Shown here: positions 1-50,596 of the stretch, in pieces
Layout of the letters: each line of letters opens with the position of its first letter
Numbering within the stretch: the first letter of the stretch is position 1
Sequence record: OR767160
Direction: 5' to 3' (one strand)
Length of the DNA: 50,596 nucleotides
Source: Escherichia phage vB-EcoS-XT34
Notes under the pieces: model-generated
Told to the model about the DNA's origin: nothing
Seen by the model: the letters and a program-made list of their open reading frames with translations, nothing else
Databases searched by the model: none
Made by a program: the position numbers and the translations under genes

Positions 1-110
1 TTGCAGCTATTGCAATGATTCACTTCACTATTGCACAGATAGCAATATTGCATCTATTGCAATGATGTTTTCGATTGTTGCGAATTGAGCAATGATTCAT
101 TGATGGGGGG
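1..110 (+). repeat. cluster of short direct repeats (ATTGCA / GCAATGAT) at the left end
   Basis: ATTGCA at about 9, 30, 46 and 56; GCAATGAT at about 12, 59 and 98. Confidence 0.6.
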
Positions 111-250
111 AATGATGGGGTGAGATCTGATCCCCTGATCGCCTGGTAGGATTTTCCCGCCACACGCTTCTAGCGCATACGCGTTATAAAAGTTACGCCG
201 TGTAGATGAAGAAGCCCACCGTAGGAATCGTGTACGCTTATCACGCAGAA

Positions 251-350
251 TTACGCCATGGTTACATTAAAATATCCTTATATAATAACCATTTATCTAT
301 ATTATTATTATTAATATATATATATGTAGATAATGTAGATAGTGGATATG
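251..350 (+). repeat. AT-rich element shared with 30586-30670
   Basis: TTACGCCATGGTTACATTAAAATATC followed by (TTA)n and (TA)n tracts; preceded by TTACGC-type short repeats. Confidence 0.7.
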
Positions 351-545
351 TGATATTGCGATTGTTTTCTATGATATTTTCCTACACCTGTAGGAATATG
401 ACGACATTGTAGGAATAAAAGGGCATGTAGGGGCCCATTTGCTAAAAATCCTTATCTACAAACTATACGCAGACTTTACATTGAGCTATATCTGGGGCGA
501 GAGGTCGCAAAACGTAACTAAGTCGAACATTTGCATCAATAACAC

Positions 546-574
546 TTGATAACATGTAACCACGCTGGTAGTAT
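546..574 (+). promoter_or_regulatory. candidate sigma70 early promoter (TTGATA-17-TAGTAT)
   Basis: -35 TTGATA at 546-551, 17-nt spacer, -10 TAGTAT at 569-574 preceded by TGg; sits upstream of the first + strand gene at 617. Confidence 0.45.
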
Positions 575-616
575 TGCACCCATCTTAACGAAGACCACCA
601 ATCAGGAGTAATATCT

Positions 617-1138
617 ATGTCAAATCATAATCAACACGTAAGCCTGGGCGATGTCGTCCGCTACATGGCGGAGCAGGCTCTTAAGGCCGACGACCGAACT
701 TTCCATGTCCCAATCCATCTAATAGCTCGCCAGGTTTACGGCCTCACATCTAGTGATATAGGAGGCATAAGTCGTGAGGATCTGGATGTAGGTGGCAAGT
801 ACAGTATGGCAAAGCTGAAGCCGTCATATGTCGCCAATACGGTAGCCAGGATGCCAGAGATACAGGCGGCAAACGTTCGTGCAAAATTTTCAATTAAGGA
901 TGGTGATTTCGGTGATGACGTCGAGGTTCGGTGTGCTTATCTGTCTTTGGTTGATGGCGCAATCCAGACAGGAAAGCGAGTGAAGGCAAACTGCCAGATT
1001 GCAGAGAAGGCTGTGAGCGACTTTAAGGTCAAAATACTCAAGCTGATGCCATCCGTGACTAACTTTGAGGGCGATGAGATTACAGGAGCCATCAAGGCAA
1101 TCAAAATGTACCAGGAAATGATTAGGGAGACGAAATAA
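617..1138 (+). CDS. hypothetical early protein
   Basis: 173-aa ORF, first gene of the rightward early block, stop overlaps the next start (ATGA-type coupling). Confidence 0.5.
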   Translation: MSNHNQHVSLGDVVRYMAEQALKADDRTFHVPIHLIARQVYGLTSSDIGGISREDLDVGGKYSMAKLKPSYVANTVARMPEIQAANVRAKFSIKDGDFGDDVEVRCAYLSLVDGAIQTGKRVKANCQIAEKAVSDFKVKILKLMPSVTNFEGDEITGAIKAIKMYQEMIRETK

Positions 1139-1701
1139 TGGGGATGTTTGATTTTAACGAAGAGAAGCTGACAGATGAGCAGATTATGAAGATTGCTACG
1201 GAAGATGGGCTTCCACCACTACGAGTTGCAATCAATGCTAACGGATACCGACAGTCACAAAAGTACTGGTGCGAATTAGAAGTTATGCGTCGCGCAAACC
1301 TAAATCGTGAACAATGCGTCGTGGTTGAAAAGATCTGGAAGCAAGCGATAAATGGAAAAGGCGTTGTGGGAGTTCGCTCAACATATGAGGCGATCAGAAA
1401 GGTCCAGCCGTTCGTCGAGCGTAATGGAGTAATGAATAACCTGATTGACAATATCCTACCATCACTACAGGACGCGGGAATCATTTGCCTTATTGGTGAC
1501 AAGATATATGCACACCCATACCTGGTGGGCATGTATGGGAGAGACATTCACAAGTGGTGCGACTCATGGAGATCGGTTGAGCGCAAATCTCATAGCAAAT
1601 TGCAGTCAAGCTCAGACATGATTCATGGCTATGATGCCGATGAGGTGGAGAAGGCCATCCAGTTCTACCGGAAAGCGAAATCTCTCCTGAACGGTGAATA
1701 G
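1138..1701 (+). CDS. hypothetical protein, mini-paralog of the 527-aa protein at 46425-48008
   Basis: N-terminus MFDFNEEKL..LPPLRVAINANGYRQSQ and central NGKGVVGVRSTYEA..CLIGDKIY match the N- and C-terminal ends of the 527-aa protein; stop TAG lies inside the box motif. Confidence 0.6.
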   Translation: MGMFDFNEEKLTDEQIMKIATEDGLPPLRVAINANGYRQSQKYWCELEVMRRANLNREQCVVVEKIWKQAINGKGVVGVRSTYEAIRKVQPFVERNGVMNNLIDNILPSLQDAGIICLIGDKIYAHPYLVGMYGRDIHKWCDSWRSVERKSHSKLQSSSDMIHGYDADEVEKAIQFYRKAKSLLNGE

Positions 1702-1741
1702 CACGAATTGCTAAACAACAAATCGGGTAGTCAGCTATGAT
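1699..1741 (+). promoter_or_regulatory. box element (TAGCACGAATTGCTAAA) plus -10-like TATGAT at 22 nt
   Basis: palindromic box overlapping the stop codon, fixed spacing to a -10-like hexamer, then CA-rich leader and GAGGA before the next ATG. Confidence 0.5.
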
Positions 1742-1765
1742 TACCCTATCAACAACGGAGAGGAA

Positions 1766-1978
1766 ATGATTATGGAAACTGTACGCATTGACGATGTTCA
1801 CTTTGACCAAGCAGAGGTCAGAGTAACGATGGGAACCGTTCGCGGTCACGTTATCAGTCTTGACTTCGATCCTGACGACTACGGAGATTGTCAAACGCTG
1901 ATGCAATACTCACCTGACGCGGCCCGCAAGTTAGCGGCGGCGTTAATACTGGCGGCTGACGAGGCGGAGAAGCAATGA
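1766..1978 (+). CDS. hypothetical protein
   Basis: 70-aa ORF with GAGGA RBS, downstream of box element. Confidence 0.4.
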   Translation: MIMETVRIDDVHFDQAEVRVTMGTVRGHVISLDFDPDDYGDCQTLMQYSPDAARKLAAALILAADEAEKQ

Positions 1979-2126
1979 GTAGTCACCATAATGAGCACGT
2001 AATGCAGCTATACCGACATAATCTCAAGTCACTTGGTCGGTTGGGTAAGTAAAATAACGGGCCGTTGTATGCCCATTTAGAGGCACTACGTGAGCATGAA
2101 AATGGCTCACTGCATGGAGAATCAGA

Positions 2127-2345
2127 ATGAACAATGAAGAAATGATTAAGATCCGTATTATCAAGTCTCCGTATCAGGGCGTTGATAAAAGCAAGCTGCC
2201 AGTAGTGGCGATGGCCTGGAAATATGAAGAAGGTGATGCGGGTCCGATGTACATGGTTGACGCAGATTTCATTCCGGCGCTCAGCAAGAAAGGTATGCCA
2301 CCTGGCGACTGGCCCTTTGCAGAGGATGAGGTGGAAGTTTTATGA
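2127..2345 (+). CDS. hypothetical protein
   Basis: 72-aa ORF with RBS, co-oriented in early block. Confidence 0.4.
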   Translation: MNNEEMIKIRIIKSPYQGVDKSKLPVVAMAWKYEEGDAGPMYMVDADFIPALSKKGMPPGDWPFAEDEVEVL

Positions 2346-2458
2346 AATTCTATGACGTGATTAAACTGTTCATGCCACTGTTGATGCCACTGTTGATGCT
2401 TGGATTATCATTGGCTACCCTGTTCCTGGTGATTATTTTTCTGGTGTTTGTTAAATAG
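2342..2458 (+). CDS. small hydrophobic peptide (38 aa, candidate membrane protein)
   Basis: hand-translated MKFYDVIKLFMPLLMPLLMLGLSLATLFLVIIFLVFVK; ATGA overlap with upstream stop; contains a 12-bp tandem duplication; below the ORF track size cut-off. Confidence 0.3.
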   Translation: MKFYDVIKLFMPLLMPLLMLGLSLATLFLVIIFLVFVK

Positions 2459-2498
2459 CACGAATTGTTAAACCTTCCGCAAGGCCATTTGATATAGT
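2456..2498 (+). promoter_or_regulatory. box element (TAGCACGAATTGTTAAA) plus -10-like TATAGT at 22 nt
   Basis: same architecture as the other box elements. Confidence 0.5.
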
Positions 2499-2531
2499 GG
2501 CCTTATTGAAGCAAGCAACCAATCAGAGGAT

Positions 2532-2741
2532 TTGCAGATGTTTACTGAAAAAGAGTTTGAGCAGTTTTTCCTCCTGGTCAATATGTCAGGCAGCTCGGAC
2601 CAGATGGATCGCATAAACAGCCGTCTTGAGATGCCAAAGTTCATCGAAGCGGTAGGCCGCAAGACCTGCGATCGCATGTGGCACTTAATCGAGCATTACG
2701 GCGTAACACCAGCAACACTTAAATCGGAGCACATGAAATGA
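2532..2741 (+). CDS. hypothetical protein
   Basis: 69-aa ORF with RBS AGAGGA. Confidence 0.4.
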   Translation: MQMFTEKEFEQFFLLVNMSGSSDQMDRINSRLEMPKFIEAVGRKTCDRMWHLIEHYGVTPATLKSEHMK

Positions 2742-3118
2742 AAGTACGCTTACTTAACCCGTCAATCTACTCCCTCAAACCAAACCAGAAACTTAGCGAT
2801 TGGAGCAAGGTCGCCGATCCGGAAAGTTACCCCGTAGTGGTTGAGACTGATGATATCAGCCATGAACCTAAAATCATTCAGGATGCATTCAAGGATCGCG
2901 TTCTTGTCGGTGCTAGTGAGCTGGATCGTGTTTTTAACATGGGTGGAGGTTACAAACGAAGAAGCGACACGCAGCTCGGCTGGTGGAACAATCAGAATAA
3001 CTCAAGTCGCCCACATATCCCTAGTAACTCCTGGGAGCCAGTCGGCCCGTTCGACTACTGGAACAAATTAAAGGCATCACGCGAAGTTGGCGAAACTGTA
3101 GGTAAGGGTTACTTATGA
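2738..3118 (+). CDS. hypothetical protein
   Basis: 126-aa ORF, start overlaps the upstream stop. Confidence 0.45.
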   Translation: MKVRLLNPSIYSLKPNQKLSDWSKVADPESYPVVVETDDISHEPKIIQDAFKDRVLVGASELDRVFNMGGGYKRRSDTQLGWWNNQNNSSRPHIPSNSWEPVGPFDYWNKLKASREVGETVGKGYL

Positions 3119-3294
3119 TTATTTTATGCATCGTGCTTTACATCCTGGGCGCGCTTCCGGTTTATGCAATTGCAAAAGATGTTAGCAATAGTGACAACAA
3201 GTGGTACGACATGGTAATCGTTGCCGCTATCTGGCCCCTGATCGTTGCGTTCGGAATTGTTAAAGGCGTCTACCAAAAGTTGAAGGAGCAATAA
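3115..3294 (+). CDS. small hydrophobic protein (59 aa)
   Basis: hand-translated MIILCIVLYILGALPVYAIAKDVSNSDNKWYDMVIVAAIWPLIVAFGIVKGVYQKLKEQ; ATGA overlap with upstream stop; not in the ORF track. Confidence 0.35.
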   Translation: MIILCIVLYILGALPVYAIAKDVSNSDNKWYDMVIVAAIWPLIVAFGIVKGVYQKLKEQ

Positions 3295-3296
3295 TC

Positions 3297-3515
3297 ATGC
3301 AAGTCTACACTAACAGTAAAGGCATTGAATTTTGTGCGGTCGGCGATGTGGTCCTGCGCACTGGTGGCGGATACGGGATTATTAATATCTCAGGCATTAC
3401 GCAGGATCAGTTGGTAAAGGGTATCCAGGCTGGCATCTTTACCTATCACTCATCACTGACGGCTAAGCAGTATGTCACACTTGAAACTGCAATTCGCGCC
3501 GGATTCATCGAATAG
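3297..3515 (+). CDS. hypothetical protein
   Basis: 72-aa ORF, stop TAG is the first triplet of a box element. Confidence 0.4.
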   Translation: MQVYTNSKGIEFCAVGDVVLRTGGGYGIINISGITQDQLVKGIQAGIFTYHSSLTAKQYVTLETAIRAGFIE

Positions 3516-3556
3516 CACTTTTTTGTTAAAACTTGCTCGGAGACATTAGCTATAGT
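3513..3556 (+). promoter_or_regulatory. box element variant (TAGCAC-T6-TGTTAAA) plus -10-like TATAGT
   Basis: box with a 1-nt longer core, 22 nt to TATAGT. Confidence 0.45.
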
Positions 3557-3597
3557 GTCTCCTGTCAAGTGAACACAAACCAACTGAGGAATCACAT

Positions 3598-4353
3598 ATG
3601 AACAGCATCAACCGTTATATCCCTGTGTCAGTGCCAACCAGCGTCAATATTCACGGCGTCGGAATGCAATCCTGCGACGATGGAGCATGGGTATCCTACG
3701 CAATGCATAAAAAAGAAATCGAGTCCTTACAGGCACGTTTAAAGGCCTTAGAATCGACTCAAAAACATCAAATTTCTGCACCGTCGATTATCGCTGACCA
3801 TGTTGAGCAGGCAATCAAAGAGGCTGTAGGTAAGCTGGTGCACGAAGTATGTGAGAAATTGCTCAAGGATTTGCCTAAGTACAATGGCGATCCGTGTCAC
3901 AGCACTGTCGATGCATTCGTGAATGAGCTTGCGGCTGGCCCAGGGAAAACCGTTAAGGATGACACTTGCAGCGTCGAAGATGAATTGACGAAGAACGGAA
4001 AGTTCAATTTCGGGACTAATTTTGGTGAAGGTAAGTCGCTTACAATGTCAGTAGGCGAATGCGAGTCAGCGAATGATCGCAAGGTGGCTGTTTGCTACCA
4101 TGTTAACGGAAATATGTTTATCAACGGTTGCGAGTATGAGTATGAAGCTGATGAATGTGAGCCAGGGTGTGAGCCGAGCATTATTCATATCGTACAAGAT
4201 GCATTCGTCTCTGATTTAAAAGGAGATTATCGCTGGAATGCCAGGAAGATTGGTAAGAGGATTGGTGATATTATTGAGGACAAGGCAATTCTTAACGATA
4301 CATATGCGATCATGAGTCAAGATGGCGTAGTTGCTAAATTCTACATTAAATAG
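3598..4353 (+). CDS. hypothetical protein, Cys-rich C-terminal half
   Basis: 251-aa ORF, N-terminal predicted coiled coil, several Cys pairs near the C-terminus. Confidence 0.5.
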   Translation: MNSINRYIPVSVPTSVNIHGVGMQSCDDGAWVSYAMHKKEIESLQARLKALESTQKHQISAPSIIADHVEQAIKEAVGKLVHEVCEKLLKDLPKYNGDPCHSTVDAFVNELAAGPGKTVKDDTCSVEDELTKNGKFNFGTNFGEGKSLTMSVGECESANDRKVAVCYHVNGNMFINGCEYEYEADECEPGCEPSIIHIVQDAFVSDLKGDYRWNARKIGKRIGDIIEDKAILNDTYAIMSQDGVVAKFYIK

Positions 4354-4393
4354 CACGATTTGTTAAAAGGGGATTCATCCTGACTGGTATAAT
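4351..4393 (+). promoter_or_regulatory. box element (TAGCACGATTTGTTAAA) plus TGgTATAAT
   Basis: box overlapping stop, 22 nt to an extended -10-like TGgTATAAT. Confidence 0.5.
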
Positions 4394-4424
4394 CCCCACA
4401 TCAACCACACGGAAGGAAGTCAAA

Positions 4425-5042
4425 ATGAATCAGCTTTACACTATGATTAAGCATCACCTTCAAACGGAAGCGGTAAACAAGAAAGTTTACATATTTGATT
4501 TCGATGGTACTCTGTCGGACAAAACGCACCGCCTGCACAAGCTACCGACCAAGGATTTGCACCTCACTGAGTCATGGCTTGAATTTAACTCTCTGAGCAA
4601 GTTCGATACGCCATTCCAGGAAACGATTGACGTAATGAATGGCCTGTTCGCTTCCGGCGCTTTCATCATCGTGCTTACTGGTCGATCTGATGCAGTGGTT
4701 GAGGAATCAACGCAATGGCTTCATGATGCTGGCGCTAAATACAACGTTCTTGTCATGCGCCAGGCTGATGATAACCGCAAGGATACGATCATCAAGGAAG
4801 AGTTTTTACGATACATTGGATTGCACCGCATCACCGCAGCGTGGGATGATAGTTCGAATGTTATTGCGCACTTCCGAAGCCTGGGCATCACAACCTATCA
4901 GGTGTGTGACTATGGCGACAACGCGCACTCCGGCCTTAAGTCTCACGGCGTAGAGAAAGTTTGCGAGCACGAATTTAGCGATCCGCTACCTCCGCATGGT
5001 GTTCGCCAGTGCAAAAAATGCAATCTCGTAAGCGGTAAATAA
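4425..5042 (+). CDS. HAD-superfamily phosphatase (candidate nucleotidase or polynucleotide 3-phosphatase) with C-terminal Cys cluster
   Basis: motif I FDFDGTLSD near the N-terminus; C-terminal C..C..C..CKKC suggests a zinc ribbon. Confidence 0.55.
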   Translation: MNQLYTMIKHHLQTEAVNKKVYIFDFDGTLSDKTHRLHKLPTKDLHLTESWLEFNSLSKFDTPFQETIDVMNGLFASGAFIIVLTGRSDAVVEESTQWLHDAGAKYNVLVMRQADDNRKDTIIKEEFLRYIGLHRITAAWDDSSNVIAHFRSLGITTYQVCDYGDNAHSGLKSHGVEKVCEHEFSDPLPPHGVRQCKKCNLVSGK

Positions 5043-5091
5043 AACTAAACTTAACGGGCGCACATTGCGCCCACTACTCAGGAATATCAAA

Positions 5092-5712
5092 ATGTCAAAG
5101 ATTATCATTCTCAACGGACCTGCTGGCGTAGGTAAAGACACAATCGGCAATGCACTGGCAGCAGATTACAATTGCATCCCGACCAGCTTCAAGCGTCCGA
5201 TGTTTGAGATTGCCGCATCCATCCTTGGTGCCAGGGCTTTCTCAAAGTTCATCACGGCTTATGATGACCGAGATCAGAAAGAGATGCCTCAGAGCTTCCT
5301 TGGTGGCAAGACATGCCGAGAGTTCATGATCTGGATTAGCGAGTCGGTGGTCAAGCCGCTATTTGGCAACCAGCAATTCGGAAAGCTGATGAGCGAACAT
5401 ATCCAGCTGTGCGATGAAGGATTCTGTTTTGTTTGCACTGATGGCGGTTTTCCTGATGAGGTTATCCGCCTGGTGGAAGATGGTCACGATGTTACCCTTG
5501 TCCGCCTGTTCATGGATGGCAAGACTTTCGCGGGAGATAGCCGTGATTACATCCGCATCAAGGAATCGCACTTCCCTGATTACAAGAAATATAACGAGCA
5601 TGATGTGCATCTGGTAAATGGTGATGTTGATGATGGCGTCCTTAAAGTAGTTCGCGCTTGCTTGGTTAGTCCTTCAATGGATGATGATTGGGCAGACGAT
5701 ATTCCTTGGTAA
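5092..5712 (+). CDS. P-loop kinase, dNMP kinase-like
   Basis: MSKIIILNGPAGVGKDTIG resembles the GxxGxGKDT loop of phage deoxynucleoside monophosphate kinases; start chosen at the ATG with an AGGAA RBS rather than the track start at 5065. Confidence 0.55.
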   Translation: MSKIIILNGPAGVGKDTIGNALAADYNCIPTSFKRPMFEIAASILGARAFSKFITAYDDRDQKEMPQSFLGGKTCREFMIWISESVVKPLFGNQQFGKLMSEHIQLCDEGFCFVCTDGGFPDEVIRLVEDGHDVTLVRLFMDGKTFAGDSRDYIRIKESHFPDYKKYNEHDVHLVNGDVDDGVLKVVRACLVSPSMDDDWADDIPW

Positions 5713-5713
5713 A

Positions 5714-5756
5714 TAGCACGAATTGCTAAACCCGCTCCGGCGGGTTTTGTTATAGT
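5714..5756 (+). promoter_or_regulatory. box element (TAGCACGAATTGCTAAA) plus -10-like TATAGT
   Basis: canonical box, spacer contains the GC hairpin cccgc-tccg-gcggg, 22 nt to TATAGT. Confidence 0.5.
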
Positions 5757-5785
5757 TAGTTCACACCAAACGAGAGGAAAGCAAA

Positions 5786-5944
5786 ATGATTACTATCAAC
5801 CTGTCAGACAAGCAAGCTGTCATCCTTAAGCAACTACTGGCGACTCAGACTATGCAGTGCTCAGCCGATGAGTTCTCAGAGATGGTTAAAGAGGTTCGCA
5901 CTCAGATCAACAATCAACAATTTGACGAAAACGAAGGGGAATAA
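5786..5944 (+). CDS. small hypothetical protein (52 aa)
   Basis: hand-translated ORF with AGAGGAAA RBS, fills the gap between flanking genes. Confidence 0.3.
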   Translation: MITINLSDKQAVILKQLLATQTMQCSADEFSEMVKEVRTQINNQQFDENEGE

Positions 5945-5946
5945 CC

Positions 5947-6345
5947 ATGAAATTACGTTGCACAAAGATTAATCCATGCGCATCAGAATGGTTTAAGAAA
6001 GACTTTCAGGTTGGCAAGGTGTATGAGGCAGAGCGCAGTAGTGATATCTACACAGGCACAGTAGATGTTATTGGTGGTAGTGAAGGGATTGTTTGGTGCA
6101 TTATACAGAAAGGAAGCAAATTCAACCTAAGCATCGGAAGTGGACCTGCTGTCACGTTCGAGATGGTAAAGGGTACGCGTCGCATGGTTGTAACTGAAAA
6201 GCGTGTAACTGACCTGCGGTTTGATAAGCGACGAGTTCGCCGCCTTTGCCGACAGTACGGTAAGCGACGATTCACCAAACCTGAAATTTTCAGCTTTAAA
6301 ATATGGTTGGAGTTGAAAAAGATTGCACGAAATTACCAGCGATAG
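5947..6345 (+). CDS. hypothetical protein, basic C-terminus
   Basis: 132-aa ORF; N-terminus MKLRCTK..VGKVYEAE resembles the leftward ORF at 49333-49575. Confidence 0.45.
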   Translation: MKLRCTKINPCASEWFKKDFQVGKVYEAERSSDIYTGTVDVIGGSEGIVWCIIQKGSKFNLSIGSGPAVTFEMVKGTRRMVVTEKRVTDLRFDKRRVRRLCRQYGKRRFTKPEIFSFKIWLELKKIARNYQR

Positions 6346-6385
6346 CACTTTTTGTTAAAACTCATAATCGGGGTGGCTGTATAGT
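6343..6385 (+). promoter_or_regulatory. box element (TAGCAC-TTT-TTGTTAAAA) plus TATAGT and CATCGAAACGA leader
   Basis: box overlapping stop, 22 nt to TATAGT, leader CCCATCGAAACGAACGAGGA. Confidence 0.5.
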
Positions 6386-6415
6386 TACCCCATCGAAACG
6401 AACGAGGAATCAGAA

Positions 6416-6628
6416 ATGAAAATTGAAATTATCGACGTTGACTATATCACTGATGACGACGCTCTTACTCTGGAAGATTGCGGCTTTAAAGTCGGCGACG
6501 TAATCGAAGTGTCAGGTAAATACAAGGACGGCGACCTTTCAATCCAAGCTATCCGTGAAACAGAGTTCGTGCATGTTGGCAACGAAATCAGCATTAGCGA
6601 AAATGAATATAAGGTGATCGAAGAATGA
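6416..6628 (+). CDS. hypothetical protein
   Basis: 70-aa acidic ORF with strong RBS. Confidence 0.4.
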   Translation: MKIEIIDVDYITDDDALTLEDCGFKVGDVIEVSGKYKDGDLSIQAIRETEFVHVGNEISISENEYKVIEE

Positions 6629-6951
6629 TTTACATTCACACTTACGGAGTTGGCAAGTTCGGTAAAGAGATTCGCCGGACCGTTCACGAAACTAAGGAAT
6701 CAGCCGAAGCTGCACAGAAAGTTCTCGGCGGTGAGTTCAAGGCTTACCGCGAAGCAGAAGACTCGGTTGAATGCTGGCAGATTGAGCACATGAGAAATGT
6801 GCTGGAAAGCGAAGTGTCAGAACTTATCGACAACATGACATGTCACGGCCCTGGCGGACCATGGGAAGAACCAGGCTCACCGGAATGGGATTGCGCCAAG
6901 GTTGACACAATGAACAAGATCAGCGAAATCATTGATGAGGTTTACGAATAA
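6625..6951 (+). CDS. hypothetical protein
   Basis: 108-aa ORF overlapping the upstream stop. Confidence 0.45.
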   Translation: MIYIHTYGVGKFGKEIRRTVHETKESAEAAQKVLGGEFKAYREAEDSVECWQIEHMRNVLESEVSELIDNMTCHGPGGPWEEPGSPEWDCAKVDTMNKISEIIDEVYE

Positions 6952-7190
6952 TGTTTGGATTAACCGATCCGCAGATGAACGCAGTAAAGGCCAAGGCCAA
7001 GCAATTAAACGCAGCGTATGCCACCCTTAGCAAGAAAGATCGCAAAGATGATAAGATGGTTGCCTCAATTATTACCAAGCACCATGAGGCCGTAGCGACC
7101 ATTATATCGCGCTCTCGTTTTATTTGGATTGCTGGATACATAGAGGGTAGATGCGGAAGGCGGGATGATGGAGAATGTATTTATGATTGA
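6951..7190 (+). CDS. hypothetical protein
   Basis: 79-aa ORF; its 3-prime end overlaps the HNH gene start, so boundaries are uncertain. Confidence 0.3.
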   Translation: MFGLTDPQMNAVKAKAKQLNAAYATLSKKDRKDDKMVASIITKHHEAVATIISRSRFIWIAGYIEGRCGRRDDGECIYD

Positions 7191-7683
7191 TATAAATGAT
7201 TACCTTTCATATGATGAGTCAAGCGGCGACCTAATATGGGCATTTAAATTAAGCAGAAAGGTAGTTGTCGGATCGGTAGCTGGATGCAAGTGCAAAAGAG
7301 ATGGTTATATAAAGGTTAGGTTTGAAAATAGGCTTTACTTGGCTCATAGGATTATATGGGAGTCTGTAATGGGGAGAATACCAGAAGGGATGCAGATTGA
7401 TCATATAAACCACAATAGGTCAGATAACAGGGTGGAAAATTTAAGGCTTGTTACGCATATCGAAAACGGCATGAATCAATCAAGGAGCGTTAGAAACAAA
7501 AGCGGTGTAACTGGAGTGTCATGGCAGAGCAGGGATAAGAAGTGGAAGGCGGTAATTTCAAAGGATAGAAAGGCAATCAGTCTTGGGTATTTCAATAACT
7601 TCGATGATGCGGTGGCTGCTAGGCTTAGTGCTGAAATTGAATTTGGTTACCATGTAAACCATGGAAGAAAATTAAAGGTGTAA
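7165..7683 (+). CDS. HNH homing endonuclease with AP2-like DNA-binding domain (copy 1)
   Basis: HRIIWE..IDHINHNRSDNRVENLRLVT motif plus C-terminal AARLSAEIEFGYHVNHG; paralogous to five other copies. Confidence 0.75.
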   Translation: MMENVFMIDINDYLSYDESSGDLIWAFKLSRKVVVGSVAGCKCKRDGYIKVRFENRLYLAHRIIWESVMGRIPEGMQIDHINHNRSDNRVENLRLVTHIENGMNQSRSVRNKSGVTGVSWQSRDKKWKAVISKDRKAISLGYFNNFDDAVAARLSAEIEFGYHVNHGRKLKV

Positions 7684-7688
7684 AATCT

Positions 7689-7880
7689 ATGAGTAAGATC
7701 AAGAAGGGTGACGTGATCAAGTGTATCGGCGCGCGCGGTTATGAGTTCTTTACTGGCTGCGAGTACACAGTGGAAAAAGTTGATTCCCAGGGATTCGTTT
7801 ACGTATACAGTGACGAGGGGAACAAGGTAGCGATTGACTACCCTGTTTGCCCTACATATGGAACTTTTAAAAAAAGTTGA
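7689..7880 (+). CDS. hypothetical protein
   Basis: 63-aa ORF. Confidence 0.4.
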   Translation: MSKIKKGDVIKCIGARGYEFFTGCEYTVEKVDSQGFVYVYSDEGNKVAIDYPVCPTYGTFKKS

Positions 7881-7909
7881 TTGACAGCAATCTCACTGAC
7901 TGGTATCTT
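7881..7909 (+). promoter_or_regulatory. candidate sigma70 promoter (TTGACA-17-TATCTT)
   Basis: consensus -35 TTGACA at 7881-7886, 17-nt spacer, TGgTATCTT; followed by about 160 nt of hairpin-rich non-coding sequence. Confidence 0.45.
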
Positions 7910-8069
7910 TAATCTCGTAAACAGAAGAGGCCACCAAGTGGCAACGAGCGGTTCGTAAGCCGCAAATTGAAATAGCGCATCGCAAAAAGCAAAGTGTAAG
8001 TCGCAATACAATCGAGGCATTGTGAAAGCCTTCCGGACTCCGTAACCGGACCTAACAACGAGGTTTGAT

Positions 8070-8255
8070 ATGTTTGAGGTCAAGCTAACTATTTTGCTAA
8101 TGGGTCGCACATGCGCATCTTGTAAGCAAAACTTTGAAACAAAGGTTGAGGCCAGCAGCGCCGAAGAAGCCGTTTCAAAGGTGAAGAAAATGAGCGGAGT
8201 CGATACAACGACTCATAAATTTTTAGTTAATTATGTAAGGGGTATTTCATGCTGA
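8070..8255 (+). CDS. hypothetical protein
   Basis: 61-aa ORF with CASC motif. Confidence 0.35.
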   Translation: MFEVKLTILLMGRTCASCKQNFETKVEASSAEEAVSKVKKMSGVDTTTHKFLVNYVRGISC

Positions 8256-8470
8256 CGTTTATTTATGGTTTTATTTTCGCTTTCGTCCTGATCATTTCGT
8301 TATCTTGCTCATTGGTAGCCAAGCTAATTAAGCGAGGTCAGTTCGCTCAAGCTCGATACGATGAGAAGAAAAAGCAGTGGCGCGTATCCGGCAATTTTAT
8401 CTCTGTGTTCAACGAGATTAACGACATTCGATCGGGGCGGAAGCCTGGGGCCATCAAATACGTTGACTGA
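8249..8470 (+). CDS. hypothetical membrane-anchored protein
   Basis: 73-aa ORF with hydrophobic N-terminal segment. Confidence 0.4.
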   Translation: MLTFIYGFIFAFVLIISLSCSLVAKLIKRGQFAQARYDEKKKQWRVSGNFISVFNEINDIRSGRKPGAIKYVD

Positions 8471-8477
8471 TTCATTT

Positions 8478-8505
8478 AAGCATCCTTCGGGGTGCTTTTT
8501 TTATG
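8478..8505 (+). terminator. rho-independent terminator
   Basis: hairpin aagcatcc-ttcg-gggtgctt followed by a T tract. Confidence 0.6.
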
Positions 8506-8523
8506 CCTGCAATCTGGTATAAT
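8495..8523 (+). promoter_or_regulatory. candidate promoter with extended -10 (TGgTATAAT)
   Basis: TATAAT at 8518-8523 with TG at -15/-14, weak -35; immediately upstream of the packaging and head genes. Confidence 0.45.
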
Positions 8524-8552
8524 TCATTCCTATTCAACAAGGGGAAACAACT

Positions 8553-9071
8553 ATGAAAGACGAAAACTTCACCAGTCACGCAAACGAGAAGGTTCGAATC
8601 GGTAACTTCAAAGAGCTATACAATAAAAAGTATGGTGACATTGCCAACCTGAACCATCGTCACCCAATGACGCCTGAGACTGTATTCAACCTTGCGGTTA
8701 AATATTTCTCATGGGCCGAGGACCAGGCAATCAAGGCCATTGAAACGGCGAGCTTCCAGGGCTTTGTCACTGAGAACCTAGTGCACAAGCCGCGAGTGTT
8801 CACGCTCAACGGCTTCCAGCTTTATTGCGGCGTTACCTCCGGTGCGATCCAAAGCTGGCGCGCGTCGCCTGGATTCTCTGAGGTAATGGAGTTCATAGAC
8901 TCAGTAATTATTGAACAGAAATATCAGTTAGCTGCGTCCAACCTTATCAACGCCGGATTCGTAGGCAAAGACATTGGTATCAACAAGGCGGCAGAAGTTA
9001 ACGTGAGCAATGTTGTGAATGACAAGCAAACCATAGAGGATGCCGTGAAAAGCGTACTGGATAAGATTTGA
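8553..9071 (+). CDS. terminase small subunit (candidate)
   Basis: 172-aa ORF directly upstream of the large terminase gene; assignment by position and size only. Confidence 0.45.
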   Translation: MKDENFTSHANEKVRIGNFKELYNKKYGDIANLNHRHPMTPETVFNLAVKYFSWAEDQAIKAIETASFQGFVTENLVHKPRVFTLNGFQLYCGVTSGAIQSWRASPGFSEVMEFIDSVIIEQKYQLAASNLINAGFVGKDIGINKAAEVNVSNVVNDKQTIEDAVKSVLDKI

Positions 9072-9130
9072 TAAAATCTGACTATGTGGATAAAATAACC
9101 CCTAACAATTAATGTTTAGGGGTTTTTGCT

Positions 9131-10720
9131 ATGTCTAACAAGATATTGATTTGGGAAGATCTGACACCAAAGGAAAAGGCGGTAATAAAGGTGATGAGCG
9201 AAAGGTCGTTTAGTGACTTTATGCGCATATGGTTCGCGCTGATACAGGCTCAGAAGTTTAGATCTAACTGGCACTTCAACTACCTTTGCTGGAAGGTTGA
9301 GCAGATAATCAACGGTGAGATACAAAACATCATATTCAACATCACTCCAGGCTCCGGTAAGACTGAGATATTCTCTATACACATGCCAGTTTATTGCATG
9401 TTCAGAAGCGAGAAGATAAGGAACCTGAACCTATCGTTCTCTGATAGTTTGGTGAAGGATAACGGGATCAGGACTCGTGAAATTATAGGATCGGATGAGT
9501 TTCAGGAGCTGTGGCCATGCAAACTAGCCAAGGCGTCTGGTGGTGATATTACCGCTCTAAACCAAAAGGAAAAGGCATGGCTAACTCTAACCTCTCGCGC
9601 GATCGGTGGTCAGGTAACTGGTAAGCGTGGCGGTTATATGGATGATGGCTTCACCGGAATGCTGACGCTTGATGACCCTGAGAAGCCGAAAGACCTATAC
9701 TCAGCAGTAAAGAGAAAGGCTGGTCATACGCTGTTAAAGAACACCGTTCGATCGCGAAGAATGAATGACAAGACACCATGCGTTGTTGTCCAGCAGCGGC
9801 TACACGTAAACGATGCGACTTGGTTCCTGATGAATGGCGGTATGGGTGGGATGAAGTTTGAACAGGTAATCATTCCGGCGCTGGTAACTGAGGAATATAG
9901 AGACACGCTTCCTGACTGGTTGAAAGAGGAATTTGACAGAGACGTGCTATCGTCCCCATCGGTAATGATTGACGGTGTTGAGCACTTCTCTTTCTGGCCT
10001 GCGAAGGAAAGCGCAGAAAGCCTACTGGCGTTGCGCGAAGCTGACCTGTACACATTTGAGTCTCAGTATCAGCAGAAGCCAATCGCGCTTGGCGGTAACG
10101 CGTTTAAGTCGGACTGGTTCCAGTATTACGGCGACGGCGAAAAAGCCAACATGCCAAAACCGGATCGCTTCGAATACCTTTTTACCACTGCGGATACTGC
10201 GCAGAAGGCCGAGGAAATTCACGACTACAGCGTCTTTGTTTTGTGGGGCAAGTATAAGGATCGCGTATATTTCATCGACGGCATTCGCGGTAAGTGGGAA
10301 GCGCCGGAACTTGAAAAGATGGCCCTTAAGTTTTATGGCAACTGCTTCAAATGGGCGAAGGATAACAAGACTTCACTGCGCAAGGTTTACATTGAAGACA
10401 AGGCGAGCGGTACTGGCCTGATCCAGTCAATCAACAAGAAACTACCGATTGACATTACGCCAGTTCAGCGAAATACGGATAAGGTAACTCGCGCAATGGA
10501 CGCGGCGCCAATCATGAAAGCGGGGCGCTGTGTTTTTCCCGAGTCTCACGAAATGTTAAGTGACATGGAGGTTGAGTTGGTTTCATTCACGTTTGATGAT
10601 TCATCTCCTCACGATGACATTTGCGATAACGTCTTTGATGCTGTAAACTTTGAGATGAACATGTTGGATGATCCAGTATCTAGAATGAAGCGTTTAGCCG
10701 GATTAAGTAAGGGGATGTAA
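9131..10720 (+). CDS. terL: terminase large subunit
   Basis: 529 aa, N-terminal ATPase with Walker A TPGSGKT, C-terminal acidic nuclease-like region, followed by portal gene. Confidence 0.85.
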   Translation: MSNKILIWEDLTPKEKAVIKVMSERSFSDFMRIWFALIQAQKFRSNWHFNYLCWKVEQIINGEIQNIIFNITPGSGKTEIFSIHMPVYCMFRSEKIRNLNLSFSDSLVKDNGIRTREIIGSDEFQELWPCKLAKASGGDITALNQKEKAWLTLTSRAIGGQVTGKRGGYMDDGFTGMLTLDDPEKPKDLYSAVKRKAGHTLLKNTVRSRRMNDKTPCVVVQQRLHVNDATWFLMNGGMGGMKFEQVIIPALVTEEYRDTLPDWLKEEFDRDVLSSPSVMIDGVEHFSFWPAKESAESLLALREADLYTFESQYQQKPIALGGNAFKSDWFQYYGDGEKANMPKPDRFEYLFTTADTAQKAEEIHDYSVFVLWGKYKDRVYFIDGIRGKWEAPELEKMALKFYGNCFKWAKDNKTSLRKVYIEDKASGTGLIQSINKKLPIDITPVQRNTDKVTRAMDAAPIMKAGRCVFPESHEMLSDMEVELVSFTFDDSSPHDDICDNVFDAVNFEMNMLDDPVSRMKRLAGLSKGM

Positions 10721-10794
10721 CGCAGGGCTCAAGAAGTGAAATATATGACATTGCCAAAGGTTATCTAACATATGACGGAACTCATGTTAGATGG

Positions 10795-11244
10795 ATGATT
10801 AAGGTTAAGAAAAGTAAATTCTACCCAGGTGATATAGCTGGAACCATTGATGCTGATGGTTATGTGAGGATAACGATAGGTGGAGTGTCTATTCTTGCTC
10901 ATAGGTTTGCGTGGGAATTCGATAATGGAGACATACCAGAGGGAATGCAGATAGACCACAAAAATCACGTAAGGAACGATAATAGGAGGGAGAATCTAAG
11001 GGTTGTTACCCATAAGGATAACGGTAGGAACACGAAAAGATCTGTCAGAAATAGGAGTGGATGTGTAGGTGTTTATTGGTATGAGTCAAGGTCTAAGTGG
11101 TGGGCTTTCATTGGAAACTCAGGAAAGGGAGAGAGGAAATCACTAGGCTACTTCTCTGATTGGTTTGACGCGGTTTGCGCCAGGAAATCAGCCGAGCTCA
11201 GGCTTGGATACCATGAAAACCATGGTAAGATAGACATCAAATAA
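10795..11244 (+). CDS. HNH homing endonuclease with AP2-like domain (copy 2)
   Basis: HRFAWEF..IDHKNHVRNDNRRENLRVVT and WFDAVCARKSAELRLGYHENHG; inserted between terminase and portal genes. Confidence 0.75.
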   Translation: MIKVKKSKFYPGDIAGTIDADGYVRITIGGVSILAHRFAWEFDNGDIPEGMQIDHKNHVRNDNRRENLRVVTHKDNGRNTKRSVRNRSGCVGVYWYESRSKWWAFIGNSGKGERKSLGYFSDWFDAVCARKSAELRLGYHENHGKIDIK

Positions 11245-11251
11245 TGTATAA

Positions 11252-11279
11252 TGGCTAGGCTAACAACCTAGCCTTTTTT
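11252..11279 (+). terminator. rho-independent terminator
   Basis: hairpin ggctagg-ctaacaa-cctagcc followed by TTTTTT. Confidence 0.5.
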
Positions 11280-11295
11280 ATTGGGAGAAAAACAG

Positions 11296-12558
11296 ATGAG
11301 TAAAAAAAGCGTTAAGACCGACTCTTACAACAAGACGTTTAAGGGTGAAGGTACGGCAGGCGGCGCGCTTGCATCGCTGTATGATCAGATGTACGTGACG
11401 CAGTTTTACATTGATGATCCTATGGCTAAAAAAATTGTCGATGTGATTCCAGAAGAGATGGTCTTCCCTGGATTCGGCCTGGACGGGGTGAAGGATGAGA
11501 AGGCGTTCAAATCTTTGTGGGATGGCATGAAGCTTAACAAGCAGATTGTCGAGGCGTTCTCATGGGAGCGGCTTTATGGTGGTTCCGCTATCGTTGCCGT
11601 CGTCCGTGACAACCGACTCCTGACATCACCAATCAAGGAAGGTGCGCAGCTTGAATCAATCCGAGTGTACGAGAAAGAGCAGATCCGCATCAAGGACCGC
11701 GAGAAGAACGCACGCAACCCTCGCTATGGTATGCCGAAGATTTACACCATTAACCCTGGCGGCAGCGTACCGGAATACGACGTACACTACACGCGAATCT
11801 ATGTTAACGGCGGCGAGCGCGTACCTAACTCACTTCGCGAGCAGAATAACGATTGGGGCGCATCGGTGCTGAGTAAGGGCTTGATTGACGCCATCCTTGA
11901 CTACAACTACTGTGAAGAGCTGGCTACTCAGCTATTGCGCCGTAAGCAGCAAGGCGTATGGAAAGCTAAAGGTCTGGCGGATTTGTGCGACGATGACGAA
12001 GGGCGTTACGCGGCTCGACTGCGATTAGCTCAGGTTGATGACAATAGCGGCGTAGGCCGGACGATTGGCATTGATGCCACCGACGAAGAATACGACGTCC
12101 TTAACTCAGACATTGGCGGCGTTGATGCTTTCCTGGATAAGAAGATGGACCGCATCGTCAACTACTCGCAGATTCATGAGATAATCCTCAAGAATAAGAA
12201 CGTAGGCGGCGTGTCAGCGAGCCAGAACACAGCGCTTGAGACTTTCTACAAGATGATTGACCGCAAGCGTAACGAGTATTACAGGCCGCTTCTGGAATGG
12301 CTGGTTCCTATGATTATCCAGGAAGAGGAATGGTCAGTCCGCTTTGAGCCGTTATCAATGCCAAGCGAGAAAGAGCAGTCCGAGACGTTGAAGAATAACG
12401 TTGAGTCGCTTTCGAAGCTGTTGGCTGAGCAGGTCATTGACCGTGACGAAGCGCGTGATACACTTGAGGCAATCGCAGACTTTATCAAGATTCAAGGCCC
12501 AGCGCCGGAGATTGAAGAGATCGAGCCAACTAACCCGCAGGTGAACAACGAGGAATAA
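11296..12558 (+). CDS. portal protein
   Basis: about 420 aa, between terminase and head morphogenesis genes; start set at the ATG at 11296 (track uses an upstream TTG). Confidence 0.75.
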   Translation: MSKKSVKTDSYNKTFKGEGTAGGALASLYDQMYVTQFYIDDPMAKKIVDVIPEEMVFPGFGLDGVKDEKAFKSLWDGMKLNKQIVEAFSWERLYGGSAIVAVVRDNRLLTSPIKEGAQLESIRVYEKEQIRIKDREKNARNPRYGMPKIYTINPGGSVPEYDVHYTRIYVNGGERVPNSLREQNNDWGASVLSKGLIDAILDYNYCEELATQLLRRKQQGVWKAKGLADLCDDDEGRYAARLRLAQVDDNSGVGRTIGIDATDEEYDVLNSDIGGVDAFLDKKMDRIVNYSQIHEIILKNKNVGGVSASQNTALETFYKMIDRKRNEYYRPLLEWLVPMIIQEEEWSVRFEPLSMPSEKEQSETLKNNVESLSKLLAEQVIDRDEARDTLEAIADFIKIQGPAPEIEEIEPTNPQVNNEE

Positions 12559-12560
12559 TC

Positions 12561-13334
12561 ATGAAGGTTAACGGCATTGTAAATCAATGGAGTTACCCCG
12601 AAGCAAGCGAGCGGCAGCTTAGCCGCTCATTGTCAAACTTCGCAGGCGAGATGGCAAAGAAGGCCAGAACGCTTACTGGCGGGATGAGATTTGACGCTTC
12701 GGGCGAAGAAATCAATGACGCAGAAAGTGAGCTAGAGGAATATGCAGCCGGACTGATCGCGGCGATCGTTGCTACACTTCCTGCGATGGCCCTAACTATC
12801 TATAAGTTCAACTCAAAGCAATTTCTCAACGTGGCAAAGAAAGCAGGTGGCGGAAAGAATCAATCTGTAATATTGCTTGGTGCGCTTGGGGCAAACGCCA
12901 ATGAGTCGTGGTATAGAGAGAAGTCATCTCAATGGCGCGGTTCGGCTGAGGCGAGTATTCTAAAGTTAGCGAGAGACATTATCTCTGACTGGTCGCAAAA
13001 CCTTCGCGTCGAAAACGTGCGCAATAAAACCAGTCAGCAGATAGATGAAGTTTTAAAGCAGCGCTACAAGGTGTATACTGGCTGGACCGTGAATCGCTCA
13101 CGTGGAATTGTGTCCACCTGGAACAGCGTACTGATGCGCCAGCGCCTGGATGATGCTGGAGTAACTCACTATTTCTGGCATGGTAAACTGGATGAGCGCG
13201 AGCGATTGCAGCACGTTAAATGGGAGGGTAAGCGCATTGAGATCTCAAGTGATCATCCGTTCCCTGGCGAGCCTTACGGTTGCCGTTGTTGGGCAATTCC
13301 TGATTTTACAACATCAAACGGGGAAGTATCATGA
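12561..13334 (+). CDS. head morphogenesis or minor capsid protein (Mu F / SPP1 gp7-like)
   Basis: 257-aa ORF immediately after portal, translationally coupled. Confidence 0.6.
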   Translation: MKVNGIVNQWSYPEASERQLSRSLSNFAGEMAKKARTLTGGMRFDASGEEINDAESELEEYAAGLIAAIVATLPAMALTIYKFNSKQFLNVAKKAGGGKNQSVILLGALGANANESWYREKSSQWRGSAEASILKLARDIISDWSQNLRVENVRNKTSQQIDEVLKQRYKVYTGWTVNRSRGIVSTWNSVLMRQRLDDAGVTHYFWHGKLDERERLQHVKWEGKRIEISSDHPFPGEPYGCRCWAIPDFTTSNGEVS

Positions 13335-13388
13335 TTAATGAGGAAAATTGGGATGTTTAAATTAACTGGATTTGGAGAGGGTTAGTAT

Positions 13389-14504
13389 ATGAAAGCTAAG
13401 CAAAGGTTTGATTACCTGTTATTTAAGGCGATAAAGGATGAGAATGGATTTATTTTTGATGTCCCAGTAGTTGCAAGGGTTGGCTTACAGGAGTATACGT
13501 TAGCAGATGGCTCAACCCAGAGGGAGTTCAGGCCAGAAAGTGAGGTTTTTGATATAGACTCACTGACTAGTTACAGAGGGAAGCCAATAACACTTGGGCA
13601 CGTAACGGTAACTCCAGATAACGCAAAAGATGTTGTTGTGGGTAATTGTTCTGGAGAGGCTTTTGCTGATAGAGGTGAGGGCAAGGTAATGTGCCCGATC
13701 ACCATAATGGACTCCGATGCAATTGCTGCTGCTGAGAGCGGCAGGGCTAGAGAGTTGTCAGTAGGATACACAGTTATTGAGATTCACAGGGAAGGTTGGG
13801 GTTCAAATGCATCTGGTGAATATATTTTCAAAGACGACGTTGGGCCTGATATTAGCATCCCAGATGACTGGGTAGAGTTTGACGTTCTACAGACAAAAAT
13901 TAGGGTTAATCACGTCGCACTTGTTAGCAAGGGTCGAGCTGGTGTTGCCAGATTAAATCTTGACGGCTCAGAAGAAATTAAATATGATGAGCATGTTCAA
14001 TTAACCAATGAGGAAAGTAACATGACCGTAAAAATCAAAATTGATTCCGCAGAAGTGGAAGTGTCCAAAGACGTAGCTGACCACATCGGCAAACTGCAAA
14101 CCGCAGCAGAGCAAGCTGGCGCTAAAGTCGATGGCCTGCAAGCTGAGCGTGATGCGCTGAAAGCAAAGGTTGACGGCATTCCGGCTCAGATCGAGGCGGC
14201 TCTGGCGGAAGCAAAGGAGAAAGCTGACGCGCTGGGCGCTGTTATCGCATTAGCTTCCGGAATGGGTATCAAGTGCGACGGCCTGGACGAGAAAGCTATT
14301 AAGCTGGCAGTCATTGAAGAAGTTCTCGGCATTGACGCGAAAGAAAAATCCGACGCATACATCAATCAGTCTTATGAAATCGCACGCGATTCTGATAAGA
14401 TGGCTGCTCAACGCATTAAAGTGCACGGCGACAAAGCTGATGGCGCTCAAGGCGGCAAAGATGATGACGCGATTCCTGATCCACAGGCGCGCTTCCGTAA
14501 GTAA
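13389..14504 (+). CDS. capsid scaffolding protein, possibly with an N-terminal prohead protease domain
   Basis: 371 aa; C-terminal Ala/Lys/Glu-rich predicted coiled coil typical of scaffolds; position equivalent to lambda C/Nu3. Confidence 0.5.
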   Translation: MKAKQRFDYLLFKAIKDENGFIFDVPVVARVGLQEYTLADGSTQREFRPESEVFDIDSLTSYRGKPITLGHVTVTPDNAKDVVVGNCSGEAFADRGEGKVMCPITIMDSDAIAAAESGRARELSVGYTVIEIHREGWGSNASGEYIFKDDVGPDISIPDDWVEFDVLQTKIRVNHVALVSKGRAGVARLNLDGSEEIKYDEHVQLTNEESNMTVKIKIDSAEVEVSKDVADHIGKLQTAAEQAGAKVDGLQAERDALKAKVDGIPAQIEAALAEAKEKADALGAVIALASGMGIKCDGLDEKAIKLAVIEEVLGIDAKEKSDAYINQSYEIARDSDKMAAQRIKVHGDKADGAQGGKDDDAIPDPQARFRK

Positions 14505-14557
14505 TAAAATGGCGGTCGAAAGGCCGCTTAATCTCTAAGTGAAAAAGGAAAAATATC

Positions 14558-15070
14558 ATGGCACTAATCAAAGCTTCTTATACGGTCAACCGTTCAAAGG
14601 CATATGCTGGTCAGCTGGCTGACACTTCTCTTTACAATGTCGACGGTGCTTGCGCTGCGGCTAAAGAAATTAAGGTTGGCGTTGTTGTTGCTCTTGACCC
14701 TACCGGAAAGGTTGTTGATGGTCACAAAGTCGTAACCGACACAATCTCGGCAGAAGCACCGAATCTGGTCGGCGTCGCCATCATGTCGCACGCATACTCT
14801 CCCGAAGGGGTTTATGATGAAGGCTCAGCAATCAACGTACTGACCAACGGTCGCGCATGGGTACTATGTGCTAAAGACCTGCCGGAAGTTAACAAGGAGT
14901 TTAACAAGCAGGTTTTCCTGACAACCTCAGGCACTGTGGCGGCAACTGGTATTGGCACCGCGTACACCACTACTGGCGAATGGTTGAAGACTGACGATGA
15001 GAACTTCGACATTATCAAAATCCAGGTTACTCAAGCTCAATTCCAGCTTCCGGCAAGTCCGGCAGCTTAA
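14558..15070 (+). CDS. candidate head decoration protein
   Basis: 170-aa ORF directly upstream of the major capsid gene (lambda D-E-like order), followed by a strong terminator. Confidence 0.4.
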   Translation: MALIKASYTVNRSKAYAGQLADTSLYNVDGACAAAKEIKVGVVVALDPTGKVVDGHKVVTDTISAEAPNLVGVAIMSHAYSPEGVYDEGSAINVLTNGRAWVLCAKDLPEVNKEFNKQVFLTTSGTVAATGIGTAYTTTGEWLKTDDENFDIIKIQVTQAQFQLPASPAA

Positions 15071-15087
15071 TAGCTGAACCACAATAT

Positions 15088-15110
15088 GGAGCCGAAAGGC
15101 TCCTTTTTTA
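15088..15110 (+). terminator. rho-independent terminator
   Basis: ggagcc-gaaa-ggctcc then TTTTTT; the same 16-nt hairpin recurs at 45887. Confidence 0.7.
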
Positions 15111-15148
15111 TTGCCATGAATAGCTCAAGCGCTTAACACAAAAAGCTG

Positions 15149-15176
15149 TTGACCGTTTAACAAAAAATGCTATTAT
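15149..15176 (+). promoter_or_regulatory. candidate strong promoter for the major capsid gene (TTGACC-16-TGcTATTAT)
   Basis: -35 TTGACC at 15149-15154, extended -10 TGcTATTAT ending at 15176. Confidence 0.5.
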
Positions 15177-15223
15177 AGACTAGTGAACTTAATCACGTCT
15201 TTCTAAACCAAAAGGAACAAATT

Positions 15224-16183
15224 ATGACTATGAAACTCGACTCTTTCGAACAGAACATGATCACTACTGGTATGCGCCAGCTTGGCGTTAGCGGCAACAA
15301 GGCCGACCAGCTTGGCATCTGGACCGTTAAACAGATGACTCAGTTGCTTAAGCGTCAGTATGAAGCGGCTTACCCTGAAACTTCCGCTCTGGCCCTGTTC
15401 CCTGTCACTACTGAGATTAGCCCGACCGCTAACCTGTTCGAATATCTCAAGTTTGACGGCGTGACCATGGCGAAGATTATCGCTGACTACACCGACGACC
15501 TGCCGACTGTTGACGCTACTCACAGCCTGGAATCTGGTCGAGTTCACCGCCTCGGTAACGCGTGGCTGATTTCTATCGACGAGATCAAAACTGGTGAAGC
15601 GCTGGGTTCAAGTTTGTCAGATCGTAAAGCGACTCTGGCGCGTGAAGGTCACGAAACACTTGTTAACCAGTTGGTTTTCAAAGGCTCCAAGCCTCACAAA
15701 ATCATCTCTGTTTTCGACCATCCGAACATCACCCGTGTGACTTCTGTTGCTGGCGCGTGGGGCGATGCAGAGAAAGCAAGCGAAGAACTGACCGACCTGA
15801 TCGAGAAGATGGAAACCCTGACCAATGGTCAGCACAAGATCACCGACATCGTTATCCCGCCGTCTCAGCGTAAATTGCTCGCTAAGCGTATGCCGGAAAC
15901 CACGATGAGTTATCTGGACTGGTTCAAGTCTCAGAACGGTGGCATCACCATCTCTTCCATCTCCGAACTGGAAGACATCGACGGCGCAGGCACTAAAGCT
16001 GTACTGGCGTATGAGAAAGACCCGATGAACATGAGCATCGAGATTCCTGAGCCTTTCAACATGCTGCCGATGCAGGCGAAGGATTTGCACTTTAAAGTCC
16101 CGTGCACCTCCAAGACCACTGGTCTGATCGTATATCGTCCGCTGACGATTATCATGCTGGTTGGCCTGAAAGCTACCGCGTAA
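15224..16183 (+). CDS. major capsid protein
   Basis: 319 aa, own promoter and terminator, position after scaffold and decoration genes. Confidence 0.75.
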   Translation: MTMKLDSFEQNMITTGMRQLGVSGNKADQLGIWTVKQMTQLLKRQYEAAYPETSALALFPVTTEISPTANLFEYLKFDGVTMAKIIADYTDDLPTVDATHSLESGRVHRLGNAWLISIDEIKTGEALGSSLSDRKATLAREGHETLVNQLVFKGSKPHKIISVFDHPNITRVTSVAGAWGDAEKASEELTDLIEKMETLTNGQHKITDIVIPPSQRKLLAKRMPETTMSYLDWFKSQNGGITISSISELEDIDGAGTKAVLAYEKDPMNMSIEIPEPFNMLPMQAKDLHFKVPCTSKTTGLIVYRPLTIIMLVGLKATA

Positions 16184-16185
16184 TA

Positions 16186-16218
16186 CTGAGCCTCTGATTA
16201 ACGTCAGGGGCTTTTTTT
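16186..16218 (+). terminator. rho-independent terminator
   Basis: hairpin cctctga..tcagggg followed by CTTTTTTTG. Confidence 0.6.
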
Positions 16219-16219
16219 G

Positions 16220-16248
16220 TTGACATGCAACATTAAAACAATTACATT
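16220..16248 (+). promoter_or_regulatory. candidate sigma70 promoter (TTGACA-17-TACATT)
   Basis: consensus -35 TTGACA directly after the terminator T tract, 17-nt spacer. Confidence 0.45.
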
Positions 16249-16295
16249 GAACACCTAGGCAATACACTCGTTAAACTAATCAAAAGGAAATAAAC

Positions 16296-16568
16296 ATGGC
16301 TAAGAAAAACGTCATTAAGAACATCGGCGCTTGTCTGGTTCGTATCGAAAAGCAAGATTTGAAACCTGATGACACTCTGGAGGTAACAGAGGAGCAAATC
16401 AAATCCCAGGCGTTTAAATACCTATTCTTACGCAAGAACATTGAATTTGACGATGATCCGAAGCGCACGCGTGAGTACATCGCTGAAATCAAAAAGGCCG
16501 CGAAGGTTAAGCCGGAAAAAGAATTGAAAGATATTGAAGATCTTGAAACTGGCAAGGAATACAAATAA
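16296..16568 (+). CDS. hypothetical Lys/Glu-rich protein
   Basis: 90-aa ORF with own promoter and terminator inside the head module. Confidence 0.4.
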   Translation: MAKKNVIKNIGACLVRIEKQDLKPDDTLEVTEEQIKSQAFKYLFLRKNIEFDDDPKRTREYIAEIKKAAKVKPEKELKDIEDLETGKEYK

Positions 16569-16573
16569 CCTAT

Positions 16574-16600
16574 AGGGGCGCTGATGCGTCCCTTTTTTTT
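16574..16600 (+). terminator. rho-independent terminator
   Basis: ggggcgc-tgat-gcgtccc followed by TTTTTTTT. Confidence 0.6.
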
Positions 16601-16617
16601 AACATGAGGAAGCTACT

Positions 16618-17031
16618 ATGAATGAAGATCAGACTAAGGCGTTCGAATTTATGTGCCAGCTGGCCCCAGCATTACGAAAGGTTGATAGCGTCACCTTCCT
16701 AGCTTGGATGATGCTGGCTGAGTCATTCGTGTGCAATAATAAATTCGGTGCTGACTATTACAAAGCACTGGCCCTGTACACCATGCACTTGATGTTTTTG
16801 GATGGTGCAATGAAGGGAGAGAATGAAAGTCTGGAGAACTACTCACGGCGAGTAACGTCATTCTCCCTGAGCGGTGAATTTTCGACTGGCTACGGATCTG
16901 TAACTCAGAACACTGATGGTCGTCAGATTACACAAACCCCATGGGGCAAAATGTACGACGTTATCAACAAGAAGAAAGGCGGCGGCTTCGGCCTTATCTC
17001 TGGTATTCGGGCGCGGGGGTGTGTGCGATGA
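16618..17031 (+). CDS. head-tail connector protein (candidate)
   Basis: 137-aa ORF between capsid and tail genes. Confidence 0.4.
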   Translation: MNEDQTKAFEFMCQLAPALRKVDSVTFLAWMMLAESFVCNNKFGADYYKALALYTMHLMFLDGAMKGENESLENYSRRVTSFSLSGEFSTGYGSVTQNTDGRQITQTPWGKMYDVINKKKGGGFGLISGIRARGCVR

Positions 17032-17408
17032 TTGATTATAACGAAGTCCAAAGGCTTACCGATCAGGGGATTAATGCCTTCTCTGGAAACGATGAGGTCG
17101 GATTCGACATCATCATCTCTGGTGGCGGCGTCCAAATGGTTGACGGTGAAGAGGTGAAAGTACCGGAGGTTCTCGGCAAAGTTTTCGGCGCTGTACGAGC
17201 GATCAGCTATCACATGATTGATGGCGAATCTATCAGGCTGGGAGACAAGCGCGCATTCTTCTCTAACGTCACACCGATTGAGAACGGGATGATTATCATC
17301 CTTGAGGGCCAGCACTGGCGAGTCGTTGACAATCGACCAGTTAACCCGACTCAATCTCACGTTATCGCATACCGTCCGATCTTGCGTAAGGTAGCGGCGC
17401 ATGGCTAA
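17028..17408 (+). CDS. head-tail adaptor or head closure protein (candidate)
   Basis: internal ATG at 17028 overlapping the upstream stop; 127 aa. Confidence 0.4.
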   Translation: MIDYNEVQRLTDQGINAFSGNDEVGFDIIISGGGVQMVDGEEVKVPEVLGKVFGAVRAISYHMIDGESIRLGDKRAFFSNVTPIENGMIIILEGQHWRVVDNRPVNPTQSHVIAYRPILRKVAAHG

Positions 17409-17844
17409 CTATATCGTTAGGAAATTCCAGGGCGATATAGAGAAGTGGATTAAGCAGGTAAAATCAGGCCTTGATGACGTTATTCGTGAGTTCGTCAAGG
17501 CTGTACACGCCGATTTAGTTAAAGGCTCTCCAGTCGATACAGGACGATTTAGAGCTAACTGGCAGATAACCTATAACCACATCCCAATGTACGCGCTGAA
17601 TGAGTATGACAAATCCGGTAACGCTACCATTGCAGCAGGCATACGAACAGCTAACGCATTGCCGTTAGGTCGTGGCGGCGCGGTAACTACCATCTATTTT
17701 TCTAACATGCTGATCTATGCAAATGCTCTGGAGTACGGACATTCACAGCAAGCTCCAGCTGGTGTGCTTGGTCTAGTGGCTATCCGGTTGAGATCTTACA
17801 TGGCAGAAGCAATTATTGAATCAAGGAATAAAAATGGTTTATGA
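17401..17844 (+). CDS. neck or tail completion protein (HK97 gp10-like)
   Basis: 147 aa with DTGRFRANW motif. Confidence 0.5.
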   Translation: MANYIVRKFQGDIEKWIKQVKSGLDDVIREFVKAVHADLVKGSPVDTGRFRANWQITYNHIPMYALNEYDKSGNATIAAGIRTANALPLGRGGAVTTIYFSNMLIYANALEYGHSQQAPAGVLGLVAIRLRSYMAEAIIESRNKNGL

Positions 17845-17910
17845 CGATTATGACCTGGCGGTCGCGGCGCGCAAGGCGCTTATGGTGAGTTTGGTAGTCG
17901 ATTCCCGATC

Positions 17911-18234
17911 ATGTGTGAGAACGTGTCATTCACCGAGCCTGATGATGGCTCTACGTGGTTGAAGTTTGATTACATTCCGGCAGAGAAGACGTATAAGTCT
18001 CTGAGCCGGAAGTGTATCAGGATCCGTGGACTCGTACAGATTGGCATCGTGTTCTCTCCTGATACTGGCATGGACGACGCGCGCAAGCTCGCAAAAGAAA
18101 TTGCTAATTTCTTCGAAGATGGTAAAATCCTTTCTGTAGGTTTTATTTTTGAAGGCGCGAGCCAAAAGCCCGTGCAGAAATCCCAAAGAGGCTGGTTAAT
18201 TCCAATCCGCTTCACAGTACAATACGACGAATAA
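17911..18234 (+). CDS. tail terminator protein (candidate)
   Basis: 107-aa ORF immediately upstream of the major tail gene. Confidence 0.4.
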   Translation: MCENVSFTEPDDGSTWLKFDYIPAEKTYKSLSRKCIRIRGLVQIGIVFSPDTGMDDARKLAKEIANFFEDGKILSVGFIFEGASQKPVQKSQRGWLIPIRFTVQYDE

Positions 18235-18247
18235 AGGAGCATTAACT

Positions 18248-18919
18248 ATGGCACTTCCTAACGGTTCCCAAGTCTTTATTGAGCAGACCCGAGCAGCCAC
18301 CGAAATCGAAGCAACCGCAGTGAGTAACGCGGAAAATCCGGTGGCGACTGTTGCGTCAACCACTGGCATTGTGAAAGGCGATTACGTCCTGGTGATGGAA
18401 AGCGTATGGGCTGCATTTAAAAACCGCGTAATGCGCGTAAAAGAAGTGGTTAGCGACACATCAATCACGCTTGAAGGCGACAAGAACACTTCCACGGCTG
18501 ACCTTAACAAGTTCCCCGCTGGCGGCGCCTCCACCTTCGTTAAGATCGAAAGCTGGATTGAGATTCCATGCGTGAGCGACATCGCAAAATCTGGTGGCGA
18601 GCAGCAGTTCTATACCAAGCAGTGTCTTTCAGATGACCGTGAAAAGCAGATCCCGACCTTTAAATCTGCGACGTCCATCGCGTATACGTTCGACTTCGAC
18701 TACTCCAACCCAATCACGCAGCTTCTGATTGGTTACGACGAAGACGGCAAGACGCGCGCTATGCGAATGTTTGTACCGAAGGCAAGCTATCCGATCCGCA
18801 CCTTCTCTGGCACGCCATCTTTCGATGACATCCCTAACACGGTGATGAACGAAGATGAAACGACCGTCCTGACCATCTCGCTTGATGGCAAATACACGCA
18901 CATGAAAGAATCTGAGTAA
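18248..18919 (+). CDS. major tail tube protein
   Basis: 223 aa, followed by terminator and then the G/GT chaperone and tape measure genes (lambda V-G-T-H order). Confidence 0.6.
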   Translation: MALPNGSQVFIEQTRAATEIEATAVSNAENPVATVASTTGIVKGDYVLVMESVWAAFKNRVMRVKEVVSDTSITLEGDKNTSTADLNKFPAGGASTFVKIESWIEIPCVSDIAKSGGEQQFYTKQCLSDDREKQIPTFKSATSIAYTFDFDYSNPITQLLIGYDEDGKTRAMRMFVPKASYPIRTFSGTPSFDDIPNTVMNEDETTVLTISLDGKYTHMKESE

Positions 18920-18922
18920 TGC

Positions 18923-18948
18923 AAGGGGGCTATTGCCCCCTTTTTCTA
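18923..18948 (+). terminator. rho-independent terminator
   Basis: gggggc-tatt-gccccc followed by TTTTT. Confidence 0.65.
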
Positions 18949-18991
18949 TTTGTGATTTAATATCATCAATTCAAACAAAGAGGAAAACACC

Positions 18992-19309
18992 ATGAGCTTT
19001 AAAGTAACCCTATCTGAACGCCTGCCAGACTTCCCGCTTCCGGTTAAATTCGTATTGCCGAACGGCGTTGAAGCTTCGTTTTCATTCACTGTCAAGGCGC
19101 TAACGTCATCCGAACTTAACGCCACGCTGAAAAATGCAGAAAAACAGACTGGCGCTCAGTTTGTAAAATCCCTGGCTAGCGGGTGGGAACTTGAGGACGA
19201 GTTCAATGATGAAAACATCAATAAGCTTGTTGATAGTTACCCTGCCGTTGTTGGTGGCCTGATCTCAACCTACACTCAAGCGCTGGCTGGCTACCGAGTA
19301 AAAAACTAA
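18992..19309 (+). CDS. tail assembly chaperone (lambda G-like)
   Basis: 105-aa acidic ORF directly upstream of the tape measure gene, ending at a slippery heptamer. Confidence 0.6.
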   Translation: MSFKVTLSERLPDFPLPVKFVLPNGVEASFSFTVKALTSSELNATLKNAEKQTGAQFVKSLASGWELEDEFNDENINKLVDSYPAVVGGLISTYTQALAGYRVKN

Positions 19310-19620
19310 AACGGGCGGTCGAGCTATTATTCAGGCGAGCGCCCACCGACGCAGAACTTGAGGCATACGGATTAACCCGTGAGGACTACGACAACGAAGA
19401 TCCAGAGATATTGCAGTTCGATGAGGAAACGTACCAGTCATGGGAAGTATTCACCGCGATGCAAACGCAATGGAGATCTGCCGGAGCCGGAGCCTACGGG
19501 CTTGATTATAATGTCTTGCCTATGCTATTTCGAATCTATAAAATAGATTGTGAAGAAATGGCCTTAAATGATGTGCGTGTGATGGAAGCGGAAGCGCTTA
19601 AGCAGATGCACAAAAAATAA
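18992..19620 (+). CDS. tail assembly chaperone frameshift fusion product (lambda GT-like)
   Basis: G ORF plus the -1 frame extension ending at 19620; the track ORF 19411-19620 is the tail of this frame. Confidence 0.5.
19300..19306 (+). other. -1 programmed ribosomal frameshift slippery site A_AAA_AAC
   Basis: heptamer in correct register with the G frame two codons before its stop; the -1 frame stays open to 19620. Confidence 0.6.
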
Positions 19621-19643
19621 TAGCGCCTACGGGCGCTTTTTTC
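19621..19643 (+). terminator. hairpin plus T tract between chaperone and tape measure genes
   Basis: agcgcc-tacg-ggcgct followed by TTTTTT. Confidence 0.5.
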
Positions 19644-19656
19644 GTATGGGGGTTTT

Positions 19657-22566
19657 ATGACAGATAAATTTGCAGGGCTATCGCTTGGGGTTGACATATC
19701 CCAGGTTGATGCGGCGGTTAAATCTCTGGATGACTTATCCAGGGCGAACAACACAGCCGGAAAGAGCTTTGACAATTTCATTGATGCTGAGCAAGTAGCA
19801 AAGCAGAAGATGAAAGAGTTCAACAACGAGGTTAAGCGCCAGAAGAAAGAATTTGCCGACGTAGAGAAAGCCATTGATCCTACAATCGGAAAAATGCGCC
19901 AGTTGCAGAAGGCGAGCGTTGACCTGGATAACCTCTGGAGTAAAGGCCTAGTTCCAGACGCCGAGTTCTTCAATCTGTCAAGCATGATTGAAACTCAGAT
20001 CAATGCGCTTAACCGATCCAAGATGGCGCTTACCGAAGAAGGCCGTGCGGCTATGGCTAACTCAAAAGCCAAAGAGGCGGCAACAAAGGACGCTGACAGG
20101 TTCCTTAAATCACTGCAAGAACAAGCTAACGCTGCGACAATGACCAAGACTGAGCTTCTCGAATTGAAGGCGGCACAGCTTGGCGTATCGACTCAGGCCG
20201 CACCTTTAATTGCAGCGATGAACAAGCAGACTGTAGCGACAAATGCGGCTGGCCTTTCCGCTGGCGAGTACAAGAACGCGCTGCGCATCTTGCCAATGCA
20301 GATCACTGACGTTGTTACCTCCCTTGCTTCCGGTATGCCTGTATGGCTGGTTGCAATCCAGCAGGGCGGGCAGATCAAGGATTCGTTCGGCGGTGTTGGG
20401 AATACGTTTAAAGTTTTGCTTTCTTACCTTAATCCGGTAACGGTTGGTATGGGCGCTATGGGTATCGCACTTGCTGGCCTTGCTAAAGCTGGTTACGACT
20501 CCTACCGATCCATCACTGACATGAAAAATGCCTTGATTGAGACTGGCGGATTTGCAGCAGCGAGTGCGGCAGACCTTGACCAGATCGCAATCAAGATTGC
20601 GGATACTGGTAACGCGACTATCGGAACCGTCCGCGACATCGCTACTGAGCTTGCTAAGAGTGGGAAATATACTCAGGAACAAATCAGGAATATCACCCGC
20701 GCTACCGCTGAATGGTCAGCCGCTACAGGCCGAGCATCAAGCGATATTATTAAGGATTTCGACAAGATTGCAGATGATCCGGTAAAAGGTCTGGCTAAAC
20801 TTAATGAGCAGTACAACTTCCTTGAGAAAGGTCAGTTAACCTACATTAACGGCATCATCAAAACGAAGGGCGAAACCGAAGCTGTGACAGCGGCGACTAA
20901 ACTGTTTGCCGACACCATGGAAGAACGAATGAGCAAGATTGCAGATACTGCAAGCCCACTTGAAAAGATGTGGACTGACATTAAGAAATGGTCATCCGAT
21001 GCCTGGGGTTGGGTTGGCGATCATACGCTTGGTGCTCTAAACCTCATCATTGACGTGGTTAGCGGCACGGTGATTCAGGTAAAAATGATTCTCGCTAAAG
21101 GTGACGAATACATTTCTAACTTTATCGCATCGGCAATCAAGGCAACGCAGAGCCTGCCAGGTATGAGCGATTTCGGTAAGGACATTCTCGCAGAGCAAGA
21201 ATCAATTGTTAAAAACTCAAAAGAAACATACGACGGATTAGCAAGGGATCTTGATTCAATCAATGCGCGGGTTGAAAAGGGCGAGATGGGATACGTTGAT
21301 GCACTTAAGACTCGGCGCGACCTGCAAAAGCAATACAGCAAAGAAACAAAAGATGCTGTAGAGAAGGAAGCGAAAGCCATTGAGGAACAGAACAGGAAGA
21401 AGGCAAAGAGCACGAAGGGGGACATCACAAAAGGTGCGACCGAGCAGCTTGATAAAGAACTGTATGTTCTCAAGGCACAGCTTAAAGTTTTGGAAGATCA
21501 TAAGTCGATTAACGACAAGATCTCAAGCCAGCGTCGGGCGCTGTGGGCGACTGAGGCTCAAATCTCAATCCTACAGGACGCGCAAAGCAAGCGTAAACTG
21601 ACCAACGAGGAAAGGGCATTGCTCGCCAGTCAGCAAAAGGTGCTTTCGTTAGCGAAGGAGAAAGCTGAGCTTGGCGATCAGATTGTTAAGCAGGAGCAGA
21701 TCAATAAACTGAATGACGACTCAATGAAGTTTATCATGCAGATTGACGCAGCGAGTAAAAGCCTTAACGCAACGCGCGCAATGGGTACTATTGAGGCAGA
21801 GCGACAGATTCAGCTTGAGAAGATCCGAGCGGAGTACATGGCGAAGGGAGGCGGTCAGGATGATGAGGCTCTCAAGGAAATGATTGACAAGCAGAACGAG
21901 TATTACGCCAACGAGGATGAGAAGCGTGGAGACTGGCTTGCTGGGGCGCAAAAAGCATTTTCTGACTACGGCGAAAGCGCAATGGATATGTACGGAAACG
22001 TAGAAAACATCGCAAGCAACGCCCTGAATGGTTTAACAGACATGATGACCGAGTTCTTGATGACGGGCCAGGCCAACTTTGCAGACTTTGCAAAAAGCAT
22101 TATCAGCCAGATCATTAAGATGATCACGCAGATGGTAATCTTTAACTCACTGTCAGGGATGGGCGTCGGCAGCGGTAAGGGGTTCTCCTTCGCTAATTCA
22201 GGTTGGTTCGCCACTGGCGGCTACACCGGAGATGGCGGTAAGTACGAGCCAGCAGGAACGGTTCATAAGGGTGAGTTTGTCATGACCAAGGAAGCTACCA
22301 AGAGAATTGGCGTCGATAACCTTTATCGAATGATGCGCGGTTATGCGAATGGCGGCGTGGTTGGTGGAACTTCAAGCGGTGGCGGCGGTAGTGCAATCAT
22401 GGCTGGCGGCGTGACAATCGGAAGTATCCCTGTTAGCATCAATAACGGTAGCGATCCGAAGGGCATGGAGCAGGGCGTGAAAATGATTTTCAAGCAAATG
22501 ATTCAGGAATCATGTTCCCAGGGTGGCGAAGTTTACAATTACATCAACGGAAAAGCAGGAGCGTAA
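19657..22566 (+). CDS. tail tape measure protein
   Basis: 969 aa, long predicted coiled-coil regions, Gly-rich C-terminal part, position after G/GT. Confidence 0.85.
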
Positions 22567-22616
22567 TAAATGGCCCTAGACGTGTTCAAGTGGTGCGTAC
22601 AGGTTCAGGATGGTGG

Positions 22617-22715
22617 NNNNNNNNNNNNNNNNNNNNNNNNNNNNNNNNNNNNNNNNNNNNNNNNNNNNNNNNNNNNNNNNNNNNNNNNNNNNNNNNNNNN
22701 NNNNNNNNNNNNNNN
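22617..22715. other. run of 99 N flanked by an exact 128-bp direct duplication (assembly join)
   Basis: 22489-22616 is identical to 22716-22843. Confidence 0.9.
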
Positions 22716-22796
22716 TTCAAGCAAATGATTCAGGAATCATGTTCCCAGGGTGGCGAAGTTTACAATTACATCAACGGAAAAGCAGGAGCGTAATAA

Positions 22797-23144
22797 ATGG
22801 CCCTAGACGTGTTCAAGTGGTGCGTACAGGTTCAGGATGGTGGCGGTGTAATGACCGTCACTAATAATGACAGGCAGGTGCAGTTTGGCAATGGATTCCG
22901 CCAGGTTGCATCGTCTGGCTATAACACTGAGCGACGAGAGTACGCAATCAGTTACGTTGGCAAGGACTGGAAAGAAGTGCGCGAGTTTTTGCGATCGCAT
23001 AGACTGAAAGCCTTTGCCTTTACCCCACCGGAGGACAAGATCGGCGTCTTCCTATTGAAGCCGGACACGCTGAATACTCAGCCAATCGGTCGTGGTCTTC
23101 TTGTTGTAAAATGCACCATTGTAGAAGCCTTCACAGCGGTGTAG
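22797..23144 (+). CDS. minor tail protein (lambda M-like)
   Basis: 115-aa ORF immediately after the tape measure gene; a duplicate start at 22570 lies in the pre-gap copy. Confidence 0.55.
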   Translation: MALDVFKWCVQVQDGGGVMTVTNNDRQVQFGNGFRQVASSGYNTERREYAISYVGKDWKEVREFLRSHRLKAFAFTPPEDKIGVFLLKPDTLNTQPIGRGLLVVKCTIVEAFTAV

Positions 23145-23148
23145 AATA

Positions 23149-23173
23149 AAGCCTCCTAACGGGGGCTTTTTTA
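23149..23173 (+). terminator. rho-independent terminator
   Basis: aagcctcc-taac-gggggctt followed by TTTTTT. Confidence 0.55.
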
Positions 23174-23187
23174 TTGGAGGTAATCCC

Positions 23188-23934
23188 ATGACACCTAAGT
23201 TTGAAAACGTATTGCAGGGGCTATTCCCTGGTGAGATCATGACGCTAATTGACGTTGACGGAACTAAGTTCGGCGCGCAGGTCTACAGATTCCACAACGA
23301 GAACATCCAGTTTACGCCTGAAGAGATTCTCGCAGCGACACAACCAGGCGGGAGCCTTAAGCCAAAAACAATCACCTTTCAGGGAAATGAATATGGCGCT
23401 CGTCCTTTCGGCATATCAGGCATTGACCTAAACGGTAACGGAAAGGCAGGGAAGCCACAGTTAACCCTATCGAACCTTGACAGTCGCGTATCGGCCCTTA
23501 TTCGTTCCTACAACGGCATGATGCAGGCCAAGGTGACTATCTGGATAACCTCACGAGAAATGCTCGGCAGCGACGGCAACGTTTCACCTGGTGATTTCAG
23601 GAAATACGTTTACTACGTTGAGCGACCGAACTTTGTTGATCAGAACGTTGCGCGATTTGACCTTACCTCACCATACGACATGGACGGAATCATGATTCCA
23701 CCGCGAGTTACTCAGAGTGTTTGCTTTTGGGCGCAACGTGGATGGTATCGAAGCGGACGCGGTTGCGGTTACAACGGAAGCAGGATGTTTGACAAAGACA
23801 ACAATCCAGTAACTGATCCATCTCAGGACGTTTGCGCTGGAACTGTAACGGCCTGCAAGTTGAGATTCGGGGCTGAAAACGAATTGGACTTTGGCGCCTG
23901 TGCTACCGCATCACTACAGAGAAAAAATCAGTAA
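23188..23934 (+). CDS. minor tail protein (lambda L-like)
   Basis: 248 aa with a C-terminal cluster of four Cys residues, as in lambda gpL. Confidence 0.65.
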   Translation: MTPKFENVLQGLFPGEIMTLIDVDGTKFGAQVYRFHNENIQFTPEEILAATQPGGSLKPKTITFQGNEYGARPFGISGIDLNGNGKAGKPQLTLSNLDSRVSALIRSYNGMMQAKVTIWITSREMLGSDGNVSPGDFRKYVYYVERPNFVDQNVARFDLTSPYDMDGIMIPPRVTQSVCFWAQRGWYRSGRGCGYNGSRMFDKDNNPVTDPSQDVCAGTVTACKLRFGAENELDFGACATASLQRKNQ

Positions 23935-23993
23935 TTGACATTACATCGAAATCATGCCAGCATTAAATCAAATGGATACTGTAGGATACCAAA

Positions 23994-24479
23994 ATGATTA
24001 ACTGGCATGATTACTTTAAGTACGATAACGGGGTTCTGATTAACATAAAGAGCAGGAATGGGGCTAAGTATATGCAGCAAGCGGGGAGGAAAAATAAATC
24101 ATCAGGCTACATTGAGGTGATGGTTAATTATAAGCGGTATCAGGCGCATAGGACTGTGTGGGAAATGAATCATGGTAAAATTCCAGAAGGAATGGAAATA
24201 GATCACATAAATGGGATTCGTGATGACAACAGAATTGATAACCTGAGGCTTGTCACAAGCAGAACAAACGACACAAACAGGGCTAAAAGCAAGGCCAACA
24301 CAAGCGGTGTCGTTGGTGTTTGCTGGGATAAAAGAAAAGGTTTATGGTTGGTTAGGATTTACGACAACAAGAAACCAGTTTTCGTTGGTTACTTTCGTGA
24401 ATGGTTTGATGCTGTATGCGCGAGAAAGTCATCGGAAAGGACTTATAATTATCATGAGAATCACGGGAGAGCGAAATGA
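23994..24479 (+). CDS. HNH homing endonuclease with AP2-like domain (copy 3)
   Basis: HRTVWEM..IDHINGIRDDNRIDNLRLVT and WFDAVCARKSSERTYNYHENHG; inserted between the L-like and K-like tail genes. Confidence 0.75.
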   Translation: MINWHDYFKYDNGVLINIKSRNGAKYMQQAGRKNKSSGYIEVMVNYKRYQAHRTVWEMNHGKIPEGMEIDHINGIRDDNRIDNLRLVTSRTNDTNRAKSKANTSGVVGVCWDKRKGLWLVRIYDNKKPVFVGYFREWFDAVCARKSSERTYNYHENHGRAK

Positions 24480-25201
24480 TTAATGGCAAAATTAAGATGG
24501 CAATCTTCGAACATGCGAAATCAGTATACCCCAATGAATGTTGCGGGGTGGTTACTCAGAAAGGCCGAGTGCAAAAATACTGGCCTATTGACAACGTTCA
24601 CTCAGAGCCGGAAAAAGGTTTTCAGCTTCATTCTGTACAGTACGCCTGCATTGAGGATGACGCAGACCTAACCACGATCGCTATCGTTCATAGTCACACT
24701 GGAGACGGGGCGACCACTTTACCAAGCGCTCACGACCTGTGCGTATTGAATGAGATGGAATTGCCATGGGTGATTGTAAGTCTGCCAGAAGGTGACATGA
24801 GAATCGTTCATCCAGAAGCCATGCCTCTGATTGGTCGCCCCTGGTCGCTTGGCTCATTCGATTGCTGGGGCTTGGTGATGGCGTGGCACAAAGAGCAAGG
24901 CGTAATCCTGAATGACTTCCGAAAGCCTTACGAATGGTGGAAGCCTGAGCATGGAGAGAATCTATACCAGGACAACTACATCAAAGAGGGATTCGTTGAA
25001 ACAGGGAAAGATCCTGAACCTGGTGATATGATCATCATGAAGTTACAAGCTGATGTATGGAACCATGCTGGGATTTACCTTGGCAATAATCAACTCCTGC
25101 ATCACGAATTTGGCAAGCTGTCAAAGACAGACATCTATTCAGGATGGTTCCAGGAGCACACGGTAATGGTTTGTAGGCATAAGGAGTTAGAGAAATGTTA
25201 A
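24476..25201 (+). CDS. tail assembly protein (lambda K-like, JAB/MPN plus NlpC/P60)
   Basis: HSHTGDGATTLPSAHD metalloprotease-like motif and DCWGLV Cys motif. Confidence 0.7.
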   Translation: MINGKIKMAIFEHAKSVYPNECCGVVTQKGRVQKYWPIDNVHSEPEKGFQLHSVQYACIEDDADLTTIAIVHSHTGDGATTLPSAHDLCVLNEMELPWVIVSLPEGDMRIVHPEAMPLIGRPWSLGSFDCWGLVMAWHKEQGVILNDFRKPYEWWKPEHGENLYQDNYIKEGFVETGKDPEPGDMIIMKLQADVWNHAGIYLGNNQLLHHEFGKLSKTDIYSGWFQEHTVMVCRHKELEKC

Positions 25202-25788
25202 AAACGATCAAGCTATCCGGCTCGTTGGGCCGTCGATTCGGTGTTTTCCATAAGTTCGATGTTGACTCATACCCCGAAGCAATTCGGGCGCTATCCTCCC
25301 AGGTGGAAGGGTTCAAGGAGTTCATGCAGAGTGAGATCGGCTCACGTATGCACTTCGCCGTATTCGTTGACGGAAAGAATGTAGGCCAGCATGACGAGTC
25401 GGCGTTCGTTTGCGCTAAAGAGGTTCGCATTATCCCGATCCCTACTGGTTCAAAGAACGGCGGGATGTTCCAGATTGTTGTCGGCGCTGTAATGATGGTG
25501 GCAGCATTCTACACTGGCGGCGCATCTCTTGCTCTAATGGGTACATTCGCAACGTCAGCATTTATGATGGGCGGCGCAATGGTGCTAGGTGGGGTAATGC
25601 AGATGATTTCACCACAGCAAGGCGGCTCAAAGATGGAGGTTCAAAGCAGCAAGAACAAACCATCATACGCCTTCGGCGGCGCAGTAAACACGACAGCAGC
25701 AGGAAACCCGATCCCCGTGCCATACGGGTATCGAACAGTTGGCGGAGCAACGTTCTCAGCCTACAGCGTTGCGGAAGATATGGCCTAA
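25195..25788 (+). CDS. tail assembly protein (lambda I-like)
   Basis: 197 aa, C-terminal hydrophobic Gly/Ala-rich segment, between K-like and J-like genes. Confidence 0.6.
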   Translation: MLKTIKLSGSLGRRFGVFHKFDVDSYPEAIRALSSQVEGFKEFMQSEIGSRMHFAVFVDGKNVGQHDESAFVCAKEVRIIPIPTGSKNGGMFQIVVGAVMMVAAFYTGGASLALMGTFATSAFMMGGAMVLGGVMQMISPQQGGSKMEVQSSKNKPSYAFGGAVNTTAAGNPIPVPYGYRTVGGATFSAYSVAEDMA

Positions 25789-25791
25789 GTT

Positions 25792-25817
25792 AAACCCGCC
25801 TTGCGCGGGTTTTTTTG
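25792..25817 (+). terminator. rho-independent terminator
   Basis: aaacccgc-cttg-cgcgggttt followed by TTTTTTT. Confidence 0.65.
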
Positions 25818-25829
25818 TGCCTGTATAAT
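25801..25829 (+). promoter_or_regulatory. candidate promoter (TTGCGC-17-TATAAT) overlapping the terminator
   Basis: consensus -10 TATAAT at 25824-25829 upstream of the J-like gene. Confidence 0.4.
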
Positions 25830-25864
25830 GAAACTTCGATAAATCGCACGAAAGGCTAAACATC

Positions 25865-28800
25865 ATGATTAAAAATAATGTAGTGACGGGCCGAAAGGGT
25901 GGCAGCAGCAAGCCGCATACCCCACAGGAGATGGAAGATAACCTGATCTCAATCAACAAGATTAAGGTTTTGCTCGCCGTTAGTGATGGCGAGGTTGATG
26001 ATAATTTCTCATTAAAGGACTTGTATCTTAATGATGTTCCTGTAATTGCACCTTCCGGAGAGGTTAACTATGAAGGCGTAAAAGCTGAGTTCCGCCCAGG
26101 TACGCAGACACAGGATTACATCAAAGGCTTCAACGACACGGCGGCTGAGTTCACTGTTGGTCGTGAATTGAAAACAACGACTCCTTACGTGATCTCGGTA
26201 ACGAATAAGCAGCTATCAGCAGTCCGCGTAAAAATCCTGATGCCTCGCGGCGTTACCACGAAAGAAAACGGCGACATGGTTGGCGTGGTCGTGAAGTGGG
26301 CCGTAGATATGGCGGTTGATGGAGGGAGCTACCAGGAGGTTTTATCTGACGTCATCGATGGTAAGACGATTAGCGGATATGACAAGACAAAGCGTATTGA
26401 CTTGCCGTCGTTTAATAGCCAAGTCCTGCTTCGGGTTCGTCGTGTTACTCCTGATTCGAATAATGCAAGAGTTGTTGATGCGATCAGCATTCAGTCATAT
26501 GCGGAAGTTATTGACGCTAAATTCCGTTATCCTCTGACTGGTCTTGTTTACGTTGAGTTTAACAGCGAGCTGTTCCAGCAGATCCCAAGAATTAGCACGA
26601 AAAAGAAATGGAAGCTCATCAACGTTCCGAGCAACTATAATCCAGATCTTCGCGAGTATAACGGCACGTGGGATGGTAGCTTTAAAAAAGCATGGTCAAA
26701 TAATCCGGCGTGGGTGCTTTATGATTTGATCACCAATCAGCGCTACGGACTCGACCAACGGGAATTGGGGATTGCAGTTGATAAGTGGTCACTATATGAC
26801 GCTGGTCAATACTGCGACCAGAAAGTGCCAGACGGTCACGGCGGAACAGAACCTCGCTATCTTTGCGATGTGGTTATTCAATCTCAGGTTGAAGCGTACA
26901 ATCTGGTGCGAGATATTTGCTCAATATTCAGAGGGATGAGCTTCTGGAACGGCGAGAGCCTTTCAATTGTCATCGACAGACCTAGAGAGGCGTCGTATAT
27001 TTTCACTAACGATAACGTCGTTGATGGCTCATTTGCCTATACGTTCGCAAGTGAAAAAAGCATGTACACAACCTGCAACGTCACGTTCGACGACGAGCAG
27101 AACATGTACAGCCAGGACATTGAAGGGGTATTCGACCTTAACGCCTCATTACGCTTCGGTCATAATCCGACAAGCATCACGGCGATCGGGTGTACTCGAC
27201 GCAGTGAAGCGAATCGACGGGGCCGTTGGGTTCTCAAAACAAACCTTCGCAGCACGACGGTGAGTTTTGCTACTGGCCTTGAGGGTATGATTCCGATGAT
27301 TGGCGACGTGGTAGCAATCGCTGATAACTTCTGGTCAAGTAACCTGACGCTTTCGTTATCAGGTCGTGTGATGGAAGTGTCAGGCCTGCAAGTGTTCACA
27401 CACTTTAAGGTCGATGCGCGCGCTGGTGATTTCATTATCGTGAACAAGGCTGACGGAAATCCGGTGCGCCGGACGATTTCAAAAGTTTCTGCGGACGGGA
27501 AAACCATTGAGCTTAACGTTGGATTCGGTTTTGATGTTCAACCCAACACAGTGTTCGCAATCGACCGCACTGATGTGGCCTTGCAGCAATACGTTGTAAC
27601 CGGAATAACGAAGGGCGACGGAGACGATGAGTTCACGTACAGCATTACGGCAGTTGAATACGATCCGAACAAATACGACGAGATTGACTACGGCGTAAAT
27701 ATTGATGACCGACCAACCAGTATTGTAGATCCTGACAACATGCAGCCACCTAAAAACATTGTCGTTTCATCATACTCTAGAATTGTGCAGGGAATGAGCG
27801 TAGAAACAATGGTGGTAGGATGGGATAAAGTTCAGTACGCAAGCAAGTACGATGTGCAGTGGCGAAAGGATAACGGCAACTGGATGAACGTGCCGCGCAC
27901 AGCAAGCTCAGAGGTTGAAGTGGAAGGTATTTATGCGGGTAATTATCACGTACGCGTAAGGAGTATCTCAAGCGGTGGAAACACGTCTCCATGGTCTGAA
28001 GTTGTCAGCGTCGGATTGACGGGTAAGATTGGGAAGCCAGATAAACCAACAGTCATAACTGCATCTGACGACCAGGTGTTTGGGATACGGGTTAAATGGG
28101 GATTCCCTGAAGGCTCTGGAGATACCGCGTACACTGAGTTGCAGCAGATACCAGATAATGGAGCCGGAGGTCACACAGGCGAGGAGAATGCAAGCCTGTT
28201 AACAATGATACCATACCCTCAGTACGAGTACTGGCACTCTACACTACCGGCAGGATATGTGAACTGGTACAGGGCAAGATTGGTAGACAGGATTGGTAAC
28301 GCCTCTGACTGGTCTGACATTGTTCGCGGAATGGCAAGCGATGACGTTGAGTCAATAATTGGAGAAATAAAGGTTGATATCGAGAATTCCGAGGGGTTTA
28401 AGTACCTACAGCAGAACGCCATTGAGTCAAACGGAGCTATTCAGGCGCAGGCGGAATCAATTCTTGAAAACGCACTTGCAAACGACACTGACGTGCGACG
28501 AATGACCAAGGAAAACGGCAAGCGTAAGGCTGAATACGTTAAGGCGGTGAATCTTATTGCTGATGAAACTCAGGCTCGCGTAGAGGCTCTCACGCAGCTT
28601 AAAGCACAGATTGATGATGAGGTTGTAGCTTCCATAACTGAAGTTCAGACGGCACTAGCCACCGAAACGGAAGCTAGGACTACTGCCGACACTGCTTTAA
28701 GCGCTCAGATTGGCGACACGCAGGCCGCACTGAATGAAAAACTTGACTCATGGGTAGATGCAGAATCAGCTGGCGCTCAGTACGGCGTTAAATTGGGCCT

Positions 28801-29230
28801 CAAATACAATGGGGTTGAATATAGCGCAGGGATGAGCATGGAACTTGTTGGCACTGGTGGGAATGTTCGCAGTCAATTCATTTTTGACGCAAACAGATTC
28901 GCGATCAGTAACGGTATTGGCTCTGGTTCCGGTCAGTGGCAGCTCCCCTTCGTTGTAGAGAACGGAAACGTAATCATCCAAAGCGCGGTAATTGGCGATG
29001 GATCAATCAGCAACGCGAAGATTGGTAACTTCATTCAGTCCAATAACTACGTAGCTGGAAGTACGGGATGGAGGATTGATAAGTCTGGTAACGCTGAGAT
29101 TCGAGGTAAACTGTACGCCAGCAGTGGTGAATTCGCCTTCAACGGAACAAACAATACGGTACAGATTAACGGAAACGGAATCACTGTTAACTTACCAGGA
29201 GGAGGAAGAATTGTTGTGGGTACGTTCTAA
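25865..29230 (+). CDS. central tail fiber / host specificity protein (lambda J-like)
   Basis: 1121 aa, last and largest gene of the tail module. Confidence 0.8.
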   Translation: MIKNNVVTGRKGGSSKPHTPQEMEDNLISINKIKVLLAVSDGEVDDNFSLKDLYLNDVPVIAPSGEVNYEGVKAEFRPGTQTQDYIKGFNDTAAEFTVGRELKTTTPYVISVTNKQLSAVRVKILMPRGVTTKENGDMVGVVVKWAVDMAVDGGSYQEVLSDVIDGKTISGYDKTKRIDLPSFNSQVLLRVRRVTPDSNNARVVDAISIQSYAEVIDAKFRYPLTGLVYVEFNSELFQQIPRISTKKKWKLINVPSNYNPDLREYNGTWDGSFKKAWSNNPAWVLYDLITNQRYGLDQRELGIAVDKWSLYDAGQYCDQKVPDGHGGTEPRYLCDVVIQSQVEAYNLVRDICSIFRGMSFWNGESLSIVIDRPREASYIFTNDNVVDGSFAYTFASEKSMYTTCNVTFDDEQNMYSQDIEGVFDLNASLRFGHNPTSITAIGCTRRSEANRRGRWVLKTNLRSTTVSFATGLEGMIPMIGDVVAIADNFWSSNLTLSLSGRVMEVSGLQVFTHFKVDARAGDFIIVNKADGNPVRRTISKVSADGKTIELNVGFGFDVQPNTVFAIDRTDVALQQYVVTGITKGDGDDEFTYSITAVEYDPNKYDEIDYGVNIDDRPTSIVDPDNMQPPKNIVVSSYSRIVQGMSVETMVVGWDKVQYASKYDVQWRKDNGNWMNVPRTASSEVEVEGIYAGNYHVRVRSISSGGNTSPWSEVVSVGLTGKIGKPDKPTVITASDDQVFGIRVKWGFPEGSGDTAYTELQQIPDNGAGGHTGEENASLLTMIPYPQYEYWHSTLPAGYVNWYRARLVDRIGNASDWSDIVRGMASDDVESIIGEIKVDIENSEGFKYLQQNAIESNGAIQAQAESILENALANDTDVRRMTKENGKRKAEYVKAVNLIADETQARVEALTQLKAQIDDEVVASITEVQTALATETEARTTADTALSAQIGDTQAALNEKLDSWVDAESAGAQYGVKLGLKYNGVEYSAGMSMELVGTGGNVRSQFIFDANRFAISNGIGSGSGQWQLPFVVENGNVIIQSAVIGDGSISNAKIGNFIQSNNYVAGSTGWRIDKSGNAEIRGKLYASSGEFAFNGTNNTVQINGNGITVNLPGGGRIVVGTF

Positions 29231-29233
29231 AAC

Positions 29234-29256
29234 AAAAGCCCCGAAAGGGGCTTTAT
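29234..29256. terminator. bidirectional terminator between convergent genes
   Basis: aaaagcccc-gaaa-ggggcttt with A and T tracts on both sides. Confidence 0.6.
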
Positions 29257-29258
29257 CT

Positions 29259-30203
29259 TTAATACATATCTGGGAGGTAAGGTAGTGGCGTTGATATTGT
29301 TACGTCAGGTCTGTTTCCGATCTCATATCTTACAATCCTCGATCCAGTTCCTGAGCGAACATAACCATTGCTCATCACGACTCCCTTGTTCCTTAACTCC
29401 TTGTAAGCCCGTATTGCTCTTGTGTTAAATCCACACCTGAGTATTGGGAAGTAAGATTCACCAATGTATTGATTGCTACCTGATAGGTTTATGAATCCAG
29501 AAACAACCAATGGCCTCGTAACGGTTGATAATGTGCAAACACCATTTGAGTTAAATATGTTCAGTCCAGGACCAGGGGTTGGAGCGACCATCTGGAAGAT
29601 AATCAAATCCATAGTGACACTTCCTGGTGTATCACCAGTATCTTCAGTGTTTATGTTTGTACATATCAGCTGGTTACTACCATTGTATTCAACTGATACA
29701 CCTGAGTTATTCCACTTTCCAAATGGTATCCCATAAATTGGAAGGGTGTATGTATTGGTGAAAGATATCCTCTGAGCAAACTTGCATACCAATAGCCTAT
29801 CAGTAGTGGTTATCGAAGTAAAATCAGTACTATTCGCAACATAAATACCCTGTCCCGTAGATGCTCTTAGTACCTCAATAACAGTACCAGAAAATTGAGT
29901 TATACGGTCAGAATATCCATTCTCATATCCAATCGATATTGTTCCGCTTGATGCTGTTGACGAGAATCCATTTATGTAATAAATCTCAACCCCTCTATCA
30001 AGTTCGAATGAGTATGCACCATTGTTAGGGATTAGGAACCTTGAAGCTCCTTCATTACCCTGAATTGAAAAATTTTTGCTAAATCCACCACTGGATACGT
30101 TGAAATTTCCAGCGAAATTCAATGCCCGCATCCCTGCGGTTATTGTCATTGGCTTTCTTCCGTCATTGAGGTCTATATAAATACCTTGAGCCATTAATTC
30201 CAC
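29259..30203 (-). CDS. candidate receptor-binding or tail-tip accessory protein
   Basis: 314-aa Gly/Ser/Thr/Asn-rich ORF co-transcribed downstream of a lipoprotein gene and convergent with the J-like gene. Confidence 0.4.
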
Positions 30204-30424
30204 TCCTTAGAACCATAATCACGAACAGAGCCACTGGAACCTTTAATACCATCGTAGCGAATGTCAATTTCACCAGCCGCAACAACTACGCCATCTTTCC
30301 ATTTAGATACGCACACGCCGCTTGAGGACGTTGCACACCACCCATCAGGGCGAGGGCCAGAAGAACAACCAACTGTCATGATCAATGCTGCTGCGATGAT
30401 TGCCGATTTGATTAAGTTAGTCAT
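30194..30424 (-). CDS. small lipoprotein, candidate superinfection-exclusion protein (Cor/Llp-like)
   Basis: 76 aa, signal peptide with lipobox LIMTVGC-S, driven by a box-type element. Confidence 0.55.
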
Positions 30425-30464
30425 TTTGTTTTCCTTAGTAAGTATTTTTCGTTTCGATGAAGTA

Positions 30465-30508
30465 ACTATACATGCAACTATCGTCGGAGTCTTTAACTAT
30501 TCGTGCTA
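30465..30508 (-). promoter_or_regulatory. box element variant (TAGCACGAATAGTTAAA) plus TATAGT and TTCATCGAAACGA leader, leftward
   Basis: read on the minus strand upstream of the lipoprotein gene; spacing and leader match the + strand boxes. Confidence 0.45.
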
Positions 30509-30585
30509 TTGTATACACGTAACCAATGTAACTCGATGTATACAATCCCATCCGCGAGAAATGATATACGCACTGTTACGCCAAT

Positions 30586-30670
30586 TTACGCAATGGTTAC
30601 ATTAAAATATCTATATATATCAACCTTTTACTCTTATTATTATTATTATATATATTAATGTGTATATCAT
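30586..30670 (+). repeat. AT-rich element shared with 251-350
   Basis: 26-nt core TTACGCAATGGTTACATTAAAATATC, one mismatch to the copy at 251-276, followed by TATATAT and (TTA)n tracts. Confidence 0.7.
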
Positions 30671-30880
30671 GTAACTACTTCTATAGAGTGTTCCGCTTAT
30701 AAATTTCTAATATGTACATTTATACAGTATTTAATCACAAGCATACCAATGCACCCTCCGCCAGAAGCGATATACACTATATACACGCTATTTACATCTA
30801 GCTATAGCTGGGCAGGATAGCCATTTTATGTAACTAGCTCCAATGTATACACATGATTACAGATACATGCACGTAACCTA

Positions 30881-30908
30881 TTGACTAATGCAACAAGTCG
30901 CGTATAGT
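30881..30908 (+). promoter_or_regulatory. candidate sigma70 promoter for the recombination module (TTGACT-16-TATAGT)
   Basis: -35 TTGACT at 30881-30886, -10 TATAGT at 30903-30908, then CATCAACAACGAACGAGGA leader and ATG at 30942. Confidence 0.5.
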
Positions 30909-30941
30909 TACCAGCATCAACAACGAACGAGGATTAAATAG

Positions 30942-31982
30942 ATGACCAAGCCACCGTTTCAATACTTCACGTCAGAAGAAATGAGCAACGACTTTTACCA
31001 CAGCAAAGATGAGTGGACATCAGAGTATGTATCAGGCTCATCACTCAGTAAGATCCATAGCACTTGTCCGGCAGCCTGGAAGTTTGAAATGAACTCGACG
31101 ACTAAGGCACTGGTCTTCGGTACGCAGTCGCATACCAACTTTGAGAGCAAAGCACTGTTTGAGCGTCAGTATCGCCGCGCACCGAAAGAAAGCGAGATTG
31201 AAAACGTGATCACTAGTCAGGCAGCATTGGCAACGAAATTAAAATCATTTGGCCTGACTGGTACAAGCGGTAAGCAATATCCAGAACTGATCAAGATGAT
31301 GGTTGATTGCGGCGAAGACCTCAACGTCATGTGGCTGATTGATATGATCGCACAATGTCAGGCGTGGGCCGATGGCGTGGAACTGGTTAAGGCGGAAGAC
31401 TACGACGCTTGCGTAAGTATGCGCCAAGTTCTTGAAATGATTCCTGAACATAACTCTTGCATGAACAGCGAGACGGCATTCCGTGAGTATTCTTTGTTCG
31501 GCGTAATCTGTGGCGTTAAAGTCAAGGTGCGACTTGACCATGTTGACATCATTAATGATCCAGAAGCCATCCGGCGCATGGGTTACGATCCTGAGATTCA
31601 CCCTGAAATCGTCGTCATCACTGATTACAAAACGACAATGAGCGCCAACCCGACCGAGTTCCCGCGCATGGCGTTCAACCTTGGATATTACCTCAAGATG
31701 GCATTGCAGCGTGACCTGTTCGTTAAATGCTTTGAGGAAACGCGACCTGTGGTTGTGCGCTTGCTGGCCCAGGAGAAGAAAGAACCTTACTTGCCTATGG
31801 CGTACCGCATGAGTAGCGATCAGCTTAAGATTGGTCGTGCGCAGTACATGAGCGTTATTCATACTTTCTCAATGTGCGAAGCGAATGACGTATGGCCTTC
31901 ATACAGCAACGGCGAACCAGAGATTGAGCTTGAGACTCCTGACTGGATTATGAAACAGTTCAAGCACATTCTGGAATCGTAG
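30942..31982 (+). CDS. recombination exonuclease (PD-(D/E)XK, RecB/lambda Exo-like)
   Basis: 346 aa, ITDYKTT motif; adjacent to Erf and SSB genes. Confidence 0.55.
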   Translation: MTKPPFQYFTSEEMSNDFYHSKDEWTSEYVSGSSLSKIHSTCPAAWKFEMNSTTKALVFGTQSHTNFESKALFERQYRRAPKESEIENVITSQAALATKLKSFGLTGTSGKQYPELIKMMVDCGEDLNVMWLIDMIAQCQAWADGVELVKAEDYDACVSMRQVLEMIPEHNSCMNSETAFREYSLFGVICGVKVKVRLDHVDIINDPEAIRRMGYDPEIHPEIVVITDYKTTMSANPTEFPRMAFNLGYYLKMALQRDLFVKCFEETRPVVVRLLAQEKKEPYLPMAYRMSSDQLKIGRAQYMSVIHTFSMCEANDVWPSYSNGEPEIELETPDWIMKQFKHILES

Positions 31983-32021
31983 CACTTTTTGCTAAACACG
32001 AACGCGGTGATTTGCTATAAT
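31980..32021 (+). promoter_or_regulatory. box element (TAGCAC-TTT-TTGCTAAA) plus TGcTATAAT
   Basis: box overlapping the exonuclease stop, 21 nt to an extended -10-like hexamer. Confidence 0.5.
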
Positions 32022-32058
32022 CACCGTAAATCAAACAAAGTAAACAAAGGTATATATA

Positions 32059-32715
32059 ATGCGTACATCAGAGAAATTTTCGAATGTTTCAGCCGCTCTA
32101 ATTGCAGCCAAAAAGCAGTTTGCCATCGCAAAAAAATCAGGCTTCAATGCTCACCTGAAAAGCCATTACTCAAACCTGACGGACGTTCTGGATGCGGTTG
32201 AGCCAGCACTAAAAGAGCATGACCTTATGGTTATCCAGTCAAATCTTGACACGTCAACAGAGAAGGTAATGCACATTGAGACACTCATCCTTCACAGCTC
32301 CGGCGAGTGGCTTGCGTTCCAGTACAATATGCCGATCGAGAAGATTAGCGCCCAGGCTTACGGCTCAACAACCTCATACGGTCGCCGTTACGCATTGTGC
32401 GCGGCGCTTGGAATCACTCAGAGCGATGACGACGCTGAAATCGCGAAGCGCACGGCAGCGGACTACAAAAAACTGATCGCCAACTGTGAAAAACTGGAAG
32501 ACCTCCAGGTGATCTATAAGAGCGCGAAAGGTTCGCTTGGCGCGGCGGAATGGAAGATTGCAGAAGACCACTTGCAGAAGCGCAAGGCTGAACTGAGTAT
32601 CGGTAACGCTCGCGGTTTCCAGCCAGCGAAAAAGGCAGATACTCAAAAGGTTGAAGGCAAGGTTGCAAATGCACCTTCCGAACCAGTACAATCTGAATCC
32701 ATCGAACAATTCTAA
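32059..32715 (+). CDS. erf: single-strand annealing protein, Erf family
   Basis: 218 aa with Erf-like N-terminal region, between exonuclease and SSB genes. Confidence 0.6.
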   Translation: MRTSEKFSNVSAALIAAKKQFAIAKKSGFNAHLKSHYSNLTDVLDAVEPALKEHDLMVIQSNLDTSTEKVMHIETLILHSSGEWLAFQYNMPIEKISAQAYGSTTSYGRRYALCAALGITQSDDDAEIAKRTAADYKKLIANCEKLEDLQVIYKSAKGSLGAAEWKIAEDHLQKRKAELSIGNARGFQPAKKADTQKVEGKVANAPSEPVQSESIEQF

Positions 32716-32753
32716 TTAACGGGGCTTCGGCCCCATCCAACAAGGAAAATAAA

Positions 32754-33200
32754 ATGCCACACGTAATCACTGGTCAGATCCGTAAAGCACCATTCACCAA
32801 AGAAGGCAGCAACAATAACGGGCGTTGGAAAATGTACGCCGTCGAACTTTCAGAGCGAATGAAGATTCGAAATCAAAATGGAGAGGATGAGGCTGTTTAC
32901 AGCAACTACCGCGCCACGTTCTTCGCAAAAGAAAACGTTATGCAGTGGTATGATGAAGCGTTCCAGGAAGGTAAGGTTGTATCAATTTCTGCCGACACAC
33001 TTCACTTAGCATCGCGCCAGGGAAATGACGGTACTGTGTATGTGACCGCCGAAATGATCCGTCCTCAGTTGCAATTCAGCCAGCGTGAGCCAGCGCAGCA
33101 GAGCCAAGGCCAGCAGCAGCAACGCCAGCAGCCTCAGCAGCAACAACTCCAGCAACAACCGCAGCAGCAAAACCAGTTCGATGATGACATCCCGTTCTGA
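32754..33200 (+). CDS. ssb: single-stranded DNA-binding protein
   Basis: 148 aa, Gln/Pro-rich linker and acidic C-terminal tail ending DDDIPF. Confidence 0.8.
   Translation: MPHVITGQIRKAPFTKEGSNNNGRWKMYAVELSERMKIRNQNGEDEAVYSNYRATFFAKENVMQWYDEAFQEGKVVSISADTLHLASRQGNDGTVYVTAEMIRPQLQFSQREPAQQSQGQQQQRQQPQQQQLQQQPQQQNQFDDDIPF
33092..33175 (+). repeat. CAG/CAA-rich low-complexity repeat encoding the SSB poly-Gln linker
   Basis: repeated cagcag/cagcaa units. Confidence 0.6.
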
Positions 33201-33210
33201 TATAAAAGAT

Positions 33211-33234
33211 AAAGCCCCTTTAGGGGCTTTTTTA
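33211..33234. terminator. bidirectional terminator between SSB and tailspike genes
   Basis: aaagcccc-ttta-ggggcttt with flanking A and T tracts. Confidence 0.6.
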
Positions 33235-35517
33235 TTAACCAATAACTGACATTCTTGAGTTGGCAAATGTATAAGCATCAGTTTTGTTAGGGAACTGAGC
33301 CAGGAAGTAATCACTAATCCTTACAACACCACCATTAGTTGACTGGAAACGAAGCCTTGCCGTTCCTGAAATAGATGCCTGGCCAACTCCATATGTATGA
33401 ATCCAGTTACCATTAGGCTTGGTATAAATCTCTCCAATAAGGATTGAATCAGCAACTGCAGCTGAAACATCCCCACTAACAACTTTAAGACTACAACCCC
33501 ATACAACCTGGTAATACTGAGCAATGTTGGCAGTTGGAACATCTAAATACAGAGTGTATCCTGCAGGAATCGATAGCTGAGCGCAGCTGTCACTAAGAAC
33601 GCCATCAGCAACAGCTGTTGCATCAACAGTTCCCGTGCCCAAAAATCGCCACGGACCAGCGTCAGAGAACGTCTTGGCATGTAAAACGCCGCCAACAGAT
33701 GACCTTCTAATCCTGCCCTTAATATCTGTAGCTCTTACACTTGCGCTCAATCCTTGACTTAGTGGGAATGAGTTATCAGCTATAGACTCAACAAGTATGT
33801 CACCACCTACGTAACCGCCGATTATCAAATCTCTGGCTATTAACCTGCTACCAGCGTCAATACTAATATCGTAAACACCTGATGCATTATCAATTCGACA
33901 GTTTTTAGTTAGAAGGGTTGAGCCTTTTAACTCAATGTTGTTTAAGTAGCAATTTTCAGCAACAACCATTGGCATATTCTCTAATTTTAGCTGTCTTGGT
34001 TTCTGCGATACGCCATCAACAATAACAGCCTGTTCAGTCGCAACTCCCTCAAGCCATACGTTTGAAATTGTTGGAGTAACAGTGGGTGTAACACCATTAC
34101 CTTTAAAGTAAATCCCACCGCCAGGGCAAGCCTCAAATGTACAATCCCTTATAGATACCCCATCAACCCCACTACCCTGCAAAGACCCACCAAGTGTTGA
34201 GCCATCAATGTAAATACCGTAAGTGTGAATGCCAGCAAAGTGGCAGTCCCTCCATGTATCACTACCAGTGTGCATTGCAACGTCCGATCTTGCTATGTGT
34301 CCATAGTTACACTCAAGGTAACTACAATGTTGGTAAGTGTTACCAATGTTTCCCTTTGGTTTCCTTAAGCCTATATCAAGGCTATCGAACGCAATATGAT
34401 CAAAGTTCCATCTGCCATCAGTATTAGACTGACCGAAAGTTATGCCGATGCCATCCCTTGTACCAATCTCACCTTGAATAAGGAAGTTTGAGGCGTGACG
34501 ATACTGCCACAACCTTGATGACTCAGTAAGAGTAAAGCTTGCCTGGTTGGGTCCTGGGTTGAACCTTGCTCCGTAACCTACACCAATGAGGTTAGCACTC
34601 CCAGAATAATACTCACCAGTGTAAATACCACTGGTGATAAGCATGTCGTTACGCTCTTCAGTTGAGTTTATCGCAGTCTGAAAGTCGGCGTAGTTACCAG
34701 ACCTGTTAATATCATTAATGTTCTGAGTTAGAGTCCTCTCACCAATCCTTACATTGTCACCACCAGATGAAGATAAAAGCTGATCCCTTAATGAGTTATC
34801 GCCAACGGCAACCCATGCGCCTGGAGCTACACCACCAGTTGATTCTGGAGTTGAATTTTCTGGTATTGTCTTTGGTAATGGGCCATTCCACAAATAAGAT
34901 GAAACATCATTACCATTAAAATAAAAAACCTGCTGAGTTTTTGATTCAATTGTCCCGCCACCATCAAATGATAACACAAGAGCGCCAGAAACTGAGTTTG
35001 CAGCGTTCTGAGCTACTCCGGCAAAATAAGAAGAACTATTTGCCTGCTCTGTAGCTATATCTTTATCAGATGAAACCTGGATGGCATCAGCAGCAACCTG
35101 CGCAGCATCAGTGACAACTTGCTGATACTGAGTGTTTACCTGATTTACTTCTTCCTTGAACTTAACACCATCAAACTGATTGAATGCATCAACTGCCTCA
35201 GCAACCTCAGTTTCACGAGATTGGTAGTAACGCAATGTTTCAGCCACATCCTGAGCCAACCCCTGGACGGTAATACCATCGTGAGCAAGAATTGAGTATT
35301 GAGTTCCGGTTGGTGCGGTAAATCCTTTGTCGTTAAAAACTCGAATTTCTGTATCGCTGATAATTTCAGCAATCGTAACAATGCTTGCTGGCGTGGTATT
35401 GAAAATCATTGTTGCTCCAACGCGAATTAGCGTTAGTGGTTGACGCCAGGTAGTCCCAACGCCGTTAACTGTACCATCTGCCGCTAAAGAGGCAGTTCCT
35501 GCATCATAAATAGCCAT
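33235..35517 (-). CDS. tail fiber / tailspike with probable beta-helix domain (candidate depolymerase)
   Basis: 760 aa, Gly/Ser/Thr/Asn-rich repetitive composition with interspersed Cys motifs such as CTFEACPGGGIYFKGNG. Confidence 0.55.
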   Translation of the reverse strand: MAIYDAGTASLAADGTVNGVGTTWRQPLTLIRVGATMIFNTTPASIVTIAEIISDTEIRVFNDKGFTAPTGTQYSILAHDGITVQGLAQDVAETLRYYQSRETEVAEAVDAFNQFDGVKFKEEVNQVNTQYQQVVTDAAQVAADAIQVSSDKDIATEQANSSSYFAGVAQNAANSVSGALVLSFDGGGTIESKTQQVFYFNGNDVSSYLWNGPLPKTIPENSTPESTGGVAPGAWVAVGDNSLRDQLLSSSGGDNVRIGERTLTQNINDINRSGNYADFQTAINSTEERNDMLITSGIYTGEYYSGSANLIGVGYGARFNPGPNQASFTLTESSRLWQYRHASNFLIQGEIGTRDGIGITFGQSNTDGRWNFDHIAFDSLDIGLRKPKGNIGNTYQHCSYLECNYGHIARSDVAMHTGSDTWRDCHFAGIHTYGIYIDGSTLGGSLQGSGVDGVSIRDCTFEACPGGGIYFKGNGVTPTVTPTISNVWLEGVATEQAVIVDGVSQKPRQLKLENMPMVVAENCYLNNIELKGSTLLTKNCRIDNASGVYDISIDAGSRLIARDLIIGGYVGGDILVESIADNSFPLSQGLSASVRATDIKGRIRRSSVGGVLHAKTFSDAGPWRFLGTGTVDATAVADGVLSDSCAQLSIPAGYTLYLDVPTANIAQYYQVVWGCSLKVVSGDVSAAVADSILIGEIYTKPNGNWIHTYGVGQASISGTARLRFQSTNGGVVRISDYFLAQFPNKTDAYTFANSRMSVIG

Positions 35518-35542
35518 AATTGTAAATCCTTAATTTAGTTAA

Positions 35543-35557
35543 TAGCACGATTTGCTA
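35543..35557 (+). promoter_or_regulatory. orphan box element (TAGCACGATTTGCTA) between tailspike and primase genes
   Basis: palindromic box with no correctly spaced -10 in either orientation. Confidence 0.35.
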
Positions 35558-35583
35558 ATCGCAGTATACCATCTTTCAGGAAT

Positions 35584-35606
35584 AAAAAAACCCGCCGAAG
35601 CGGGTA
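35584..35606 (-). terminator. rho-independent terminator (leftward) after primase
   Basis: minus-strand cccgc-ttcg-gcggg followed by TTTTTTT. Confidence 0.6.
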
Positions 35607-35610
35607 ATTG

Positions 35611-36552
35611 TTATGAATACTTATCTATCAGATCCTGCGGCGTATATAGCTTTCGCTCAAGTCCCATCTTGAAATTTCCACTGTTCGGCACGACAACTTT
35701 TAAATCCCTCTCGTCAGCCATGTAAAGCGTTCGCAAATCATCCGCTGTACACGCTACTCTCAACTCCCGATCGCCATGATAGCGATAAGCAACAATCTCA
35801 AGGTTCTCAGGGGAGAAAGTCACCCACACTTCCTGACTGGTCGCCATCTTCACACGATAACCATCAATCAGATCGCTTGTCATATATATAGCTGCATCAG
35901 CCTCGCCACTCCCCAGCTTAACCACTGAGCCGCGAGAATAATCACGCGCAAGGAAAGTGTATTCGCCATTATCATAAGCAAACATGACGTTACACATATC
36001 CTCATCAATTCCGTCATGGTGGACCATGTAGCACGGTAGTGCGTGTATTAGCTCCTCAGTGCCATTCTGACGCACTTTTACGCCAACATCATACGAATCC
36101 TCAGTTAGGCACTCATACACGCTTAAATCGGTGCTCTCGCGCTTTTCTGTGCGCTCCATTACAGCCACGCACGACTCATGATCCGCCATCTTGCCAAGGC
36201 CTTTCTCCGGTACGCGTGATACCCTGCGGTAAGCCTTCGACTTATAATCCTGTGGCACTTTGCCAAGGAATCGACCGAGAATATTAATCACTTCACTGTA
36301 AGGCTCACCAGTCAGCTTCATCATCCAGCCAACACCGGAGTCGTTACCGCACTGGTTACAGATTGCTCCACCGTCACCAGGGGAGTTAATGTTATCAGTC
36401 CAGCGGAAGCGATCAGATCCTCCACAGTGAGGGCACATCTGGTGCTTCTTATTGAACACGATGGACTGCAAACCACAAATTGACTGTAAGGCTTCTCGCC
36501 ATAACCCCTTCATATATGGCAGAACTTCTTCTTTCTGATACACCTCATTCAC
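35611..36552 (-). CDS. DNA primase (zinc-binding plus Toprim-like)
   Basis: 313 aa with CPHCGG..CNQCG zinc-ribbon motif near the N-terminus. Confidence 0.55.
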   Translation of the reverse strand: MNEVYQKEEVLPYMKGLWREALQSICGLQSIVFNKKHQMCPHCGGSDRFRWTDNINSPGDGGAICNQCGNDSGVGWMMKLTGEPYSEVINILGRFLGKVPQDYKSKAYRRVSRVPEKGLGKMADHESCVAVMERTEKRESTDLSVYECLTEDSYDVGVKVRQNGTEELIHALPCYMVHHDGIDEDMCNVMFAYDNGEYTFLARDYSRGSVVKLGSGEADAAIYMTSDLIDGYRVKMATSQEVWVTFSPENLEIVAYRYHGDRELRVACTADDLRTLYMADERDLKVVVPNSGNFKMGLERKLYTPQDLIDKYS

Positions 36553-36562
36553 TTTGATTGCT

Positions 36563-36600
36563 CCAATAAAAAAGGTTGCACCAATTATGGCACAACCTTG
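36563..36600 (-). terminator. candidate terminator (leftward)
   Basis: minus-strand aaggttg..caacctt stem with large loop followed by TTTTTTT. Confidence 0.4.
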
Positions 36601-36604
36601 ATTG

Positions 36605-37078
36605 TTATTCTTTAGCTTTCCGTGCTGCTTCGTTTGCTGCTTTAATTTTTCGCCATGATCGACATTCAGGCTTAGTGGCTAACTCAGCCTCAGTTACTAC
36701 GCGCAGCATGTGACGCTTTTTGCAACGCAGCGTCAGCGGCTTACCGTTCCCATCGAATTGCAGATCCGGTCGGCAGAATGTAGCGCGGAAGCCTTCGCCA
36801 GTTCGCTTATATCGGTTGTGCGCCAGTTGAGCACCGCGCGCCGACATCATGCCGCGTTTAAACCACTCTTCGACCGCCTGGCGAGTAACTTTTAATTGCT
36901 TCGCCATGTTCGCCTTGCTGCCGTAGAACTCAAATACAATATCAAGTCGCGCCCTTAATCCGGCCTTTACTTCATCCTTGAGAACATAGTAACCTGACGG
37001 TCGCTTACGCTGCTTCTTATCTTCCGTGCGGATAGTTCCGTTGTTACCGTTAAGAGTACGCTTATCAGTTGCATTCAT
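36605..37078 (-). CDS. helix-turn-helix DNA-binding protein (candidate transcriptional regulator)
   Basis: 157-aa basic protein with HTH-like segment MAKQLKVTRQAVEEWFKRG; a box element lies in its own upstream region. Confidence 0.5.
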   Translation of the reverse strand: MNATDKRTLNGNNGTIRTEDKKQRKRPSGYYVLKDEVKAGLRARLDIVFEFYGSKANMAKQLKVTRQAVEEWFKRGMMSARGAQLAHNRYKRTGEGFRATFCRPDLQFDGNGKPLTLRCKKRHMLRVVTEAELATKPECRSWRKIKAANEAARKAKE

Positions 37079-37091
37079 TTTATCACCTCAA

Positions 37092-37133
37092 TAGCATTTT
37101 TTGTTAAAAGTCATTACGATTTGATGGTAGTAT
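37092..37133 (+). promoter_or_regulatory. box element variant (TAGCA-TTTTT-TGTTAAAA) plus TGgTAGTAT, in a divergent region
   Basis: 21 nt to a -10-like TAGTAT upstream of the helicase gene; the same palindrome is 11-25 nt upstream of the divergent HTH gene start. Confidence 0.45.
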
Positions 37134-37179
37134 TGTACCAAATTAAACGCTACAAGACAATTTTTATAGGAATTTAGAT

Positions 37180-39174
37180 ATGTTGCCTATCGAGAAGCTA
37201 GTTGCAAACTTCGATAAAGAAAGAATTAAACAGATTCAGAAGGATTACCAGTTTGGAGAGATAACCCCTTACGAATTCCAGTGTGTTACATTTGATGCAA
37301 TCGGAAAGGCCATTGGGAAGTATGAAAGCCCATTCATAGCAGACCTGTCGGTTTCTGCTGGTAAAACTATCATTCTCGCCATGATCGGTAAGAGAATGGA
37401 ACAGTTAGGGCTTCCTTATATGGTGCTATCTCGCCAGTCTGAGATTGTGAGCCAGGACAGCGAAGAGCTTCGCAATTTTGGCATTCGTAATAGCGTCTAT
37501 TGCGCTGGCCTTAACGTTAAATCAGTTTATTACCCAACCATAGTTGCTAGCGAAGGAACTGCGGCTAACGGCTTATTTAAGGGGCTTGGTGACTATGTTC
37601 CTGCCGTTATAGCTATAGATGAGTGCCATATGGTCGATCACATGGATATCGTTGAAGCCGAGGAGAACGAAGAAACATTTGAGCAAATGAGCACAAAGAA
37701 AGGCGAGATGGTTTTTAAGGATGGCGTAAACACAGGATTGCTTGGCACTGGTCGTGCGCAGTACACGCTAATCATTACTGAAATGAAACGACGTTGTCGT
37801 GAGAAGTATGGTCGCGAGCTTCGTATCTTTGGGCTAACTGGCAGCCCGTATCGCAACAATGATCACATAGTGGTTAGCAATCCAAATATCCGTGGATTCT
37901 GGCGCAAAACAGTGATCCAGGTCCCAACCAATTACCTTGTTGATTTGGGATTCGTTGTTCCAACTGTTTACGGAGAGGTTGGTGATTTGGGTTACGACCT
38001 TGCGGAGTTTGCTCCGGATGGCAGCGATGGTGTGAAAGACTTCAGCAAGAAAGAGATGGATGCAATGGCTGCAAAGATTCACGAAAACCAATCAATGACT
38101 CAAAAGATTATGGGTTTTCTTGTAAAAATTCTAGAGACTCGTAACGCCGCATTGGTCACCTGCGCCGGAAAACTCCATTGTGATGAGGCCGCTGCGGCAT
38201 TGCCGGATGGATACCCTTACGCCATTATCACCGATTCTACCGGAGAGAGGAAGCGCAGAGAGATTCTTGCAGATTGCCAGACTGGAAAGTACAAGATTAT
38301 CTTTCAGATTGGATGTCTAACCACGGGCGTAAACCAACCGCTGTGGGATACTAGCGTCATACTACGCAAGATTGGCAGTCTAACCTTAATGATTCAGCTT
38401 CTTGGTCGTGGCATGCGAAAACTAAAAAAGGCGCACATAGATGCTGGGTTCAAGAAGGAGGACCACTTGGTATTAGACTTTGCCGGAGCGCTTGATGACA
38501 TGGCAGAGCTTTACTTTGACCCAATAATTGAGGAGATTCAGGCTGAGAAGTTTAAATCCTCAAGAAAAGGTGGTGATGAGGCTCGCCAGTGTCCGAAATG
38601 TGGATATGAGAATTCGCCATTTGCTAGACGCTGTAGCAATAAGATTAATGGCGTTAGATGCGATCACTTTTTCCAGTTCACAACATGTGATGATATTACC
38701 GACCAACAAACAAAGGCGGTAATCAAGAAAGGTTGTGGAACTAAAAATGACATAGCAGCAAAAGTTTGTCGCGAATGCGGGGAAATGCTTAAAGACCCAA
38801 ACGCTAACCTGACTGGAAAGATGTATCGTCGCGGAGACTATTTGCGTGTTTATGACTTCCAGGTTGGATTGAGCAAAAATCAAACTGGCATTGTAGTTAA
38901 GTACAATATCATGGCCCACAACGGAGAAAGATTTAACGCTTGGGAGTTCTTTAATCCAGAATCTGACCATCGAGTTTGTAGTGTGCTATGGAAAAACTTT
39001 TGCCTTTCTCATATTGAGAATCGCACAGAGGCAGCACGAATTGGCAAACTTCGTAACGCAAAAATGATTATGATGAACGCAGATAAATTCCGAGCTCCTG
39101 TGCAGGTGACGCATCGTCGAAATGCAAAAGGTAAGGATATAATTGCCGTGAAAAATTTTGGAGAGTTAAAATGA
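37180..39174 (+). CDS. superfamily 2 DNA helicase
   Basis: 664 aa, Walker A SAGKT, DECH box (IAIDECHMV), C-terminal Cys cluster. Confidence 0.75.
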   Translation: MLPIEKLVANFDKERIKQIQKDYQFGEITPYEFQCVTFDAIGKAIGKYESPFIADLSVSAGKTIILAMIGKRMEQLGLPYMVLSRQSEIVSQDSEELRNFGIRNSVYCAGLNVKSVYYPTIVASEGTAANGLFKGLGDYVPAVIAIDECHMVDHMDIVEAEENEETFEQMSTKKGEMVFKDGVNTGLLGTGRAQYTLIITEMKRRCREKYGRELRIFGLTGSPYRNNDHIVVSNPNIRGFWRKTVIQVPTNYLVDLGFVVPTVYGEVGDLGYDLAEFAPDGSDGVKDFSKKEMDAMAAKIHENQSMTQKIMGFLVKILETRNAALVTCAGKLHCDEAAAALPDGYPYAIITDSTGERKRREILADCQTGKYKIIFQIGCLTTGVNQPLWDTSVILRKIGSLTLMIQLLGRGMRKLKKAHIDAGFKKEDHLVLDFAGALDDMAELYFDPIIEEIQAEKFKSSRKGGDEARQCPKCGYENSPFARRCSNKINGVRCDHFFQFTTCDDITDQQTKAVIKKGCGTKNDIAAKVCRECGEMLKDPNANLTGKMYRRGDYLRVYDFQVGLSKNQTGIVVKYNIMAHNGERFNAWEFFNPESDHRVCSVLWKNFCLSHIENRTEAARIGKLRNAKMIMMNADKFRAPVQVTHRRNAKGKDIIAVKNFGELK

Positions 39175-39653
39175 ATTGGAATGATGTTTTCGAGTACGTA
39201 GAAGGAAAGATTTTCTGGAAGGATAGTGGGAAAGGTAGGAAGTCTGGTGCTGAATTTGGTTGCATATGCAATACGTGGGGTTATGTTATTGGCACCCTTA
39301 GAGGAAGGACTGTTAGGGCCAATCGTTTAATATGGGAGATGCATAATGGGCCAATACCAAACGGAATGCAAATTGACCACATCAATCACATTAGGCATGA
39401 TAATAGAATTGAGAACTTGAGGCTTGTTAGTAATCAGGAAAACAGCAAAAACAACTCAATGCGAAAGAATAATACTTCTGGAGTTACAGGTGTTTGCTGG
39501 AATAAACAAAAAGGAAAGTGGATGGCTAAAATAAAAGTTGATTACAAAACCATAAATCTTGGTTTGTATTCAGACATTGAAAAGGCCGTGGAAGCAAGAA
39601 AGCAAGCTGAGGAATTATACGGTTTTCATGAAAATCACGGGGTTAATTTATGA
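39171..39653 (+). CDS. HNH homing endonuclease with AP2-like domain (copy 4)
   Basis: NRLIWEM..IDHINHIRHDNRIENLRLVS and EARKQAEELYGFHENHG. Confidence 0.75.
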   Translation: MNWNDVFEYVEGKIFWKDSGKGRKSGAEFGCICNTWGYVIGTLRGRTVRANRLIWEMHNGPIPNGMQIDHINHIRHDNRIENLRLVSNQENSKNNSMRKNNTSGVTGVCWNKQKGKWMAKIKVDYKTINLGLYSDIEKAVEARKQAEELYGFHENHGVNL

Positions 39654-40069
39654 AAATTACAGATAAAGTTGATTACATTGAGTTTTACCCGGGCCCGGTT
39701 AAGTCATGCCATAAAGAGGATGACGAACAAATCTTTTGCTCTGACTGGGTTAAGTACAACTACCCAGAGATGGTATTTTTCCACACCGTGAATGAGGGTA
39801 AGAAAACCATTGGACAAGCAAGAAAAGACCAGGCAAAGGGTTTGCTCAAGGGTGTGTCAGACTGTATTTTTTTGATACCTGAATCCGTGAGAGGGAGGCA
39901 TCCATTTGGCGCAATAGAGCTAAAGAGGGCTGGAAAAACACAAGCCAGTCCAGTCAGTGCCGAACAGAAGTCCTTCCTTAAAAGCGTAAGAGAATCAGGA
40001 GGTTTTGCGGCTGTGGCATACGGACGTGAAGGTTTTCTTGCGGCATTTAAAGAGATGATTTCAAAATAG
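39650..40069 (+). CDS. VRR-NUC domain nuclease
   Basis: 139 aa, PD-(D/E)XK-like core with D..ELK motif (DCIFLIP..GAIELKRAG). Confidence 0.6.
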   Translation: MKITDKVDYIEFYPGPVKSCHKEDDEQIFCSDWVKYNYPEMVFFHTVNEGKKTIGQARKDQAKGLLKGVSDCIFLIPESVRGRHPFGAIELKRAGKTQASPVSAEQKSFLKSVRESGGFAAVAYGREGFLAAFKEMISK

Positions 40070-40109
40070 CACGAATTGCTAAAGACGAATCTCAAGGATG
40101 AGATACTAT
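40067..40109 (+). promoter_or_regulatory. box element (TAGCACGAATTGCTAAA) plus -10-like TACTAT
   Basis: box overlapping the VRR-NUC stop, 22 nt to TACTAT, CA-rich leader. Confidence 0.45.
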
Positions 40110-40139
40110 TACCACATCAAAACGAAATGAGTAAAAGAT

Positions 40140-40643
40140 ATGAAATGGAGAAATCGAATACAATATAAAGATGGTTCACTTTACTGGCTTGAGGCGAAAG
40201 ATAAAAGCAAATCATTCAATCATCGACTTTCTGGAAAGAAAATAGGAACGGTTATGAAGGATGGTTACATGAGATTCAGGTTTAATGATAAAGCATACTC
40301 ATGCAGCAGGGTGACGTGGGAGTACTTTAATGGAGAAATTCCTATCGGAATGGAGATTGATCATATAAACCATATAAGAGATGATAACAGAATTGAAAAT
40401 TTAAGATTGGTATCAAGATCTGATAATCAAAAAAATCTAAGTATATCAAAAAACAACAAATCAGGAGTAACTGGCGTCACATACCATAAACCTTCTGGTT
40501 TATGGTCCGCCAGAATAAACTCTGGAGGAAGAAGGTTTGAGCTTGGCTACTACAAAACCATAGAAGAAGCAAGGTTGGCAAGAATTGATGCTCAAAATGA
40601 ATTTGGTTTTCATGATAATCATGGAAAGAAAATAAAAAATTAA
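40140..40643 (+). CDS. HNH homing endonuclease with AP2-like domain (copy 5)
   Basis: SRVTWEY..IDHINHIRDDNRIENLRLVS and EARLARIDAQNEFGFHDNHG. Confidence 0.75.
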   Translation: MKWRNRIQYKDGSLYWLEAKDKSKSFNHRLSGKKIGTVMKDGYMRFRFNDKAYSCSRVTWEYFNGEIPIGMEIDHINHIRDDNRIENLRLVSRSDNQKNLSISKNNKSGVTGVTYHKPSGLWSARINSGGRRFELGYYKTIEEARLARIDAQNEFGFHDNHGKKIKN

Positions 40644-40658
40644 GCGAGGTTAAATAAG

Positions 40659-41387
40659 ATGATCGACTCAAACGACAAAGATACTCATGACGCATTCGTT
40701 AGCTTCGAGCAGATCGAGTGTGAAAACTTTGTTACCAATGCGCTTGTTCCTGGTAACGGTCATTATCAGTCGGTTAAGCCGGACACCTTCTATCAGGTAA
40801 CTGGGAAACGATACGCCGGAAGCAAGACGCCTGACGCAGTTCGTGACCTATGGGCCACTGACAGAGAAGTGATCTCATGGATGGAGTCGCGTTATGGGAA
40901 GTATGACATTGACGCCGCCGCCAGCGCTAACAATGCTATTTGCGAAAAGTTCTACAGCGAACAAGTGAACTGCCTCAAAATCTGGTGGGGTAGCAATAAG
41001 CACATCTGGATGAATCCTCCGTACTCACATCCAGATCCTTTCGTGAAGAAGGCGATTGAGCAGATGGAGCACGGGAACCAGATTGACATGCTCTTGCCTG
41101 GCGATAACTCGACGGCGTGGTTCGCTGAGGCACGACGCAATGCGGCTGAGATCATCTGGATTGAGGCAGAGATAACAGAAATTGACCAGCAGGAATACTG
41201 CCGAACCGGAAGGCTGGCATTCATATCAGGCCTGACCGGAAAGCCTGTAGATGGGAATAATAAGGGATCTGTCATCTTCATTATGAGAAAGCTGAAAGAA
41301 GGTGAGGCGCAGAAAACGACATACGTCTCAGTTAGTGATATTTGCCCTGGCGTTAGCCGTAAAAAACCACGTAAGCGGAGTGTTTAA
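40659..41387 (+). CDS. dam: DNA N6-adenine methyltransferase (phage Dam-type)
   Basis: 242 aa with catalytic NPPY motif (WMNPPYS). Confidence 0.7.
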   Translation: MIDSNDKDTHDAFVSFEQIECENFVTNALVPGNGHYQSVKPDTFYQVTGKRYAGSKTPDAVRDLWATDREVISWMESRYGKYDIDAAASANNAICEKFYSEQVNCLKIWWGSNKHIWMNPPYSHPDPFVKKAIEQMEHGNQIDMLLPGDNSTAWFAEARRNAAEIIWIEAEITEIDQQEYCRTGRLAFISGLTGKPVDGNNKGSVIFIMRKLKEGEAQKTTYVSVSDICPGVSRKKPRKRSV

Positions 41388-41388
41388 G

Positions 41389-41619
41389 ATGAATAAGAAA
41401 GTTAATTTAAATGAAGATGGTCAGTTCCTTTTATTCCGTGCACTTGTTTGCCAAAATCTCTCAGATCTTGGGTTTAAGGGTGACGCCTGGGTATTCTCTG
41501 AATCACTTGATATGTCATTTGATTGCATAAAGGATGAGGAATATCGCTACTGGAAAGACTTAATAAAAAATGATGCCTCTGACTATAAGCGAGATTGCCC
41601 AGAAGATTTCGCAGAATAG
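41389..41619 (+). CDS. hypothetical protein
   Basis: 76 aa from the internal ATG with RBS; stop TAG begins a box element. Confidence 0.4.
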   Translation: MNKKVNLNEDGQFLLFRALVCQNLSDLGFKGDAWVFSESLDMSFDCIKDEEYRYWKDLIKNDASDYKRDCPEDFAE

Positions 41620-41659
41620 CACGAATTGCTAAACATACCCGCCACCGCGCGGGTATACT
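41617..41659 (+). promoter_or_regulatory. box element (TAGCACGAATTGCTAAA) plus -10-like TATACT
   Basis: spacer of 22 nt containing GC hairpin cccgc-caccgc-gcggg. Confidence 0.5.
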
Positions 41660-41689
41660 TCTTTCATACCAACGAGACGAGGAATCATC

Positions 41690-41923
41690 ATGAAGAAGCA
41701 ACCTTTTAGCACTTACAACCAGCAGGCATACCATAAAAATATTTTACTGCCGCACCTGCTTCGCCTGGCTAATGAGTGTGCAAGTGAAGCTCTGGCGCTT
41801 GGTAAGGATGGCGGGCTTGATGAAGTGATCGCGGTGACATATCTCAAAGGCGCTTATGGTCACTTGCCTATCGCAGATTATCAAGCTATGTCATGGAGAT
41901 TTGACATTTATGGTAACTGTTGA
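41690..41923 (+). CDS. hypothetical protein
   Basis: 77-aa ORF with RBS. Confidence 0.4.
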   Translation: MKKQPFSTYNQQAYHKNILLPHLLRLANECASEALALGKDGGLDEVIAVTYLKGAYGHLPIADYQAMSWRFDIYGNC

Positions 41924-42155
41924 GGTAGGCCGTCAGGCTGTTTGGAATCACTGCAAGGAGGCAGGAATAAGTGATGATATTGCTCTTATAGCAAAGTATT
42001 TCGATATTAAAGATATATGCGTCATTTTCAACGGAAAGATGACGTATATACACGAAAGGCCACGTAAGCTGATCAGGGTTCCGGCAAATCCGGTGAAGAT
42101 TGACTACAAGGCCTGCATTCAAGCAACGAAAGACGCAGCGAGAAGATATAAATGA
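41910..42155 (+). CDS. hypothetical protein
   Basis: 81 aa from the internal ATG overlapping the upstream gene end. Confidence 0.35.
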   Translation: MVTVEVGRQAVWNHCKEAGISDDIALIAKYFDIKDICVIFNGKMTYIHERPRKLIRVPANPVKIDYKACIQATKDAARRYK

Positions 42156-42403
42156 ACTTACCTGGCCTTGATTTTGACGCTGACAAATATCCGACTTGCA
42201 GCAACAACGATGAGACGTTCGCGATCATCCCTTTTGCTGACTGGTTGCCTTCGGACTTCGAAGATGTGCCATGTTCGCGCGGTGGCGGCTATCGCCTGAT
42301 GTATTTTAGCCCTTCAACTGGTATGATGGTTCCCAGCGAATCAGAGAATGCAGGAGAGGCGGTTGAGCCAAATACTTTAACAACATGGTTGAAAAAGATT
42401 TGA
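42152..42403 (+). CDS. hypothetical acidic protein
   Basis: 83-aa ORF, ATGA overlap with upstream stop. Confidence 0.4.
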   Translation: MNLPGLDFDADKYPTCSNNDETFAIIPFADWLPSDFEDVPCSRGGGYRLMYFSPSTGMMVPSESENAGEAVEPNTLTTWLKKI

Positions 42404-42557
42404 TGCGCTGCTTAATTCCAGTATTATTACCGCCGCTAATTGGTTTTATTATCATCTACCTACTAACACGATAAGGATTTACAAAAATGGCTATTCAGAA
42501 GATTAGTGACGAACAATTCATTGCTGAGCGCGAAGCTGGTAAAACACTCCGCCAGAT

Positions 42558-42656
42558 NNNNNNNNNNNNNNNNNNNNNNNNNNNNNNNNNNNNNNNNNNN
42601 NNNNNNNNNNNNNNNNNNNNNNNNNNNNNNNNNNNNNNNNNNNNNNNNNNNNNNNN
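42558..42656. other. run of 99 N flanked by an exact 128-bp direct duplication (assembly join)
   Basis: 42430-42557 is identical to 42657-42784. Confidence 0.9.
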
Positions 42657-42713
42657 CCGCCGCTAATTGGTTTTATTATCATCTACCTACTAACACGATA
42701 AGGATTTACAAAA

Positions 42714-43856
42714 ATGGCTATTCAGAAGATTAGTGACGAACAATTCATTGCTGAGCGCGAAGCTGGTAAAACACTCCGCCAGATTGCCCAGGAATACGGG
42801 ATGAACATTCGAACTGTTGAGCAGCGCTCAAGCCGCCTGGCAAAGCGCGGTGAGTTCCACGGGAATAAACACGTAAGCGTACACGTGCCAGAGGGCTTTC
42901 AGGTTAAAGGCACGTCAACCATGATTCGCGCTGACGGTTCCGAGGTCGTGCGCTGGGTTAAGACCGATCAGGACAAGGAGAAATTAGCCGCCATGATGGA
43001 TGCTGCTATTGAAGCATTCTGTGACGAACTCCCGCGCGCAGCTCCTCAGCCTATTCTTGGCGAGCCTCACTATGATGAGAATCTCCTGGCCCTGTATCCA
43101 GTTTTCGATCTCCACATCGGAGCAATGGCCCACAAGCATGAATGCGGCGAGAATTACAGCACCGACATCTCTGAGAAAGTTCTCAAGAACTTCTTTGATT
43201 ACTCGGTTGGTGTATCTCCTAAAGCAAAGAAAGCCGTATTGCTAATCGGCGGTGACTTCCTTCACTCAGACGGCCTGGACGCTGTAACGCCTGCAAGCGG
43301 TCACGTACTGGATCAGGATAGTCGATACGCCAAGCTAGTTCACGTTGCAATCCGTTCCGTACGCCGCGCGGTGGCGCTAATGCTGGATAAGCACGAAGAG
43401 GTCGAAATCCAGATCATTGAAGGTAACCATGACCAGGCTGGCATGATTTGGTTGCGTGCAGCAATGGCGGCATACTTTGAAGATGAGGCGCGCGTAACGG
43501 TTGATACGTCTCCTATGATTCTTCACCGTACAAAGTGGGGCAAAACATTGCTTGGATACACTCATGGTCACACCATGAAGAAAGCTGATACTCGACTGGC
43601 GGCAATGGCGACTGACTTCCGCGAAGAGTTCGGTACGAGCAAGTATATTTACACGCATAGTGGCCATTGGCACCATCAGACGATCACGGAAGGAACTTTG
43701 GGGATTGATGAGGTTCACGGTCAGCTTGGCGCGAAAGATGCATATGCGGCGCGCGGCGGTTGGCGCTCATATCGCCAGGCGGCGGTAATTGTCTACTCCA
43801 AGGAGTTCGGCGAAGTCGGTCGCTTCGTTTACCGTCCTGAAATGAGCGACATCTGA
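42714..43856 (+). CDS. HTH-containing calcineurin-like metallophosphoesterase
   Basis: N-terminal HTH-like LRQIAQEYGMNIRTVEQR; phosphoesterase motifs DLHIG, GGDFLHSD, GNHDQ; a duplicate start at 42487 lies in the pre-gap copy. Confidence 0.55.
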   Translation: MAIQKISDEQFIAEREAGKTLRQIAQEYGMNIRTVEQRSSRLAKRGEFHGNKHVSVHVPEGFQVKGTSTMIRADGSEVVRWVKTDQDKEKLAAMMDAAIEAFCDELPRAAPQPILGEPHYDENLLALYPVFDLHIGAMAHKHECGENYSTDISEKVLKNFFDYSVGVSPKAKKAVLLIGGDFLHSDGLDAVTPASGHVLDQDSRYAKLVHVAIRSVRRAVALMLDKHEEVEIQIIEGNHDQAGMIWLRAAMAAYFEDEARVTVDTSPMILHRTKWGKTLLGYTHGHTMKKADTRLAAMATDFREEFGTSKYIYTHSGHWHHQTITEGTLGIDEVHGQLGAKDAYAARGGWRSYRQAAVIVYSKEFGEVGRFVYRPEMSDI

Positions 43857-43900
43857 TAGCACGAATTGCCTAACACTATAGCGCCGGAAGGCGCTATATT
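43857..43900 (+). promoter_or_regulatory. box element variant (TAGCACGAATTGCCTAA) plus -10-like TATATT
   Basis: TGA-TAG double stop; spacing about 23 nt. Confidence 0.4.
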
Positions 43901-43927
43901 CATATCTCAATCACAGAGGATTCAATC

Positions 43928-44101
43928 ATGGTTAAATTATTTTGCGTTAAGAACACATCTAAAACCCTGCCTTTCACTGTTAACAATCCGTACATCGCCG
44001 AGTACCAGGGAGACGGGAGCTACAAGATTTACGGCGACGATATGACGTGGATTTTTGCGCCAATTGATGGTGCTCTGGTTGAATTTATTATCGCTGACTA
44101 G
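43928..44101 (+). CDS. small hypothetical protein (57 aa)
   Basis: hand-translated ORF with AGAGGA RBS, followed by a terminator; not in the ORF track. Confidence 0.3.
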   Translation: MVKLFCVKNTSKTLPFTVNNPYIAEYQGDGSYKIYGDDMTWIFAPIDGALVEFIIAD

Positions 44102-44127
44102 CTCAGCAAAAACATAACGTTACGAAC

Positions 44128-44153
44128 GGGGAGCCTTTAGGCCCCTTTTTTTG
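44128..44153 (+). terminator. rho-independent terminator
   Basis: gggagcc-ttta-ggcccc followed by TTTTTTTT. Confidence 0.55.
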
Positions 44154-44220
44154 TGCTTCTTTTTAATACCGTGCTAATGTATTATGTTTTTTACTAACTG
44201 AGATATTGACAATCACATAA

Positions 44221-44448
44221 ATGGTGGATCACATGAGGGAAGTAATTAACGCTGCTACAGCATCAACTGGCGGAGCTGCAGTGACTGGAGCAGCGACTGG
44301 TCAAATGACCATAGCAATAATCAGCCTTATCGCTCTGATCATTTTTGGAGCTTGGGGGGCTTACTGGAAGTTTAAGGATAGCCAGGCCATTAGGCGCGCT
44401 CTTGAATCAGGAGACTTAAAAACAGCAATCAAGATAAGGAGTAAGTAA
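44221..44448 (+). CDS. holin (candidate pinholin)
   Basis: 75 aa, Gly/Ala-rich hydrophobic segments and charged C-terminus, directly upstream of the endolysin gene. Confidence 0.55.
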   Translation: MVDHMREVINAATASTGGAAVTGAATGQMTIAIISLIALIIFGAWGAYWKFKDSQAIRRALESGDLKTAIKIRSK

Positions 44449-44949
44449 ATGAAGCAGAAGCTTGTAATTAGTGCGGCGACGGCTGCAGCAATATACATTG
44501 CAGCACCGATCATTGAGCTTGTAGAAGGCGTGGAGAACAAGCCATACATGGACATTGCTGGAGTGCCTACGGTCTGCGCTGGAGTTACTGGCTCCGATGT
44601 GATATGGGGCAAGAGCTACAGTAACAGGGAGTGCCGGAACTTGCTGGAGAAGCACATTCAGATTCATGGCAAGCATGTGCAGAATGCAGTCACCTACCCT
44701 ATATCCCCAAAGACAAGGGCGGCGCTAATCAGTTTTAGCTACAACGTTGGCGGATACGCCATGAGGAAGTCTACATCTGTAAGGCTAATTAACCAGGGTA
44801 AGGTTGAGCAGGGTTGTAAGGCTCTAGGTATGTGGACAAAAGCAAGAGTAAATGGGAGGCTTGTTACAGTAAAGGGTTTAGTAAACCGAAGGAATGAAGA
44901 GATTAAGCTATGCATTGAGGGTGAGATGGAAATGAAAAGGGGCAATTAA
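44449..44949 (+). CDS. endolysin, lysozyme-like with N-terminal signal-anchor-release (SAR)-type domain
   Basis: 166 aa; weakly hydrophobic Ala/Gly-rich N-terminus followed by E..D..T catalytic spacing (IELVEGVENKPYMDIAGVPTVC). Confidence 0.7.
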   Translation: MKQKLVISAATAAAIYIAAPIIELVEGVENKPYMDIAGVPTVCAGVTGSDVIWGKSYSNRECRNLLEKHIQIHGKHVQNAVTYPISPKTRAALISFSYNVGGYAMRKSTSVRLINQGKVEQGCKALGMWTKARVNGRLVTVKGLVNRRNEEIKLCIEGEMEMKRGN

Positions 44950-45476
44950 GCCCCGTGATTTTCGTGAAAGCCTAGCTCCATCTCTGCGGCTTTTCTAGCT
45001 AAGACTGCATCATCGAATGAGTCTCCGTAGTAAAGCCGCTTATTCTTGCCATTAATTTTTATCTGAGAGAACCATTTACCCCTTGCTGAGTCCCAGCACA
45101 CACCAACGACTCCGGATGTATTTAAAGAAGACATTGGCATGTTCATTTCCTGATCAGACCTTGATGCCAGTCTTAGGTTTTCAATTCTATTATCATCCTT
45201 AATGTGGTTTATATGATCGATCTCTATACCATCAGGTATCTGGCCTTTGTGCATTTCCCATATAATCCTATGCACCTTCCTGTACCTGTTGTTAAATCTA
45301 ACCAATAGGTATCCATGTTTATCTGGAGTTCCAACCATTTTTCCGGCATTTCTTGAGTTGTACTGATTGCTCATGTCATCACGACGCTTCCTCCATAAAT
45401 TATTTCCGTCATAATGAAAGTATTTTGACCAGTTCATGTATACTATCCTCTCTAGTTTCATTTCATCAACAATCAT
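44946..45476 (-). CDS. HNH homing endonuclease with AP2-like domain (copy 6)
   Basis: HRIIWEM..IDHINHIKDDNRIENLRLAS and FDDAVLARKAAEMELGFHENHG; on the opposite strand, between endolysin and spanin genes. Confidence 0.75.
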   Translation of the reverse strand: MIVDEMKLERIVYMNWSKYFHYDGNNLWRKRRDDMSNQYNSRNAGKMVGTPDKHGYLLVRFNNRYRKVHRIIWEMHKGQIPDGIEIDHINHIKDDNRIENLRLASRSDQEMNMPMSSLNTSGVVGVCWDSARGKWFSQIKINGKNKRLYYGDSFDDAVLARKAAEMELGFHENHGA

Positions 45477-45493
45477 ATCAAAGGTGGTAATTT

Positions 45494-45883
45494 ATGTTTT
45501 TGCAAAAAATGCTATTATGCTCTGTAATTCTGCTTTCAGGTTGTTCGGCGACATCTGCGCTGACTGGTTTAATTGGCAGCAAGCCAGAAATCAGTGCGCA
45601 GGCTGGGGCTGAGAACGTGAAGCAAACGGTAGGTGTTACAGGAAAGGTGGATAAGTCAAACGACAACGACACCACTATCAAAGATTCAAAGGTAGGAAAG
45701 GTTGATACGTCAAACGGGAAATCTGTCAGCACATCAAGCATCAAGGCTGACACTATCGTTGCTGATAAGATTGAAATAAGGAATGATGAAGGAGGTGGAA
45801 GGATTGCGTTTGGACTTGCTTTAATTCTAATTAGCCTATTGCTTTTCTCATTTACAATATGGACTACTTTTCGCAAAAAATAA
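45494..45883 (+). CDS. unimolecular spanin (u-spanin) candidate
   Basis: N-terminal lipoprotein signal with lipobox LLSGC-S and a single C-terminal transmembrane helix, as in the phage T1 u-spanin. Confidence 0.55.
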   Translation: MFLQKMLLCSVILLSGCSATSALTGLIGSKPEISAQAGAENVKQTVGVTGKVDKSNDNDTTIKDSKVGKVDTSNGKSVSTSSIKADTIVADKIEIRNDEGGGRIAFGLALILISLLLFSFTIWTTFRKK

Positions 45884-45886
45884 AAG

Positions 45887-45910
45887 GAGCCGAAAGGCTC
45901 CCTTTTTTTA
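45887..45910 (+). terminator. rho-independent terminator
   Basis: ggagcc-gaaa-ggctcc followed by CTTTTTTT; same hairpin as at 15088. Confidence 0.7.
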
Positions 45911-46046
45911 CCCAAATCTTTGCACCAGTAGCAACAATTCACCTTCATTATTGCATAGAGTATGCTCATCACGTCGTCCGGCACGCATTGATGAATTTAG
46001 CATTGACAGCAGCGCTTGATTAAGCCCGTCCTCACTAATCCCATTC

Positions 46047-46421
46047 TCAGAACTGCATCTGATTATCGCGTCGATTACGACCTGGCTCTCCAAATAACTC
46101 TCCATCGCTCATCTTCTCTATGTTCATCATCTCCCATGTGTAGCGATCGTTCTCACCGCCATAGCACTTGAAATGAAATTCAAATGGCCTTTTTTGCGCG
46201 CCTTTGGACCAGTACCAGTTGTTCACGCCGTCAAGGTATCCTTCTCCCATGCATCTTGCAATAAACTCCTTTGATGATGACGATGCGAAATAGCGAGGCG
46301 TAACTCCAGCAGCCTTAGCCAGTCGCTCACACTCCCTGTGCTTGTATATGAAAACCGCCAGGTGCTGACGGTTGAATTTTTCATAGCCTTCGCAAAAACG
46401 GTACAGATCCAGAAGAAACAT
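46047..46421 (-). CDS. hypothetical protein
   Basis: 124-aa ORF co-oriented with the leftward block; overlaps the alternative 45908-46105 ORF, which I rank lower. Confidence 0.4.
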   Translation of the reverse strand: MFLLDLYRFCEGYEKFNRQHLAVFIYKHRECERLAKAAGVTPRYFASSSSKEFIARCMGEGYLDGVNNWYWSKGAQKRPFEFHFKCYGGENDRYTWEMMNIEKMSDGELFGEPGRNRRDNQMQF

Positions 46422-46424
46422 AAT

Positions 46425-48008
46425 TTACCCCAGCAGTCGCGGATTAATGTAAATCTTATCACCAATCAGGCACGTATAGTTCTTCTCATCCAGCATAGGG
46501 ATCAGGTGATCTTTGATGCGAGTCATTACGCCACTTTGCCCTTCAAAGGGCTTAACCTTACGAGCCGCTTCATATAGTGATCGGACACCTACAACGCCTT
46601 TCCCGTTCTTACCTTGCTTGATCAGAATGTCGATCAGCTTATTCATCTCCGCATGGTCGCCAGCATGACCAGCAGCGTTTGCAGATGACAGATAAGTCTT
46701 ACTCAGTTCCTGGAACATAATTACCGCTTCCTGCATTGTGTCAAGCTCAATCTCTCTGGACTTCTGCGGACTCCCGCCATTGGGATTAAACCAGTTACGC
46801 ACAGTGTGAAGAACAGCCGCGATCCTGATAGCCTGCTTATCGAACTTACCCAGCGCGCCGCGAAGCATTGTGTGTGAATACTTCCCGCCGTCCGCAAGGT
46901 GAGGTTCCATATCCTGACGCGCACGGTTGAGATATTTCATCGCCGATGTGCTCACTGTCAGATTGACTTTGTGTTCGCTCATGATCTCATGGACCAGACG
47001 GAAGTAGTCCGCCTTGAGTCCGCCATCAATCGGCTCGTATGTTGATTCGCCTTTTTCGTCAACGAATACACGCTCGCCAAGGAATGACTTCTCACGCACA
47101 AGCAAGAAACGTTCTGACACACCGATACCACGCGCACCAGCATTCATGATCGCGTTGATTGTTTCATCCTGTGCAATTACAGAGATGCAACCCATCGCAA
47201 TAAAGCTCATGTTATTGTCTGCGTTTGCACGCGCGATAGATACGTTTCCAGCATCCCATGCTTTCAGCACAAGCTCGCTGTTCGTTTTCTTTGAGCCGTC
47301 ACCATAGGTCATGCCTAAAAGTGAGTTCACGCTCGTTGCTTCATCCGAGATCACAGAGAAATTACCCTGGCGGTTGTTGATTCGTGCAAGACCTTCCGGC
47401 GTGGTGTCGGATACGGGGAATACGATGTCACAAAGGCGTTCCAGTTTTTCTTCCAGTTCTTCTTTTTCCTCAAACAGCGCCGCCATGTCAGATGGTGATT
47501 TCTCCTGCTTCATCTCCTTGGATAGAGCGGAAAGCTTAGCCATAATCTTCTTGCGGTCGCGCTTTCGGATCTCGTTGAGTCGTTCAGTCTCTGCGATCAT
47601 CGGGGCCAGCGAAAGTGAGTTAATGGCTGATTTACCTGTCGATGGTGGCTGACTGGTTACGACGTACAGCGCGGTAGGCTGTTGTGTTCCGTGATACTCA
47701 ACCGTAAATCGGCCCAGCATGGCGGCTGATATGCATCCGAGGAAATGCATGTAAGCGGACGACTCGGGGAACTGAACTGAACGAGCGGCATTGCTTGACA
47801 GCTTACCAACGACATCATAATCGTTACCAAGTGAGATAACCGGATATTTGTCACCGCCTGAGTCAATTTCTGTTGGGGCTTTCCAGAACGACTGGCTCTG
47901 CCTGTACCCATTCGCATTAATGGCAACGCGCAAAGGCGGCAGGTTGTCGGCAGCGGCTACAGCCATTACCTGATCGATTGACAATTTATCTTCGTTGAAA
48001 TCAAACAT
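46425..48008 (-). CDS. large P-loop-like protein of unknown function (candidate NTPase)
   Basis: 527 aa, deviant Walker A PPSTGKS and Walker B-like VISDE; N- and C-terminal segments shared with the 187-aa protein at 1138-1701. Confidence 0.6.
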   Translation of the reverse strand: MFDFNEDKLSIDQVMAVAAADNLPPLRVAINANGYRQSQSFWKAPTEIDSGGDKYPVISLGNDYDVVGKLSSNAARSVQFPESSAYMHFLGCISAAMLGRFTVEYHGTQQPTALYVVTSQPPSTGKSAINSLSLAPMIAETERLNEIRKRDRKKIMAKLSALSKEMKQEKSPSDMAALFEEKEELEEKLERLCDIVFPVSDTTPEGLARINNRQGNFSVISDEATSVNSLLGMTYGDGSKKTNSELVLKAWDAGNVSIARANADNNMSFIAMGCISVIAQDETINAIMNAGARGIGVSERFLLVREKSFLGERVFVDEKGESTYEPIDGGLKADYFRLVHEIMSEHKVNLTVSTSAMKYLNRARQDMEPHLADGGKYSHTMLRGALGKFDKQAIRIAAVLHTVRNWFNPNGGSPQKSREIELDTMQEAVIMFQELSKTYLSSANAAGHAGDHAEMNKLIDILIKQGKNGKGVVGVRSLYEAARKVKPFEGQSGVMTRIKDHLIPMLDEKNYTCLIGDKIYINPRLLG

Positions 48009-48079
48009 TAAAATAACTCCTTAGTTGGTGCGCTAATGTTAACGCACCTATGGTAAAACCGCTCGCCAGAAAATGCTAC

Positions 48080-48433
48080 TTATTTATACGCCGCCTCAAA
48101 TCGGTAGGTTCCGCATAACGTTTCGAATCCGACGTCATCCGAGCGGTACAACTGCCACGCATGACCCTCGTTATCAAAAATATAGCCAGCGTTGCTTCCC
48201 AATCCAGCATGGAGAGAAACCTGGTAGCGCTTGCCTTCGGTGAAGTCTTTTTTGACGGAAGATTTGTGATTCACCTTGGTAACGTAAAGGGTTTTAGTCT
48301 TGATGTAACGGCCTTTGATATCCAGGTTGACCCACTTTCCATTGATCTTGACCTGTTCAAATCCATTCTTGCTGACGCGAGCTTTCAGTAGGCGATTGTC
48401 GGAGGTAACGAAGTTTTTAGTGGTGATTGTCAT
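48080..48433 (-). CDS. hypothetical protein
   Basis: 117-aa ORF downstream of a leftward box element with RBS. Confidence 0.45.
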   Translation of the reverse strand: MTITTKNFVTSDNRLLKARVSKNGFEQVKINGKWVNLDIKGRYIKTKTLYVTKVNHKSSVKKDFTEGKRYQVSLHAGLGSNAGYIFDNEGHAWQLYRSDDVGFETLCGTYRFEAAYK

Positions 48434-48469
48434 TTTGTTTGCCTTTTTGTGTTTCGTTTCGATGAGATC

Positions 48470-48512
48470 AATATACAGGAAAAGCCCCGAAGGGCTTTAG
48501 CAATTAGTGCTA
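48470..48512 (-). promoter_or_regulatory. box element (TAGCACTAATTGCTAAA) plus TATATT and CTCATCGAAACGA leader, leftward
   Basis: minus-strand box TAG is the stop codon of the methyltransferase-like gene; 22-nt spacer with hairpin agccc-ttcg-gggct. Confidence 0.5.
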
Positions 48513-49178
48513 TTTGTTGCTTTCATATAGTGCGCGAGCAAAACCTTCCGGTGTTAATGAGCGTAGCACCTTTGTCTTTGCAGACTTTCCGCCGCAGTAT
48601 TTCCAGGCCCAAAAGAATCCAATGCTCTCAACTGGTTTTTTAATCGGCTCAACAAATCCATTTCCACACCAAATACAAGTCTTTTTGTTGTAGGCATTGC
48701 GAGTGGGCATCCTTGGGTGATAAACCTCATCGTGATCAATGTAACCGCCATAATCGCAAGGGTGGAAATAGAAGTCCGGTTTACGCCATAGAGTTGACAG
48801 TTTGCCTACAGGATTCTCAACCATCCATGGGGCATTAAAGTGATTGCCGACTTCCTCGACGAGCTTCGCATTAGCCAGGGCATACGCCAGTTCATCCTCA
48901 CTGCGCTCATGCTGTGATCCAGACTGAGAGAACAGCGTGCAATCAGGGAATCCGATAACCATCTGCGCCGGAGGCAGGCCGAGCAATTCACACTTGGTGA
49001 TGAAATCCTTGTCAATCCACATGTTGACGTAGTGAATGTTCTCATGCTTCATCTTGATGTGATATTCGCCATGATTGCCGGAGTCCGCGTTGAAGCAGTA
49101 GACGGTGTGACCATCTTCCGCCCATGGGAGGCCAGCGATACCAGAACCGTCAAAAAGACAATAAATTACCTTTTTCAT
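48510..49178 (-). CDS. compact C5-cytosine methyltransferase-like protein
   Basis: 222 aa with motif I-like LFDGSGIAG, motif IV-like GFPDCTLFSQSG and ENV-like MVENPVG; too short for a canonical target-recognition domain. Confidence 0.5.
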   Translation of the reverse strand: MKKVIYCLFDGSGIAGLPWAEDGHTVYCFNADSGNHGEYHIKMKHENIHYVNMWIDKDFITKCELLGLPPAQMVIGFPDCTLFSQSGSQHERSEDELAYALANAKLVEEVGNHFNAPWMVENPVGKLSTLWRKPDFYFHPCDYGGYIDHDEVYHPRMPTRNAYNKKTCIWCGNGFVEPIKKPVESIGFFWAWKYCGGKSAKTKVLRSLTPEGFARALYESNK

Positions 49179-49333
49179 TTCTTCTTTGCCTTCTCAATTG
49201 CTTTCTGTGTGATTTCGTAACTGCTTTGCAAGTCTTCAACCTGAGCTCTGGTGCTCCATGGATACCATCCTTGACCTGAGAGATTCGCGATCGTGTCGTT
49301 GTCGTAGTAGTTCAAATCGGATGGCTTTAGCAT
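49175..49333 (-). CDS. small hypothetical protein (52 aa)
   Basis: hand-translated MLKPSDLNYYDNDTIANLSGQGWYPWSTRAQVEDLQSSYEITQKAIEKAKKK, coupled at both ends (TAATG and ATGA overlaps). Confidence 0.3.
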   Translation of the reverse strand: MLKPSDLNYYDNDTIANLSGQGWYPWSTRAQVEDLQSSYEITQKAIEKAKKK

Positions 49334-49575
49334 TATTTCACCTTGTCAAAAGTTGCAATACCAGGGATAAACATTCCTACCTCCCAGCCTGCGATAGCAA
49401 TCCAGCCAGAATCGTGCTTGTGCGGTCGCTCAGCGCCATTAATAACCCATTCGTTCGGTATTGTCTTGCCGTTAATTATTAGCGCCTCAGCGTCGTATAC
49501 AGAGCCTTTTACGAATGGAGTAAGAACCTTCTTGTCTGTGCTGGTGATGCAGTTAGTGCAGCGAATTTTCATCAT
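49333..49575 (-). CDS. hypothetical protein
   Basis: 80 aa; N-terminus MKIRCTN..KGSVYDAEA resembles the protein at 5947-6345. Confidence 0.4.
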   Translation of the reverse strand: MMKIRCTNCITSTDKKVLTPFVKGSVYDAEALIINGKTIPNEWVINGAERPHKHDSGWIAIAGWEVGMFIPGIATFDKVK

Positions 49576-49581
49576 GATTCC

Positions 49582-49797
49582 TTAGAACGGTATTCCGTCG
49601 TCAAATTTTAAGCGGTAGTCGAAGTCATCCCCGATTCCGTCCACTGACTGGTTGCTTTCGCTTTCCAGATCCATATCCATGACGCCCAACGCGTCATCGA
49701 GTTCGATGCATCCGTAAGCAACCTTGAGCGCCCACACTTCATTTAGTCCGGCTTCAAGTGCCGCGCGGTGGCGGCTCCAGAAATTATCTTGATGCAC
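49582..49797 (-). CDS. hypothetical acidic protein
   Basis: 71-aa ORF in the leftward block. Confidence 0.4.
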   Translation of the reverse strand: MHQDNFWSRHRAALEAGLNEVWALKVAYGCIELDDALGVMDMDLESESNQSVDGIGDDFDYRLKFDDGIPF

Positions 49798-49799
49798 TG

Positions 49800-50024
49800 T
49801 TAGCTCCAGGAGTTGATGTAAAGTGAGTTATCGTTTAGCAGGTTTACCATCTCGGCGCGGGTAAGGCTGCGGATGATTGATCCTGGATGAGTGCCAACAA
49901 CGTAGCGGTTAAACTCTCGGCGCGTGATGGTGATTTGGCTTACGCCTGCGGCACGGTCCAGCTTGATGATTGCGCGGCCTTTTGCTTCGATGTGTGCTAC
50001 TACGTTCTGAGCTTTAACTGACAT
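49800..50024 (-). CDS. hypothetical protein
   Basis: 74-aa ORF with RBS AAAGAGGAAG, downstream of a leftward box element. Confidence 0.45.
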   Translation of the reverse strand: MSVKAQNVVAHIEAKGRAIIKLDRAAGVSQITITRREFNRYVVGTHPGSIIRSLTRAEMVNLLNDNSLYINSWS

Positions 50025-50061
50025 TTTTACTTCCTCTTTGTGTACTTCGTTTCGATGAAAT

Positions 50062-50104
50062 TATTATGCCTCAATCCGTGAGGCTTCGTTTAGCAATTCG
50101 TGCT
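50062..50104 (-). promoter_or_regulatory. box element (TAGCACGAATTGCTAAA) plus CATAAT and TTCATCGAAACGA leader, leftward
   Basis: minus-strand canonical box, hairpin gcctca-cgga-ttgaggc in the spacer; coordinates within about 2 nt. Confidence 0.5.
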
Positions 50105-50107
50105 ATT

Positions 50108-50305
50108 TCAGAATTTAACTTTCTCGACTACCTGGACCATCTCGTATCCAAGGCGGTAGCTGTCACCAAGGATTAATCGGCCCATGAACTGATCGTTAGT
50201 GAAGCTCTCCTTACCCATGGTCCGAAGCGATCCGTGATGGATGATAGTGTCACCAACCTTCACGTCGTTCTTGTGTTTCAAAACAATTTTGTTAGCCATT
50301 ATCAA
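50108..50305 (-). CDS. hypothetical protein
   Basis: 65-aa ORF; the ATG two codons inside the track TTG start is the likelier start. Confidence 0.4.
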   Translation of the reverse strand: MIMANKIVLKHKNDVKVGDTIIHHGSLRTMGKESFTNDQFMGRLILGDSYRLGYEMVQVVEKVKF

Positions 50306-50312
50306 GTTCTCC

Positions 50313-50495
50313 TTACATGTGTTTCAGGTAGAAAGCGATTTCACGGATGTTGTCTTCTGGATGAGCCTTCACGACTACCGCGAACATCTTCTCAACCAGT
50401 TCCTTGGCGCTCTCAGGGTTATAACCTTCCTGGACCAGAAGAGCAATAGTGTTTTCGATGGTAACTGGTGAGTTCTTGTTGATGCGCTTAGCCAT
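50313..50495 (-). CDS. hypothetical protein
   Basis: 60-aa ORF with RBS upstream, downstream of a leftward box element. Confidence 0.4.
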   Translation of the reverse strand: MAKRINKNSPVTIENTIALLVQEGYNPESAKELVEKMFAVVVKAHPEDNIREIAFYLKHM

Positions 50496-50531
50496 GATAA
50501 TTTCCTTTAGTGCGTGTCGTTTCGATGAGGT

Positions 50532-50576
50532 AATAATAGCGAATCACACCTGATCGGTCATTAGCAAAAAGTGCTA
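50532..50576 (-). promoter_or_regulatory. box element (TAGCAC-TTT-TTGCTAA) plus TATTAT and CTCATCGAAACGA leader, leftward
   Basis: minus-strand box near the right end of the window, same spacing and leader as the other leftward copies. Confidence 0.45.
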
Positions 50577-50596
50577 TTCGTTCGATTTATGGATTG

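Follow-up and report, generated by a model that had tools for sequence, protein, structure and literature searches.

A standalone Pnkp-type phosphatase gene and a gp1-type kinase gene in a T1-like phage: a possible nucleotide-salvage cassette

The two-gene unit and its surroundings

Two adjacent genes in Escherichia phage vB-EcoS-XT34 encode a predicted phosphatase and a predicted kinase. We analyzed a stretch of 50,596 nucleotides (sequence record OR767160; one strand, 5' to 3'), called the window below, and defined the following features of the pair, its surroundings, and a third gene located elsewhere in the window.

4348-4367, + strand: copy 1 of a repeated intergenic motif, AAATAGCACGATTTGTTAAA, upstream of the phosphatase gene
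4425-5042, + strand: standalone Pnkp-family HAD 3'-phosphatase gene (predicted activity), 205 aa
4962-5021, + strand: optional C-terminal zinc-ribbon-like module of the phosphatase, C180-E-H182-x14-C197-K-K-C200 (from motif counts in homologues)
5056-5072, + strand: intergenic RNA hairpin GGGCGCA-CAU-UGCGCCC between both genes (from folding energy)
5092-5712, + strand: T4 gp1-family (d)NMP-kinase-like P-loop kinase gene, 206 aa
5711-5747, + strand: copy 2 of the repeated motif (5711-5730), overlapping a terminator-like hairpin (5728-5747) with a T-run after it
42714-43856, + strand: metallophosphoesterase gene with an N-terminal HTH ('DNA repair exonuclease', phrog_704, 2e-152)

In the phosphatase reading frame, which is as given in the open reading frame list of the window, the motif IFDFDGTLSD includes D25, D27, and T29, whose codons are at approximately 4497-4511. 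The kinase P-loop, GPAGVGKDT, is encoded at approximately 5116-5142. The start of the kinase gene in the open reading frame list, a TTG at 5065, was rejected in favor of the ATG at 5092, because all homologues begin with MSKIIIL or MAKIIIL and the sequence AGGA is found eight nucleotides before that ATG.

By their sequence context, the phosphatase and kinase genes appear to form a bicistronic unit of their own. Copies of a 20-bp motif, AAATAGCACGA(A/T)TTG(C/T)TAAA, bracket the pair, beginning at 4348 and 5711. This motif is present 11 times in the window (0.05 copies expected), its orientation follows that of the genes, and its most common variant is a palindrome (TAGCA-N5-TGCTA). It is a possible promoter or operator; a scan for sigma-70 promoters gave no confirmation of a promoter ahead of the two genes. 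The hairpin in the 49-nt gap between the genes has a folding energy of -13.5 kcal/mol (z of -4.0 relative to shuffled sequences) and has no T-run on the + strand, and therefore is not a + strand terminator. The terminator-like hairpin and motif copy 2 mark the end of the two-gene unit.

The window is from a Drexlerviridae (T1-like) genome. We based this assignment on the ~1.8 kb around the pair, which is ~90% identical to the corresponding region of ~50 kb T1-type E. coli siphoviruses, including P817, BUCT-XGG-1, ETEP102, ESCO41, and others. The names given to the two genes in these relatives are 'polynucleotide kinase' or 'polynucleotide kinase phosphatase' for the first, and 'hypothetical protein', 'P-loop NTPase', or 'deoxynucleotide kinase' for the second. 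Genes of ETEP102 (ETEP102_13/14), TLS (gp09/gp14), and KanT1 are direct orthologues with the same annotations (~90% nucleotide identity in the region) and have no essential difference from those in the window, except that the window phosphatase has a putative zinc tail that many relatives lack. Both genes are thus already annotated, though uncharacterized, in T1-like phages, and the cassette has appeared in the literature: a 2026 paper on Drexlerviridae described PNK and dNMP kinase genes following that for a DNA repair exonuclease, and proposed that they enhance nucleotide supply (PMC13164509).

The phosphatase and its optional tail

Judging from its conserved residues, the phosphatase is a catalytically intact Pnkp-type enzyme that stands alone, without a kinase domain. 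The first-pass annotation, made from the window alone, had recognized a HAD protein by the sequence FDFDGTLSD, and this identification held. The protein matched Pfam family PF25109 (HAD_PNKP) with a score of 69 bits (cut-off of 27.6; E of 6e-19) over 139 of the 143 profile positions, and it falls in phrog_415 of PHROGs. In a search of PDB sequences, its sole significant solved relatives were the phosphatase domain of T4 Pnkp and Pnkp1 of C. gingivalis, and its fold is closest to those of solved Pnkp phosphatase domains. Because there is no kinase domain, the database name 'polynucleotide kinase' is a misnomer for this phosphatase-only gene.

The catalytic residues of Pnkp are conserved in the window protein. 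In pairwise and profile alignments, T4 residues D165, D167, T169, R176, S211, R213, D254, K258, D277, and D278 correspond to D25, D27, T29, R36, T85, R87, D120, K124, D141, and D142, respectively (R36 was placed by hhalign). All of these positions are invariant in 35 diverse homologues, except T29, which is conserved in at least 90%. Mutagenesis in the Shuman laboratory reportedly identified D165, D167, R176, R213, D254, D277, and D278 as the essential residues of T4 Pnkp.

The phosphatase also differs from its solved relatives. The HAD phosphatase of T4 PseT (PDB 1LTQ, 5UJ0) is the C-terminal part of a protein with an N-terminal kinase domain, which the window protein lacks, and C. gingivalis Pnkp1 (PDB 4XRP), part of the Pnkp1-Rnl-Hen1 RNA repair complex, joins kinase and phosphatase in one protein and has an RNA ligase and Hen1 as partners, neither of which was found in this phage. 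Compared to the T4 enzyme, the window protein is longer by ~14 residues between motifs I and II, a stretch that contains an invariant H-L-T-E-S-W..F segment absent from PseT, and it has the optional, putatively zinc-binding tail. Insertions at this point of a HAD enzyme make up the cap, which influences the choice of substrate; the one found here fits, if weakly, with a small-molecule substrate.

The phosphatase ends in a conserved cysteine- and histidine-containing module (...QVC161DYG...VC180EH182EFSDPLPPHGVRQC197KKC200) in which C180, H182, C197, and C200 are the likely metal ligands of a putative zinc site. The initial description of this region as a four-cysteine zinc ribbon was right about there being a module and wrong about the cysteine count. 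Its first cysteine, C161, belongs to the final strand of the HAD core and is replaced by V, T, or I in many homologues, and a cluster that includes it was rejected; C-x-H...C-x-x-C is the likely pattern. We found C-x-H-x(n)-C-x-x-C in 29 of 120 representatives of homologue clusters, with one copy in 25 and a tandem pair in 4. The other 91 lack the module and end shortly after ...SHGV(D/E)K. A tail of this type was correctly flagged as unusual for HAD nucleotidases, but it is not rare, occurring in about one fourth of the phosphatase family. The ligands are kept while the sequence of the loop between them varies, indicating that the pattern is not due to chance; the loops in homologues with the tail are of the type 'PLPPHG', as in the window protein, or 'W-x(8-13)'. 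In the AF2 model, residues 179-205 of the tail form short strands with pLDDT values of 63-75, and the linker (residues 162-178) has values below 50.

Close phage relatives differ solely in the presence or absence of this tail (T1, Rtp, and others are among those without it), and further relatives of the phosphatase have unrelated C-terminal extensions of other kinds. These comparisons mark the phosphatase C-terminus as a hotspot at which small modules are added, the putative zinc motif among them. Among the real open reading frames of the window, only the phosphatase has such a module with the C-x-H-x-[WF] signature of the family, and no second copy was found in them. The window primase carries a different finger, of the CxxC type. 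We also considered that phages without the tail might encode a free-standing zinc ribbon between the two genes. None was found, and this idea was rejected; the 36-aa open reading frame in the 108-nt gap between phosphatase and kinase genes in these phages encodes a hydrophobic peptide, MNLYEFIAAHPVLTVIILLIINHTIINVAKLFLGRY.

The variable tail bears on a possible counter-defense function, which we consider very improbable. The phosphatase and kinase, with or without the metallophosphoesterase, would destroy or modify a host nucleotide, toxic or used in immune signaling, bearing a 3'-phosphate or pyrophosphate, for example alarmone-like molecules or 3'-pyrophosphorylated tRNA. The location in an early gene region, the highly variable phosphatase C-terminus, and the patchy distribution among related phages are circumstantially consistent with such a function. 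However, we saw no similarity to a known anti-defense enzyme, the genes are in a DNA-metabolism context, and the catalytic core is highly conserved, as for a housekeeping role.

The kinase and its likely phosphate acceptor

Profile comparisons indicate that the kinase is a full-length homologue of T4 gp1, a dNMP kinase, and we predict that it has dNMP kinase activity. The P-loop had been noted at the outset as resembling those of phage dNMP kinases, and profile searches had been proposed as a way to separate dNMP kinases from polynucleotide kinases. The searches bore out the resemblance. The kinase matched phrog_139 ('deoxynucleoside monophosphate kinase') with an E-value of 2.4e-43, compared to 1.8e-65 for T4 gp1. 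A broad profile of 61 diverse kinase relatives aligned by hhalign with full-length gp1 over 174 columns (probability of 93.5%; E of 2e-7), whereas its alignment with T4 Pnkp was limited to 26 columns of the P-loop. A narrow profile aligned with 45 residues of gp1. The fold of the kinase is closest to that of gp1 (1DEK). There was no significant match to the kinase among PDB sequences, and its matches in Pfam were to P-loop families and below threshold.

The kinase family is large, and its members differ from gp1. It has 3770 representatives at E≤1e-3. The window kinase is 17-18% identical to gp1 (PDB 1DEK), which has 241 aa and two insertions; members of the window kinase family have ~190-206 aa, lack both insertions, and have a different LID (G-D-S-R-x-Y). 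We found no characterized member of this ~190-206 aa subfamily in the papers searched, and there is no annotated dNMP kinase gene in the 40-89 kb region of T5.

The conserved residues of the kinase point to a phosphate as the acceptor. The P-loop (G9-PAGVGKDT-17) is of the NMP-kinase type, G-x-x-G-x-G-K-D-T, and the invariant or nearly invariant residues are K15, D16, K34, R60, K63, R76, S83, E84, K88, D117, E123, D149, and R151, of which R60, K63, R76, K88, and R151 are basic. Kinases that act on 5'-OH ends have a general base after strand 2 (D35-x-x-R38 in T4). The kinase family has no acidic residue and no invariant Asp/Arg pair after strand 2, and the window kinase does not have the combination characteristic of polynucleotide 5'-OH kinases, G-x-G-K-S/T together with Asp-x-x-Arg (K15, S16, D35, R38, and R126 in T4). 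The basic residues, the G-K-D-T loop, and the missing general-base Asp therefore favor a phosphate acceptor, (d)NMP, over a 5'-OH end.

Gene linkage, a third partner, and a possible role in nucleotide salvage

Synteny and gene fusions indicate that the phosphatase and kinase are functionally linked. We sampled 80 viral loci from IMG/VR that were recovered with the kinase. The phosphatase gene is upstream of the kinase gene and on the same strand in 64 of the 80 loci and downstream in none; most of the loci are from related Drexlerviridae, and therefore this count is not independent evidence. The distance between the genes ranges from a 34-nt overlap to a 2.1-kb gap, with overlaps of 1-4 nt in nine loci, and the longer gaps contain small open reading frames or homing endonuclease genes. 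Autographiviridae/Melnykvirinae (Klebsiella phage K59PH2 and Aeromonas phage ST21) share this order, here with stop codons that overlap start codons, in a block encoding a 5'-3' exonuclease, endonuclease VII, a metallophosphoesterase, the HAD phosphatase, the dNMP kinase, and RNA polymerase. In addition, three rare proteins (P0261, P0391, and P0267) are fusions of an N-terminal phosphatase and a C-terminal kinase. They are from separate phage contigs and different samples, are as little as 37% identical to each other, and share a conserved motif in the linker.

The two genes are also found apart. They are separated by five genes in TLS. By tblastn, 1440 phage records contain the kinase and 2806 the phosphatase, and the host spectra of the two differ. 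In the T4-like Krischvirus, the end of nrdB is overlapped by a gene for such a standalone phosphatase; a second tblastn match lies in another part of the genome and is presumably the canonical pseT.

We considered that the two enzymes might have separate jobs, which seems possible but somewhat unlikely. The phosphatase would heal DNA or RNA ends with a 3'-phosphate or 2',3'-cyclic phosphate, making them usable by host ligase or polymerase, as with the C-terminal domain of T4 Pnkp; the kinase would be an ordinary dNMP kinase; and the genes would be adjacent merely because they belong to a shared block of early DNA-metabolism genes. The closest characterized relatives of the phosphatase are indeed end-healing enzymes, each family is widespread without the other, the genes of TLS are not adjacent, and 10 loci have the kinase with a metallophosphoesterase and no phosphatase (see below). 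On the other hand, the three fusions, which represent no fewer than two divergent lineages, favor a common pathway or complex, as do the fixed order and translational overlap in two unrelated phage families.

The kinase is at least as tied to a putative exonuclease as it is to the phosphatase. The fused phosphatase-kinase genes are followed by a phrog_704 ('DNA repair exonuclease') gene whose 386-aa product has metallophosphoesterase motifs and an N-terminal HTH. The metallophosphoesterase encoded in the window is 45% identical to this product; its gene is away from the phosphatase-kinase pair, unlike the cassettes in other phages. A search with it against PDB sequences found nothing. In 21 of the 80 loci, and also in Melnykvirinae, the metallophosphoesterase gene is directly upstream of the phosphatase-kinase pair or of the kinase alone: 11 loci have contiguous metallophosphoesterase, phosphatase, and kinase genes, and 10 have the metallophosphoesterase and kinase genes without that for the phosphatase. 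There appears to be no earlier description of the rare fusions, of the metallophosphoesterase-kinase pairs without phosphatase, or of the optional C-x-H...C-x-x-C module.

These arrangements resemble those of enzymes that heal nucleic acid ends. Mammalian PNKP has a phosphatase followed by a kinase, the order found in the rare fused relatives, and bacterial Pnkp (Clostridium thermocellum) combines a metallophosphoesterase and a P-loop kinase, like the cassette. The window kinase differs from both in being of the NMP-kinase/gp1 type, without the catalytic motif of 5'-OH kinases, and we found no ligase or FHA module. The first-pass annotation had offered, as one of two readings, that the pair is a split version of T4 Pnkp that repairs tRNA. 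We think it unlikely that the pair is a split or alternative Pnkp in which the gp1-like kinase would act on 5'-OH ends and the HAD protein on 3'-phosphates, perhaps joined by the metallophosphoesterase acting as a cyclic phosphodiesterase, to heal breaks made by anticodon nucleases or other defense nucleases of the host. The phosphatase half fits, as it is a true member of the Pnkp family, and the putative zinc tail could bind nucleic acid. In contrast, the similarity of the kinase to T4 Pnkp ends after the P-loop, and healed RNA ends could not be sealed by E. coli. To our knowledge, no E. coli ligase joins RNA ends of the 3'-OH/5'-P type. A PHROGs scan detected neither an RNA ligase nor a DNA ligase in the 10 otherwise uncharacterized window open reading frames of at least 140 aa, where a very divergent one is possible, and none is annotated in ETEP102, a relative that is ~90% identical in this region. 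There are no tRNA genes in the window. In a paper on the Eco2 retron, PNK figures only as a laboratory reagent.

A variant of the end-healing idea, that the metallophosphoesterase, the Pnkp-type phosphatase, and the gp1-like kinase are an unrecognized end-healing system in which an NMP-kinase-type domain replaces the polynucleotide 5'-kinase, is in our estimation quite unlikely. If it were true, T1-like and Melnykvirinae phages would repair DNA or RNA ends damaged by host defense nucleases, and the optional zinc ribbon would guide the phosphatase to nucleic acid.

The best explanation, to which we give about an even chance, is that the pair supplies the phosphatase and the kinase of a nucleotide-salvage cassette that is widespread in phages and has the metallophosphoesterase/exonuclease as its third part. 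A nucleotide-pool module was the other reading in the first-pass annotation, and it is the better supported of the two. The phage would degrade host nucleic acid, and the putative phosphoesterase/exonuclease would free nucleotides. The HAD phosphatase, using an aspartyl-phosphate mechanism with D25 as the nucleophile, D27 as the acid/base, and Mg2+ bound by D141 and D142, would strip the 3'-phosphate from DNA fragments, 3'-dNMPs, or 3',5'-bisphosphates; left in place, it would stall exonucleases or leave products that could not be used further. The gp1-like kinase would then transfer the gamma-phosphate of ATP to 5'-dNMPs, and host Ndk would convert the resulting dNDPs to dNTPs for phage DNA synthesis, so that flux would run from host nucleic acid to phage DNA. 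The C-x-H...C-x-x-C tail would be an optional zinc module that probably aids binding to nucleic acid or to a partner protein. Breakdown of the host chromosome and reuse of the resulting nucleotides have been reported for T1 and TLS (PMC11447400).

Salvage is supported by the linkage of the two genes and their fusions, the tie of the kinase to the metallophosphoesterase, the position of the cassette after the 5'-3' exonuclease and endonuclease VII genes in Autographiviridae/Melnykvirinae, the overlap of the phosphatase gene with nrdB in Krischvirus, the Pnkp family membership and catalytic residues of the phosphatase, the homology of the kinase to gp1, its NMP-kinase-type P-loop and basic residues, and the finding of no ligase in the scanned open reading frames or among the annotated genes of a close relative. 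Several observations weigh against it. The proposed substrates are those of distant relatives (27-30% identity for the phosphatase; 17% for the kinase), and for the nearest characterized phosphatases, T4 Pnkp and Pnkp1, the substrates are polynucleotide ends undergoing repair. Ends left by common phage and host DNases are 3'-OH/5'-P, so DNA salvage has no obvious need of a 3'-phosphatase. The fusion of a phosphatase to a P-loop kinase is the architecture of an end-healing enzyme, much of the synteny comes from related phages, and the TLS genes are apart.

For this window, the findings matter little: the orthologues are annotated, and a role in nucleotide supply has already been suggested. The label 'polynucleotide kinase' on a phosphatase-only gene, however, misleads. 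Of broader interest is the recurrence of a cassette of phosphatase, gp1-like kinase, and metallophosphoesterase genes, with rare fusions, in two unrelated phage families, which poses a concrete and inexpensive biochemical question: which 3'-phosphorylated substrate would feed the dNMP kinase.

Fused, kinase-only and phosphatase-only arrangements

The phosphatase and the kinase are occasionally joined in one protein. In the rare natural fusions (proteins P0261, P0391 and P0267; coordinates below), a Pnkp-type phosphatase is N-terminal and a gp1-like kinase is C-terminal, and the fusions share the linker motif AAG..M.K.G.F.GPE[LI]HG. The next gene encodes a metallophosphoesterase of phrog_704.

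Phosphatase-kinase fusions in viral loci
L002, 8001-9212
L004, 8001-9242

The kinase gene was also found immediately downstream of the metallophosphoesterase gene in ten viral contigs of about 44 kb (L055-L057, L059, L063, L074, L075, L079, L080 and L083). No phosphatase gene was found in these ten contigs, including by profile search.

The phosphatase also occurs as a standalone protein. In Escherichia phage MIZ2 (Krischvirus; L092, 3546-4022), a Pnkp-type phosphatase of 158 amino acids overlaps the end of nrdB. Away from the nrdB-linked gene, the MIZ2 genome gave a second tblastn match, presumably pseT, the T4 polynucleotide kinase/phosphatase gene.

The spacer between the two genes and homing endonucleases

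In the window, the spacer between the phosphatase and kinase genes contains a stable, GC-rich hairpin (5056-5072, GGGCGCA-CAU-UGCGCCC; -13.5 kcal/mol, z -4.0). There was no T-run after this hairpin on the coding strand, and it might be an element for RNA processing or stability. The 108-nt gap between the two genes of T1-type phages is occupied by a conserved hydrophobic ORF of 36 aa (MNLYEFIAAHPVLTVIILLIINHTIINVAKLFLGRY; 5889-5999 in the T1-type locus L060, and in similar T1-type loci). In relatives, the phosphatase gene is parted from the kinase gene by homing-endonuclease insertions of the HNH kind found in the window, where the three phrog_99 ORFs are paralogues.

HNH ORFs in the window
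39171-39653, +, homing endonuclease, phrog_99
40140-40643, +, homing endonuclease, phrog_99
44946-45476, -, homing endonuclease, phrog_99
7165-7683, +, HNH-like, assigned from its own sequence only

Other ORFs and a repeated intergenic motif

The 187-aa ORF at 1138-1701 (+) matches phrog_7327 as well as the C-terminal region of phrog_2373, a 'DNA helicase' family. A 527-aa member of the phrog_2373 family is at the opposite end of the window (46425-48008, -), and the shorter ORF may be a duplicated C-terminal module. Neither the 251-aa ORF directly upstream of the phosphatase-kinase operon (3598-4353, +) nor the 168-aa ORF at 45478-45984 (-) hit any PHROG family at E<=1e-3.

The intergenic motif AAATAGCACGAATTGCTAAA, 20 bp long, is present in 11 copies in the window, versus 0.05 expected, and contains the palindrome TAGCA-N5-TGCTA.

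Copies of the 20-bp motif
+ strand: 1696, 2453, 4348, 5711, 25841, 35540, 40064, 41614
Minus strand: 30492, 48496, 50089

Every copy in the window has the orientation of the adjoining genes. The repeated motif probably serves the phage as a promoter or an operator.

Follow-up and report, generated by a model that had tools for sequence, protein, structure and literature searches.

The genome of the T1-like coliphage Escherichia phage vB-EcoS-XT34 (Drexlerviridae, Nouzillyvirus), which makes up the entire 50,596-bp window analysed here, carries six genes that are most probably free-standing homing-endonuclease genes of the HNH(HNN)-AP2 class, each from a lineage with its own insertion site (probability of about 0.8). 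Sequence comparisons showed the family and fold of the products, a presence/absence polymorphism among relatives, the fidelity of lineages to sites, sharply bounded and nearly identical cassettes, and purifying selection. We found no literature on phage XT34.

Six HNH-AP2 genes in the XT34 genome

The six ORFs of the initial annotation, at 7165, 10795, 23994, 39171, 40140 and 44946 (the last on the minus strand), are all present with correct coordinates and strands. The neighbours named for them were also recovered, namely TerL and portal, tail genes L and K, VRR-NUC flanked on both sides, and the lysis cassette.

7165..7683, plus strand: HNH-AP2 copy 1 (HNH_3 E 3e-22), between a small early ORF (6951-7190) and an ORF at 7689-7880
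10795..11244, plus strand: HNH-AP2 copy 2 (HNH_3 E 8e-19), between TerL (9131-10720) and portal (11281-12558)
23994..24479, plus strand: HNH-AP2 copy 3 (HNH_3 E 5e-22), between tail genes L (23188-23934) and K (24476-25201)
39171..39653, plus strand: HNH-AP2 copy 4 (HNH_3 E 1e-20), between a helicase gene (37180-39174) and VRR-NUC (39650-40069)
40140..40643, plus strand: HNH-AP2 copy 5, between VRR-NUC (39650-40069) and Dam (40659-41387)
44946..45476, minus strand: HNH-AP2 copy 6 (HNH_3 E 6e-21), antisense between endolysin (44449-44949) and Rz-like spanin (45494-45883)

The six ORFs are intact and free of internal stops and frameshifts. The proposal that they are intron-less, free-standing genes at gene boundaries is supported by the ORF map, the junction alignments and the Rfam search, which detected no intron in the genome; ARAGORN and Rfam likewise detected no tRNA or intron that could host the genes. 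An HMM built from the six copies and run against all six-frame stop-to-stop ORFs of at least 40 aa retrieved exactly these six at E<=10, with no extra or degenerate copies or fragments elsewhere in the genome. Pfam searches (29 ORFs scanned overall) found no other nuclease families among ten mid-sized ORFs.

All six products match Pfam HNH_3 (PF13392) with 67-78 bits (gathering score 24.8). Pfam AP2 (PF00847) is matched by five of them, above the gathering score of 33.3 only in copy 5 (35.5 bits) and below it, at 18-25 bits, in copies 1, 3, 4 and 6; copy 2 has no Pfam AP2 match, yet its C-terminal segment aligns with those of the other copies. The alignment of the six proteins contains 35 invariant columns, among them those of the D-H, DNR and NLR core and of the A..AR...H.NHG motif near the C terminus, and bears out the common core and the C-terminal segment proposed earlier, with minor deviations in copy 2 (IDHKN, ENLRV) and copy 3 (IDNLRL). 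The N termini do differ, as had been noted, and for copy 2 the difference is a truncation of 25 residues. The start of copy 1 is more likely at 7183 (MIDINDY...) than at 7165, as judged from the p111 annotation and the point where the homologues align, and for copy 6 a start at 45437 (MNWSKYF...) is possible, matching the call for its 163-aa homologue P0095.

A PDB profile search matched I-HmuI (PDB 1U3E, E 8.5e-7), an intron-encoded HNH nicking homing endonuclease of Bacillus phage SPO1, with the D-H, N, N core aligned. The catalytic Asp-His, the structural Asn and the metal-ligand Asn (I-HmuI D74, H75, N83 and N96) are kept in copies 1-5. Copy 6 keeps the D, H and N83 equivalents and has Gln in place of the Asn aligned with N96, as do its closest homologues P0093 and P0094. 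The core has a beta-beta-alpha-metal fold that resembles a solved HNH_3/I-HmuI-like member, and the AP2 part is a three-stranded sheet on one helix that is superposable on solved AP2 domains. I-HmuI differs from the XT34 proteins in being intron-encoded and in having a C-terminal DNA-binding part that is not AP2, whereas the XT34 genes are free-standing and AP2-ended.

Lineages and sites in Nouzillyvirus

The nine Nouzillyvirus relatives compared have one to four copies each vs. six in XT34. Empty alleles are found among them at five of the six sites (1, 2, 3, 4 and 6), where the junctions coincide exactly with gene boundaries, and an alternative cassette occupies the sixth. The uniform occupation of these positions that the initial annotation named as evidence against its reading was thus not found. 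The 30 copies in the ten genomes fall into 18 lineages using about 15 distinct sites across the genus, and each lineage that recurs is confined to one site. For copies 3, 5 and 6, the nearest metagenomic homologues also lie at identical junctions in the same orientation.

The six XT34 copies share just 36-46% identity with each other, and each is closer to same-site copies in other phages. The description of the genes as paralogous thus fails if within-genome duplication is meant; recent intragenomic duplication is ruled out by this low identity, and the six copies are six lineages acquired independently. Copies 3-6 stand apart from the known phage HNH(HNN)-AP2 family in that none of their full-length homologues in 50,697 isolate-phage records exceeds about 58% identity.

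Structures of the insertion sites

Alignment of occupied and empty alleles located the following features at the junctions.

7113..7182, plus strand: diverged patch at the 3' end of the ORF upstream of copy 1 (occupied vs. empty allele)
10720..10722, plus strand: lost start codon of copy 2, ACG here and ATG in p111 and CJ19, where it overlaps the TerL stop
23935..23993, plus strand: 59-nt leader brought in with copy 3 (L/K junction alignment)
40067..40091, plus strand: left anchor TAGCACGAATTGCTAAAGACGAATC, common to HNH-bearing, lipoprotein-bearing and both VRR-NUC alleles
40645..40661, plus strand: right anchor CGAGGTTAAATAAGATG with the Dam RBS and start, common to both cassette types
44913..44945, plus strand: recoded endolysin 3' end (C-terminal tail IEGEMEMKRGN vs. 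LSGLQR in empty alleles)
44939..44954, no strand assigned: hairpin GGGGC-AATTAA-GCCCC, terminator-like on both strands
45477..45544, plus strand: new spanin RBS and recoded signal-peptide codons (MFLQKMLLCSVILLSGC vs. MFKWIAALVMCMALSGC)

In p111 and PH1062 this site holds the copy 1 lineage as well (99% aa identity), and it is empty in TH30, TH27, TH21, CJ19, P818 and GaoY1. Identity between HNH+ and HNH- alleles falls sharply in 7113..7182, with 94-98% on both sides, which makes this patch a candidate for both the putative copy 1 target region and a self-immunity patch.

The ORF of copy 2 begins at 10795 because the ancestral ATG reads ACG, leaving 149 aa vs. 174 aa in p111. Its lineage also occurs in p111 and P818 (98-100% aa) and in CJ19 (89-90%; dN/dS = 0.04 vs. 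CJ19), and the TerL 3' end together with copy 2 lies within a block of ~100% identity to p111 and P818. Packaging accessory HNH proteins that act with terminase are known in HK97-like phages (HK97 gp74 type), and copy 2 lies directly downstream of TerL, as such a protein might. However, the TerL/portal site is empty in four of the nine close relatives (TH30, TH27, TH21 and GaoY1), where TerL and portal are adjacent, and is filled by another HNH lineage in PH1062 and ESCO41, so that copy 2 is not a terminase partner conserved and required in all members of the group. The start codon is also gone in XT34, and the same HNH_3-AP2 family occurs in five copies away from the terminase. A packaging role for copy 2 is rejected because relatives without it are viable, and we give it almost no credence.

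The site of copy 3 is unoccupied in each of the nine relatives, and L and K overlap there. In XT34 the copy 3 stop and the K start overlap (ATGA), the upstream part of the cassette consists of the 59-nt leader and the recoded final ~55 nt of L (about 23880-23934), and an 8-nt repeat, ATGATTAA, at 23994 and 24476 marks the two ends of the cassette. Four metagenome contigs (L013-L016) carry a 96% identical homologue between L and K. The dN/dS of copy 3 is 0.12, and its dS is 0.15 vs. 0.34 and 0.55 for the flanking L and K.

Copy 4 overlaps the helicase and VRR-NUC genes by 4 nt each, and the final ~70 nt of the helicase gene beside it differ from the empty allele. The site is occupied by another lineage in ESCO41 (~44% aa) and is empty in P818. 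An exact-sequence look-up returned no record of copy 4. Its nearest isolate-phage homologue (57%, Webervirus MezzoGao) stands beside a different helicase and thus at a different site, indicating that site fidelity holds only within close lineages; from this homologue no cross-genus site fidelity is demonstrable for copy 4.

Copy 5 stands in the place of a 273-bp lipoprotein gene that is present in all nine relatives, and the shared anchors on both sides indicate that it is a replacement of this gene rather than an insertion into an empty site. Four contigs carry the copy 5 cassette with 99-100% DNA identity; on these, the left flank is a non-homologous VRR-NUC allele and the right flank is 92-98% identical.

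The endolysin/spanin site of copy 6 is empty in p111, PH1062, P818, ESCO41 and GaoY1, where the two genes overlap. In XT34 this overlap is replaced by the recoded endolysin end and the 45477..45544 segment, and the convergent stops of endolysin and copy 6 overlap (TTAA) within the loop of the hairpin. Contigs L017-L019 carry a homologue of 69% identity at this site, oriented as in XT34, and the dN/dS of copy 6 is 0.09. A consensus scan for promoters of its own gave four promoter-like sites vs. 4.3 expected in shuffled sequence.

Homing, passive exchange or decay

The fidelity of lineages to sites, the nearly identical cassettes in diverged backgrounds and the low dN/dS (0.04-0.12) fit active or recently active homing. 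The earlier claim of active homing need not hold for every copy; judged from the lost start codon of copy 2 and the Asn-to-Gln change at the metal-ligand position of copy 6, these two are the most doubtful. Cleavage, with its specificity and its form as a nick or a double-strand break, and the present activity of each copy are putative. Each protein has an I-HmuI-like N-terminal DNA-contact region and a beta-beta-alpha-metal core, fused to a C-terminal AP2 domain. In the proposed mechanism, a carrier phage would co-infect a cell with a relative that does not have the copy, and the enzyme would nick or cut the DNA of the relative near the empty junction. Recombinational repair on the carrier template would then copy the nuclease gene together with a short flanking stretch. 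The carrier DNA would be spared through recoded sequence beside the insertion, usually in the final 20-100 nt of the upstream gene; as indirect evidence, HNH+ alleles have recoded patches of 20-100 nt next to the inserted genes.

Ordinary homologous recombination of the cassettes, without nuclease drive, could likewise produce the presence/absence pattern. The genes would then be passive, moron-like accessory genes moved by general recombination, with no self-promotion by the nuclease. Mosaicism is genome-wide, and the initial annotation's expectation of recombination hot spots at these loci is weakly supported. The junctions at 40140 and 44946 lie at exceptional identity breaks (99th and 95th percentile), and the other four do not stand out from the mosaic seen across the genome; pooled over the six junctions, the enrichment of identity breakpoints is marginal (P about 0.04, a single test with window sizes chosen arbitrarily). 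Copies 3 (about 95% identity) and 6 (about 72%) diverge from their homologues roughly as much as the flanks do, compatible with vertical descent within sub-lineages. The element is closer between genomes than its surroundings for copies 5 and 3, and the signal is weaker for copy 6. Copy 5 resembles any swapped module, being one of two cassettes that alternate between conserved anchors; purifying selection shows a function without telling which, and DNA-binding domains of homing endonucleases have been co-opted as regulators (PMC10448857). However, the 18 lineages keep a single site each, the recoded patches lie directly beside the insertions, and the solved relative I-HmuI is a site-specific homing enzyme. 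Passive exchange also overlaps with homing, in that exclusion of a competitor is intron-less homing seen from the recipient's side. We consider passive exchange unlikely. Passive genes of this kind would be retained for some other benefit, such as harm to co-infecting phages or host DNA, or DNA binding or regulation through AP2.

Homing is also preferred over the reading that some or all copies are decaying relics of earlier invasions, late in the homing cycle, whose products have lost DNA cleavage. Such decay would account for the ACG in place of the ancestral ATG in copy 2, whose N-terminal beta-hairpin would be missing, and for the Gln at the Asn96-equivalent position in the copy 6 lineage, and a degeneration series of HNN-AP2 genes has been reported in Xanthomonas phages (PMC2248197). 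However, the intact ORFs, the low dN/dS, which extends to the copy 6 lineage, the absence of fragments in the HMM search and the spread of copy 5 in essentially unchanged form make it improbable. It fails for the whole set and is plausible for copy 2 alone.

Comparison with known systems

HNH-AP2 genes in several copies have been known since 2004-2007 from T1-like, T5, T4-like and Xanthomonas phages. The XT34 set clearly exemplifies a familiar type of selfish phage gene and does not point to novel biology. The family of HNH-AP2 homing endonucleases goes back to Magnani et al. (2004, Plant Cell 16:2265, as cited in PMC10448857). Multiple HNN-AP2 copies are known in T1, Rtp, T5 and Xanthomonas phages (PMC2248197), RB16 has six HNH-AP2 genes (PMC2993671), and multi-copy sets also occur in RB16/RB43 and in Xanthomonas Xp10/OP1/Xop411 (PMC2248197, PMC2993671, PMC10448857). 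Since the 44.5 kb of Xop411 include eight free-standing HNH genes, the density in XT34 is not unprecedented. The XT34 genes share with this phage family the HNH_3 core (D-H...N...N) without Cys zinc boxes followed by a C-terminal AP2, the free-standing, multi-copy arrangement scattered between essential genes, and the variable locations among related phages with signs of degeneration. Insertion was concluded to be sequence-independent in the Xanthomonas study (PMC2248197), whereas the Nouzillyvirus lineages keep one site each.

Similarly, the free-standing T4 seg/mob genes, which spread by intron-less homing, and the nuclease-bounded 'HEG islands' of ICP1-like phages have conserved or essential genes as neighbours, vary in presence among relatives, co-transfer flanking sequence and are associated with terminase, structural and replication genes (PMC10448857). 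Some of them lie at exchange boundaries, as do copies 5 and 6 in XT34; in contrast to those systems, the breakpoint association is strong at just two of the six XT34 sites. The nuclease families also differ, being GIY-YIG and HNH-zinc-finger in T4 and T5orf172 and a divergent 'IPA-HNH' in ICP1 (PMC10448857).

Possible consequences for the phage

We have little expectation that copies 5 and 6 have functional consequences beyond selfish spread. The lipoprotein displaced by copy 5 gives only a weak lipobox signal in Pfam and belongs to a PHROGs family of unknown function (phrog_7420), and its assignment as a superinfection-exclusion protein is unsupported by these searches. If the lipoprotein did limit superinfection, its loss through copy 5 would raise co-infection and favour transmission of the nuclease. 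Copy 6, an antisense gene that comes with a two-way terminator-like hairpin, uncouples endolysin and spanin, which otherwise overlap, and could in this way alter lysis timing.

The HNH loci mark places in the genome that tolerate insertion and explain much of the gene-content difference among therapeutic-candidate coliphages that are otherwise 85-95% identical; they should be masked in Drexlerviridae phylogenies and species definition. With its 18 lineages, about 15 sites and matched occupied and empty alleles, the genus provides a panel of natural nuclease/target pairs that could serve in working out how the HNH-AP2 architecture reads DNA.

HNH-AP2 genes and their domains

The six HNH-AP2 genes noticed in the initial annotation were confirmed by ORFs, Pfam matches, alignment and gene neighbours. 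The ORFs are present at 7165, 10795, 23994, 39171, 40140 and 44946, and their neighbours are as described: TerL and portal, tail genes L and K, the helicase, VRR-NUC and Dam genes, and the endolysin and Rz-like spanin genes. A start at 7183 is likelier than 7165 for copy 1, and 45437 is a possible alternative start for copy 6. The reported core and C-terminal motif are shared by all copies: 35 columns of the alignment are invariant, among them those of the D-H/DNR/NLR core and of A..AR...H.NHG. Pfam HNH_3 is matched far above threshold by 6/6 copies and AP2 by 5/6, with copy 5 alone exceeding the AP2 gathering score. Run against the window in six-frame translation, a profile built from the six copies gave six matches and no more. 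The same profile matched I-HmuI (1U3E; E 8.5e-7), whose catalytic core aligns with it position by position, and gave weak matches to AP2 domains. The AlphaFold model of copy 5, with a 59-sequence alignment as input, has a mean pLDDT of 89. On the basis of these profile matches and the copy 5 model, the label HNH-AP2 is sound for the six copies; in the source annotation, copy 3 is an 'HNH endonuclease motif protein' and copy 5 a 'hypothetical protein'.

As a family, HNH-AP2 homing endonucleases are well established (Magnani et al. 2004, cited by PMC10448857 and PMC2248197). Multiple HNN-AP2 genes occur in T1, Rtp, T5, Xanthomonas phages and RB16, which like XT34 has six copies, and Xop411 carries eight free-standing HNH genes within 44.5 kb (PMC2248197, PMC2993671). 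Such genes are documented beside those for terminase, structural proteins and replication, as well as at boundaries of exchange (PMC10448857), and 'infestation' of coliphage genomes by homing endonucleases is a routine remark (PMC8594841). The multi-copy phenomenon in XT34 is ordinary. Searches with tblastn of 50,697 isolate-phage records, a collection that does not hold the XT34 genome itself, located the family in about 3,400-3,600 records at about 5,100-5,500 places; for four XT34 lineages, full-length homologues in these records do not exceed about 58% identity.

Occupancy of the junctions in related genomes

Escherichia phage vB-EcoS-XT34, whose complete 50,596-bp genome forms the window, belongs to the T1-like siphophages of the Drexlerviridae, genus Nouzillyvirus (megablast). 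Its closest relatives over the left genome half are vB_EcoM-p111 (94% identity at 89% coverage), PH1062, TH30, CJ19, P818 and ESCO41. XT34 and nine Nouzillyvirus genomes formed the set for the mobility comparison, in which site occupancy was scored by flank-to-flank BLAST and junction alignments. The nine relatives have 1-4 HNH-AP2 copies per genome compared with six in XT34, the highest number among the ten genomes.

HNH-AP2 genes of XT34 and content of the corresponding sites in nine relatives
7165 (+), copy 1, site 1: same lineage in p111 and PH1062; unrelated ~400 bp in ESCO41; empty in six genomes
10795 (+), copy 2, site 2 (TerL/portal): same lineage in p111, P818 and CJ19; other HNH lineage in PH1062 and ESCO41; empty in TH30, TH27, TH21 and GaoY1
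23994 (+), copy 3, site 3 (L/K): same lineage in 0/9; no other content; empty in 9/9
39171 (+), copy 4, site 4 (helicase/VRR-NUC): same lineage in none; other HNH lineage in ESCO41; empty in P818; flanks non-homologous and unscorable in the other genomes
40140 (+), copy 5, site 5 (VRR-NUC/Dam): same lineage in none; 273-bp lipoprotein gene; empty in none
44946 (-), copy 6, site 6 (endolysin/spanin): same lineage in none; no other content; empty in five genomes; flanks non-homologous and unscorable in the rest

The junction alignments showed that every insertion lies exactly on a gene boundary, frequently with ATGA-type overlaps, and that the neighbouring 20-100 nt are recoded in HNH-bearing alleles. 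In XT34 the recoded stretches are at 7113-7182, about 10703-10720, about 23880-23934, about 39100-39170, 44913-44945 and 45477-45544. At site 6, copy 6 breaks the natural endolysin/spanin overlap and brings a new endolysin tail, spanin RBS and signal peptide. Judged from these comparisons, the homing interpretation of the initial annotation appears largely right. Empty alleles at sites 1, 2, 3, 4 and 6 agree with homing insertions at gene junctions; however, copy 5 represents a gene replacement. It lies within 40092-40644, where all nine relatives have a gene for a predicted lipoprotein (90 aa, MKKSIIALLAVVAMAGC..., phrog_7420; ESCO41 41151-41423). The lipoprotein gene was aligned at this place in P818 and ESCO41 and is annotated there in the other annotated relatives. 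Passive cassette shuffling, in which the nuclease would act in competition or regulation, overlaps with homing and may account for the same patterns.

Lineages, spread and selection

Clustering at 70% identity grouped the 30 copies in the ten genomes into 18 lineages. Each recurrent lineage is confined to one site, and the genus uses about 15 sites. The six XT34 copies had been described as paralogous, but their pairwise identity of only 36-46% argues against recent duplication and for independent acquisitions. Recent horizontal spread is most clearly indicated by the sequence pattern of copy 5. Four metagenome contigs encode an identical protein between VRR-NUC and Dam, and the cassette DNA is 99-100% identical throughout. 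Identity in the right flank is 92-98%. To the left, three contigs have a VRR-NUC/helicase allele with no homology to that of XT34. The HNH cassette and the lipoprotein cassette occur as alternatives between one set of conserved anchors. For copy 2, XT34 has ~100% identity to p111 and P818 in a block that covers the TerL 3' end and the gene. Copy 3 has a 96% homologue between L and K on four metagenome contigs, and on three contigs endolysin and spanin are separated by an antisense 69% homologue of copy 6. The divergence of both from these homologues is about that of the flanks, which may reflect vertical descent within sub-lineages.

The dN/dS values are 0.04 for copy 2 (against CJ19), 0.12 for copy 3 and 0.09 for copy 6, indicating that the HNH-AP2 proteins are under purifying selection. 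The dS of copy 3 (0.15) is below those of the flanking L (0.34) and K (0.55). With intact ORFs and such low dN/dS, the copies as a whole set are not relics, although copy 2 possibly is one. Its ORF starts only at 10795 because the ATG start of p111 and CJ19 reads ACG at 10720-10722 in XT34, with the loss of ~25 N-terminal residues; the ACG stems either from early decay or from a sequencing error. A role of copy 2 as a packaging HNH is contradicted by the viability of relatives that lack it. Copy 6 has Gln, kept in its nearest homologues, at the position of the I-HmuI metal ligand Asn96. Copies 2 and 6 are possibly impaired.

Recombination at the junctions

The proposal that these loci are recombination hot spots was examined in the nine relatives with the HNH ORFs masked and 300-nt windows on each side. 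The identity shift reached the 99th percentile at the 40140 junction and the 95th at the 44946 junction, but the other four were within the background. Enrichment of breakpoints over the six junctions gave a pooled P of about 0.04, and the proposal is weakly supported.

Additional observations

The 8-nt repeat ATGATTAA occurs at both ends of the copy 3 insertion (23994, copy 3 start; 24476, K start) and could be chance or an insertion trace. A hairpin at 44939-44954 (GGGGC-AATTAA-GCCCC) encloses the overlapping convergent stops of endolysin and copy 6. With terminator-like scores on both strands and a position upstream of the spanin gene, it might affect spanin expression. A 168-aa GTG ORF antisense to the spanin gene (45478-45984, -) is probably spurious, since the gene that it overlaps matches a PHROG strongly.

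Within the genus, two helicase/VRR-NUC alleles (window 37180-40069) are non-homologous in DNA: a ~664-aa helicase with a 139-aa VRR-NUC in XT34, P818, ESCO41 and metagenome contig L023, and a ~700-aa helicase with a 142-aa VRR-NUC in p111, PH1062, CJ19, GaoY1 and contigs L020-L022. Copy 5 was found beside either allele. Sharp mosaic blocks at 41401-41600 and 42801-43800 are unconnected with any XT34 HNH gene. The block at 41401 is 96% identical to p111 and ~66% to all other relatives; that at 42801-43800 is ~90% identical to PH1062, TH30, TH21 and CJ19 and ~68% to the remainder, and its left edge has an HNH gene in P818 and TH30 (window position ~42463-42710).

In p111, a divergent weak family member annotated 'hypothetical protein' (20154-20666, 96 bits) lies between terS and terL; its identity to the other copies does not exceed 38%, and it has no counterpart in XT34. 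An ESCO41 ORF annotated 'endonuclease VII' (22886-23395, between tail genes M and L), likewise absent from XT34, gave no match to the HNH-AP2 profile and therefore probably belongs to a different family of mobile nucleases. ESCO41 also carries a tRNA-Arg (7289-7366) just downstream of its site 1 equivalent, which is missing in XT34, whose genome has no tRNA at all.

Follow-up and report, generated by a model that had tools for sequence, protein, structure and literature searches.

The phage of record OR767160, Escherichia phage vB-EcoS-XT34, is a T1-like E. coli siphophage of the family Drexlerviridae, genus Nouzillyvirus. Sequence identity of the segment is 98.7% to phage vB_EcoM-p111 and 94.8% to vB_EcoS_ESCO41, two phages that belong to this family and genus. 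Within the window (the whole stretch of DNA that was analysed, 50,596 nucleotides), the tail module runs in the order terminator, tube, G, T, tape measure, M-like and L-like, each with a Pfam match (Table 1). The counterpart of the tube gene is annotated as "major tail protein" in ESCO41. The G/T pair sits between the tube and the tape measure genes, and a consensus scan places a terminator-like hairpin followed by a T-run in the gap on either side of it. At the positions matching these two putative elements, the T1 RefSeq record carries an annotated rho-independent terminator for the first and an annotated terminator for the second. Beyond the tape measure gene, a run of 100 N with duplicated flanks (22617-22716) is an obvious assembly artefact.

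The first ORF of the pair belongs to the Phage_TAC_4 family, is also matched by phrog_569, and ends TAC CGA GTA AAA AAC TAA, that is, Y R V K N stop. The heptamer A_AAA_AAC constitutes its final two sense codons and is directly followed by the stop. The second ORF, in the -1 frame, reads ...KKLKRAVELLF... around the heptamer and LKRAVELLFRRAPTDAELEAYGL... from 19306 onward. It matches DUF1799, the family found after Phage_TAC_4 in T1-like phages. The first-pass annotation had described a G-like ORF ending in VKN-stop, a heptamer in exact X_XXY_YYZ register, and a -1 frame open from there to 19620, short of the tape measure gene; direct reading of the sequence bears out all three. It had also placed the heptamer "two codons before the stop": the location is correct and only the wording needs amending, as the heptamer itself spans the last two sense codons. 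Both halves are covered by phrog_17368, a 213-position profile of which positions 4-107 are matched by the G ORF and positions 109-211 by the -1 ORF, and which evidently derives from fused G+T proteins. A PDB sequence search with the 209-residue fusion gave no match at E <= 1.

Table 1. Features of the G/T locus and of the surrounding tail genes (positions in the window)
Feature	Position	Strand	Description
Tail terminator gene	17911-18231		Phage_tail_terminator_5, E 1.2e-16
Major tail (tube) protein gene	18248..18919	+	PF08813 Phage_tail_3, E 6.5e-48
Terminator-like GC hairpin and T-run	18923..18942	+	Putative; gap between tube gene and G; consensus scan
Shine-Dalgarno-like AGAGGA	18979..18984	+	7 nt 5' of the G start ATG 18992; read from the sequence
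G-like tail assembly (tape measure) chaperone gene	18992..19309	+	105 aa, 11.5 kDa; PF08748 Phage_TAC_4, E 7.5e-23, 81.5 bits (cut-off 21.1)
Predicted GT fusion	join(18992..19306,19306..19620)	+	209 aa, 23.7 kDa, computed
Slippery heptamer A_AAA_AAC	19300..19306	+	X_XXY_YYZ register, read directly
T-like extension, -1 frame	19306..19620	+	104 codons and stop TAA 19618-19620; PF08809 DUF1799, E 6.3e-14, 52.4 bits (cut-off 26)
0-frame stop TAA	19307..19309	+	Directly 3' of the heptamer; possible "shifty stop" component
Hairpin GGGCG-G-TCG / CGA-G-CGCCC	19313..19344	+	14-nt loop; candidate stimulator, weakly supported
Terminator-like hairpin and T-run	19622..19637	+	Putative; gap between T stop and tape measure gene; consensus scan
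Tape measure protein gene	19657..22566	+	PF06791 TMP_2, E 5.1e-66; PF09718 Tape_meas_lam_C, E 2.5e-24
M-like gene	22797-23141		Phage_min_tail, E 2.6e-18
L-like gene	23188-23931		Phage_tail_L, E 7e-47

Slip site and adjacent stop in related loci

The occurrence of the heptamer alone proves nothing: the window contains 9 copies of AAAAAAC where 12.5 are expected, which is no more than chance. A second AAAAAAC at 32467, with a stop next to it and a -1 frame open for 80 codons, was rejected as a frameshift site because its "-1 frame" is a real 218-residue gene (32059-32715) and its "0 frame" a spurious 66-residue ORF. At the tail locus, the arrangement goes beyond chance because of the Pfam identities of both ORFs, the gene order, and the conservation of a shift-prone motif at the same codons in all related loci with a placeable junction. 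The Rfam covariance models gave no match at E <= 1 within 18900-19700, and no clear upstream Shine-Dalgarno-like stimulator of frameshifting is visible at this locus.

A tblastn search with the -1 ORF matched 1155 phage records and, among the matches listed, nearly all alignments begin at query residue 1, which is the slip site. A -1 frame lacking conservation in relatives had been named in the first-pass annotation as a possible refutation; the frame proved to be conserved. About 117 related loci, many of them close kin so that the counts are not independent, were then read at the junction, comprising a first set of 37 and 80 further loci from viral contigs. In every one of them with a placeable G-frame stop, a shift-prone motif lies at exactly the last two sense codons of G. 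An identical A_AAA_AAC is present in 32 of the first 37 loci. Among the 80 viral-contig loci, whose T domains are 39-83% identical to that of this phage, 79 display A_AAA_AAC followed by TAA or TGA and the last one A_AAG_GTC-TAA. A stop codon, TAA or TGA, stands directly 3' of the shift motif in every locus examined.

The junction reads (GTA/GCA/GAA) AAA AAC TAA in this phage, Tls, T1, IMM-001, ECH1 and Dhillonvirus, and xxG GGA AAC TGA in Pseudomonas, Ralstonia and Stenotrophomonas phages. It reads GCA AAA GTT TAA in Webervirus, GCA AAG GTC TAA in Jk06 (Rogunavirus) and CAA AAG CAC TAA in Klebsiella phage RCIP0100; these last three contain single-tRNA-Lys motifs, A_AAA_G or A_AAG. A_AAA_AAC is found in enteric phages and G_GGA_AAC in those of the high-GC hosts Pseudomonas, Ralstonia and Stenotrophomonas. 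In the annotated distant relatives (Rogunavirus Jk06, Guelphvirus ECH1, Webervirus VAC70, Dhillonvirus TheodorHerzl, two Pseudomonas phages, one Stenotrophomonas phage and Klebsiella RCIP0100), the upstream ORF ends at most 3 nt from the start of the T homology, and direct reading of an unannotated Ralstonia record gives the same G/T junction. The informative point in these alignments is that the type of motif varies, yet it remains shift-prone and stays in the same register at the same position.

This point bears on how the frame would be changed. Transcriptional slippage, in which RNA polymerase would add one A in the A6 run at 19300-19305, would yield the same fusion protein, and it is an alternative route to the same type of product (PMC5009743). 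The homopolymer is indeed present at the site, and it is extended to A7 in many distant relatives (GAAAAAAAC). Efficient transcriptional slippage in bacteria, however, requires A/T runs of about 8-9, and a run of six is short by comparison. Moreover, the heptamer register is strictly conserved, a feature that matters to ribosomes but not to RNA polymerase. The orthologous sites G_GGA_AAC, GCA_AAG_GTC and CAA_AAG_CAC offer no usable homopolymer but retain a motif that would allow tRNA re-pairing. Because such sites lack the run and yet keep the codon register, slippage of the polymerase is disfavoured and appears quite improbable as compared to a ribosomal shift.

Coding constraint upstream of any start codon

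Upstream, the -1 frame ends at a stop 66 nt 5' of the heptamer. Between this stop and TTG 19411, it contains no ATG, GTG or TTG, and its first ATG is at 19459. Reading of the sequence revealed no Shine-Dalgarno-like motif before 19411, 19459 or any other start in the -1 ORF; the G and tape measure genes are each preceded by one. The 35 codons that precede the first possible start (19306-19410) nevertheless evolve as coding sequence of the -1 frame. Averaged over pairs of sequences, diversity in this frame is 0.21 at the first codon position, 0.16 at the second and 0.52 at the third; pS is 0.70 versus a pN of 0.14 against GaoY1-9D, and 0.68 versus 0.15 against L008. With dN/dS of about 0.08-0.27, the coding signature of these codons is indistinguishable from that of the remainder of the -1 ORF. 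The protein alignment of T is likewise conserved from residue 1, down to 28-37% identity, with an invariant L1. This pattern of substitution indicates that the -1 frame is under purifying selection even before any start codon, and with no start available, these codons would be reachable only via frameshifting.

These data also address an explanation without any recoding, in which T would be an independent gene translated from an internal start, either TTG 19411 (69 aa) or ATG 19459 (53 aa). Public records of the nearest relatives are annotated in this way: an ORF is called at the equivalent of 19411 in p111 and of 19459 in PH1062, while the CJ19 and GaoY1-9D records call an ORF from an ATG located 27 nt after the heptamer. 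Such starts would leave unexplained the selection and the conserved protein alignment over the 35 codons before 19411, as well as the T homology that begins exactly at the G stop codon. The match to DUF1799 starts at residue 22 of the -1 ORF and TTG 19411 is residue 36, hence initiation at this codon would truncate the domain. The candidate starts are not conserved either, the first one in the -1 ORF ranging among relatives from +18 to +207 nt. The coding signature ahead of the start, together with the lack of a Shine-Dalgarno motif, therefore rules out the truncated ORFs annotated in the Nouzillyvirus records, and an internal start ranks slightly below slippage of the polymerase in likelihood. 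Least credible of all is a sequencing or assembly artefact splitting one true G + T ORF through a base miscounted in the A-run: homopolymer runs are error-prone and the 100-N stretch mentioned above documents an artefact elsewhere in this genome, but the two-frame layout recurs in more than 100 independently sequenced genomes or contigs, some of them with a non-homopolymer slip site.

The downstream hairpin

A stem with arms GGGCG (19313-19317) and CGCCC (19340-19344) lies downstream of the heptamer and extends to TCG/CGA past a G.G mismatch. The first-pass annotation had noted this GC-rich stem about 5 nt 3' of the heptamer; the stem exists, and the spacer measures 6 nt instead of 5. Its predicted folding energy is -15.4 kcal/mol, with z = -1.34, and 22 of 200 shuffled sequences fold as well: the hairpin is not distinguishable from shuffled sequence in this genome. 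Comparison of its nine pairs across 23 relatives gives partial support: the hairpin columns are 78.7% paired versus 38-54% when slid, and four pairs are altered on both sides, TCG/CGA here being for instance TTT/AAA in Tls. RNAalifold run on the 23 relatives returned no consensus structure. Folding sequence by sequence, z values of about -3.3 to -4.8 are found in the T1/Tls-type clade alone, as compared to about -1.1 to -1.3 in this phage and ESCO41, and among 49 distinct relatives only 10, each of T1/Tls type, have a z below -2. In these per-sequence folds, a comparable hairpin is absent from GaoY1-9D/CJ19, IMM-001, Jk06, ECH1 and the distant A7 group.

The proposal that the stem acts as the stimulatory structure is backed by its spacing and by the pairing of its columns, and opposed by the z value of -1.34, the RNAalifold result and the lack of family-wide conservation. 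The hairpin is a possible lineage-specific enhancer, partly eroded in this phage, and would not be the defining element of the signal.

Proposed decoding and known systems

We estimate at about 90% the probability that this gene pair encodes tail assembly (tape measure) chaperones made via programmed -1 ribosomal frameshifting, a reading drawn from the comparative evidence described above. Most ribosomes would translate the G ORF and terminate at TAA 19307, releasing the G protein. A minority would slip back by one nucleotide on A_AAA_AAC, tRNA-Lys re-pairing from AAA to AAA and tRNA-Asn from AAC to AAA, and would then read the -1 frame to its end, yielding GT. By analogy with lambda, many copies of G and a few of GT would coat the tape measure protein through their common G domain, of which it is the presumed ligand. 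The T domain would then bring in the tube protein and thereby allow a tail of the correct length to polymerise; neither G nor GT would be retained in the virion.

The predicted junction is ...YRVKN-LKRAVE... (...AGYRVKNLKRAVE) in the case of a tandem slip, or ...VKK-LKR... (...AGYRVKKLKRAVE) if the P-site tRNA-Lys alone slips. Trypsin would leave VK, NLK and R around it, fragments that are too small, while Glu-C is predicted to release a peptide such as NINKLVDSYPAVVGGLISTYTQALAGYRVKNLKRAVE across the junction.

In E. coli, A_AAA_AAC is much less shift-prone than A_AAA_AAG (PMC5009743). With such a weak heptamer the efficiency may therefore be low, which fits the 30:1 design of the lambda chaperones. 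The position of the stop is invariant across the ~117 loci while the heptamer, the identity of the stop (TAA or TGA) and the hairpin vary; it is the only invariant accessory feature. A contribution of this 0-frame stop abutting the heptamer, as a "shifty stop" (a concept cited in PMC5009743), is plausible. It is tempting, though doubtful at this stage, to go further and see in it the part of the signal that really matters in this chaperone family. If true, slow termination would set the G:GT ratio and the hairpin would be an optional tuner, specific to certain lineages and in the process of loss in Nouzillyvirus, a design unlike that of lambda. In any case, the family offers a clean natural series on the efficiency of bacterial frameshifting, in which the heptamer type varies, the stop next to it is invariant, and only some members have the hairpin.

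The practical value of the analysis lies in annotation, as it brings nothing new biologically to the G/GT paradigm. The frameshift is already known for the T1-like phage family, and only its correct annotation is new for Nouzillyvirus. The GT frameshift is unannotated in the RefSeq records of ESCO41 and T1 and in the records of p111, PH1062, CJ19 and GaoY1-9D. The Nouzillyvirus and T1 RefSeq records contain instead a truncated ORF of 53-97 residues called "hypothetical" or "tape measure". Such ORFs should give way to a joined CDS annotated with ribosomal slippage on A_AAA_AAC.

The closest known system is the TfmA/TfmS pair of phage Tls, to which the present pair is orthologous: identity to the Tls counterparts is 45% for G and 68% for the T domain. 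G is assigned as the orthologue of tfmA, the product of standard decoding, and the predicted GT fusion as that of tfmS. The Tls GenBank record lists tfmA as the short gene and a two-part joined CDS, tfmS, as the frameshift product. Tls and other T1-like phages share the Phage_TAC_4 and DUF1799 Pfam pair as well as the flanking genes, and Tls possesses the identical GTA AAA AAC TAA slip site and adjacent stop. Tls and T1 also have the hairpin in the same nucleotide columns. It is degraded here by comparison, with the G.G mismatch, the loss of the inner CTG/CAG stem, and a z of -1.3 versus about -3.5 to -4.6 in T1 and Tls. The chaperone frameshift has been reported in the genome papers of the T1-like phages Stevie (PMC4319613) and Solomon (PMC8407766); an experimental demonstration of the GT fusion in any T1-like phage was not found in the searchable literature. 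The LAPAZ paper was considered as a further report and rejected, its "frameshift" being a host mutation.

The resemblance to gpG/gpGT of phage lambda is one of organisation and, probably, of mechanism. As here, lambda has two overlapping ORFs between the major tail and tape measure genes, the second being in the -1 frame without a start of its own, and a canonical heptamer near the end of G. The lambda gene order U-V-G-T-H-M-L is that of the present module. To our knowledge, lambda has not been reported to need a downstream structure. In lambda, described by Levin, Hendrix and Casjens (1993) and by Xu, Hendrix and Duda (2004, 2013, 2014), as cited in PMC5009743, G and GT are assembly chaperones made at a ratio of 30:1, G binding the tape measure protein and T the tube protein (PMC5009743). 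The G/GT frameshift of long-tailed dsDNA phages is widely conserved despite low sequence similarity (PMC5009743). The first-pass annotation had matched the locus to the lambda G/GT frameshift, and this holds for organisation and probably for mechanism but not for sequence kinship. No sequence homology to lambda G or T was detected, with hhalign probabilities of 0.1% (G) and 0.6% (T), and the lambda families PF06894 Phage_TAC_2 and PF06223 Phage_tail_T are not matched by the proteins of this phage. The binding partners proposed above are hence assigned by analogy only. The signals differ too: the lambda heptamer is G_GGA_AAG and the G stop comes five codons later, whereas A_AAA_AAC is found here with the stop adjacent.

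Outside phage tails, the E. coli dnaX signal, A_AAA_AAG, and those of IS-element transposases would share with this locus a tandem slippage on a heptamer rich in lysine codons, decoded by the single E. coli tRNA-Lys. A 3' hairpin, here at 6-nt spacing, is a further possible common element. Compared to them, A_AAA_AAC is a weaker variant in E. coli and the hairpin is not conserved family-wide. The purposes also diverge: frameshifting gives rise to a truncated polymerase subunit in dnaX and to a transposase in IS elements, whereas here it would supply a fixed ratio of two proteins for tail assembly.

Divergence of the chaperone domain within the genus

The chaperone locus of two phages of the same genus, CJ19 and GaoY1-9D, was compared with that of the window (locus positions ~2296-2925 versus 18992-19620). 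Their G domain, the product of the tail assembly chaperone gene, displays 46% identity to that of the window (18992-19309), which makes it as distant as the G of the T1-like phage Tls. In contrast, the T domain, encoded by the -1 frame extension, shares 77% identity; in the flanking genes, DNA identity reaches ~90%. These unequal identities suggest that the G domain may have been swapped by mosaic replacement, with a boundary lying near the slip site. The hairpin downstream of this site, a candidate frameshift stimulator, is absent from both the CJ19 and GaoY1-9D loci.

Annotation and surroundings of the G/T pair

The annotation of the predicted frameshift fusion GT is lacking in all six public records inspected: NC_047820 (ESCO41), OL449681 (p111), OQ680139 (PH1062), MT176427 (CJ19), PP971806 (GaoY1-9D), and NC_005833 (T1). 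The T ORF appears there as a truncated protein of 53-97 amino acids, is omitted, as in the ESCO41 RefSeq entry, or is mislabelled, the wrong label being "tail length tape measure protein".

Two terminator-like hairpins border the pair, and both positions match rho-independent terminators annotated in the T1 RefSeq record. Partial termination at these putative terminators could tune the levels of chaperone and tape measure relative to the tube protein.

Features of the tail gene block
Feature	Coordinates	Description
Terminator-like hairpin	18923-18942	GC hairpin and T-run, on one side of the G/T pair
Terminator-like hairpin	19622-19637	GC hairpin and T-run, on the other side of the G/T pair
Direct duplication (~128 bp), first copy	22489-22616	Repeated beyond the N-run
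N-run	22617-22716	Exactly 100 N
Direct duplication (~128 bp), second copy	22717-22844	Repeat of the first copy
HNH_3 endonuclease ORF	23994-24479	161 aa; PF13392, E 4.8e-22

The HNH_3 ORF is located within the tail block, directly 3' of the L-like minor tail gene, and is probably an inserted free-standing homing endonuclease. The duplication around the N-run makes both the tape measure C-terminus (25 residues) and the beginning of the following gene, MALDVFKWCVQVQDGG, appear twice. The N-run with its duplicated flanks looks like a scaffolding join between two overlapping contig ends, and not like biology.

An apparent slip site elsewhere in the window and slip sites in other lineages

A second AAAAAAC (32467-32473) has a stop directly 3' and a -1 frame open for 80 codons. 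Its resemblance to a frameshift site was dismissed as a coincidence: the "-1 frame" belongs to a genuine gene of 218 aa (32059-32715), and a spurious 66-aa TTG ORF makes up the "0 frame".

Three related phages possess other sequences instead of the tandem heptamer (locus positions ~1190-1204): GCA AAA GTT TAA in Klebsiella phage VAC70 (Webervirus), GCA AAG GTC TAA in Jk06 (Rogunavirus), and CAA AAG CAC TAA in Klebsiella phage RCIP0100. These sites permit re-pairing of a single tRNA-Lys only (on A_AAA_G or A_AAG), and they represent natural variants that would be of use for comparing frameshift efficiencies.

Follow-up and report, generated by a model that had tools for sequence, protein, structure and literature searches.

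The genome of Escherichia phage vB-EcoS-XT34 (sequence record OR767160; 50,596 nucleotides, analysed at its full length and referred to here as the window) carries two leftward-transcribed genes beyond the 3' end of its J-like tail gene that very probably encode a receptor-binding protein for LptD and an exclusion lipoprotein that blocks LptD, acting by the mechanism described in related phages. The lipoprotein gene (30194..30424, minus strand) is an orthologue of Rtp45 of phage Rtp, and the receptor-binding protein gene (29259..30194, minus strand) encodes a DUF6453 protein of the LptD type. With 98% identity of the latter protein to its Bas02 counterpart and 85.5% identity of the lipoprotein to Rtp45, a common mechanism is the best explanation for the pair, and it is by this homology that LptD binding and exclusion are predicted for vB-EcoS-XT34.

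Pairs of this kind have already been characterised genetically and by cryo-EM in close relatives, and the present analysis offers nothing new beyond Maffei et al. 2021 and Dunbar et al. 2025. It does mean that the terminal receptor of the phage can be called from its sequence, and because LptD is essential and conserved the assignment is relevant to host-range prediction, to ideas of phage steering and to the construction of phage-resistant production strains. The locus is also one more case in which the J C-terminus, a receptor-binding gene and an exclusion gene have moved together between Drexlerviridae lineages.

The predicted receptor-binding protein gene and the lipoprotein gene

Mechanical prediction calls an open reading frame at 29259..30203 that encodes 314 aa from a GTG codon at 30203, which is the length adopted in an earlier description of this DNA made without database searches (the sequence-only reading). 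The GTG is situated inside the AAGGAG Shine-Dalgarno sequence of an ATG codon at 30194, and the equivalent Met (MAQGIY...) is the start in all of the annotated orthologues (Rtp, JeanPiccard and P818) and in the solved homologue. The real start is therefore the ATG at 30194, and the protein is 311 aa long. It is rich in Gly, Ser, Thr and Asn, as that reading had it, with these four residues accounting for 38.9% of the total.

The 311-aa protein matches the Pfam family DUF6453 (PF20051) with 396 bits (E = 1.3e-118; cut-off 25), and the match spans residues 4-291 on profile positions 1-290 of 291. It is 98.1% identical to bas02_0024 of JeanPiccard over 311/311 aa, and its identities to the proteins of P818, Rtp (Rtp44) and ESCO41 (gp54) are 97.7%, 79.7% and 39.8%. 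Among PDB sequences it aligns with chain C of 9RPT, 9RPW and 9RQI ('Tail fiber protein', the receptor-binding protein of Oekolampad) with E = 1.2e-40, residues 1-311 lying on residues 1-321. Oekolampad (Bas18) belongs to Dhillonvirus and its receptor-binding protein is only about a third identical, with N- and C-terminal motifs that are shared (MxxGIxIDxNDGR ... P.L..P.MY). Proteins have been classed as LptD-type when they share >30% identity, at approximately full coverage, with members whose LptD receptor was assigned by experiment (preprint 10.64898/2026.04.02.716166), and the 311-aa protein falls within this class, being 98.1% identical to the Bas02 protein and aligning over its full length with that of Oekolampad.

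Structure prediction, which the sequence-only reading had named as a way of checking the protein, gave an AlphaFold2 model with a pLDDT of 87 and a pTM of 0.87 from a 35-sequence alignment; the model is all beta, without predicted helices. When the model was compared with 350,542 PDB chains using Foldseek, 9RPT_C was the sole match with E <= 0.001 (E = 1.8e-17; TM-score 0.72 by query and 0.88 by target, the comparison covering the resolved part of the chain). The 311-aa protein is thus a member of the same family as the Oekolampad receptor-binding protein and has the same predicted fold.

The lipoprotein gene is preceded by a ribosome binding site (AAGGA at 30436-30432) and encodes a 76-aa precursor, as had been proposed from the sequence, whose signal peptide has one basic residue in its N-region, a hydrophobic core and a lipobox, and satisfies the PROSITE-type lipoprotein pattern. 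From the open reading frame listing and the lipobox pattern, the mature part comprises 57 aa beginning at Cys20. The mature N-terminus is CSSG, with Ser and not Asp at the +2 position, and under the established Lol sorting rule a lipoprotein with Ser at +2 goes to the outer membrane. PF24052 (Phage_lipoprotein) is the sole family reported in a Pfam scan (122.7 bits, E = 6e-36; cut-off 27), and among PDB sequences the protein matches 9RPS chain D ('Phage lipoprotein', which is Rtp45) with E = 7.7e-42, residues 1-76 aligning on residues 1-76. It is 90.8% identical to the P818 lipoprotein, 85.5% identical to both Rtp45 and the JeanPiccard protein, and 75% identical to ESCO41 gp53. Cys20, Cys30 and Cys38 are all kept relative to Rtp45, and the seven differences among the 57 mature residues include positions 33 and 34, which take part in strand pairing with LptD. 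Rtp45 is said to have been given a resistance phenotype in the 2006 study of Rtp by Wietzorrek et al. A disulfide between Cys30 and Cys38 is present in the Rtp45 structure (PMC12685063), and by analogy we infer acylation of Cys20 and a Cys30-Cys38 disulfide in the vB-EcoS-XT34 protein.

Database labels point elsewhere: on that view the lipoprotein would act in lysis, as the outer-membrane component of a spanin, or be a generic moron, and the 311-aa product would be a 'membrane protein' without a part in adsorption. Small outer-membrane lipoproteins of phages are often o-spanins, the PHROGs matches for the gene pair are phrog_4281 and phrog_1265, of which the latter is labelled 'membrane protein' and placed in the category 'moron, auxiliary metabolic gene and host takeover', and RefSeq also calls the homologues 'membrane protein'. 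The phrog_1265 label is uninformative, however, and the database labels look automatic, whereas the structures of 2025 give the family another role. The all-beta model without predicted helices has a solved receptor-binding protein as its sole fold relative, the locus lies at the tail-tip gene, and an orthologue of the lipoprotein has been solved on LptDE, such that we regard a lysis or moron function as extremely improbable.

LptD as the predicted receptor

No receptor could be assigned to AugustePiccard (Bas01) and JeanPiccard (Bas02) with knockout strains (Maffei et al. 2021, PMC8594841), and spontaneous E. coli mutants resistant to these phages have small deletions in the extracellular loops of LptD (PMC8594841). 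The lptD loop deletions delta(Y658-Y678) and delta(L394-V396) block both phages. In the same study the terminal receptor is predicted by allelic variants downstream of gpJ, each with a cognate exclusion gene, and LptD is inferred as the receptor of Rtp (PMC8594841). Four unrelated families at the locus downstream of J correspond to the receptors FhuA, BtuB, LptD and YncD, and the C-terminus of GpJ carries LptD-specific sequence features; AugustePiccard additionally needs NupG besides LptD, via a J domain (preprint 10.64898/2026.04.02.716166).

Cryo-EM of LptDE with the Oekolampad receptor-binding protein shows deep insertion into the open LptD barrel, with an interface of ~1,700 A^2 (Dunbar et al. 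2025, PMC12685063). In the complex of LptDE-LptM with Rtp45, the lipoprotein lies between LptE and LptM, where the outer membrane meets the periplasm, with a hairpin reaching up the lumen, and extracellular loop 4 of LptD is shifted by up to 20 A, an arrangement that is incompatible with the receptor-binding protein (PMC12685063). Expression of the Rtp44-type receptor-binding protein failed and it has no solved structure; Rtp44 shares 33% identity with the Oekolampad protein (PMC12685063), so that the structural evidence comes from a relative that is ~33% identical.

The gene pairs Rtp44/Rtp45 of Rtp and bas02_0024/bas02_0025 of JeanPiccard are the closest parallels, with the same two Pfam families, the same gene order, the same one-base overlap and the same convergence on J, and both also have a box-type unit upstream and the three lipoprotein cysteines seen here. 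The most probable scenario by homology with these phages is that the all-beta 311-aa protein would be a dedicated receptor-binding protein located at the tip of the J-like central fibre, which would bind LptDE, the lipopolysaccharide translocon, at its extracellular face as the terminal receptor and insert into the LptD barrel. The 76-aa precursor would be processed to a 57-aa outer-membrane lipoprotein (acylated at Cys20, with Ser at +2 and a Cys30-Cys38 disulfide) that would bind LptD from the periplasmic side between LptE and LptM, with its hairpin pushed up the barrel lumen. Extracellular loop 4 would then be displaced, and the receptor-binding protein of an incoming phage, or of progeny encountering cell debris, could not bind; the outcome would be superinfection exclusion together with protection of the progeny. 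The proposal in the sequence-only reading, that the receptor of the receptor-binding protein is blocked by a small lipoprotein encoded next to it, is well supported by homology to Rtp45 (in its LptDE complex) and to the JeanPiccard and Oekolampad proteins, from which the same activity is predicted here.

That reading had reached its proposal by comparison with the llp-oad pair of T5 and with the Cor proteins of T1-like phages, and the comparison raises the question of whether the pair could serve another receptor (FhuA, BtuB, YncD or other) in the manner of T5 Llp/pb5 or T1 Cor. The locus downstream of J does hold alleles for several receptors in Drexlerviridae, the systems used for the analogy are FhuA systems, and there is a weak BLASTP match of the lipoprotein to T1 Cor (E = 2e-5). 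However, this match covers residues 1-56 and its identities fall mainly in the signal peptide and lipobox, the aligned mature residues having little in common. The receptor families at the locus are mutually unrelated, and the 311-aa protein belongs to the LptD family (98% to Bas02 and full-length on 9RPT_C) and has no similarity to T1 ST31 in direct comparison. The lipoprotein gives no alignment with T5 Llp by BLASTP at E <= 100, the best BLASTP match of the 311-aa protein to T5 pb5 has E = 0.71 over 30 aa, and no pb5 entry is present among the Foldseek PDB matches listed. With a lipoprotein that is 85.5% identical to Rtp45, which has been solved on LptDE, a receptor other than LptD is very unlikely.

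The logic in T5 is the same, in that a tail-tip receptor-binding protein (pb5, encoded by oad) is accompanied by an adjacent gene for a small periplasm-facing lipoprotein (Llp) and the same receptor is inactivated. The receptor is FhuA in T5 and predicted to be LptD here; T5 Llp acts allosterically over a long range, whereas Rtp45 displaces loop 4 sterically (PMC12685063); and llp and oad of T5 diverge from separate promoters, whereas the genes here form one overlapping operon. T1 cor occupies the same neighbourhood, between J and the recE, erf and ssb genes, and encodes a small lipoprotein of ~75 aa annotated as superinfection-exclusion, but the T1 genes downstream of J (ST32 and ST31) are co-directional with J and unrelated to DUF6453, and cor is separate and convergent. 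Homology of the mature lipoprotein to Cor (of T1, N15 or phi80) was rejected, given that the match is mainly to signal peptide and lipobox and that PF24052 is the only Pfam family, and homology to T5 Llp and pb5 was rejected by BLASTP for both proteins and by the Foldseek matches listed for pb5. On sequence grounds, the pair would work like Llp/pb5 yet belongs to the Rtp45 and DUF6453 families, and its members are analogues, not homologues, of T5 Llp/pb5 and T1 Cor. What stands of the suggested likeness to llp-oad and Cor is therefore the functional logic, and not the homology, the gene layout or the receptor, which is predicted to be LptD and not FhuA.

Operon layout and the upstream box unit

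The termination codon of the lipoprotein gene and the ATG of the 311-aa gene share one base (TAATG), which favours co-transcription and coupled translation, in agreement with the leftward co-transcription that had been proposed; we thus consider the two genes to be one operon. The J-like gene (25865-29230, plus strand) encodes 1121 aa and converges on the receptor-binding gene, the end of J (29230) and the stop of the receptor-binding gene (29259) being separated by 28 nt. A hairpin terminator, AAAGCCCC-TTTC-GGGGCTTT, occupies positions 29235..29254 between the convergent genes and is flagged on both strands in a terminator scan. Its 61-nt context folds with -20 kcal/mol, and against shuffled sequence the z-score is -5.3 for the minus strand and -3.0 for the plus strand. 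Leftward transcription has a good T-run (TTTTGTTTT), that of the plus strand, on the J side, being weaker, and the hairpin is plausibly bidirectional. Convergence with J on a common terminator had been noted in the sequence-only reading, and it is borne out here apart from the weaker T-run on the plus strand. The order of J, receptor-binding gene and lipoprotein gene is common to Rtp, JeanPiccard, ESCO41 and P818.

We note that a near copy of this hairpin (89% complementary) is present at 33201-33237 and is also situated between convergent open reading frames. These are a 148-aa Q-rich frame in the position of the single-strand-binding gene (ending at 33200) and a 760-aa minus-strand frame in the position of the lateral tail fibre gene (ending at 33235).

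A promoter-like unit lies upstream of the operon at 30449..30509 on the minus strand, from which both genes would be transcribed leftwards together, with termination at the hairpin common with J. It is composed of the box ATAGCACGAATAGTTAAA (30509..30492), the hexamer TATAGT (30470..30465) and CATCGAAACGA (30459..30449). The box has two mismatches to the consensus box of the window, ATAGCACGAATTGCTAAA, which contains the dyad TAGCA-N5-TGCTA and is present in 16 copies at up to four mismatches. Twelve of these are on the plus strand (at 1698, 2455, 4350, 5713, 6342, 25843, 31979, 35542, 39031, 40066, 41616 and 43856) and four on the minus strand (at 30509, 48513, 50106 and 50577). Most boxes are followed on their 3' side by ~19-22 nt of variable sequence, a TAnnnT hexamer, ~5 nt, CATCRAAACGA, a ribosome binding site and an ATG; the variable stretch is often hairpin-forming, and in some cases has T-runs and is terminator-like. 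The centre of the box is ~42 nt upstream of the inferred start site, which is the position of a class II activator site. A scan for consensus sigma-70 promoters found none on the minus strand near the lipoprotein gene. A TTGCTA within the box is ~22 nt from the -10 hexamer, too distant for a normal -35 element, and was rejected as such. In Rtp, JeanPiccard, ESCO41 and P818 the lipoprotein gene is likewise immediately preceded by a box unit, also where a further gene lies ahead of the unit, and the box-type element recognised in the sequence-only reading is thus a conserved feature of the locus.

The boxes precede the small open reading frames at the left end, the erf-like gene and the minus-strand genes at the right end, and the head and tail block (~9.1-25.8 kb) is without them, apart from a single copy that lies 4 nt ahead of the J ATG. 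This placement makes expression with the non-structural class of genes plausible and, going by the box positions, the lipoprotein gene may plausibly be expressed early or with that class. A literature search for Drexlerviridae transcription timing found no relevant data.

The window lacks a third gene upstream of the lipoprotein gene, in which it differs from JeanPiccard, ESCO41 and P818. The indel that separates the window from ESCO41 and P818 (30510-30514) is exactly at the 5' edge of the box, and at this site ESCO41 has a Rha anti-repressor gene and P818 has a 222-aa open reading frame; the gene upstream of the JeanPiccard lipoprotein gene codes for a Dcm-like methyltransferase. A speculative and rather unlikely interpretation is that the box units are mobile promoter cassettes comparable to the PeSL (promoter-early stem-loop) elements of T4-type phages, which would subject the operon for exclusion and receptor binding to an early or middle programme that depends on an activator, and serve as recombination joints for swapping accessory genes beside the cassette.

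The lipoprotein and recE-like genes diverge from a 517-bp intergenic region (30425-30941) that is AT-rich and has many short inverted repeats. The motifs TGTATACA, ATATACRC and ATGTAAC cluster within it, and TGTATACA and ATATACRC are enriched, outside the proximal promoter unit of the operon. A sigma-70-like promoter (TTGACT-16-TATAGT) at 30881-30908 is positioned for the rightward exonuclease gene. The region upstream of the lipoprotein operon also contains one copy (30578-30648) of a 71-nt direct repeat (82% identity) that ends in an (ATT)n-like run, the other copy being at 243-313.

Mosaic origin of the cassette and wider distribution

The window is a ~50.6-kb Drexlerviridae genome whose best overall relatives are the Nouzillyvirus phages ESCO41, P817, 50EP and P818, whereas Rtp and JeanPiccard, which provide the closest parallels to the gene pair, are members of Braunvirinae. 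The backbone is thus of the ESCO41/P818 type, and the cassette is a mosaic insert (~28842 to ~30284). In a 100-nt identity profile the sequence changes from ESCO41-like to Rtp/JeanPiccard-like at ~28842, and equal similarity to both is regained at ~30284, inside the lipoprotein gene. Over its whole length the J protein shares 95% identity with that of ESCO41, but in the last ~200 aa it is closer to Rtp43 (92-95%) than to ESCO41 (78-81%), and the 3' end of the J-like gene (28842..29230, plus strand; the C-terminal ~130 aa) has been co-inherited with the cassette. Read from these identity shifts, a cassette of ~1.45 kb has been exchanged that runs from the J C-terminus through the terminator and the receptor-binding gene into the 3' part of the lipoprotein gene. 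The same mosaic is seen in P818. The allele of ESCO41 itself also belongs to DUF6453 and PF24052, and the exchange was therefore between two LptD-type alleles.

This mosaic matches the horizontal transfer of receptor loci already described. The transfer of the J C-terminus with the cassette fits docking of the receptor-binding protein on the J C-terminus, which, from the layout, would be its likely docking site, and it also fits the presence of LptD-specific features in the C-terminus of GpJ (preprint 10.64898/2026.04.02.716166).

Among other repeated sequences in the window, there is an 88-nt family (64-73% identity) located in small open reading frames at 7370-7457, 10925-11012, 24172-24259, 39346-39433, 40330-40417 and, on the minus strand, 45146-45263. 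These may represent multiple paralogous genes for homing endonucleases of the HNH type, dispersed over the genome and also within the tail block. Two perfect 128-nt direct repeat pairs with 227-nt spacing are present at 22489-22616 and 22716-22843, and at 42430-42557 and 42657-42784, the first pair being at the end of a 969-aa open reading frame (19657-22566) in the position of the tape-measure gene; these could be either genuine tandem duplications or artefacts of the assembly.

Homologues of the Rtp45-type lipoprotein, with 45-58% identity in the mature part, are found in phiEco32-like podoviruses of the Gordonclarkvirinae (Bas92 among them), in Klebsiella phages and in the temperate phage mEp021, and Bas92 has a partial DUF6453 match as well. 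This is a hint that LptD use and exclusion may extend beyond the small siphophages. Long bacterial contigs (E. coli, Salmonella, Citrobacter and Enterobacter) also encode DUF6453 proteins with 34-64% identity, presumably within prophages, and temperate phages may thus carry the same LptD-type module.

Follow-up and report, generated by a model that had tools for sequence, protein, structure and literature searches.

A tailspike-type lateral tail fibre of the T1-like phage vB-EcoS-XT34 and an inverted T1-family repeat at its predicted promoter

Introduction

In the three-component model for the adsorption of Drexlerviridae, lateral fibres bind the O-antigen as the primary receptor, and the terminal porin is bound by a small receptor-binding protein on the J-like tail tip; the gene for this small protein comes directly after gpJ (the BASEL paper, PMC8594841). 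The recombination and primase/helicase genes on the borders of the lateral-fibre locus are conserved (PMC8594841, S1C Fig legend), and the fibre gene is conserved at its 5′ end only. According to the same authors, the role of the lateral fibres has "never been directly demonstrated". For phage JeanPiccard (Bas02), resistance maps to lptD, and LptD was inferred to be the receptor (PMC8594841).

Two further described systems are close to the locus studied here. Depo32 is gp32, the K2 capsule depolymerase of Klebsiella phage GH-K3, a "KP36likevirus" (Depo32 paper; PDB 7vyv, 7vz3, 7lzj). A 21-nt direct repeat, aaATAGCACnnnTTGnTAAAA, has been described for TLS, T1, Rtp and Rogue1 (Kropinski et al. 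2024, PMC11447400). Its function is an open question, for which a stoperator, an enhancer site or an UP element was suggested (PMC11447400).

Here the genome of Escherichia phage vB-EcoS-XT34 (record OR767160; 50,596 nucleotides, the whole of which is referred to as the window) is compared with these systems. A preliminary description had presented a 760-aa gene product as a tailspike-like protein in an unusual location, next to an "orphan" palindromic box, and as one of three possible host-recognition proteins. The tailspike type and the three-protein host recognition are retained in the analysis below, while the unusual location and the orphan status of the box are not.

Results and Discussion

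The fibre gene and its locus

Megablast searches with both halves of the genome returned hundreds of T1-like phages, identifying XT34 as a T1-like phage (Drexlerviridae). Its nearest relatives are vB_EcoM-p111, PH1062 and ESCO41 (genus Nouzillyvirus), at about 88–94% nucleotide identity. A literature search found no paper on phage XT34.

The 760-aa ORF is encoded leftward between the SSB and primase genes, as first described (Table 1). The database entry for the protein (100% identity) is labelled "hypothetical protein". In PHROGs it matches phrog_27367, "tail fiber protein", over residues 114–758 (E 7e-131), and many other "tail fiber protein" families over residues 1–180 only. No NCBIfam model was found for it. 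The N-terminus MAIYD.GTASLA is common to homologues with the same Met start. The composition rich in Gly, Ser, Thr and Asn could be reproduced, the four residues amounting to 33.8% compared to a median of 23.9%, the second highest value among the 39 ORFs of at least 150 aa in the window; the protein is repetitive only in the sense of β-helix rungs.

The terminator that follows the primase gene is kept in relatives, and sets the fibre gene apart from the transcript upstream of it. No Pfam hit was obtained for the XT34 SSB. Its C-terminus, ...FDDDIPF, has the acidic tip of E. coli SSB, which suggests recruitment of host SSB-interacting proteins.

Table 1. Features of the fibre locus and of related regions of the XT34 genome. 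Coordinates are positions in the window.
Feature	Coordinates	Strand or direction	Remarks
Second inverted repeat copy	15158–15172	inverted	inside spacer and −10 of near-consensus promoter TTGACC-16-TGcTATTAT
Major head protein gene	15224–16183		phrog_264; downstream of TTGACC-16-TGcTATTAT promoter
J-like central tail tip protein	25865–29230	+	phrog_31 "central tail fiber J", E 0
314-aa receptor-binding protein downstream of J	29259–30203	−	97.8% identity to JeanPiccard bas02_0024
SSB gene	32754–33200	+	phrog_44; C-terminal DDDIPF
Bidirectional terminator between convergent SSB and fibre genes	33211–33230	both	terminator scan
Lateral tail fibre/tailspike gene	33235–35517	−	ORF, 760 aa, ATG start; stop codon in coordinates
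C-terminal β-sandwich domain, residues ~610–742	33292–33690	−	all-β in model, pLDDT 82–96
Right-handed parallel β-helix, residues ~290–600	33718–34650	−	presumed glycan-binding/catalytic domain
Module junction, residues ~240–245	~34783–34798	−	change of homology partner
Tail_spike_N (PF18668) connection domain, residues 182–240	34798–34974	−	Pfam 58.7 bits, cutoff 25
Long α-helical (helix-bundle) segment, residues 84–174	34996–35268	−	DSSP helices 84–113, 117–174 in model
Virion-anchor domain, residues ~1–83	35269–35517	−	common to Drexlerviridae lateral fibres
Shine-Dalgarno AAGGA of fibre gene	35527–35531	−	9 nt before ATG; read directly in sequence
Box TAGCACGATTTGCTA, T1-family 21-nt repeat copy	35543–35557	+ (directional core); inverted relative to fibre gene	ATAGCACGATTTGCTAAT, 1 mismatch to consensus
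Extended −10 TGgTATACT	35563–35571	−	5 nt upstream of box; predicted promoter
Intrinsic terminator after primase gene	35590–35605	−	6-bp stem with 5 G-C pairs, then seven T
Primase gene	35611–36552	−	PF08273
157-aa putative HTH regulator gene	36605–37078	leftward	phrog_2856; weak, sub-threshold P22_Cro/YdaS Pfam hits

The distance of the gene from the tail module, which had been considered unusual, is the family standard. In ESCO41 (annotated "tail protein") and JeanPiccard ("lateral tail fiber protein"), the fibre gene likewise occupies the minus strand and has the SSB and primase genes as its neighbours. In T1, tail fibre gene ST26 is located between ST27 and the primase gene ST24, and only the small hypothetical ORF ST25 separates the fibre and primase genes. 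A fibre slot between replication genes is normal for the family, and as a result the finding is largely ordinary.

The N-terminal module

Residues 1–245 can be assigned by homology to the anchor, helix bundle and PF18668 domain typical of Drexlerviridae lateral tail fibres, Depo32 included. With BLASTP, this region shows 62% identity to the ESCO41 fibre, and nothing aligns beyond it. Sequence searches of the PDB match residues 1–166 with Depo32/DpK2 (7vyv/7lzj, E 2e-33) and residues 180–260 with CBA120 TSP1/3/4. In an AlphaFold2 model of the monomer (44 sequences, mean pLDDT 78), residues 1–83 are poorly defined, the confidence being low over the entire anchor domain, while residues 84–174 form two long helices (A+Q+E+V 51%) and residues 182–240 a small β domain.

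About 90 homologues in the database share only the first 30–35% of the protein. In megablast searches with the fibre gene, other phages match only at nucleotides 43–455 of the query, in agreement with the conservation at the 5′ end reported in the BASEL paper. The remainder of the gene is hypervariable, while the genome backbone is 88–94% identical to those of the relatives.

The placement of the gene between those for SSB and primase would also be compatible with a non-virion product of the replication module, for example a soluble depolymerase freed at lysis, or with a protein unrelated to host recognition. Moreover, lateral-fibre density is absent from the map in a cryo-EM study of T1, such that no lateral fibres are visible on these virions. 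This explanation is highly improbable, however, as the N-terminal module corresponds to the anchor conserved in the family fibres and in Depo32, and the locus is the hypervariable fibre locus of the family. In addition, and as indirect evidence, orthologues have been detected as structural proteins. The Sfin-1 orthologue (CDS61) is in a virion LC-MS/MS list, which also included replication proteins, and a 78-kDa structural protein of TLS was assigned to Gp55, the fibre orthologue. A lateral fibre carried on the virion is the preferred reading.

The receptor module

The C-terminal part of the protein has a different set of homologues. Residues 243–758 show 65% identity by BLASTP to a 635-aa E. 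coli protein that has a P22 head-binding domain (PF09008), and nothing aligns before this region. The gene for the 635-aa prophage protein occupies the position of P22 gene 9, after the ejection-protein genes and arc/ant, beside an integrase at a tRNA-Arg gene. The module is also found in the fibre of podovirus Bp4/PD38 (Gamaleyavirus, 62% identity), the T7-like LM33_P1 family (~40%), ES17 (~38%), Kagunavirus tailspikes (~37%), and some other T1-like fibres (~35%).

This distribution marks residues 243–758 as a horizontally exchanged β-helix and β-sandwich module, carried also by P22-like prophages, N4-like and T7-like podoviruses and Kagunavirus siphoviruses, and swapped into XT34 from a common enterobacterial tailspike pool. 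Among 5426 complete E. coli genomes, four carry related tailspike DNA (19AR0254, P393-F10, 47-1826 and LF4-1, listed without a serotype that would point to the target O-antigen), and the XT34 allele of the receptor module is rare. The module boundary near residues 240–245 is a natural swap point, which makes it useful for predicting or engineering host range.

The fold proposed in the preliminary description, a β-helix tailspike, is recovered in the structure model, with a right-handed parallel β-helix as the core. Residues ~290–600 are folded into many successive short strands, for which pLDDT is mostly between 85 and 97, and there is a sub-threshold Pfam Beta_helix match at residues 415–559. 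A Foldseek search finds enzymatically active tailspikes as the closest structural matches. The β-sandwich domain matches a CBM22 module, at rank 50 (TM 0.57 on target). Seven acidic residues, Asp381, Asp458, Glu462, Glu490, Glu521, Glu529 and Asp543, are invariant across 20 homologues. These carboxylates are candidate catalytic or substrate-binding residues, which would be positioned on successive rungs.

A virion lateral fibre could instead bind its glycan without cleaving it, with the β-helix serving as a lectin-like scaffold. We consider this unlikely, as the seven acidic residues are invariant in homologues down to 37% identity and the top structural matches are active enzymes. Moreover, the homologous module is at the tailspike position of P22-like prophages, and the known tailspikes at this position (P22, Sf6, HK620) are endoglycosidases. 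A fibre that probably cleaves its glycan is preferred here. By these comparisons the 760-aa protein appears to be a previously unannotated Drexlerviridae lateral tail fibre of the tailspike type in the standard locus, and the "hypothetical protein" of XT34 can now be named lateral tail fibre, tailspike type.

Host recognition

The suggestion that the spike, the J-like protein and the 314-aa protein are three host-recognition proteins matches the three-component BASEL model, with the 314-aa protein encoded at the receptor-binding-protein locus. The 314-aa protein is nearly identical to its JeanPiccard counterpart (97.8%) and JeanPiccard resistance maps to lptD; XT34 therefore most likely completes adsorption on LptD. 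The host-recognition set of XT34 can be read as a glycan-specific spike, a J-like tip and an LptD-type receptor-binding protein.

The family of the 314-aa protein is labelled merely "membrane protein" in PHROGs. A 76-aa ORF (30194–30424, minus strand; phrog_4281, function not annotated) overlaps the start of the 314-aa gene by 10 nt, and this gene pair has its own forward box promoter, with the box at 30494–30508 (see below).

In the proposed mechanism, a trimer of the fibre would dock through its N-terminal anchor near the tail tip. The tailspike would bind a specific E. coli surface polysaccharide, most likely the O-antigen, as the primary receptor, and would probably cleave it with the rung carboxylates (candidates Asp458, Glu462, Glu490, Glu521, Glu529 and Asp543). 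Through this glycan step, the J-like tip and the 314-aa receptor-binding protein would reach their protein receptor in the outer membrane, probably LptD. Overall, this explanation, in which the lateral tail fibre of a T1-like siphovirus has the build of a tailspike, is quite probable; it includes glycan cleavage, LptD, a promoter of its own and the box as an operator.

An inverted repeat at the predicted fibre promoter

The palindromic box upstream of the fibre gene was confirmed at the exact position described earlier (Table 1). The pattern TAGCA-N5-TGCTA occurs nine times in the window, compared to 0.03 expected. A literal text search of papers for the box sequence found nothing, and the repeat was traced through the TLS study (PMC11447400). 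The absence of a correctly spaced −10 hexamer, as also described, holds for the strand of the box itself, where TAnnnT is missing 17–26 nt downstream (it is present for 15 of 18 directional copies).

On the strand of the fibre gene, however, the extended −10 TGgTATACT precedes the box by 5 nt, and the term "orphan" does not apply. This motif was omitted by the promoter scan because it has no −35. The order on the fibre strand is the primase stop codon, the terminator, TGgTATACT, the 5-nt gap, the box, the Shine-Dalgarno sequence and the ATG, and the box ends 25 nt from this ATG.

The arrangement is found in many relatives. With the N-terminal peptide of the fibre, 80 related loci were fetched, and the 78 with enough upstream sequence were analysed. 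The box (at most 1 mismatch) is located 11–26 nt upstream of the fibre ATG in 42 of them, always inverted, and 41 of these 42 have a TGnTAnnnT motif 6–12 nt upstream of the box. T1 is among the 41, and its fibre leader has the full promoter TTGCAA-17-TGaTAAAAT, followed by 7 nt and the box. When ten lineages are aligned, no variation is seen in the terminator stem, at the TG/TA..A.T positions or in the box, which form islands between variable flanks. Conservation of the −10 together with the inverted box indicates that the box is not an orphan; it is predicted to lie at about −1 to +14 of a conserved fibre promoter.

The box could still be without function here, either as a relic of a forward promoter into the primase gene or as a chance palindrome. 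Its directional core is on the plus strand with no −10 at 17–26 nt downstream, and among the 78 loci those of Tlsvirus-like and Webervirus-like relatives have no box at the fibre-leader position. Such a reading has a low probability given the invariance of box and extended −10 among the ten lineages despite variable flanks, the presence of the arrangement in 41 of 78 loci including T1, and the chance expectation per genome noted above. Moreover, XT34 and T1 both have a second inverted copy, which overlaps the promoter of the major head protein gene (see below).

In the preferred reading, a separate extended −10 promoter, immediately behind the terminator of the primase gene, would serve the fibre gene. 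The predicted start of transcription, near 35556, would coincide with or adjoin the inverted copy of the T1-family repeat, and this copy is proposed to act as an operator for a factor that recognises the repeat.

Other roles considered for the box were rejected. For an RNA hairpin in the leader of the fibre mRNA, the fold of 35557–35500 has an energy of −7.3 kcal/mol (z = −0.39), no better than that of shuffled sequences. For an antisense box promoter toward the primase gene, TAnnnT is not found 17–26 nt downstream in XT34 or T1, and by eye ESCO41 is the same. For a sigma-54 promoter (consensus TGGCACG-N4-TTGC), the two elements are too close in the box, at a distance of only 2 nt, and GG is replaced by AG.

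The repeat across the genome

At up to 2 mismatches, 18 directional copies of the repeat are found in XT34. Forward copies are at 1699, 2456, 3513, 4351, 5714, 6343, 30494(−), 31980, 37092, 40067, 41617, 43857, 45500(−), 48498(−), 50091(−) and 50562(−). For 15 of the 18 directional copies, a TAnnnT hexamer is located 21–24 nt (mostly 22) downstream; it is often preceded by TG, and a −35 is lacking. This spacing places the centre of the box near −42, a position that would be like that of a class-II activator. The copies in T1 show the same spacing pattern.

The fibre copy differs from this arrangement. The typical T1-family repeat points in the direction of transcription, some 76 nt ahead of the start codon, whereas the fibre copy is inverted and 25 nt from the ATG. 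Typical XT34 copies are about 22 nt upstream of a −10, whereas the fibre copy is downstream of one.

For the copies at 5714, 41617, 48498 and 50091, the terminator hairpin of the upstream gene is nested between the box and the −10. A conserved leader motif, (T)CATCGAAACGA, is found after the −10 in many of the box promoters (at approximately 6385–6400, 48455–48470, 50045–50060, 50520–50535 and 30450–30460), and may be a shared 5′-UTR element.

The second inverted copy in XT34 has an equivalent in T1, where TTGACG-16-TGcTATTAT is found around TAACAAAAAGTGCTA, upstream of ST47. T1 has a further inverted copy at 18835–18849, 22 nt upstream of the start codon of ST40 (tape-measure chaperone region); an equivalent of this copy was not found in XT34 at up to 2 mismatches. 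The inverted copies at the fibre and major-head-protein promoters suggest an operator role.

A candidate for the recognising factor is the 157-aa putative HTH regulator, whose gene has a leftward promoter, TTGTCT-17-TGtTACAAT, at 37160–37132. The box at 37092–37106 is forward for the divergent helicase promoter and is located at about +20 to +34 of the regulator promoter. This layout is suggestive of autoregulation. Tentatively, a single dimeric box-binding factor, possibly this Cro/YdaS-like protein, would activate from near −42 of promoters without a −35 and repress from inverted copies that overlap sigma70-type core promoters, a possibility to which we give a modest chance. The link between regulator and box is speculative, since the protein has no sequence match in the PDB and its Pfam HTH hits are all sub-threshold. 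If true, a factor with this dual effect would follow the logic of lambda CI, constitute a previously unrecognised timing switch in T1-like phages, and answer the question on the repeat listed as open by the TLS authors.

The conserved inverted repeat at the fibre and major-head-protein promoters is the only part of the analysis with some novelty, its role being hypothetical. The inverted copies give a testable handle on a repeat whose function is listed as open in the field.

Comparison with known systems

T1 ST26 and JeanPiccard bas02_0034 are in the same minus-strand slot as the XT34 fibre gene, between the Erf/SSB and primase genes, and their products have the same N-terminal anchor. T1 also has the same annotated bidirectional terminator, and the same promoter and inverted-box leader at the fibre gene. 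There is a large difference in the C-terminal regions, however. In T1, TLS and Bas07 the tips are of the fibre type (T5 pb1-like, including an intramolecular chaperone), whereas the C-terminal module of XT34 is unrelated, a β-helix tailspike.

The order of domains in the XT34 fibre is the same as in Depo32, with the anchor, helix bundle, connection domain, β-helix and β-sandwich/CBM. Depo32 belongs to the GH-K3 group of phages ("KP36likevirus"), which is now the genus Webervirus of Drexlerviridae. The anchor and helix bundle are homologous in the two proteins (E 2e-33), with the bundle of Depo32 extending to residue 185. In comparison, the β-helices share only ~10–12% identity. Depo32, whose target is the K2 capsule of Klebsiella, carries an additional helix bundle at its C-terminus. 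It is a trimer, whereas the model of the XT34 fibre is of the monomer.

The fibres of the P22-like prophage (PF09008), Bp4/PD38 and LM33_P1/ES17 are homologous to XT34 residues 243–758 from end to end (65%, 62% and ~38–40% identity, respectively), but their N-terminal adaptors differ, each fitting its own type of virion. At such identities, the glycan specificities of these proteins and of the XT34 spike need not coincide.

CBA120 TSP1–4 have a PF18668-type domain in common with the XT34 fibre. Together with the tailspikes of Sf6, P22 and HK620, they also share with it the right-handed β-helix architecture of O-antigen-specific endoglycosidase trimers, although the identity in the β-helix is only 9–15%.

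Follow-up and report, generated by a model that had tools for sequence, protein, structure and literature searches.

The window analysed here, a 50,596-nt stretch of Escherichia phage vB-EcoS-XT34 (sequence record OR767160), is a Drexlerviridae (T1/Rtp-like) genome. As the preliminary description had it, a leftward gene for a 157-aa helix-turn-helix (HTH) protein diverges from a rightward helicase gene across a short region holding a near-palindromic element, and both genes were confirmed (ATG-start ORF at 36605–37078 on the minus strand; helicase ORF start at 37180 on the plus strand). The features of the locus, with the second HTH gene considered below, are as follows.

36572–36599, minus strand: intrinsic terminator directly past the pir stop codon (12-bp stem, then a T-run)
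36605–37078, minus strand: pir ortholog, encoding a 157-aa Cro-type HTH transcription regulator (phrog_2856; T1 Orf23/Pir family)
37084–37089, minus strand: Shine-Dalgarno sequence GAGGTG of pir, read off the sequence (complement)
37091–37110, plus strand: 20-nt marbox-like element ATAGCATTTTTTGTTAAAAG, at about −50 to −31, forward for the rightward promoter
37092–37106, plus strand: 15-nt box TAGCATTTTTTGTTA, an imperfect palindrome with a T-type spacer; all 68 distinct relatives carry a T-type box here
37125–37133, plus strand: extended −10 TGgTAGTAT of the helicase promoter (P_hel), predicted start near 37140 (CA)
37132–37160, minus strand: pir promoter TTGTCT-17-TGgTACAAT from a promoter scan, predicted start near 37125
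37180–39174, plus strand: helicase gene, T1 ST22 ortholog and first of the rightward operon (Helicase_C and zinc ribbons)
42714–43856, plus strand: DNA repair exonuclease with an N-terminal HTH (phrog_704; T1 ST16)

The 157-aa protein is the XT34 syntenic ortholog of T1 Pir. It matches T1 Orf23/Pir with 53% identity over 133 aa (BLASTP E-value, 4e-46) and phrog_2856, the PHROG family of T1 Pir as well, over its full length (E-value, 1.7e-82), and the locus is shared with T1, pir lying between the primase and the divergent helicase genes with a box in the intergenic region (68 intergenic regions aligned); in T1, the box is likewise located 14 nt 5' of the start codon. A CCTC/CCCC block at the pir Shine-Dalgarno sequence is kept across the aligned regions. 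Because the intrinsic terminator lies directly past its stop codon, pir is monocistronic, and the T1 annotation places a terminator at the equivalent position. T1 Orf23 was named Pir, for 'prophage induction regulator', by Laganenka et al. in 2019 (PMC6737242), although the lysogeny framing of that paper has been contested (PMC8262962). In GFP reporters, Pdam and Phol are activated by T1 Pir, and the recE promoter and that of pir itself are repressed; these data cover five promoters only, all from T1, with overexpressed protein, and no binding site for Pir was defined there (PMC6737242). By analogy with T1 Pir, a regulatory role may be carried over to the XT34 protein.

The Cro-type assignment of the protein was borne out by its predicted structure, an all-alpha Cro fold (AF2 model; pLDDT, 88). 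The Pfam matches, at residues 47–76, are weak and below the gathering threshold (YdaS, 22.0 versus 30 bits; P22_Cro, 20.8 versus 30.2 bits), precomputed PF15943/PF14549 matches are present on some Pir homologs, and NCBIfam gave nothing above its cut-off for either the 157-aa protein or the product of 42714–43856. In comparison with the all-alpha Cro proteins (Xfaso1, N15, and P22 Cro; PF14549), below whose curated cut-off and that of YdaS (PF15943) it scores, Pir adds a conserved, disordered, basic N-arm of 30 residues, an inserted helix (residues 80–93), and a C-terminal extension, and it comes from a virulent phage without a partner repressor gene. The best-conserved parts are the N-arm (DKRxxNGNNGTxRxxDKKxRKR) and residues 96–119. 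Conservation is lowest in helix 3, where the mean identity is 0.52 (entropy, 2.06 bits) as compared with 0.82 in the N-arm and C-core. The recognition-helix sequence is TRQAVEEW in XT34 Pir and SNQTVQGW in T1 Pir, and the C-terminal tails of the two also differ, that of XT34 having an extra lysine-rich helix at 142–156. The Pir proteins of the Vc1 and Motto clade are only 44–47% identical to that of XT34.

The box at 37092–37106 is indeed a near-palindrome (4 of 5 positions of its TAGCA and TGTTA halves are complementary), but it lies 14–28 nt 5' of the pir ATG (A at 37078) rather than 11–25 nt as first described. Its distance from the helicase −10 was confirmed: the TAGTAT hexamer at 37128–37133, preceded by TGg at 37125–37127, begins 21 nt past the 15-mer, corresponding to 17 nt past the 20-mer. 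The same 15 nt occupy −49 to −35 of P_hel and +20 to +34 of the pir transcript, and the −10 hexamers of pir (37132–37137) and helicase (37128–37133) overlap on opposite strands. The P_hel box is T-type in 68 of 68 relatives, and the overlapping −10, with an equivalent pir promoter scoring at least 9/12, recurs in 66 of 68 distinct intergenic sequences. The pir promoter is one of few canonical σ70 promoters. The pir unit would consist of this near-consensus σ70 promoter, a 47-nt leader, the ORF, and the intrinsic terminator, and the 'palindrome' may be regarded as an upstream element of the rightward helicase promoter rather than a private pir operator. Since the −10 hexamers of the two promoters overlap, occupancy of the box should switch the helicase on and pir down; with the box located in the pir leader and the overlap on opposite strands, pir should be shut down when the box is occupied and polymerase is at P_hel. 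Thus, the pir and helicase promoters should form a conserved, mutually exclusive pair that pivots on one box.

The box is not confined to this locus. The exact 15-mer is found twice in the XT34 window, sites within 3 mismatches of it 13 times (2.5 expected), and TAGCA-N5-TGCTA at up to 1 mismatch 17 times (1.8 expected), a count reached in 0 of 100 shuffles; sites of the latter type number 21 in T1 (1.4 expected) and 7 in 33 kb of Klebsiella phage Sweeny (0.7 expected). A family logo was built from 335 unique boxes in 85 sequences (84 related loci and the XT34 window), and shows an asymmetric element of 19–20 nt, ATAGCACnnwTTGyTAAA, centred near −40.5. Two-fold symmetry is absent: the flanking A (position 0) and A, A (positions 16 and 17) are non-complementary, C at position 6 and T at position 10 break the symmetry, and G3 of the left half is conserved in 333 of 335 boxes, its partner C13 in 205 of 335. 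The orientation is fixed as well, with a −10 downstream in the forward direction at 283 of 335 sites and in reverse at 17 of 335. An identical box occurs in all clades examined, from the E. coli phages through the Vc1 and Motto clade. Among the matches listed, box arrays were found in Drexlerviridae alone, every one encoding Pir, and in an IMG/VR scan the multi-copy loci, again among the matches listed, were mostly on contigs of ~45–53 kb, a length compatible with Drexlerviridae genomes, single matches elsewhere occurring at about the chance rate; arrays in further phage families would have spoken for a host reader.

The box is the already-known 21-nt repeat of the Drexlerviridae, the direct repeat aaATAGCACnnnTTGnTAAAA of TLS, T1, Rtp, and Rogue1, whose function was left open with three options: stoperators, enhancer-binding sequences, or an UP enhancer element (PMC11447400). 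The XT34 boxes agree with aaATAGCACnnnTTGnTAAAA in sequence, in orientation along the direction of transcription, in intergenic placement, and in falling into A, T, and G spacer groups; the repeat is linked neither to Pir nor to the marbox in that paper. In XT34, the box heads ~15 transcription units in the order box, ~22 nt (21–23), and −10; besides P_hel, these are as follows.

1698–1715, plus strand: G-type box promoter, 22 nt, TATGAT
2455–2472, plus strand: G-type box promoter, 22 nt, TATAGT
4350–4367, plus strand: box promoter, 22 nt, TATAAT
5713–5730, plus strand: G-type box promoter, its spacer containing a terminator hairpin, 22 nt, TATAGT
6342–6359, plus strand: T-type box promoter, 22 nt, TATAGT
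31979–31996, plus strand: T-type box promoter, 21 nt, TATAAT, at the exonuclease VIII stop codon, before an Erf-like gene
40066–40083, plus strand: G-type box promoter, the TAG of the box being the stop codon of a VRR-NUC gene
41616–41633, plus strand: G-type box promoter, 22 nt, TATACT
43856–43873, plus strand: box promoter before a small ORF and lysis genes, 23 nt, TATATT
30492–30509, minus strand: box promoter, 23 nt, TATAGT
45498–45515, minus strand: T-type box promoter, 22 nt, TATGAT
48496–48513, minus strand: box promoter, 22 nt, TATATT
50089–50106, minus strand: G-type box promoter, 22 nt, CATAAT
50560–50577, minus strand: T-type box promoter, 23 nt, TATTAT, the first promoter at the right end

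Across the family, the spacing peaks with the −10 at 22 nt past the 15-mer, corresponding to 18 nt past the 20-mer, and a CA start is located at position +50 of the logo. The fixed 22-nt spacing and the CA start were worked out here, beyond what had been reported for the repeat (PMC11447400).

The extended element closely resembles the marbox, the published consensus of which is AYNGCACNNWNNRYYAAAYN (PMC2064960). XT34 contains 15 sites with up to 1 mismatch to this consensus as compared with 1.04 expected, 6 of them perfect; the copy at 37091–37110 has 2 mismatches (C7→T and Y19→A), and pir's own box in the XT34 clade reads GCAT for GCAC, weakening the marbox A-box. The marbox-degenerate positions (Y2, W10, and Y14) vary among the 335 boxes as the marbox code predicts. 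The phage box corresponds to the micF A-box (ACAGCAC) joined to the mar B-box (TTGCTAAAT), which served in the crystal structures of Rob and MarA (PMC8279559), and its conserved T12 is a position of base readout by MarA (PMC4655474). The chance of such a match, including the degenerate positions, is ~5e-7 per motif comparison by our own calculation. In a class II site, the marbox points forward and overlaps the −35, with its centre near −41 (PMC12052159, PMC6900184, PMC8811837), and the phage boxes show the same geometry: forward, overlapping −35, centred near −41, and ~18 nt from the −10. Several class II promoters of the E. coli mar/sox/rob regulon (micF, lpxC P2, lpxL P1, and rfaY P1) share with them the consensus and the degenerate positions, the orientation, the overlap with −35, and the centre at about −41, as well as an 18-nt distance from the 20-mer to the −10 and a −35 that is weak or missing; the phage box has the geometry of micF, the sequence of which was confirmed (100%) in E. 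coli genomes. The phage boxes differ from E. coli marboxes in being phage-borne, in number (~15–20 copies in 50 kb), in extra conservation at A3 and T11, and in lying much nearer to the consensus. No link of marboxes to phage promoters was found in the literature searched. A phage-encoded MarA-like protein was rejected, no MarA homolog being encoded in the window and 86 loci (tblastn with MarA).

Because the box is a class II marbox by sequence, orientation, and spacing, a host activator of the MarA/SoxS/Rob type (RamA in Klebsiella) is its most likely reader. We infer that such an activator, bound to the box, would recruit RNA polymerase to promoters with a good −10 and no −35, and that the two promoters at the pir locus compete: with the box occupied and polymerase at P_hel, pir would be turned off through occlusion or a roadblock, and likewise in reverse. 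Pir itself would repress box-less promoters of the σ70 type (its own and recE) and stimulate some others (dam and hol). Since the box resembles a MarA/SoxS/Rob site, Pir is more likely a modulator, possibly at T-type boxes like that of pir, than the factor that binds boxes in general. This whole explanation, a class II marbox-type element for a host activator, Pir as modulator, and competing pir and helicase promoters, is the one we tentatively favour, giving it somewhat less than an even chance. Extended to the family, it is possible, though doubtful, that in Drexlerviridae, as virulent enterobacterial phages, most early and middle units rely on idealised class II marbox promoters wired to host MarA/SoxS/Rob/RamA, that reverse boxes in a late σ70 promoter repress, and that Pir is a phage-encoded switch placed on top. 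Several observations weigh against the marbox reading: no family-wide regulator other than Pir has a dimeric DNA-binding fold of the classical kind; T1 Pir activates Pdam; the box at pir carries GCAT; the arrays are, among the matches listed, restricted to Drexlerviridae and always accompanied by Pir; and conservation in the fragment that showed autorepression by T1 Pir is limited to the box and the −10 pair. Without stress, cells contain little MarA or SoxS, and Rob is reportedly sequestered in inactive aggregates (PMC12052159), so that the dependence of ~15 promoters of a fast lytic phage on them would be awkward and would favour a phage-encoded reader. In addition, the labels of some relatives name Vibrio or Pseudomonas as the host, and a MarA-type reader in such hosts is an assumption if these labels are right.

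The preliminary description had proposed the 157-aa protein as the first candidate for a dimer that binds the palindrome and from there could control the helicase operon and its own gene. The dual control from one site agrees with the geometry kept in 66 of 68 relatives, and the protein is a genuine Cro-type regulator, its T1 ortholog both repressing its own promoter and activating the boxed Pdam (PMC6737242); its role as the dimeric reader of the box is not supported. On this proposal, Pir would read a TAGCA-N5-TGyTA core, at least in T-type boxes, and would be both a class II activator and its own repressor. Proteins that bind operators as dimers typically have a Cro-type fold like that of Pir, the half-sites are spaced by 10 bp with their centre near −42, as for lambda cI at PRM or the controller proteins of restriction-modification (R-M) systems, and a canonical σ70 promoter is what would be expected for a first-expressed activator. 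The host regulators are mostly unavailable without stress. T1 Pdam, a T-type box promoter without a −35, is activated, and Ppir, where only the box and the −10 pair are conserved, is repressed; T1 Porf65, whose perfect box is G-type, is Pir-independent, which is compatible with a specificity for the spacer type, P_hel being T-type in every relative. However, the box is asymmetric and locked in orientation, its degenerate positions track the marbox code, it is invariant while helix 3 is hypervariable, and the proximal half-site at pir's own box is mostly TGTTA. Moreover, in T1, the box-less Phol and PrecE respond to Pir whereas the boxed Porf65 does not, and Pdam is active in a cell lysate free of Pir (PMC6737242). 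We therefore consider Pir somewhat unlikely to be the dimeric reader. C proteins of R-M systems and lambda cI at PRM/PR, which are also small HTH dimers that activate and autoregulate at divergent or overlapping promoters, have true two-fold sites and conserved recognition helices, in contrast to the asymmetric site and variable helix of the pir locus.

Pir may instead act away from the box, as an early-to-middle switch through a putative contact with RNA polymerase or through non-conserved sites, in the manner of sigma appropriation, damping −35-dependent promoters (pir and recE) and favouring −35-independent ones. The repressed T1 promoters are a canonical pair (TTGAAT-17-TATAAT and TTGACT-16-TATAAT) and Pdam is boxed without a −35; the recE promoter of XT34 is canonical as in T1 (TTGACT-16-TATAGT), the box at 31979 being ruled out for this role because it lies where the exonuclease VIII gene ends, before the Erf-like gene. 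The strongest conservation in Pir, in the N-arm and residues 96–119 and not in the recognition helix, would also suit such a switch, but the fold is that of a standard DNA-binding Cro domain, the reporter data are confined to the five T1 promoters with overexpressed protein, and Pir-activated T1 Phol, unlike the −35-less Pdam, carries TTGTGT-17-TAAAAT; we regard the switch as improbable. A direct reading of the box by RNA polymerase, as an UP-like or displaced −35 element with no transcription factor, would explain why box promoters are active in uninfected cells and in lysate, and is suggested by TTGCTA with an A/T-rich spacer upstream of the −35 position and by the UP-element option already raised (PMC11447400). 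It seems very improbable, as TTGyTA is 22 nt from the −10, too distant for σ region 4, the invariant ATAGCAC is unlike the UP-element consensus, and the marbox match would have to be a coincidence of the order calculated above. Least probable of all, with hardly any weight, is the HTH of the phosphoesterase/exonuclease at 42714–43856, named earlier as the second candidate. This HTH is far better conserved than that of Pir (R, V, E, and R are invariant in NIRxVExR among 22 distinct sequences), shows weak similarity to HTH_23 and σ70 region 4, and belongs to a family-wide protein, but the protein is annotated and profiled as a Mre11/SbcD-type DNA repair exonuclease with one HTH, on a nuclease, and its gene lies mid-operon and is itself transcribed from box promoters; the better-conserved HTH is its only tie to the box.

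Two published loose ends meet at the pir locus, T1 Pir without an assigned binding site and a 21-nt repeat without an assigned reader, and the class II marbox-type promoter element offers a testable answer for the latter. Whichever protein reads the box, the answer would supply the promoter logic so far lacking for Drexlerviridae. If host MarA/SoxS/Rob read the boxes, transcription in a phage family of laboratory contaminants and therapy candidates would be tied to host regulators of stress and drug resistance, and infection by T1-like phages would respond directly to salicylate, bile salts, oxidative stress, and mar-type antibiotic-resistance mutations. If Pir reads them, it would be a Cro-type protein that has converged on a marbox-like site.

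Other candidates were examined and set aside. T1 Orf65, which in T1 activates its own box promoter and represses pir, has no Pfam domain and no homolog in XT34 (tblastn), where boxes are abundant. A σ54 promoter (TGGCAC-N5-TTGC) was rejected with a spacing 2 nt too short and AG in place of GG, and for CRP and FNR, inspection of the intergenic region by eye gave no convincing site. The XT34 window had no matches in scans with Rfam or for tRNAs, Pfam detected no DNA-binding domain in ten other early proteins, and the left-end repeats of the ATTGCAAT type are not enriched genome-wide. Inverted repeats around the −10 hexamers (T1, AACGTTTAC...GTAAACGTT; XT34, TTTGATGGTA...TACCAAA) were considered as a clade-specific Pir operator, but they are not conserved within clades; identical Pir HTH segments are found with unrelated spacers.

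The window represents all, or nearly all, of the genome of a siphovirus of the T1/Rtp-like group (Drexlerviridae), and its gene order is that of T1 and ESCO41; the 1 kb around the pir/helicase region shares 87% identity with Escherichia phage ESCO41, and 83-90% with P818, Rtp, DTL, and many others. The leftward 157-aa ORF was confirmed, its start being preceded by GAGGTG, and the product matched phrog_2856 ("transcriptional regulator"; E, 1.7e-82) and T1 ST23 (53% identity; E, 4e-46), whose gene likewise lies between those of the primase and the divergent helicase. The window gene adds one more member to a known family, Pir, the name given to T1 Orf23 by Laganenka et al. (PMC6737242). By tblastn, homologs with at least 45% identity are present in 824 phage records, the matches listed being T1-like genomes of ~45-52 kb; in a metagenome protein collection, those homologs that are on long contigs have contigs of comparable size. 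Pfam matches of the protein to YdaS and P22_Cro were under the cut-offs. Near-identical T1-like genomes have been deposited as Campylobacter or Pseudomonas phages (e.g., PsgS01F, 44,679 bp, the length of one E. coli phage); host labels in this family look unreliable, which limits host-range arguments.

Features of the pir/helicase region are as follows.
36599-36572, minus strand: strong terminator just past pir
36605-37078, minus strand: pir ORF
37092-37106, plus strand: box TAGCATTTTTTGTTA, an imperfect palindrome of 15 nt
37128-37133, plus strand: helicase -10 hexamer TAGTAT with TGn extension
37160-37132, minus strand: predicted pir promoter TTGTCT-17-TGgTACAAT, near-consensus
37180-39174, plus strand: helicase ORF

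A gap of 21 nt separates the box from TAGTAT, as previously described, and the box lies 14-28 nt upstream of the pir ATG, rather than 11-25 nt. Matches to TAGCA-N5-TGCTA with at most one mismatch are far above chance, numbering 17 in the window (1.8 expected), 21 in T1 (1.4 expected), and 7 in a 33-kb stretch of the Klebsiella Webervirus Sweeny (0.7 expected). The element has already been published as a 21-nt direct repeat, aaATAGCACnnnTTGnTAAAA, with 21 copies in TLS and others in T1, Rtp, and Rogue1; it points with transcription, falls into A, T, and G spacer groups, and has been proposed as a stoperator, an enhancer site, or an UP element (PMC11447400). In the window, each good copy has a -10-like hexamer downstream at constant spacing, with a conserved leader after it. 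The window and 84 related loci (85 sequences) together yielded 335 distinct boxes, ascertained with the palindromic pattern itself. The distance from the 15-mer to a TATAAT-like -10 is 22 nt in 181 of them, 21 nt in 36, and 23 nt in 18; such a -10 is found on the forward side of 283 boxes and the reverse side of 17. A conserved CA, 7 nt past the hexamer, is the likely start, placing the 15-mer at -49 to -35. The leader CA-TC(G/A)AAAC(G/A)A beginning there (logo positions 49-60) recurs at the box promoters as well as at the canonical recE promoter (e.g., 50030-50045, 6395-6410, and 30915-30930). Nearly all box promoters also contain an inverted repeat or full intrinsic terminator between box and start, often enclosing the -10, with terminator and promoter interleaved within ~50 nt (e.g., 41635-41656, 5733-5750, and 32005-32026).

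The palindrome of the preliminary description survives only as an imperfect one. In the 335 boxes, the unselected flanks are non-complementary, with A at position 0 in 305 and at positions 16 and 17 in 321 and 289, respectively; position 6 is C in 287, and its partner, position 10, is T in 320; the left-half G is present in 333, but the matching right-half position has C in only 205, and T in 122. The box with its flanks is asymmetric and orientation-locked, and reads A-T-A-G-C-A-C-n-n-w-T-T-G-y-T-A-A-A. By sequence and geometry, we read it as a putative marbox, the binding site of the host activators MarA, SoxS, and Rob (RamA in Klebsiella). The soxbox/marbox consensus AYNGCACNNWNNRYYAAAYN (PMC2064960) matches 15 sites in the window with at most one mismatch (1.04 expected), six of them perfectly, and its degenerate positions Y2, W10, and Y14 are exactly those varying in the phage logo. 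T12, an N in the consensus, is conserved in the phage boxes and is a base-readout position of MarA (PMC4655474). The box corresponds to the micF A-box (ACAGCAC...) joined to the mar B-box (...TTGCTAAAT), the DNAs with which Rob and MarA were crystallized (PMC8279559). Class II mar/sox/rob promoters have their marbox in the forward orientation, with a centre near -41 and overlap with the -35 (PMC12052159, PMC6900184, PMC8811837). The phage boxes are centred at -40.5. The E. coli micF promoter consists of a 20-mer, 18 nt, and TAGAAT, a sequence that is 100% identical in >4,700 E. coli genomes; the 15-mer plus 22 nt of the phages equals this geometry.

In the window, the -10 elements of pir and helicase overlap by 2 nt; the pir promoter is TTGAAT-17-TATAAT in T1 and TTGTCA-16-TATAAT in the Klebsiella clade, and there it lies 1 nt out of register with the helicase TATTAT. 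Of 68 distinct intergenic sequences, 66 have a promoter scoring 9/12 or better whose -10 overlaps. Conservation in the alignment of the 68 is confined to the pir Shine-Dalgarno sequence, a T-type box, and the -10 pair. Phages that share an identical Pir HTH segment have unrelated spacers in this region. The predicted pir transcript would start near 37125, with the box at +20 to +34. We infer that the two promoters cannot be occupied at the same time, and that a reader on the box recruiting polymerase rightward would lower pir transcription. The overlapping promoters, with the box in the pir leader, thus support as geometry the earlier idea that both genes are controlled at once. The box itself is a known repeat, and gene and box are real and linked functionally by architecture; new are its proposed identification as a marbox and the putative switch formed by the conserved overlapping promoters. 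The literature searched contained no link of marboxes to phage promoters or T1-like phages.

Weighing the arguments for and against Pir together, we rank a host reader of the MarA/SoxS/Rob type first, at slightly less than an even chance, and Pir second, as rather unlikely; the two are not mutually exclusive. Pir has a dimer-type fold, and plasmid-borne T1 Pir raises the hol and dam promoters, the latter a T-type box promoter, and lowers its own and that of recE (PMC6737242), reporter data that stand uncontested although the lysogeny claim of that study, which defined no binding site, is contested (PMC8262962). In the fragment showing autorepression, only the box and -10 pair are conserved, and the T-type spacer is constant at this box; furthermore, MarA and SoxS are scarce in unstressed cells, and Rob is reported to be sequestered (PMC12052159). 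However, T1 Pdam was assayed in Pir-free lysate, and the T1 orf65 promoter, with a perfect box and a -10 at 22 nt, was unresponsive, whereas Phol and PrecE respond (PMC6737242) and are box-less (TTGTGT-17-TAAAAT with only a relic ATAGCAT, and TTGACT-16-TATAAT, respectively). The asymmetry, orientation lock, and fit to a monomeric two-HTH site also argue against Pir as general reader. The box is the same in all clades examined, including Vibrio phage Vc1 and Pseudomonas phage Motto, whose Pir proteins are 44-47% identical to that of the window, while helix 3 (residues 66-75) is the least conserved segment of Pir (mean identity, 0.52; entropy, 2.06 bits). The 157-aa protein, formerly the first candidate, is a real HTH regulator but probably not the general box reader.

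The other candidate proposed, the N-terminal HTH of the exonuclease, is well conserved (NIRxVExR) and has no other support. T1 Orf65 was excluded for this phage because the window has no homolog, and Pfam detected no DNA-binding domain in ten further early proteins. Across 38 homologs, conservation of Pir is highest in a disordered N-terminal arm, DKRxxNGNNGTxRxxDKKxRKR (residues 5-31; 36987-37066); the arm and residues 96-119 have a mean identity of 0.82. That the arm exceeds the HTH in conservation suggests a conserved partner or contact besides helix 3.

At 15149-15205, a near-consensus rightward promoter, TTGACC-16-TATTAT, precedes the ORF starting at 15206, its spacer filled by a reverse T-type box (core 15158-15172, minus strand). 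T1 has the same layout (15063-15090; TTGACG-16-TATTAT) ahead of the major head protein gene. At E. coli pbpG, a marbox located in the spacer of the promoter acts repressively (PMC12052159); by analogy, the box reader may keep this late promoter off. Between the minus-strand tail fibre and primase genes, in 35542-35605, lies an orphan box in forward orientation. It lacks a -10 at the standard spacing, and a bidirectional terminator comes after it (35590-35605); a box is also present at the corresponding position of T1 (34903-34917). The orphan box could act as a roadblock or mark an antisense start. Upstream of recE, the exonuclease VIII gene, ~400 bp of AT-rich non-coding DNA (30510-30880) contain every genomic copy of TGTATACA (three) and of ATGTAACT (three), along with many inverted repeats; GTGTAACAG/TGTTACA is repeated in the equivalent place of T1 (29900-30330). 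This region may be an origin or operator cluster, and its relevance here comes from the repression of T1 PrecE by Pir.

Two runs of 99 N (22617-22715 and 42558-42656) are flanked by exact 128-nt duplications (22489-22616 equals 22716-22843, and likewise around 42558) and look like unmerged assembly joins, the second creating a false duplicate of the exonuclease gene start (42487 versus 42714). An ATTGCA/TGCAAT repeat cluster at the left end (1-100), with no enrichment of these repeats elsewhere in the window, could be a packaging or end-related signal. Four scattered HNH-type homing endonuclease paralogs (7165-7683, 39171-39653, 40140-40643, and 44946-45476 on the minus strand) share the motif IDHINHIR-DNRIENLRL, one of them lying between the VRR-NUC and dam genes.
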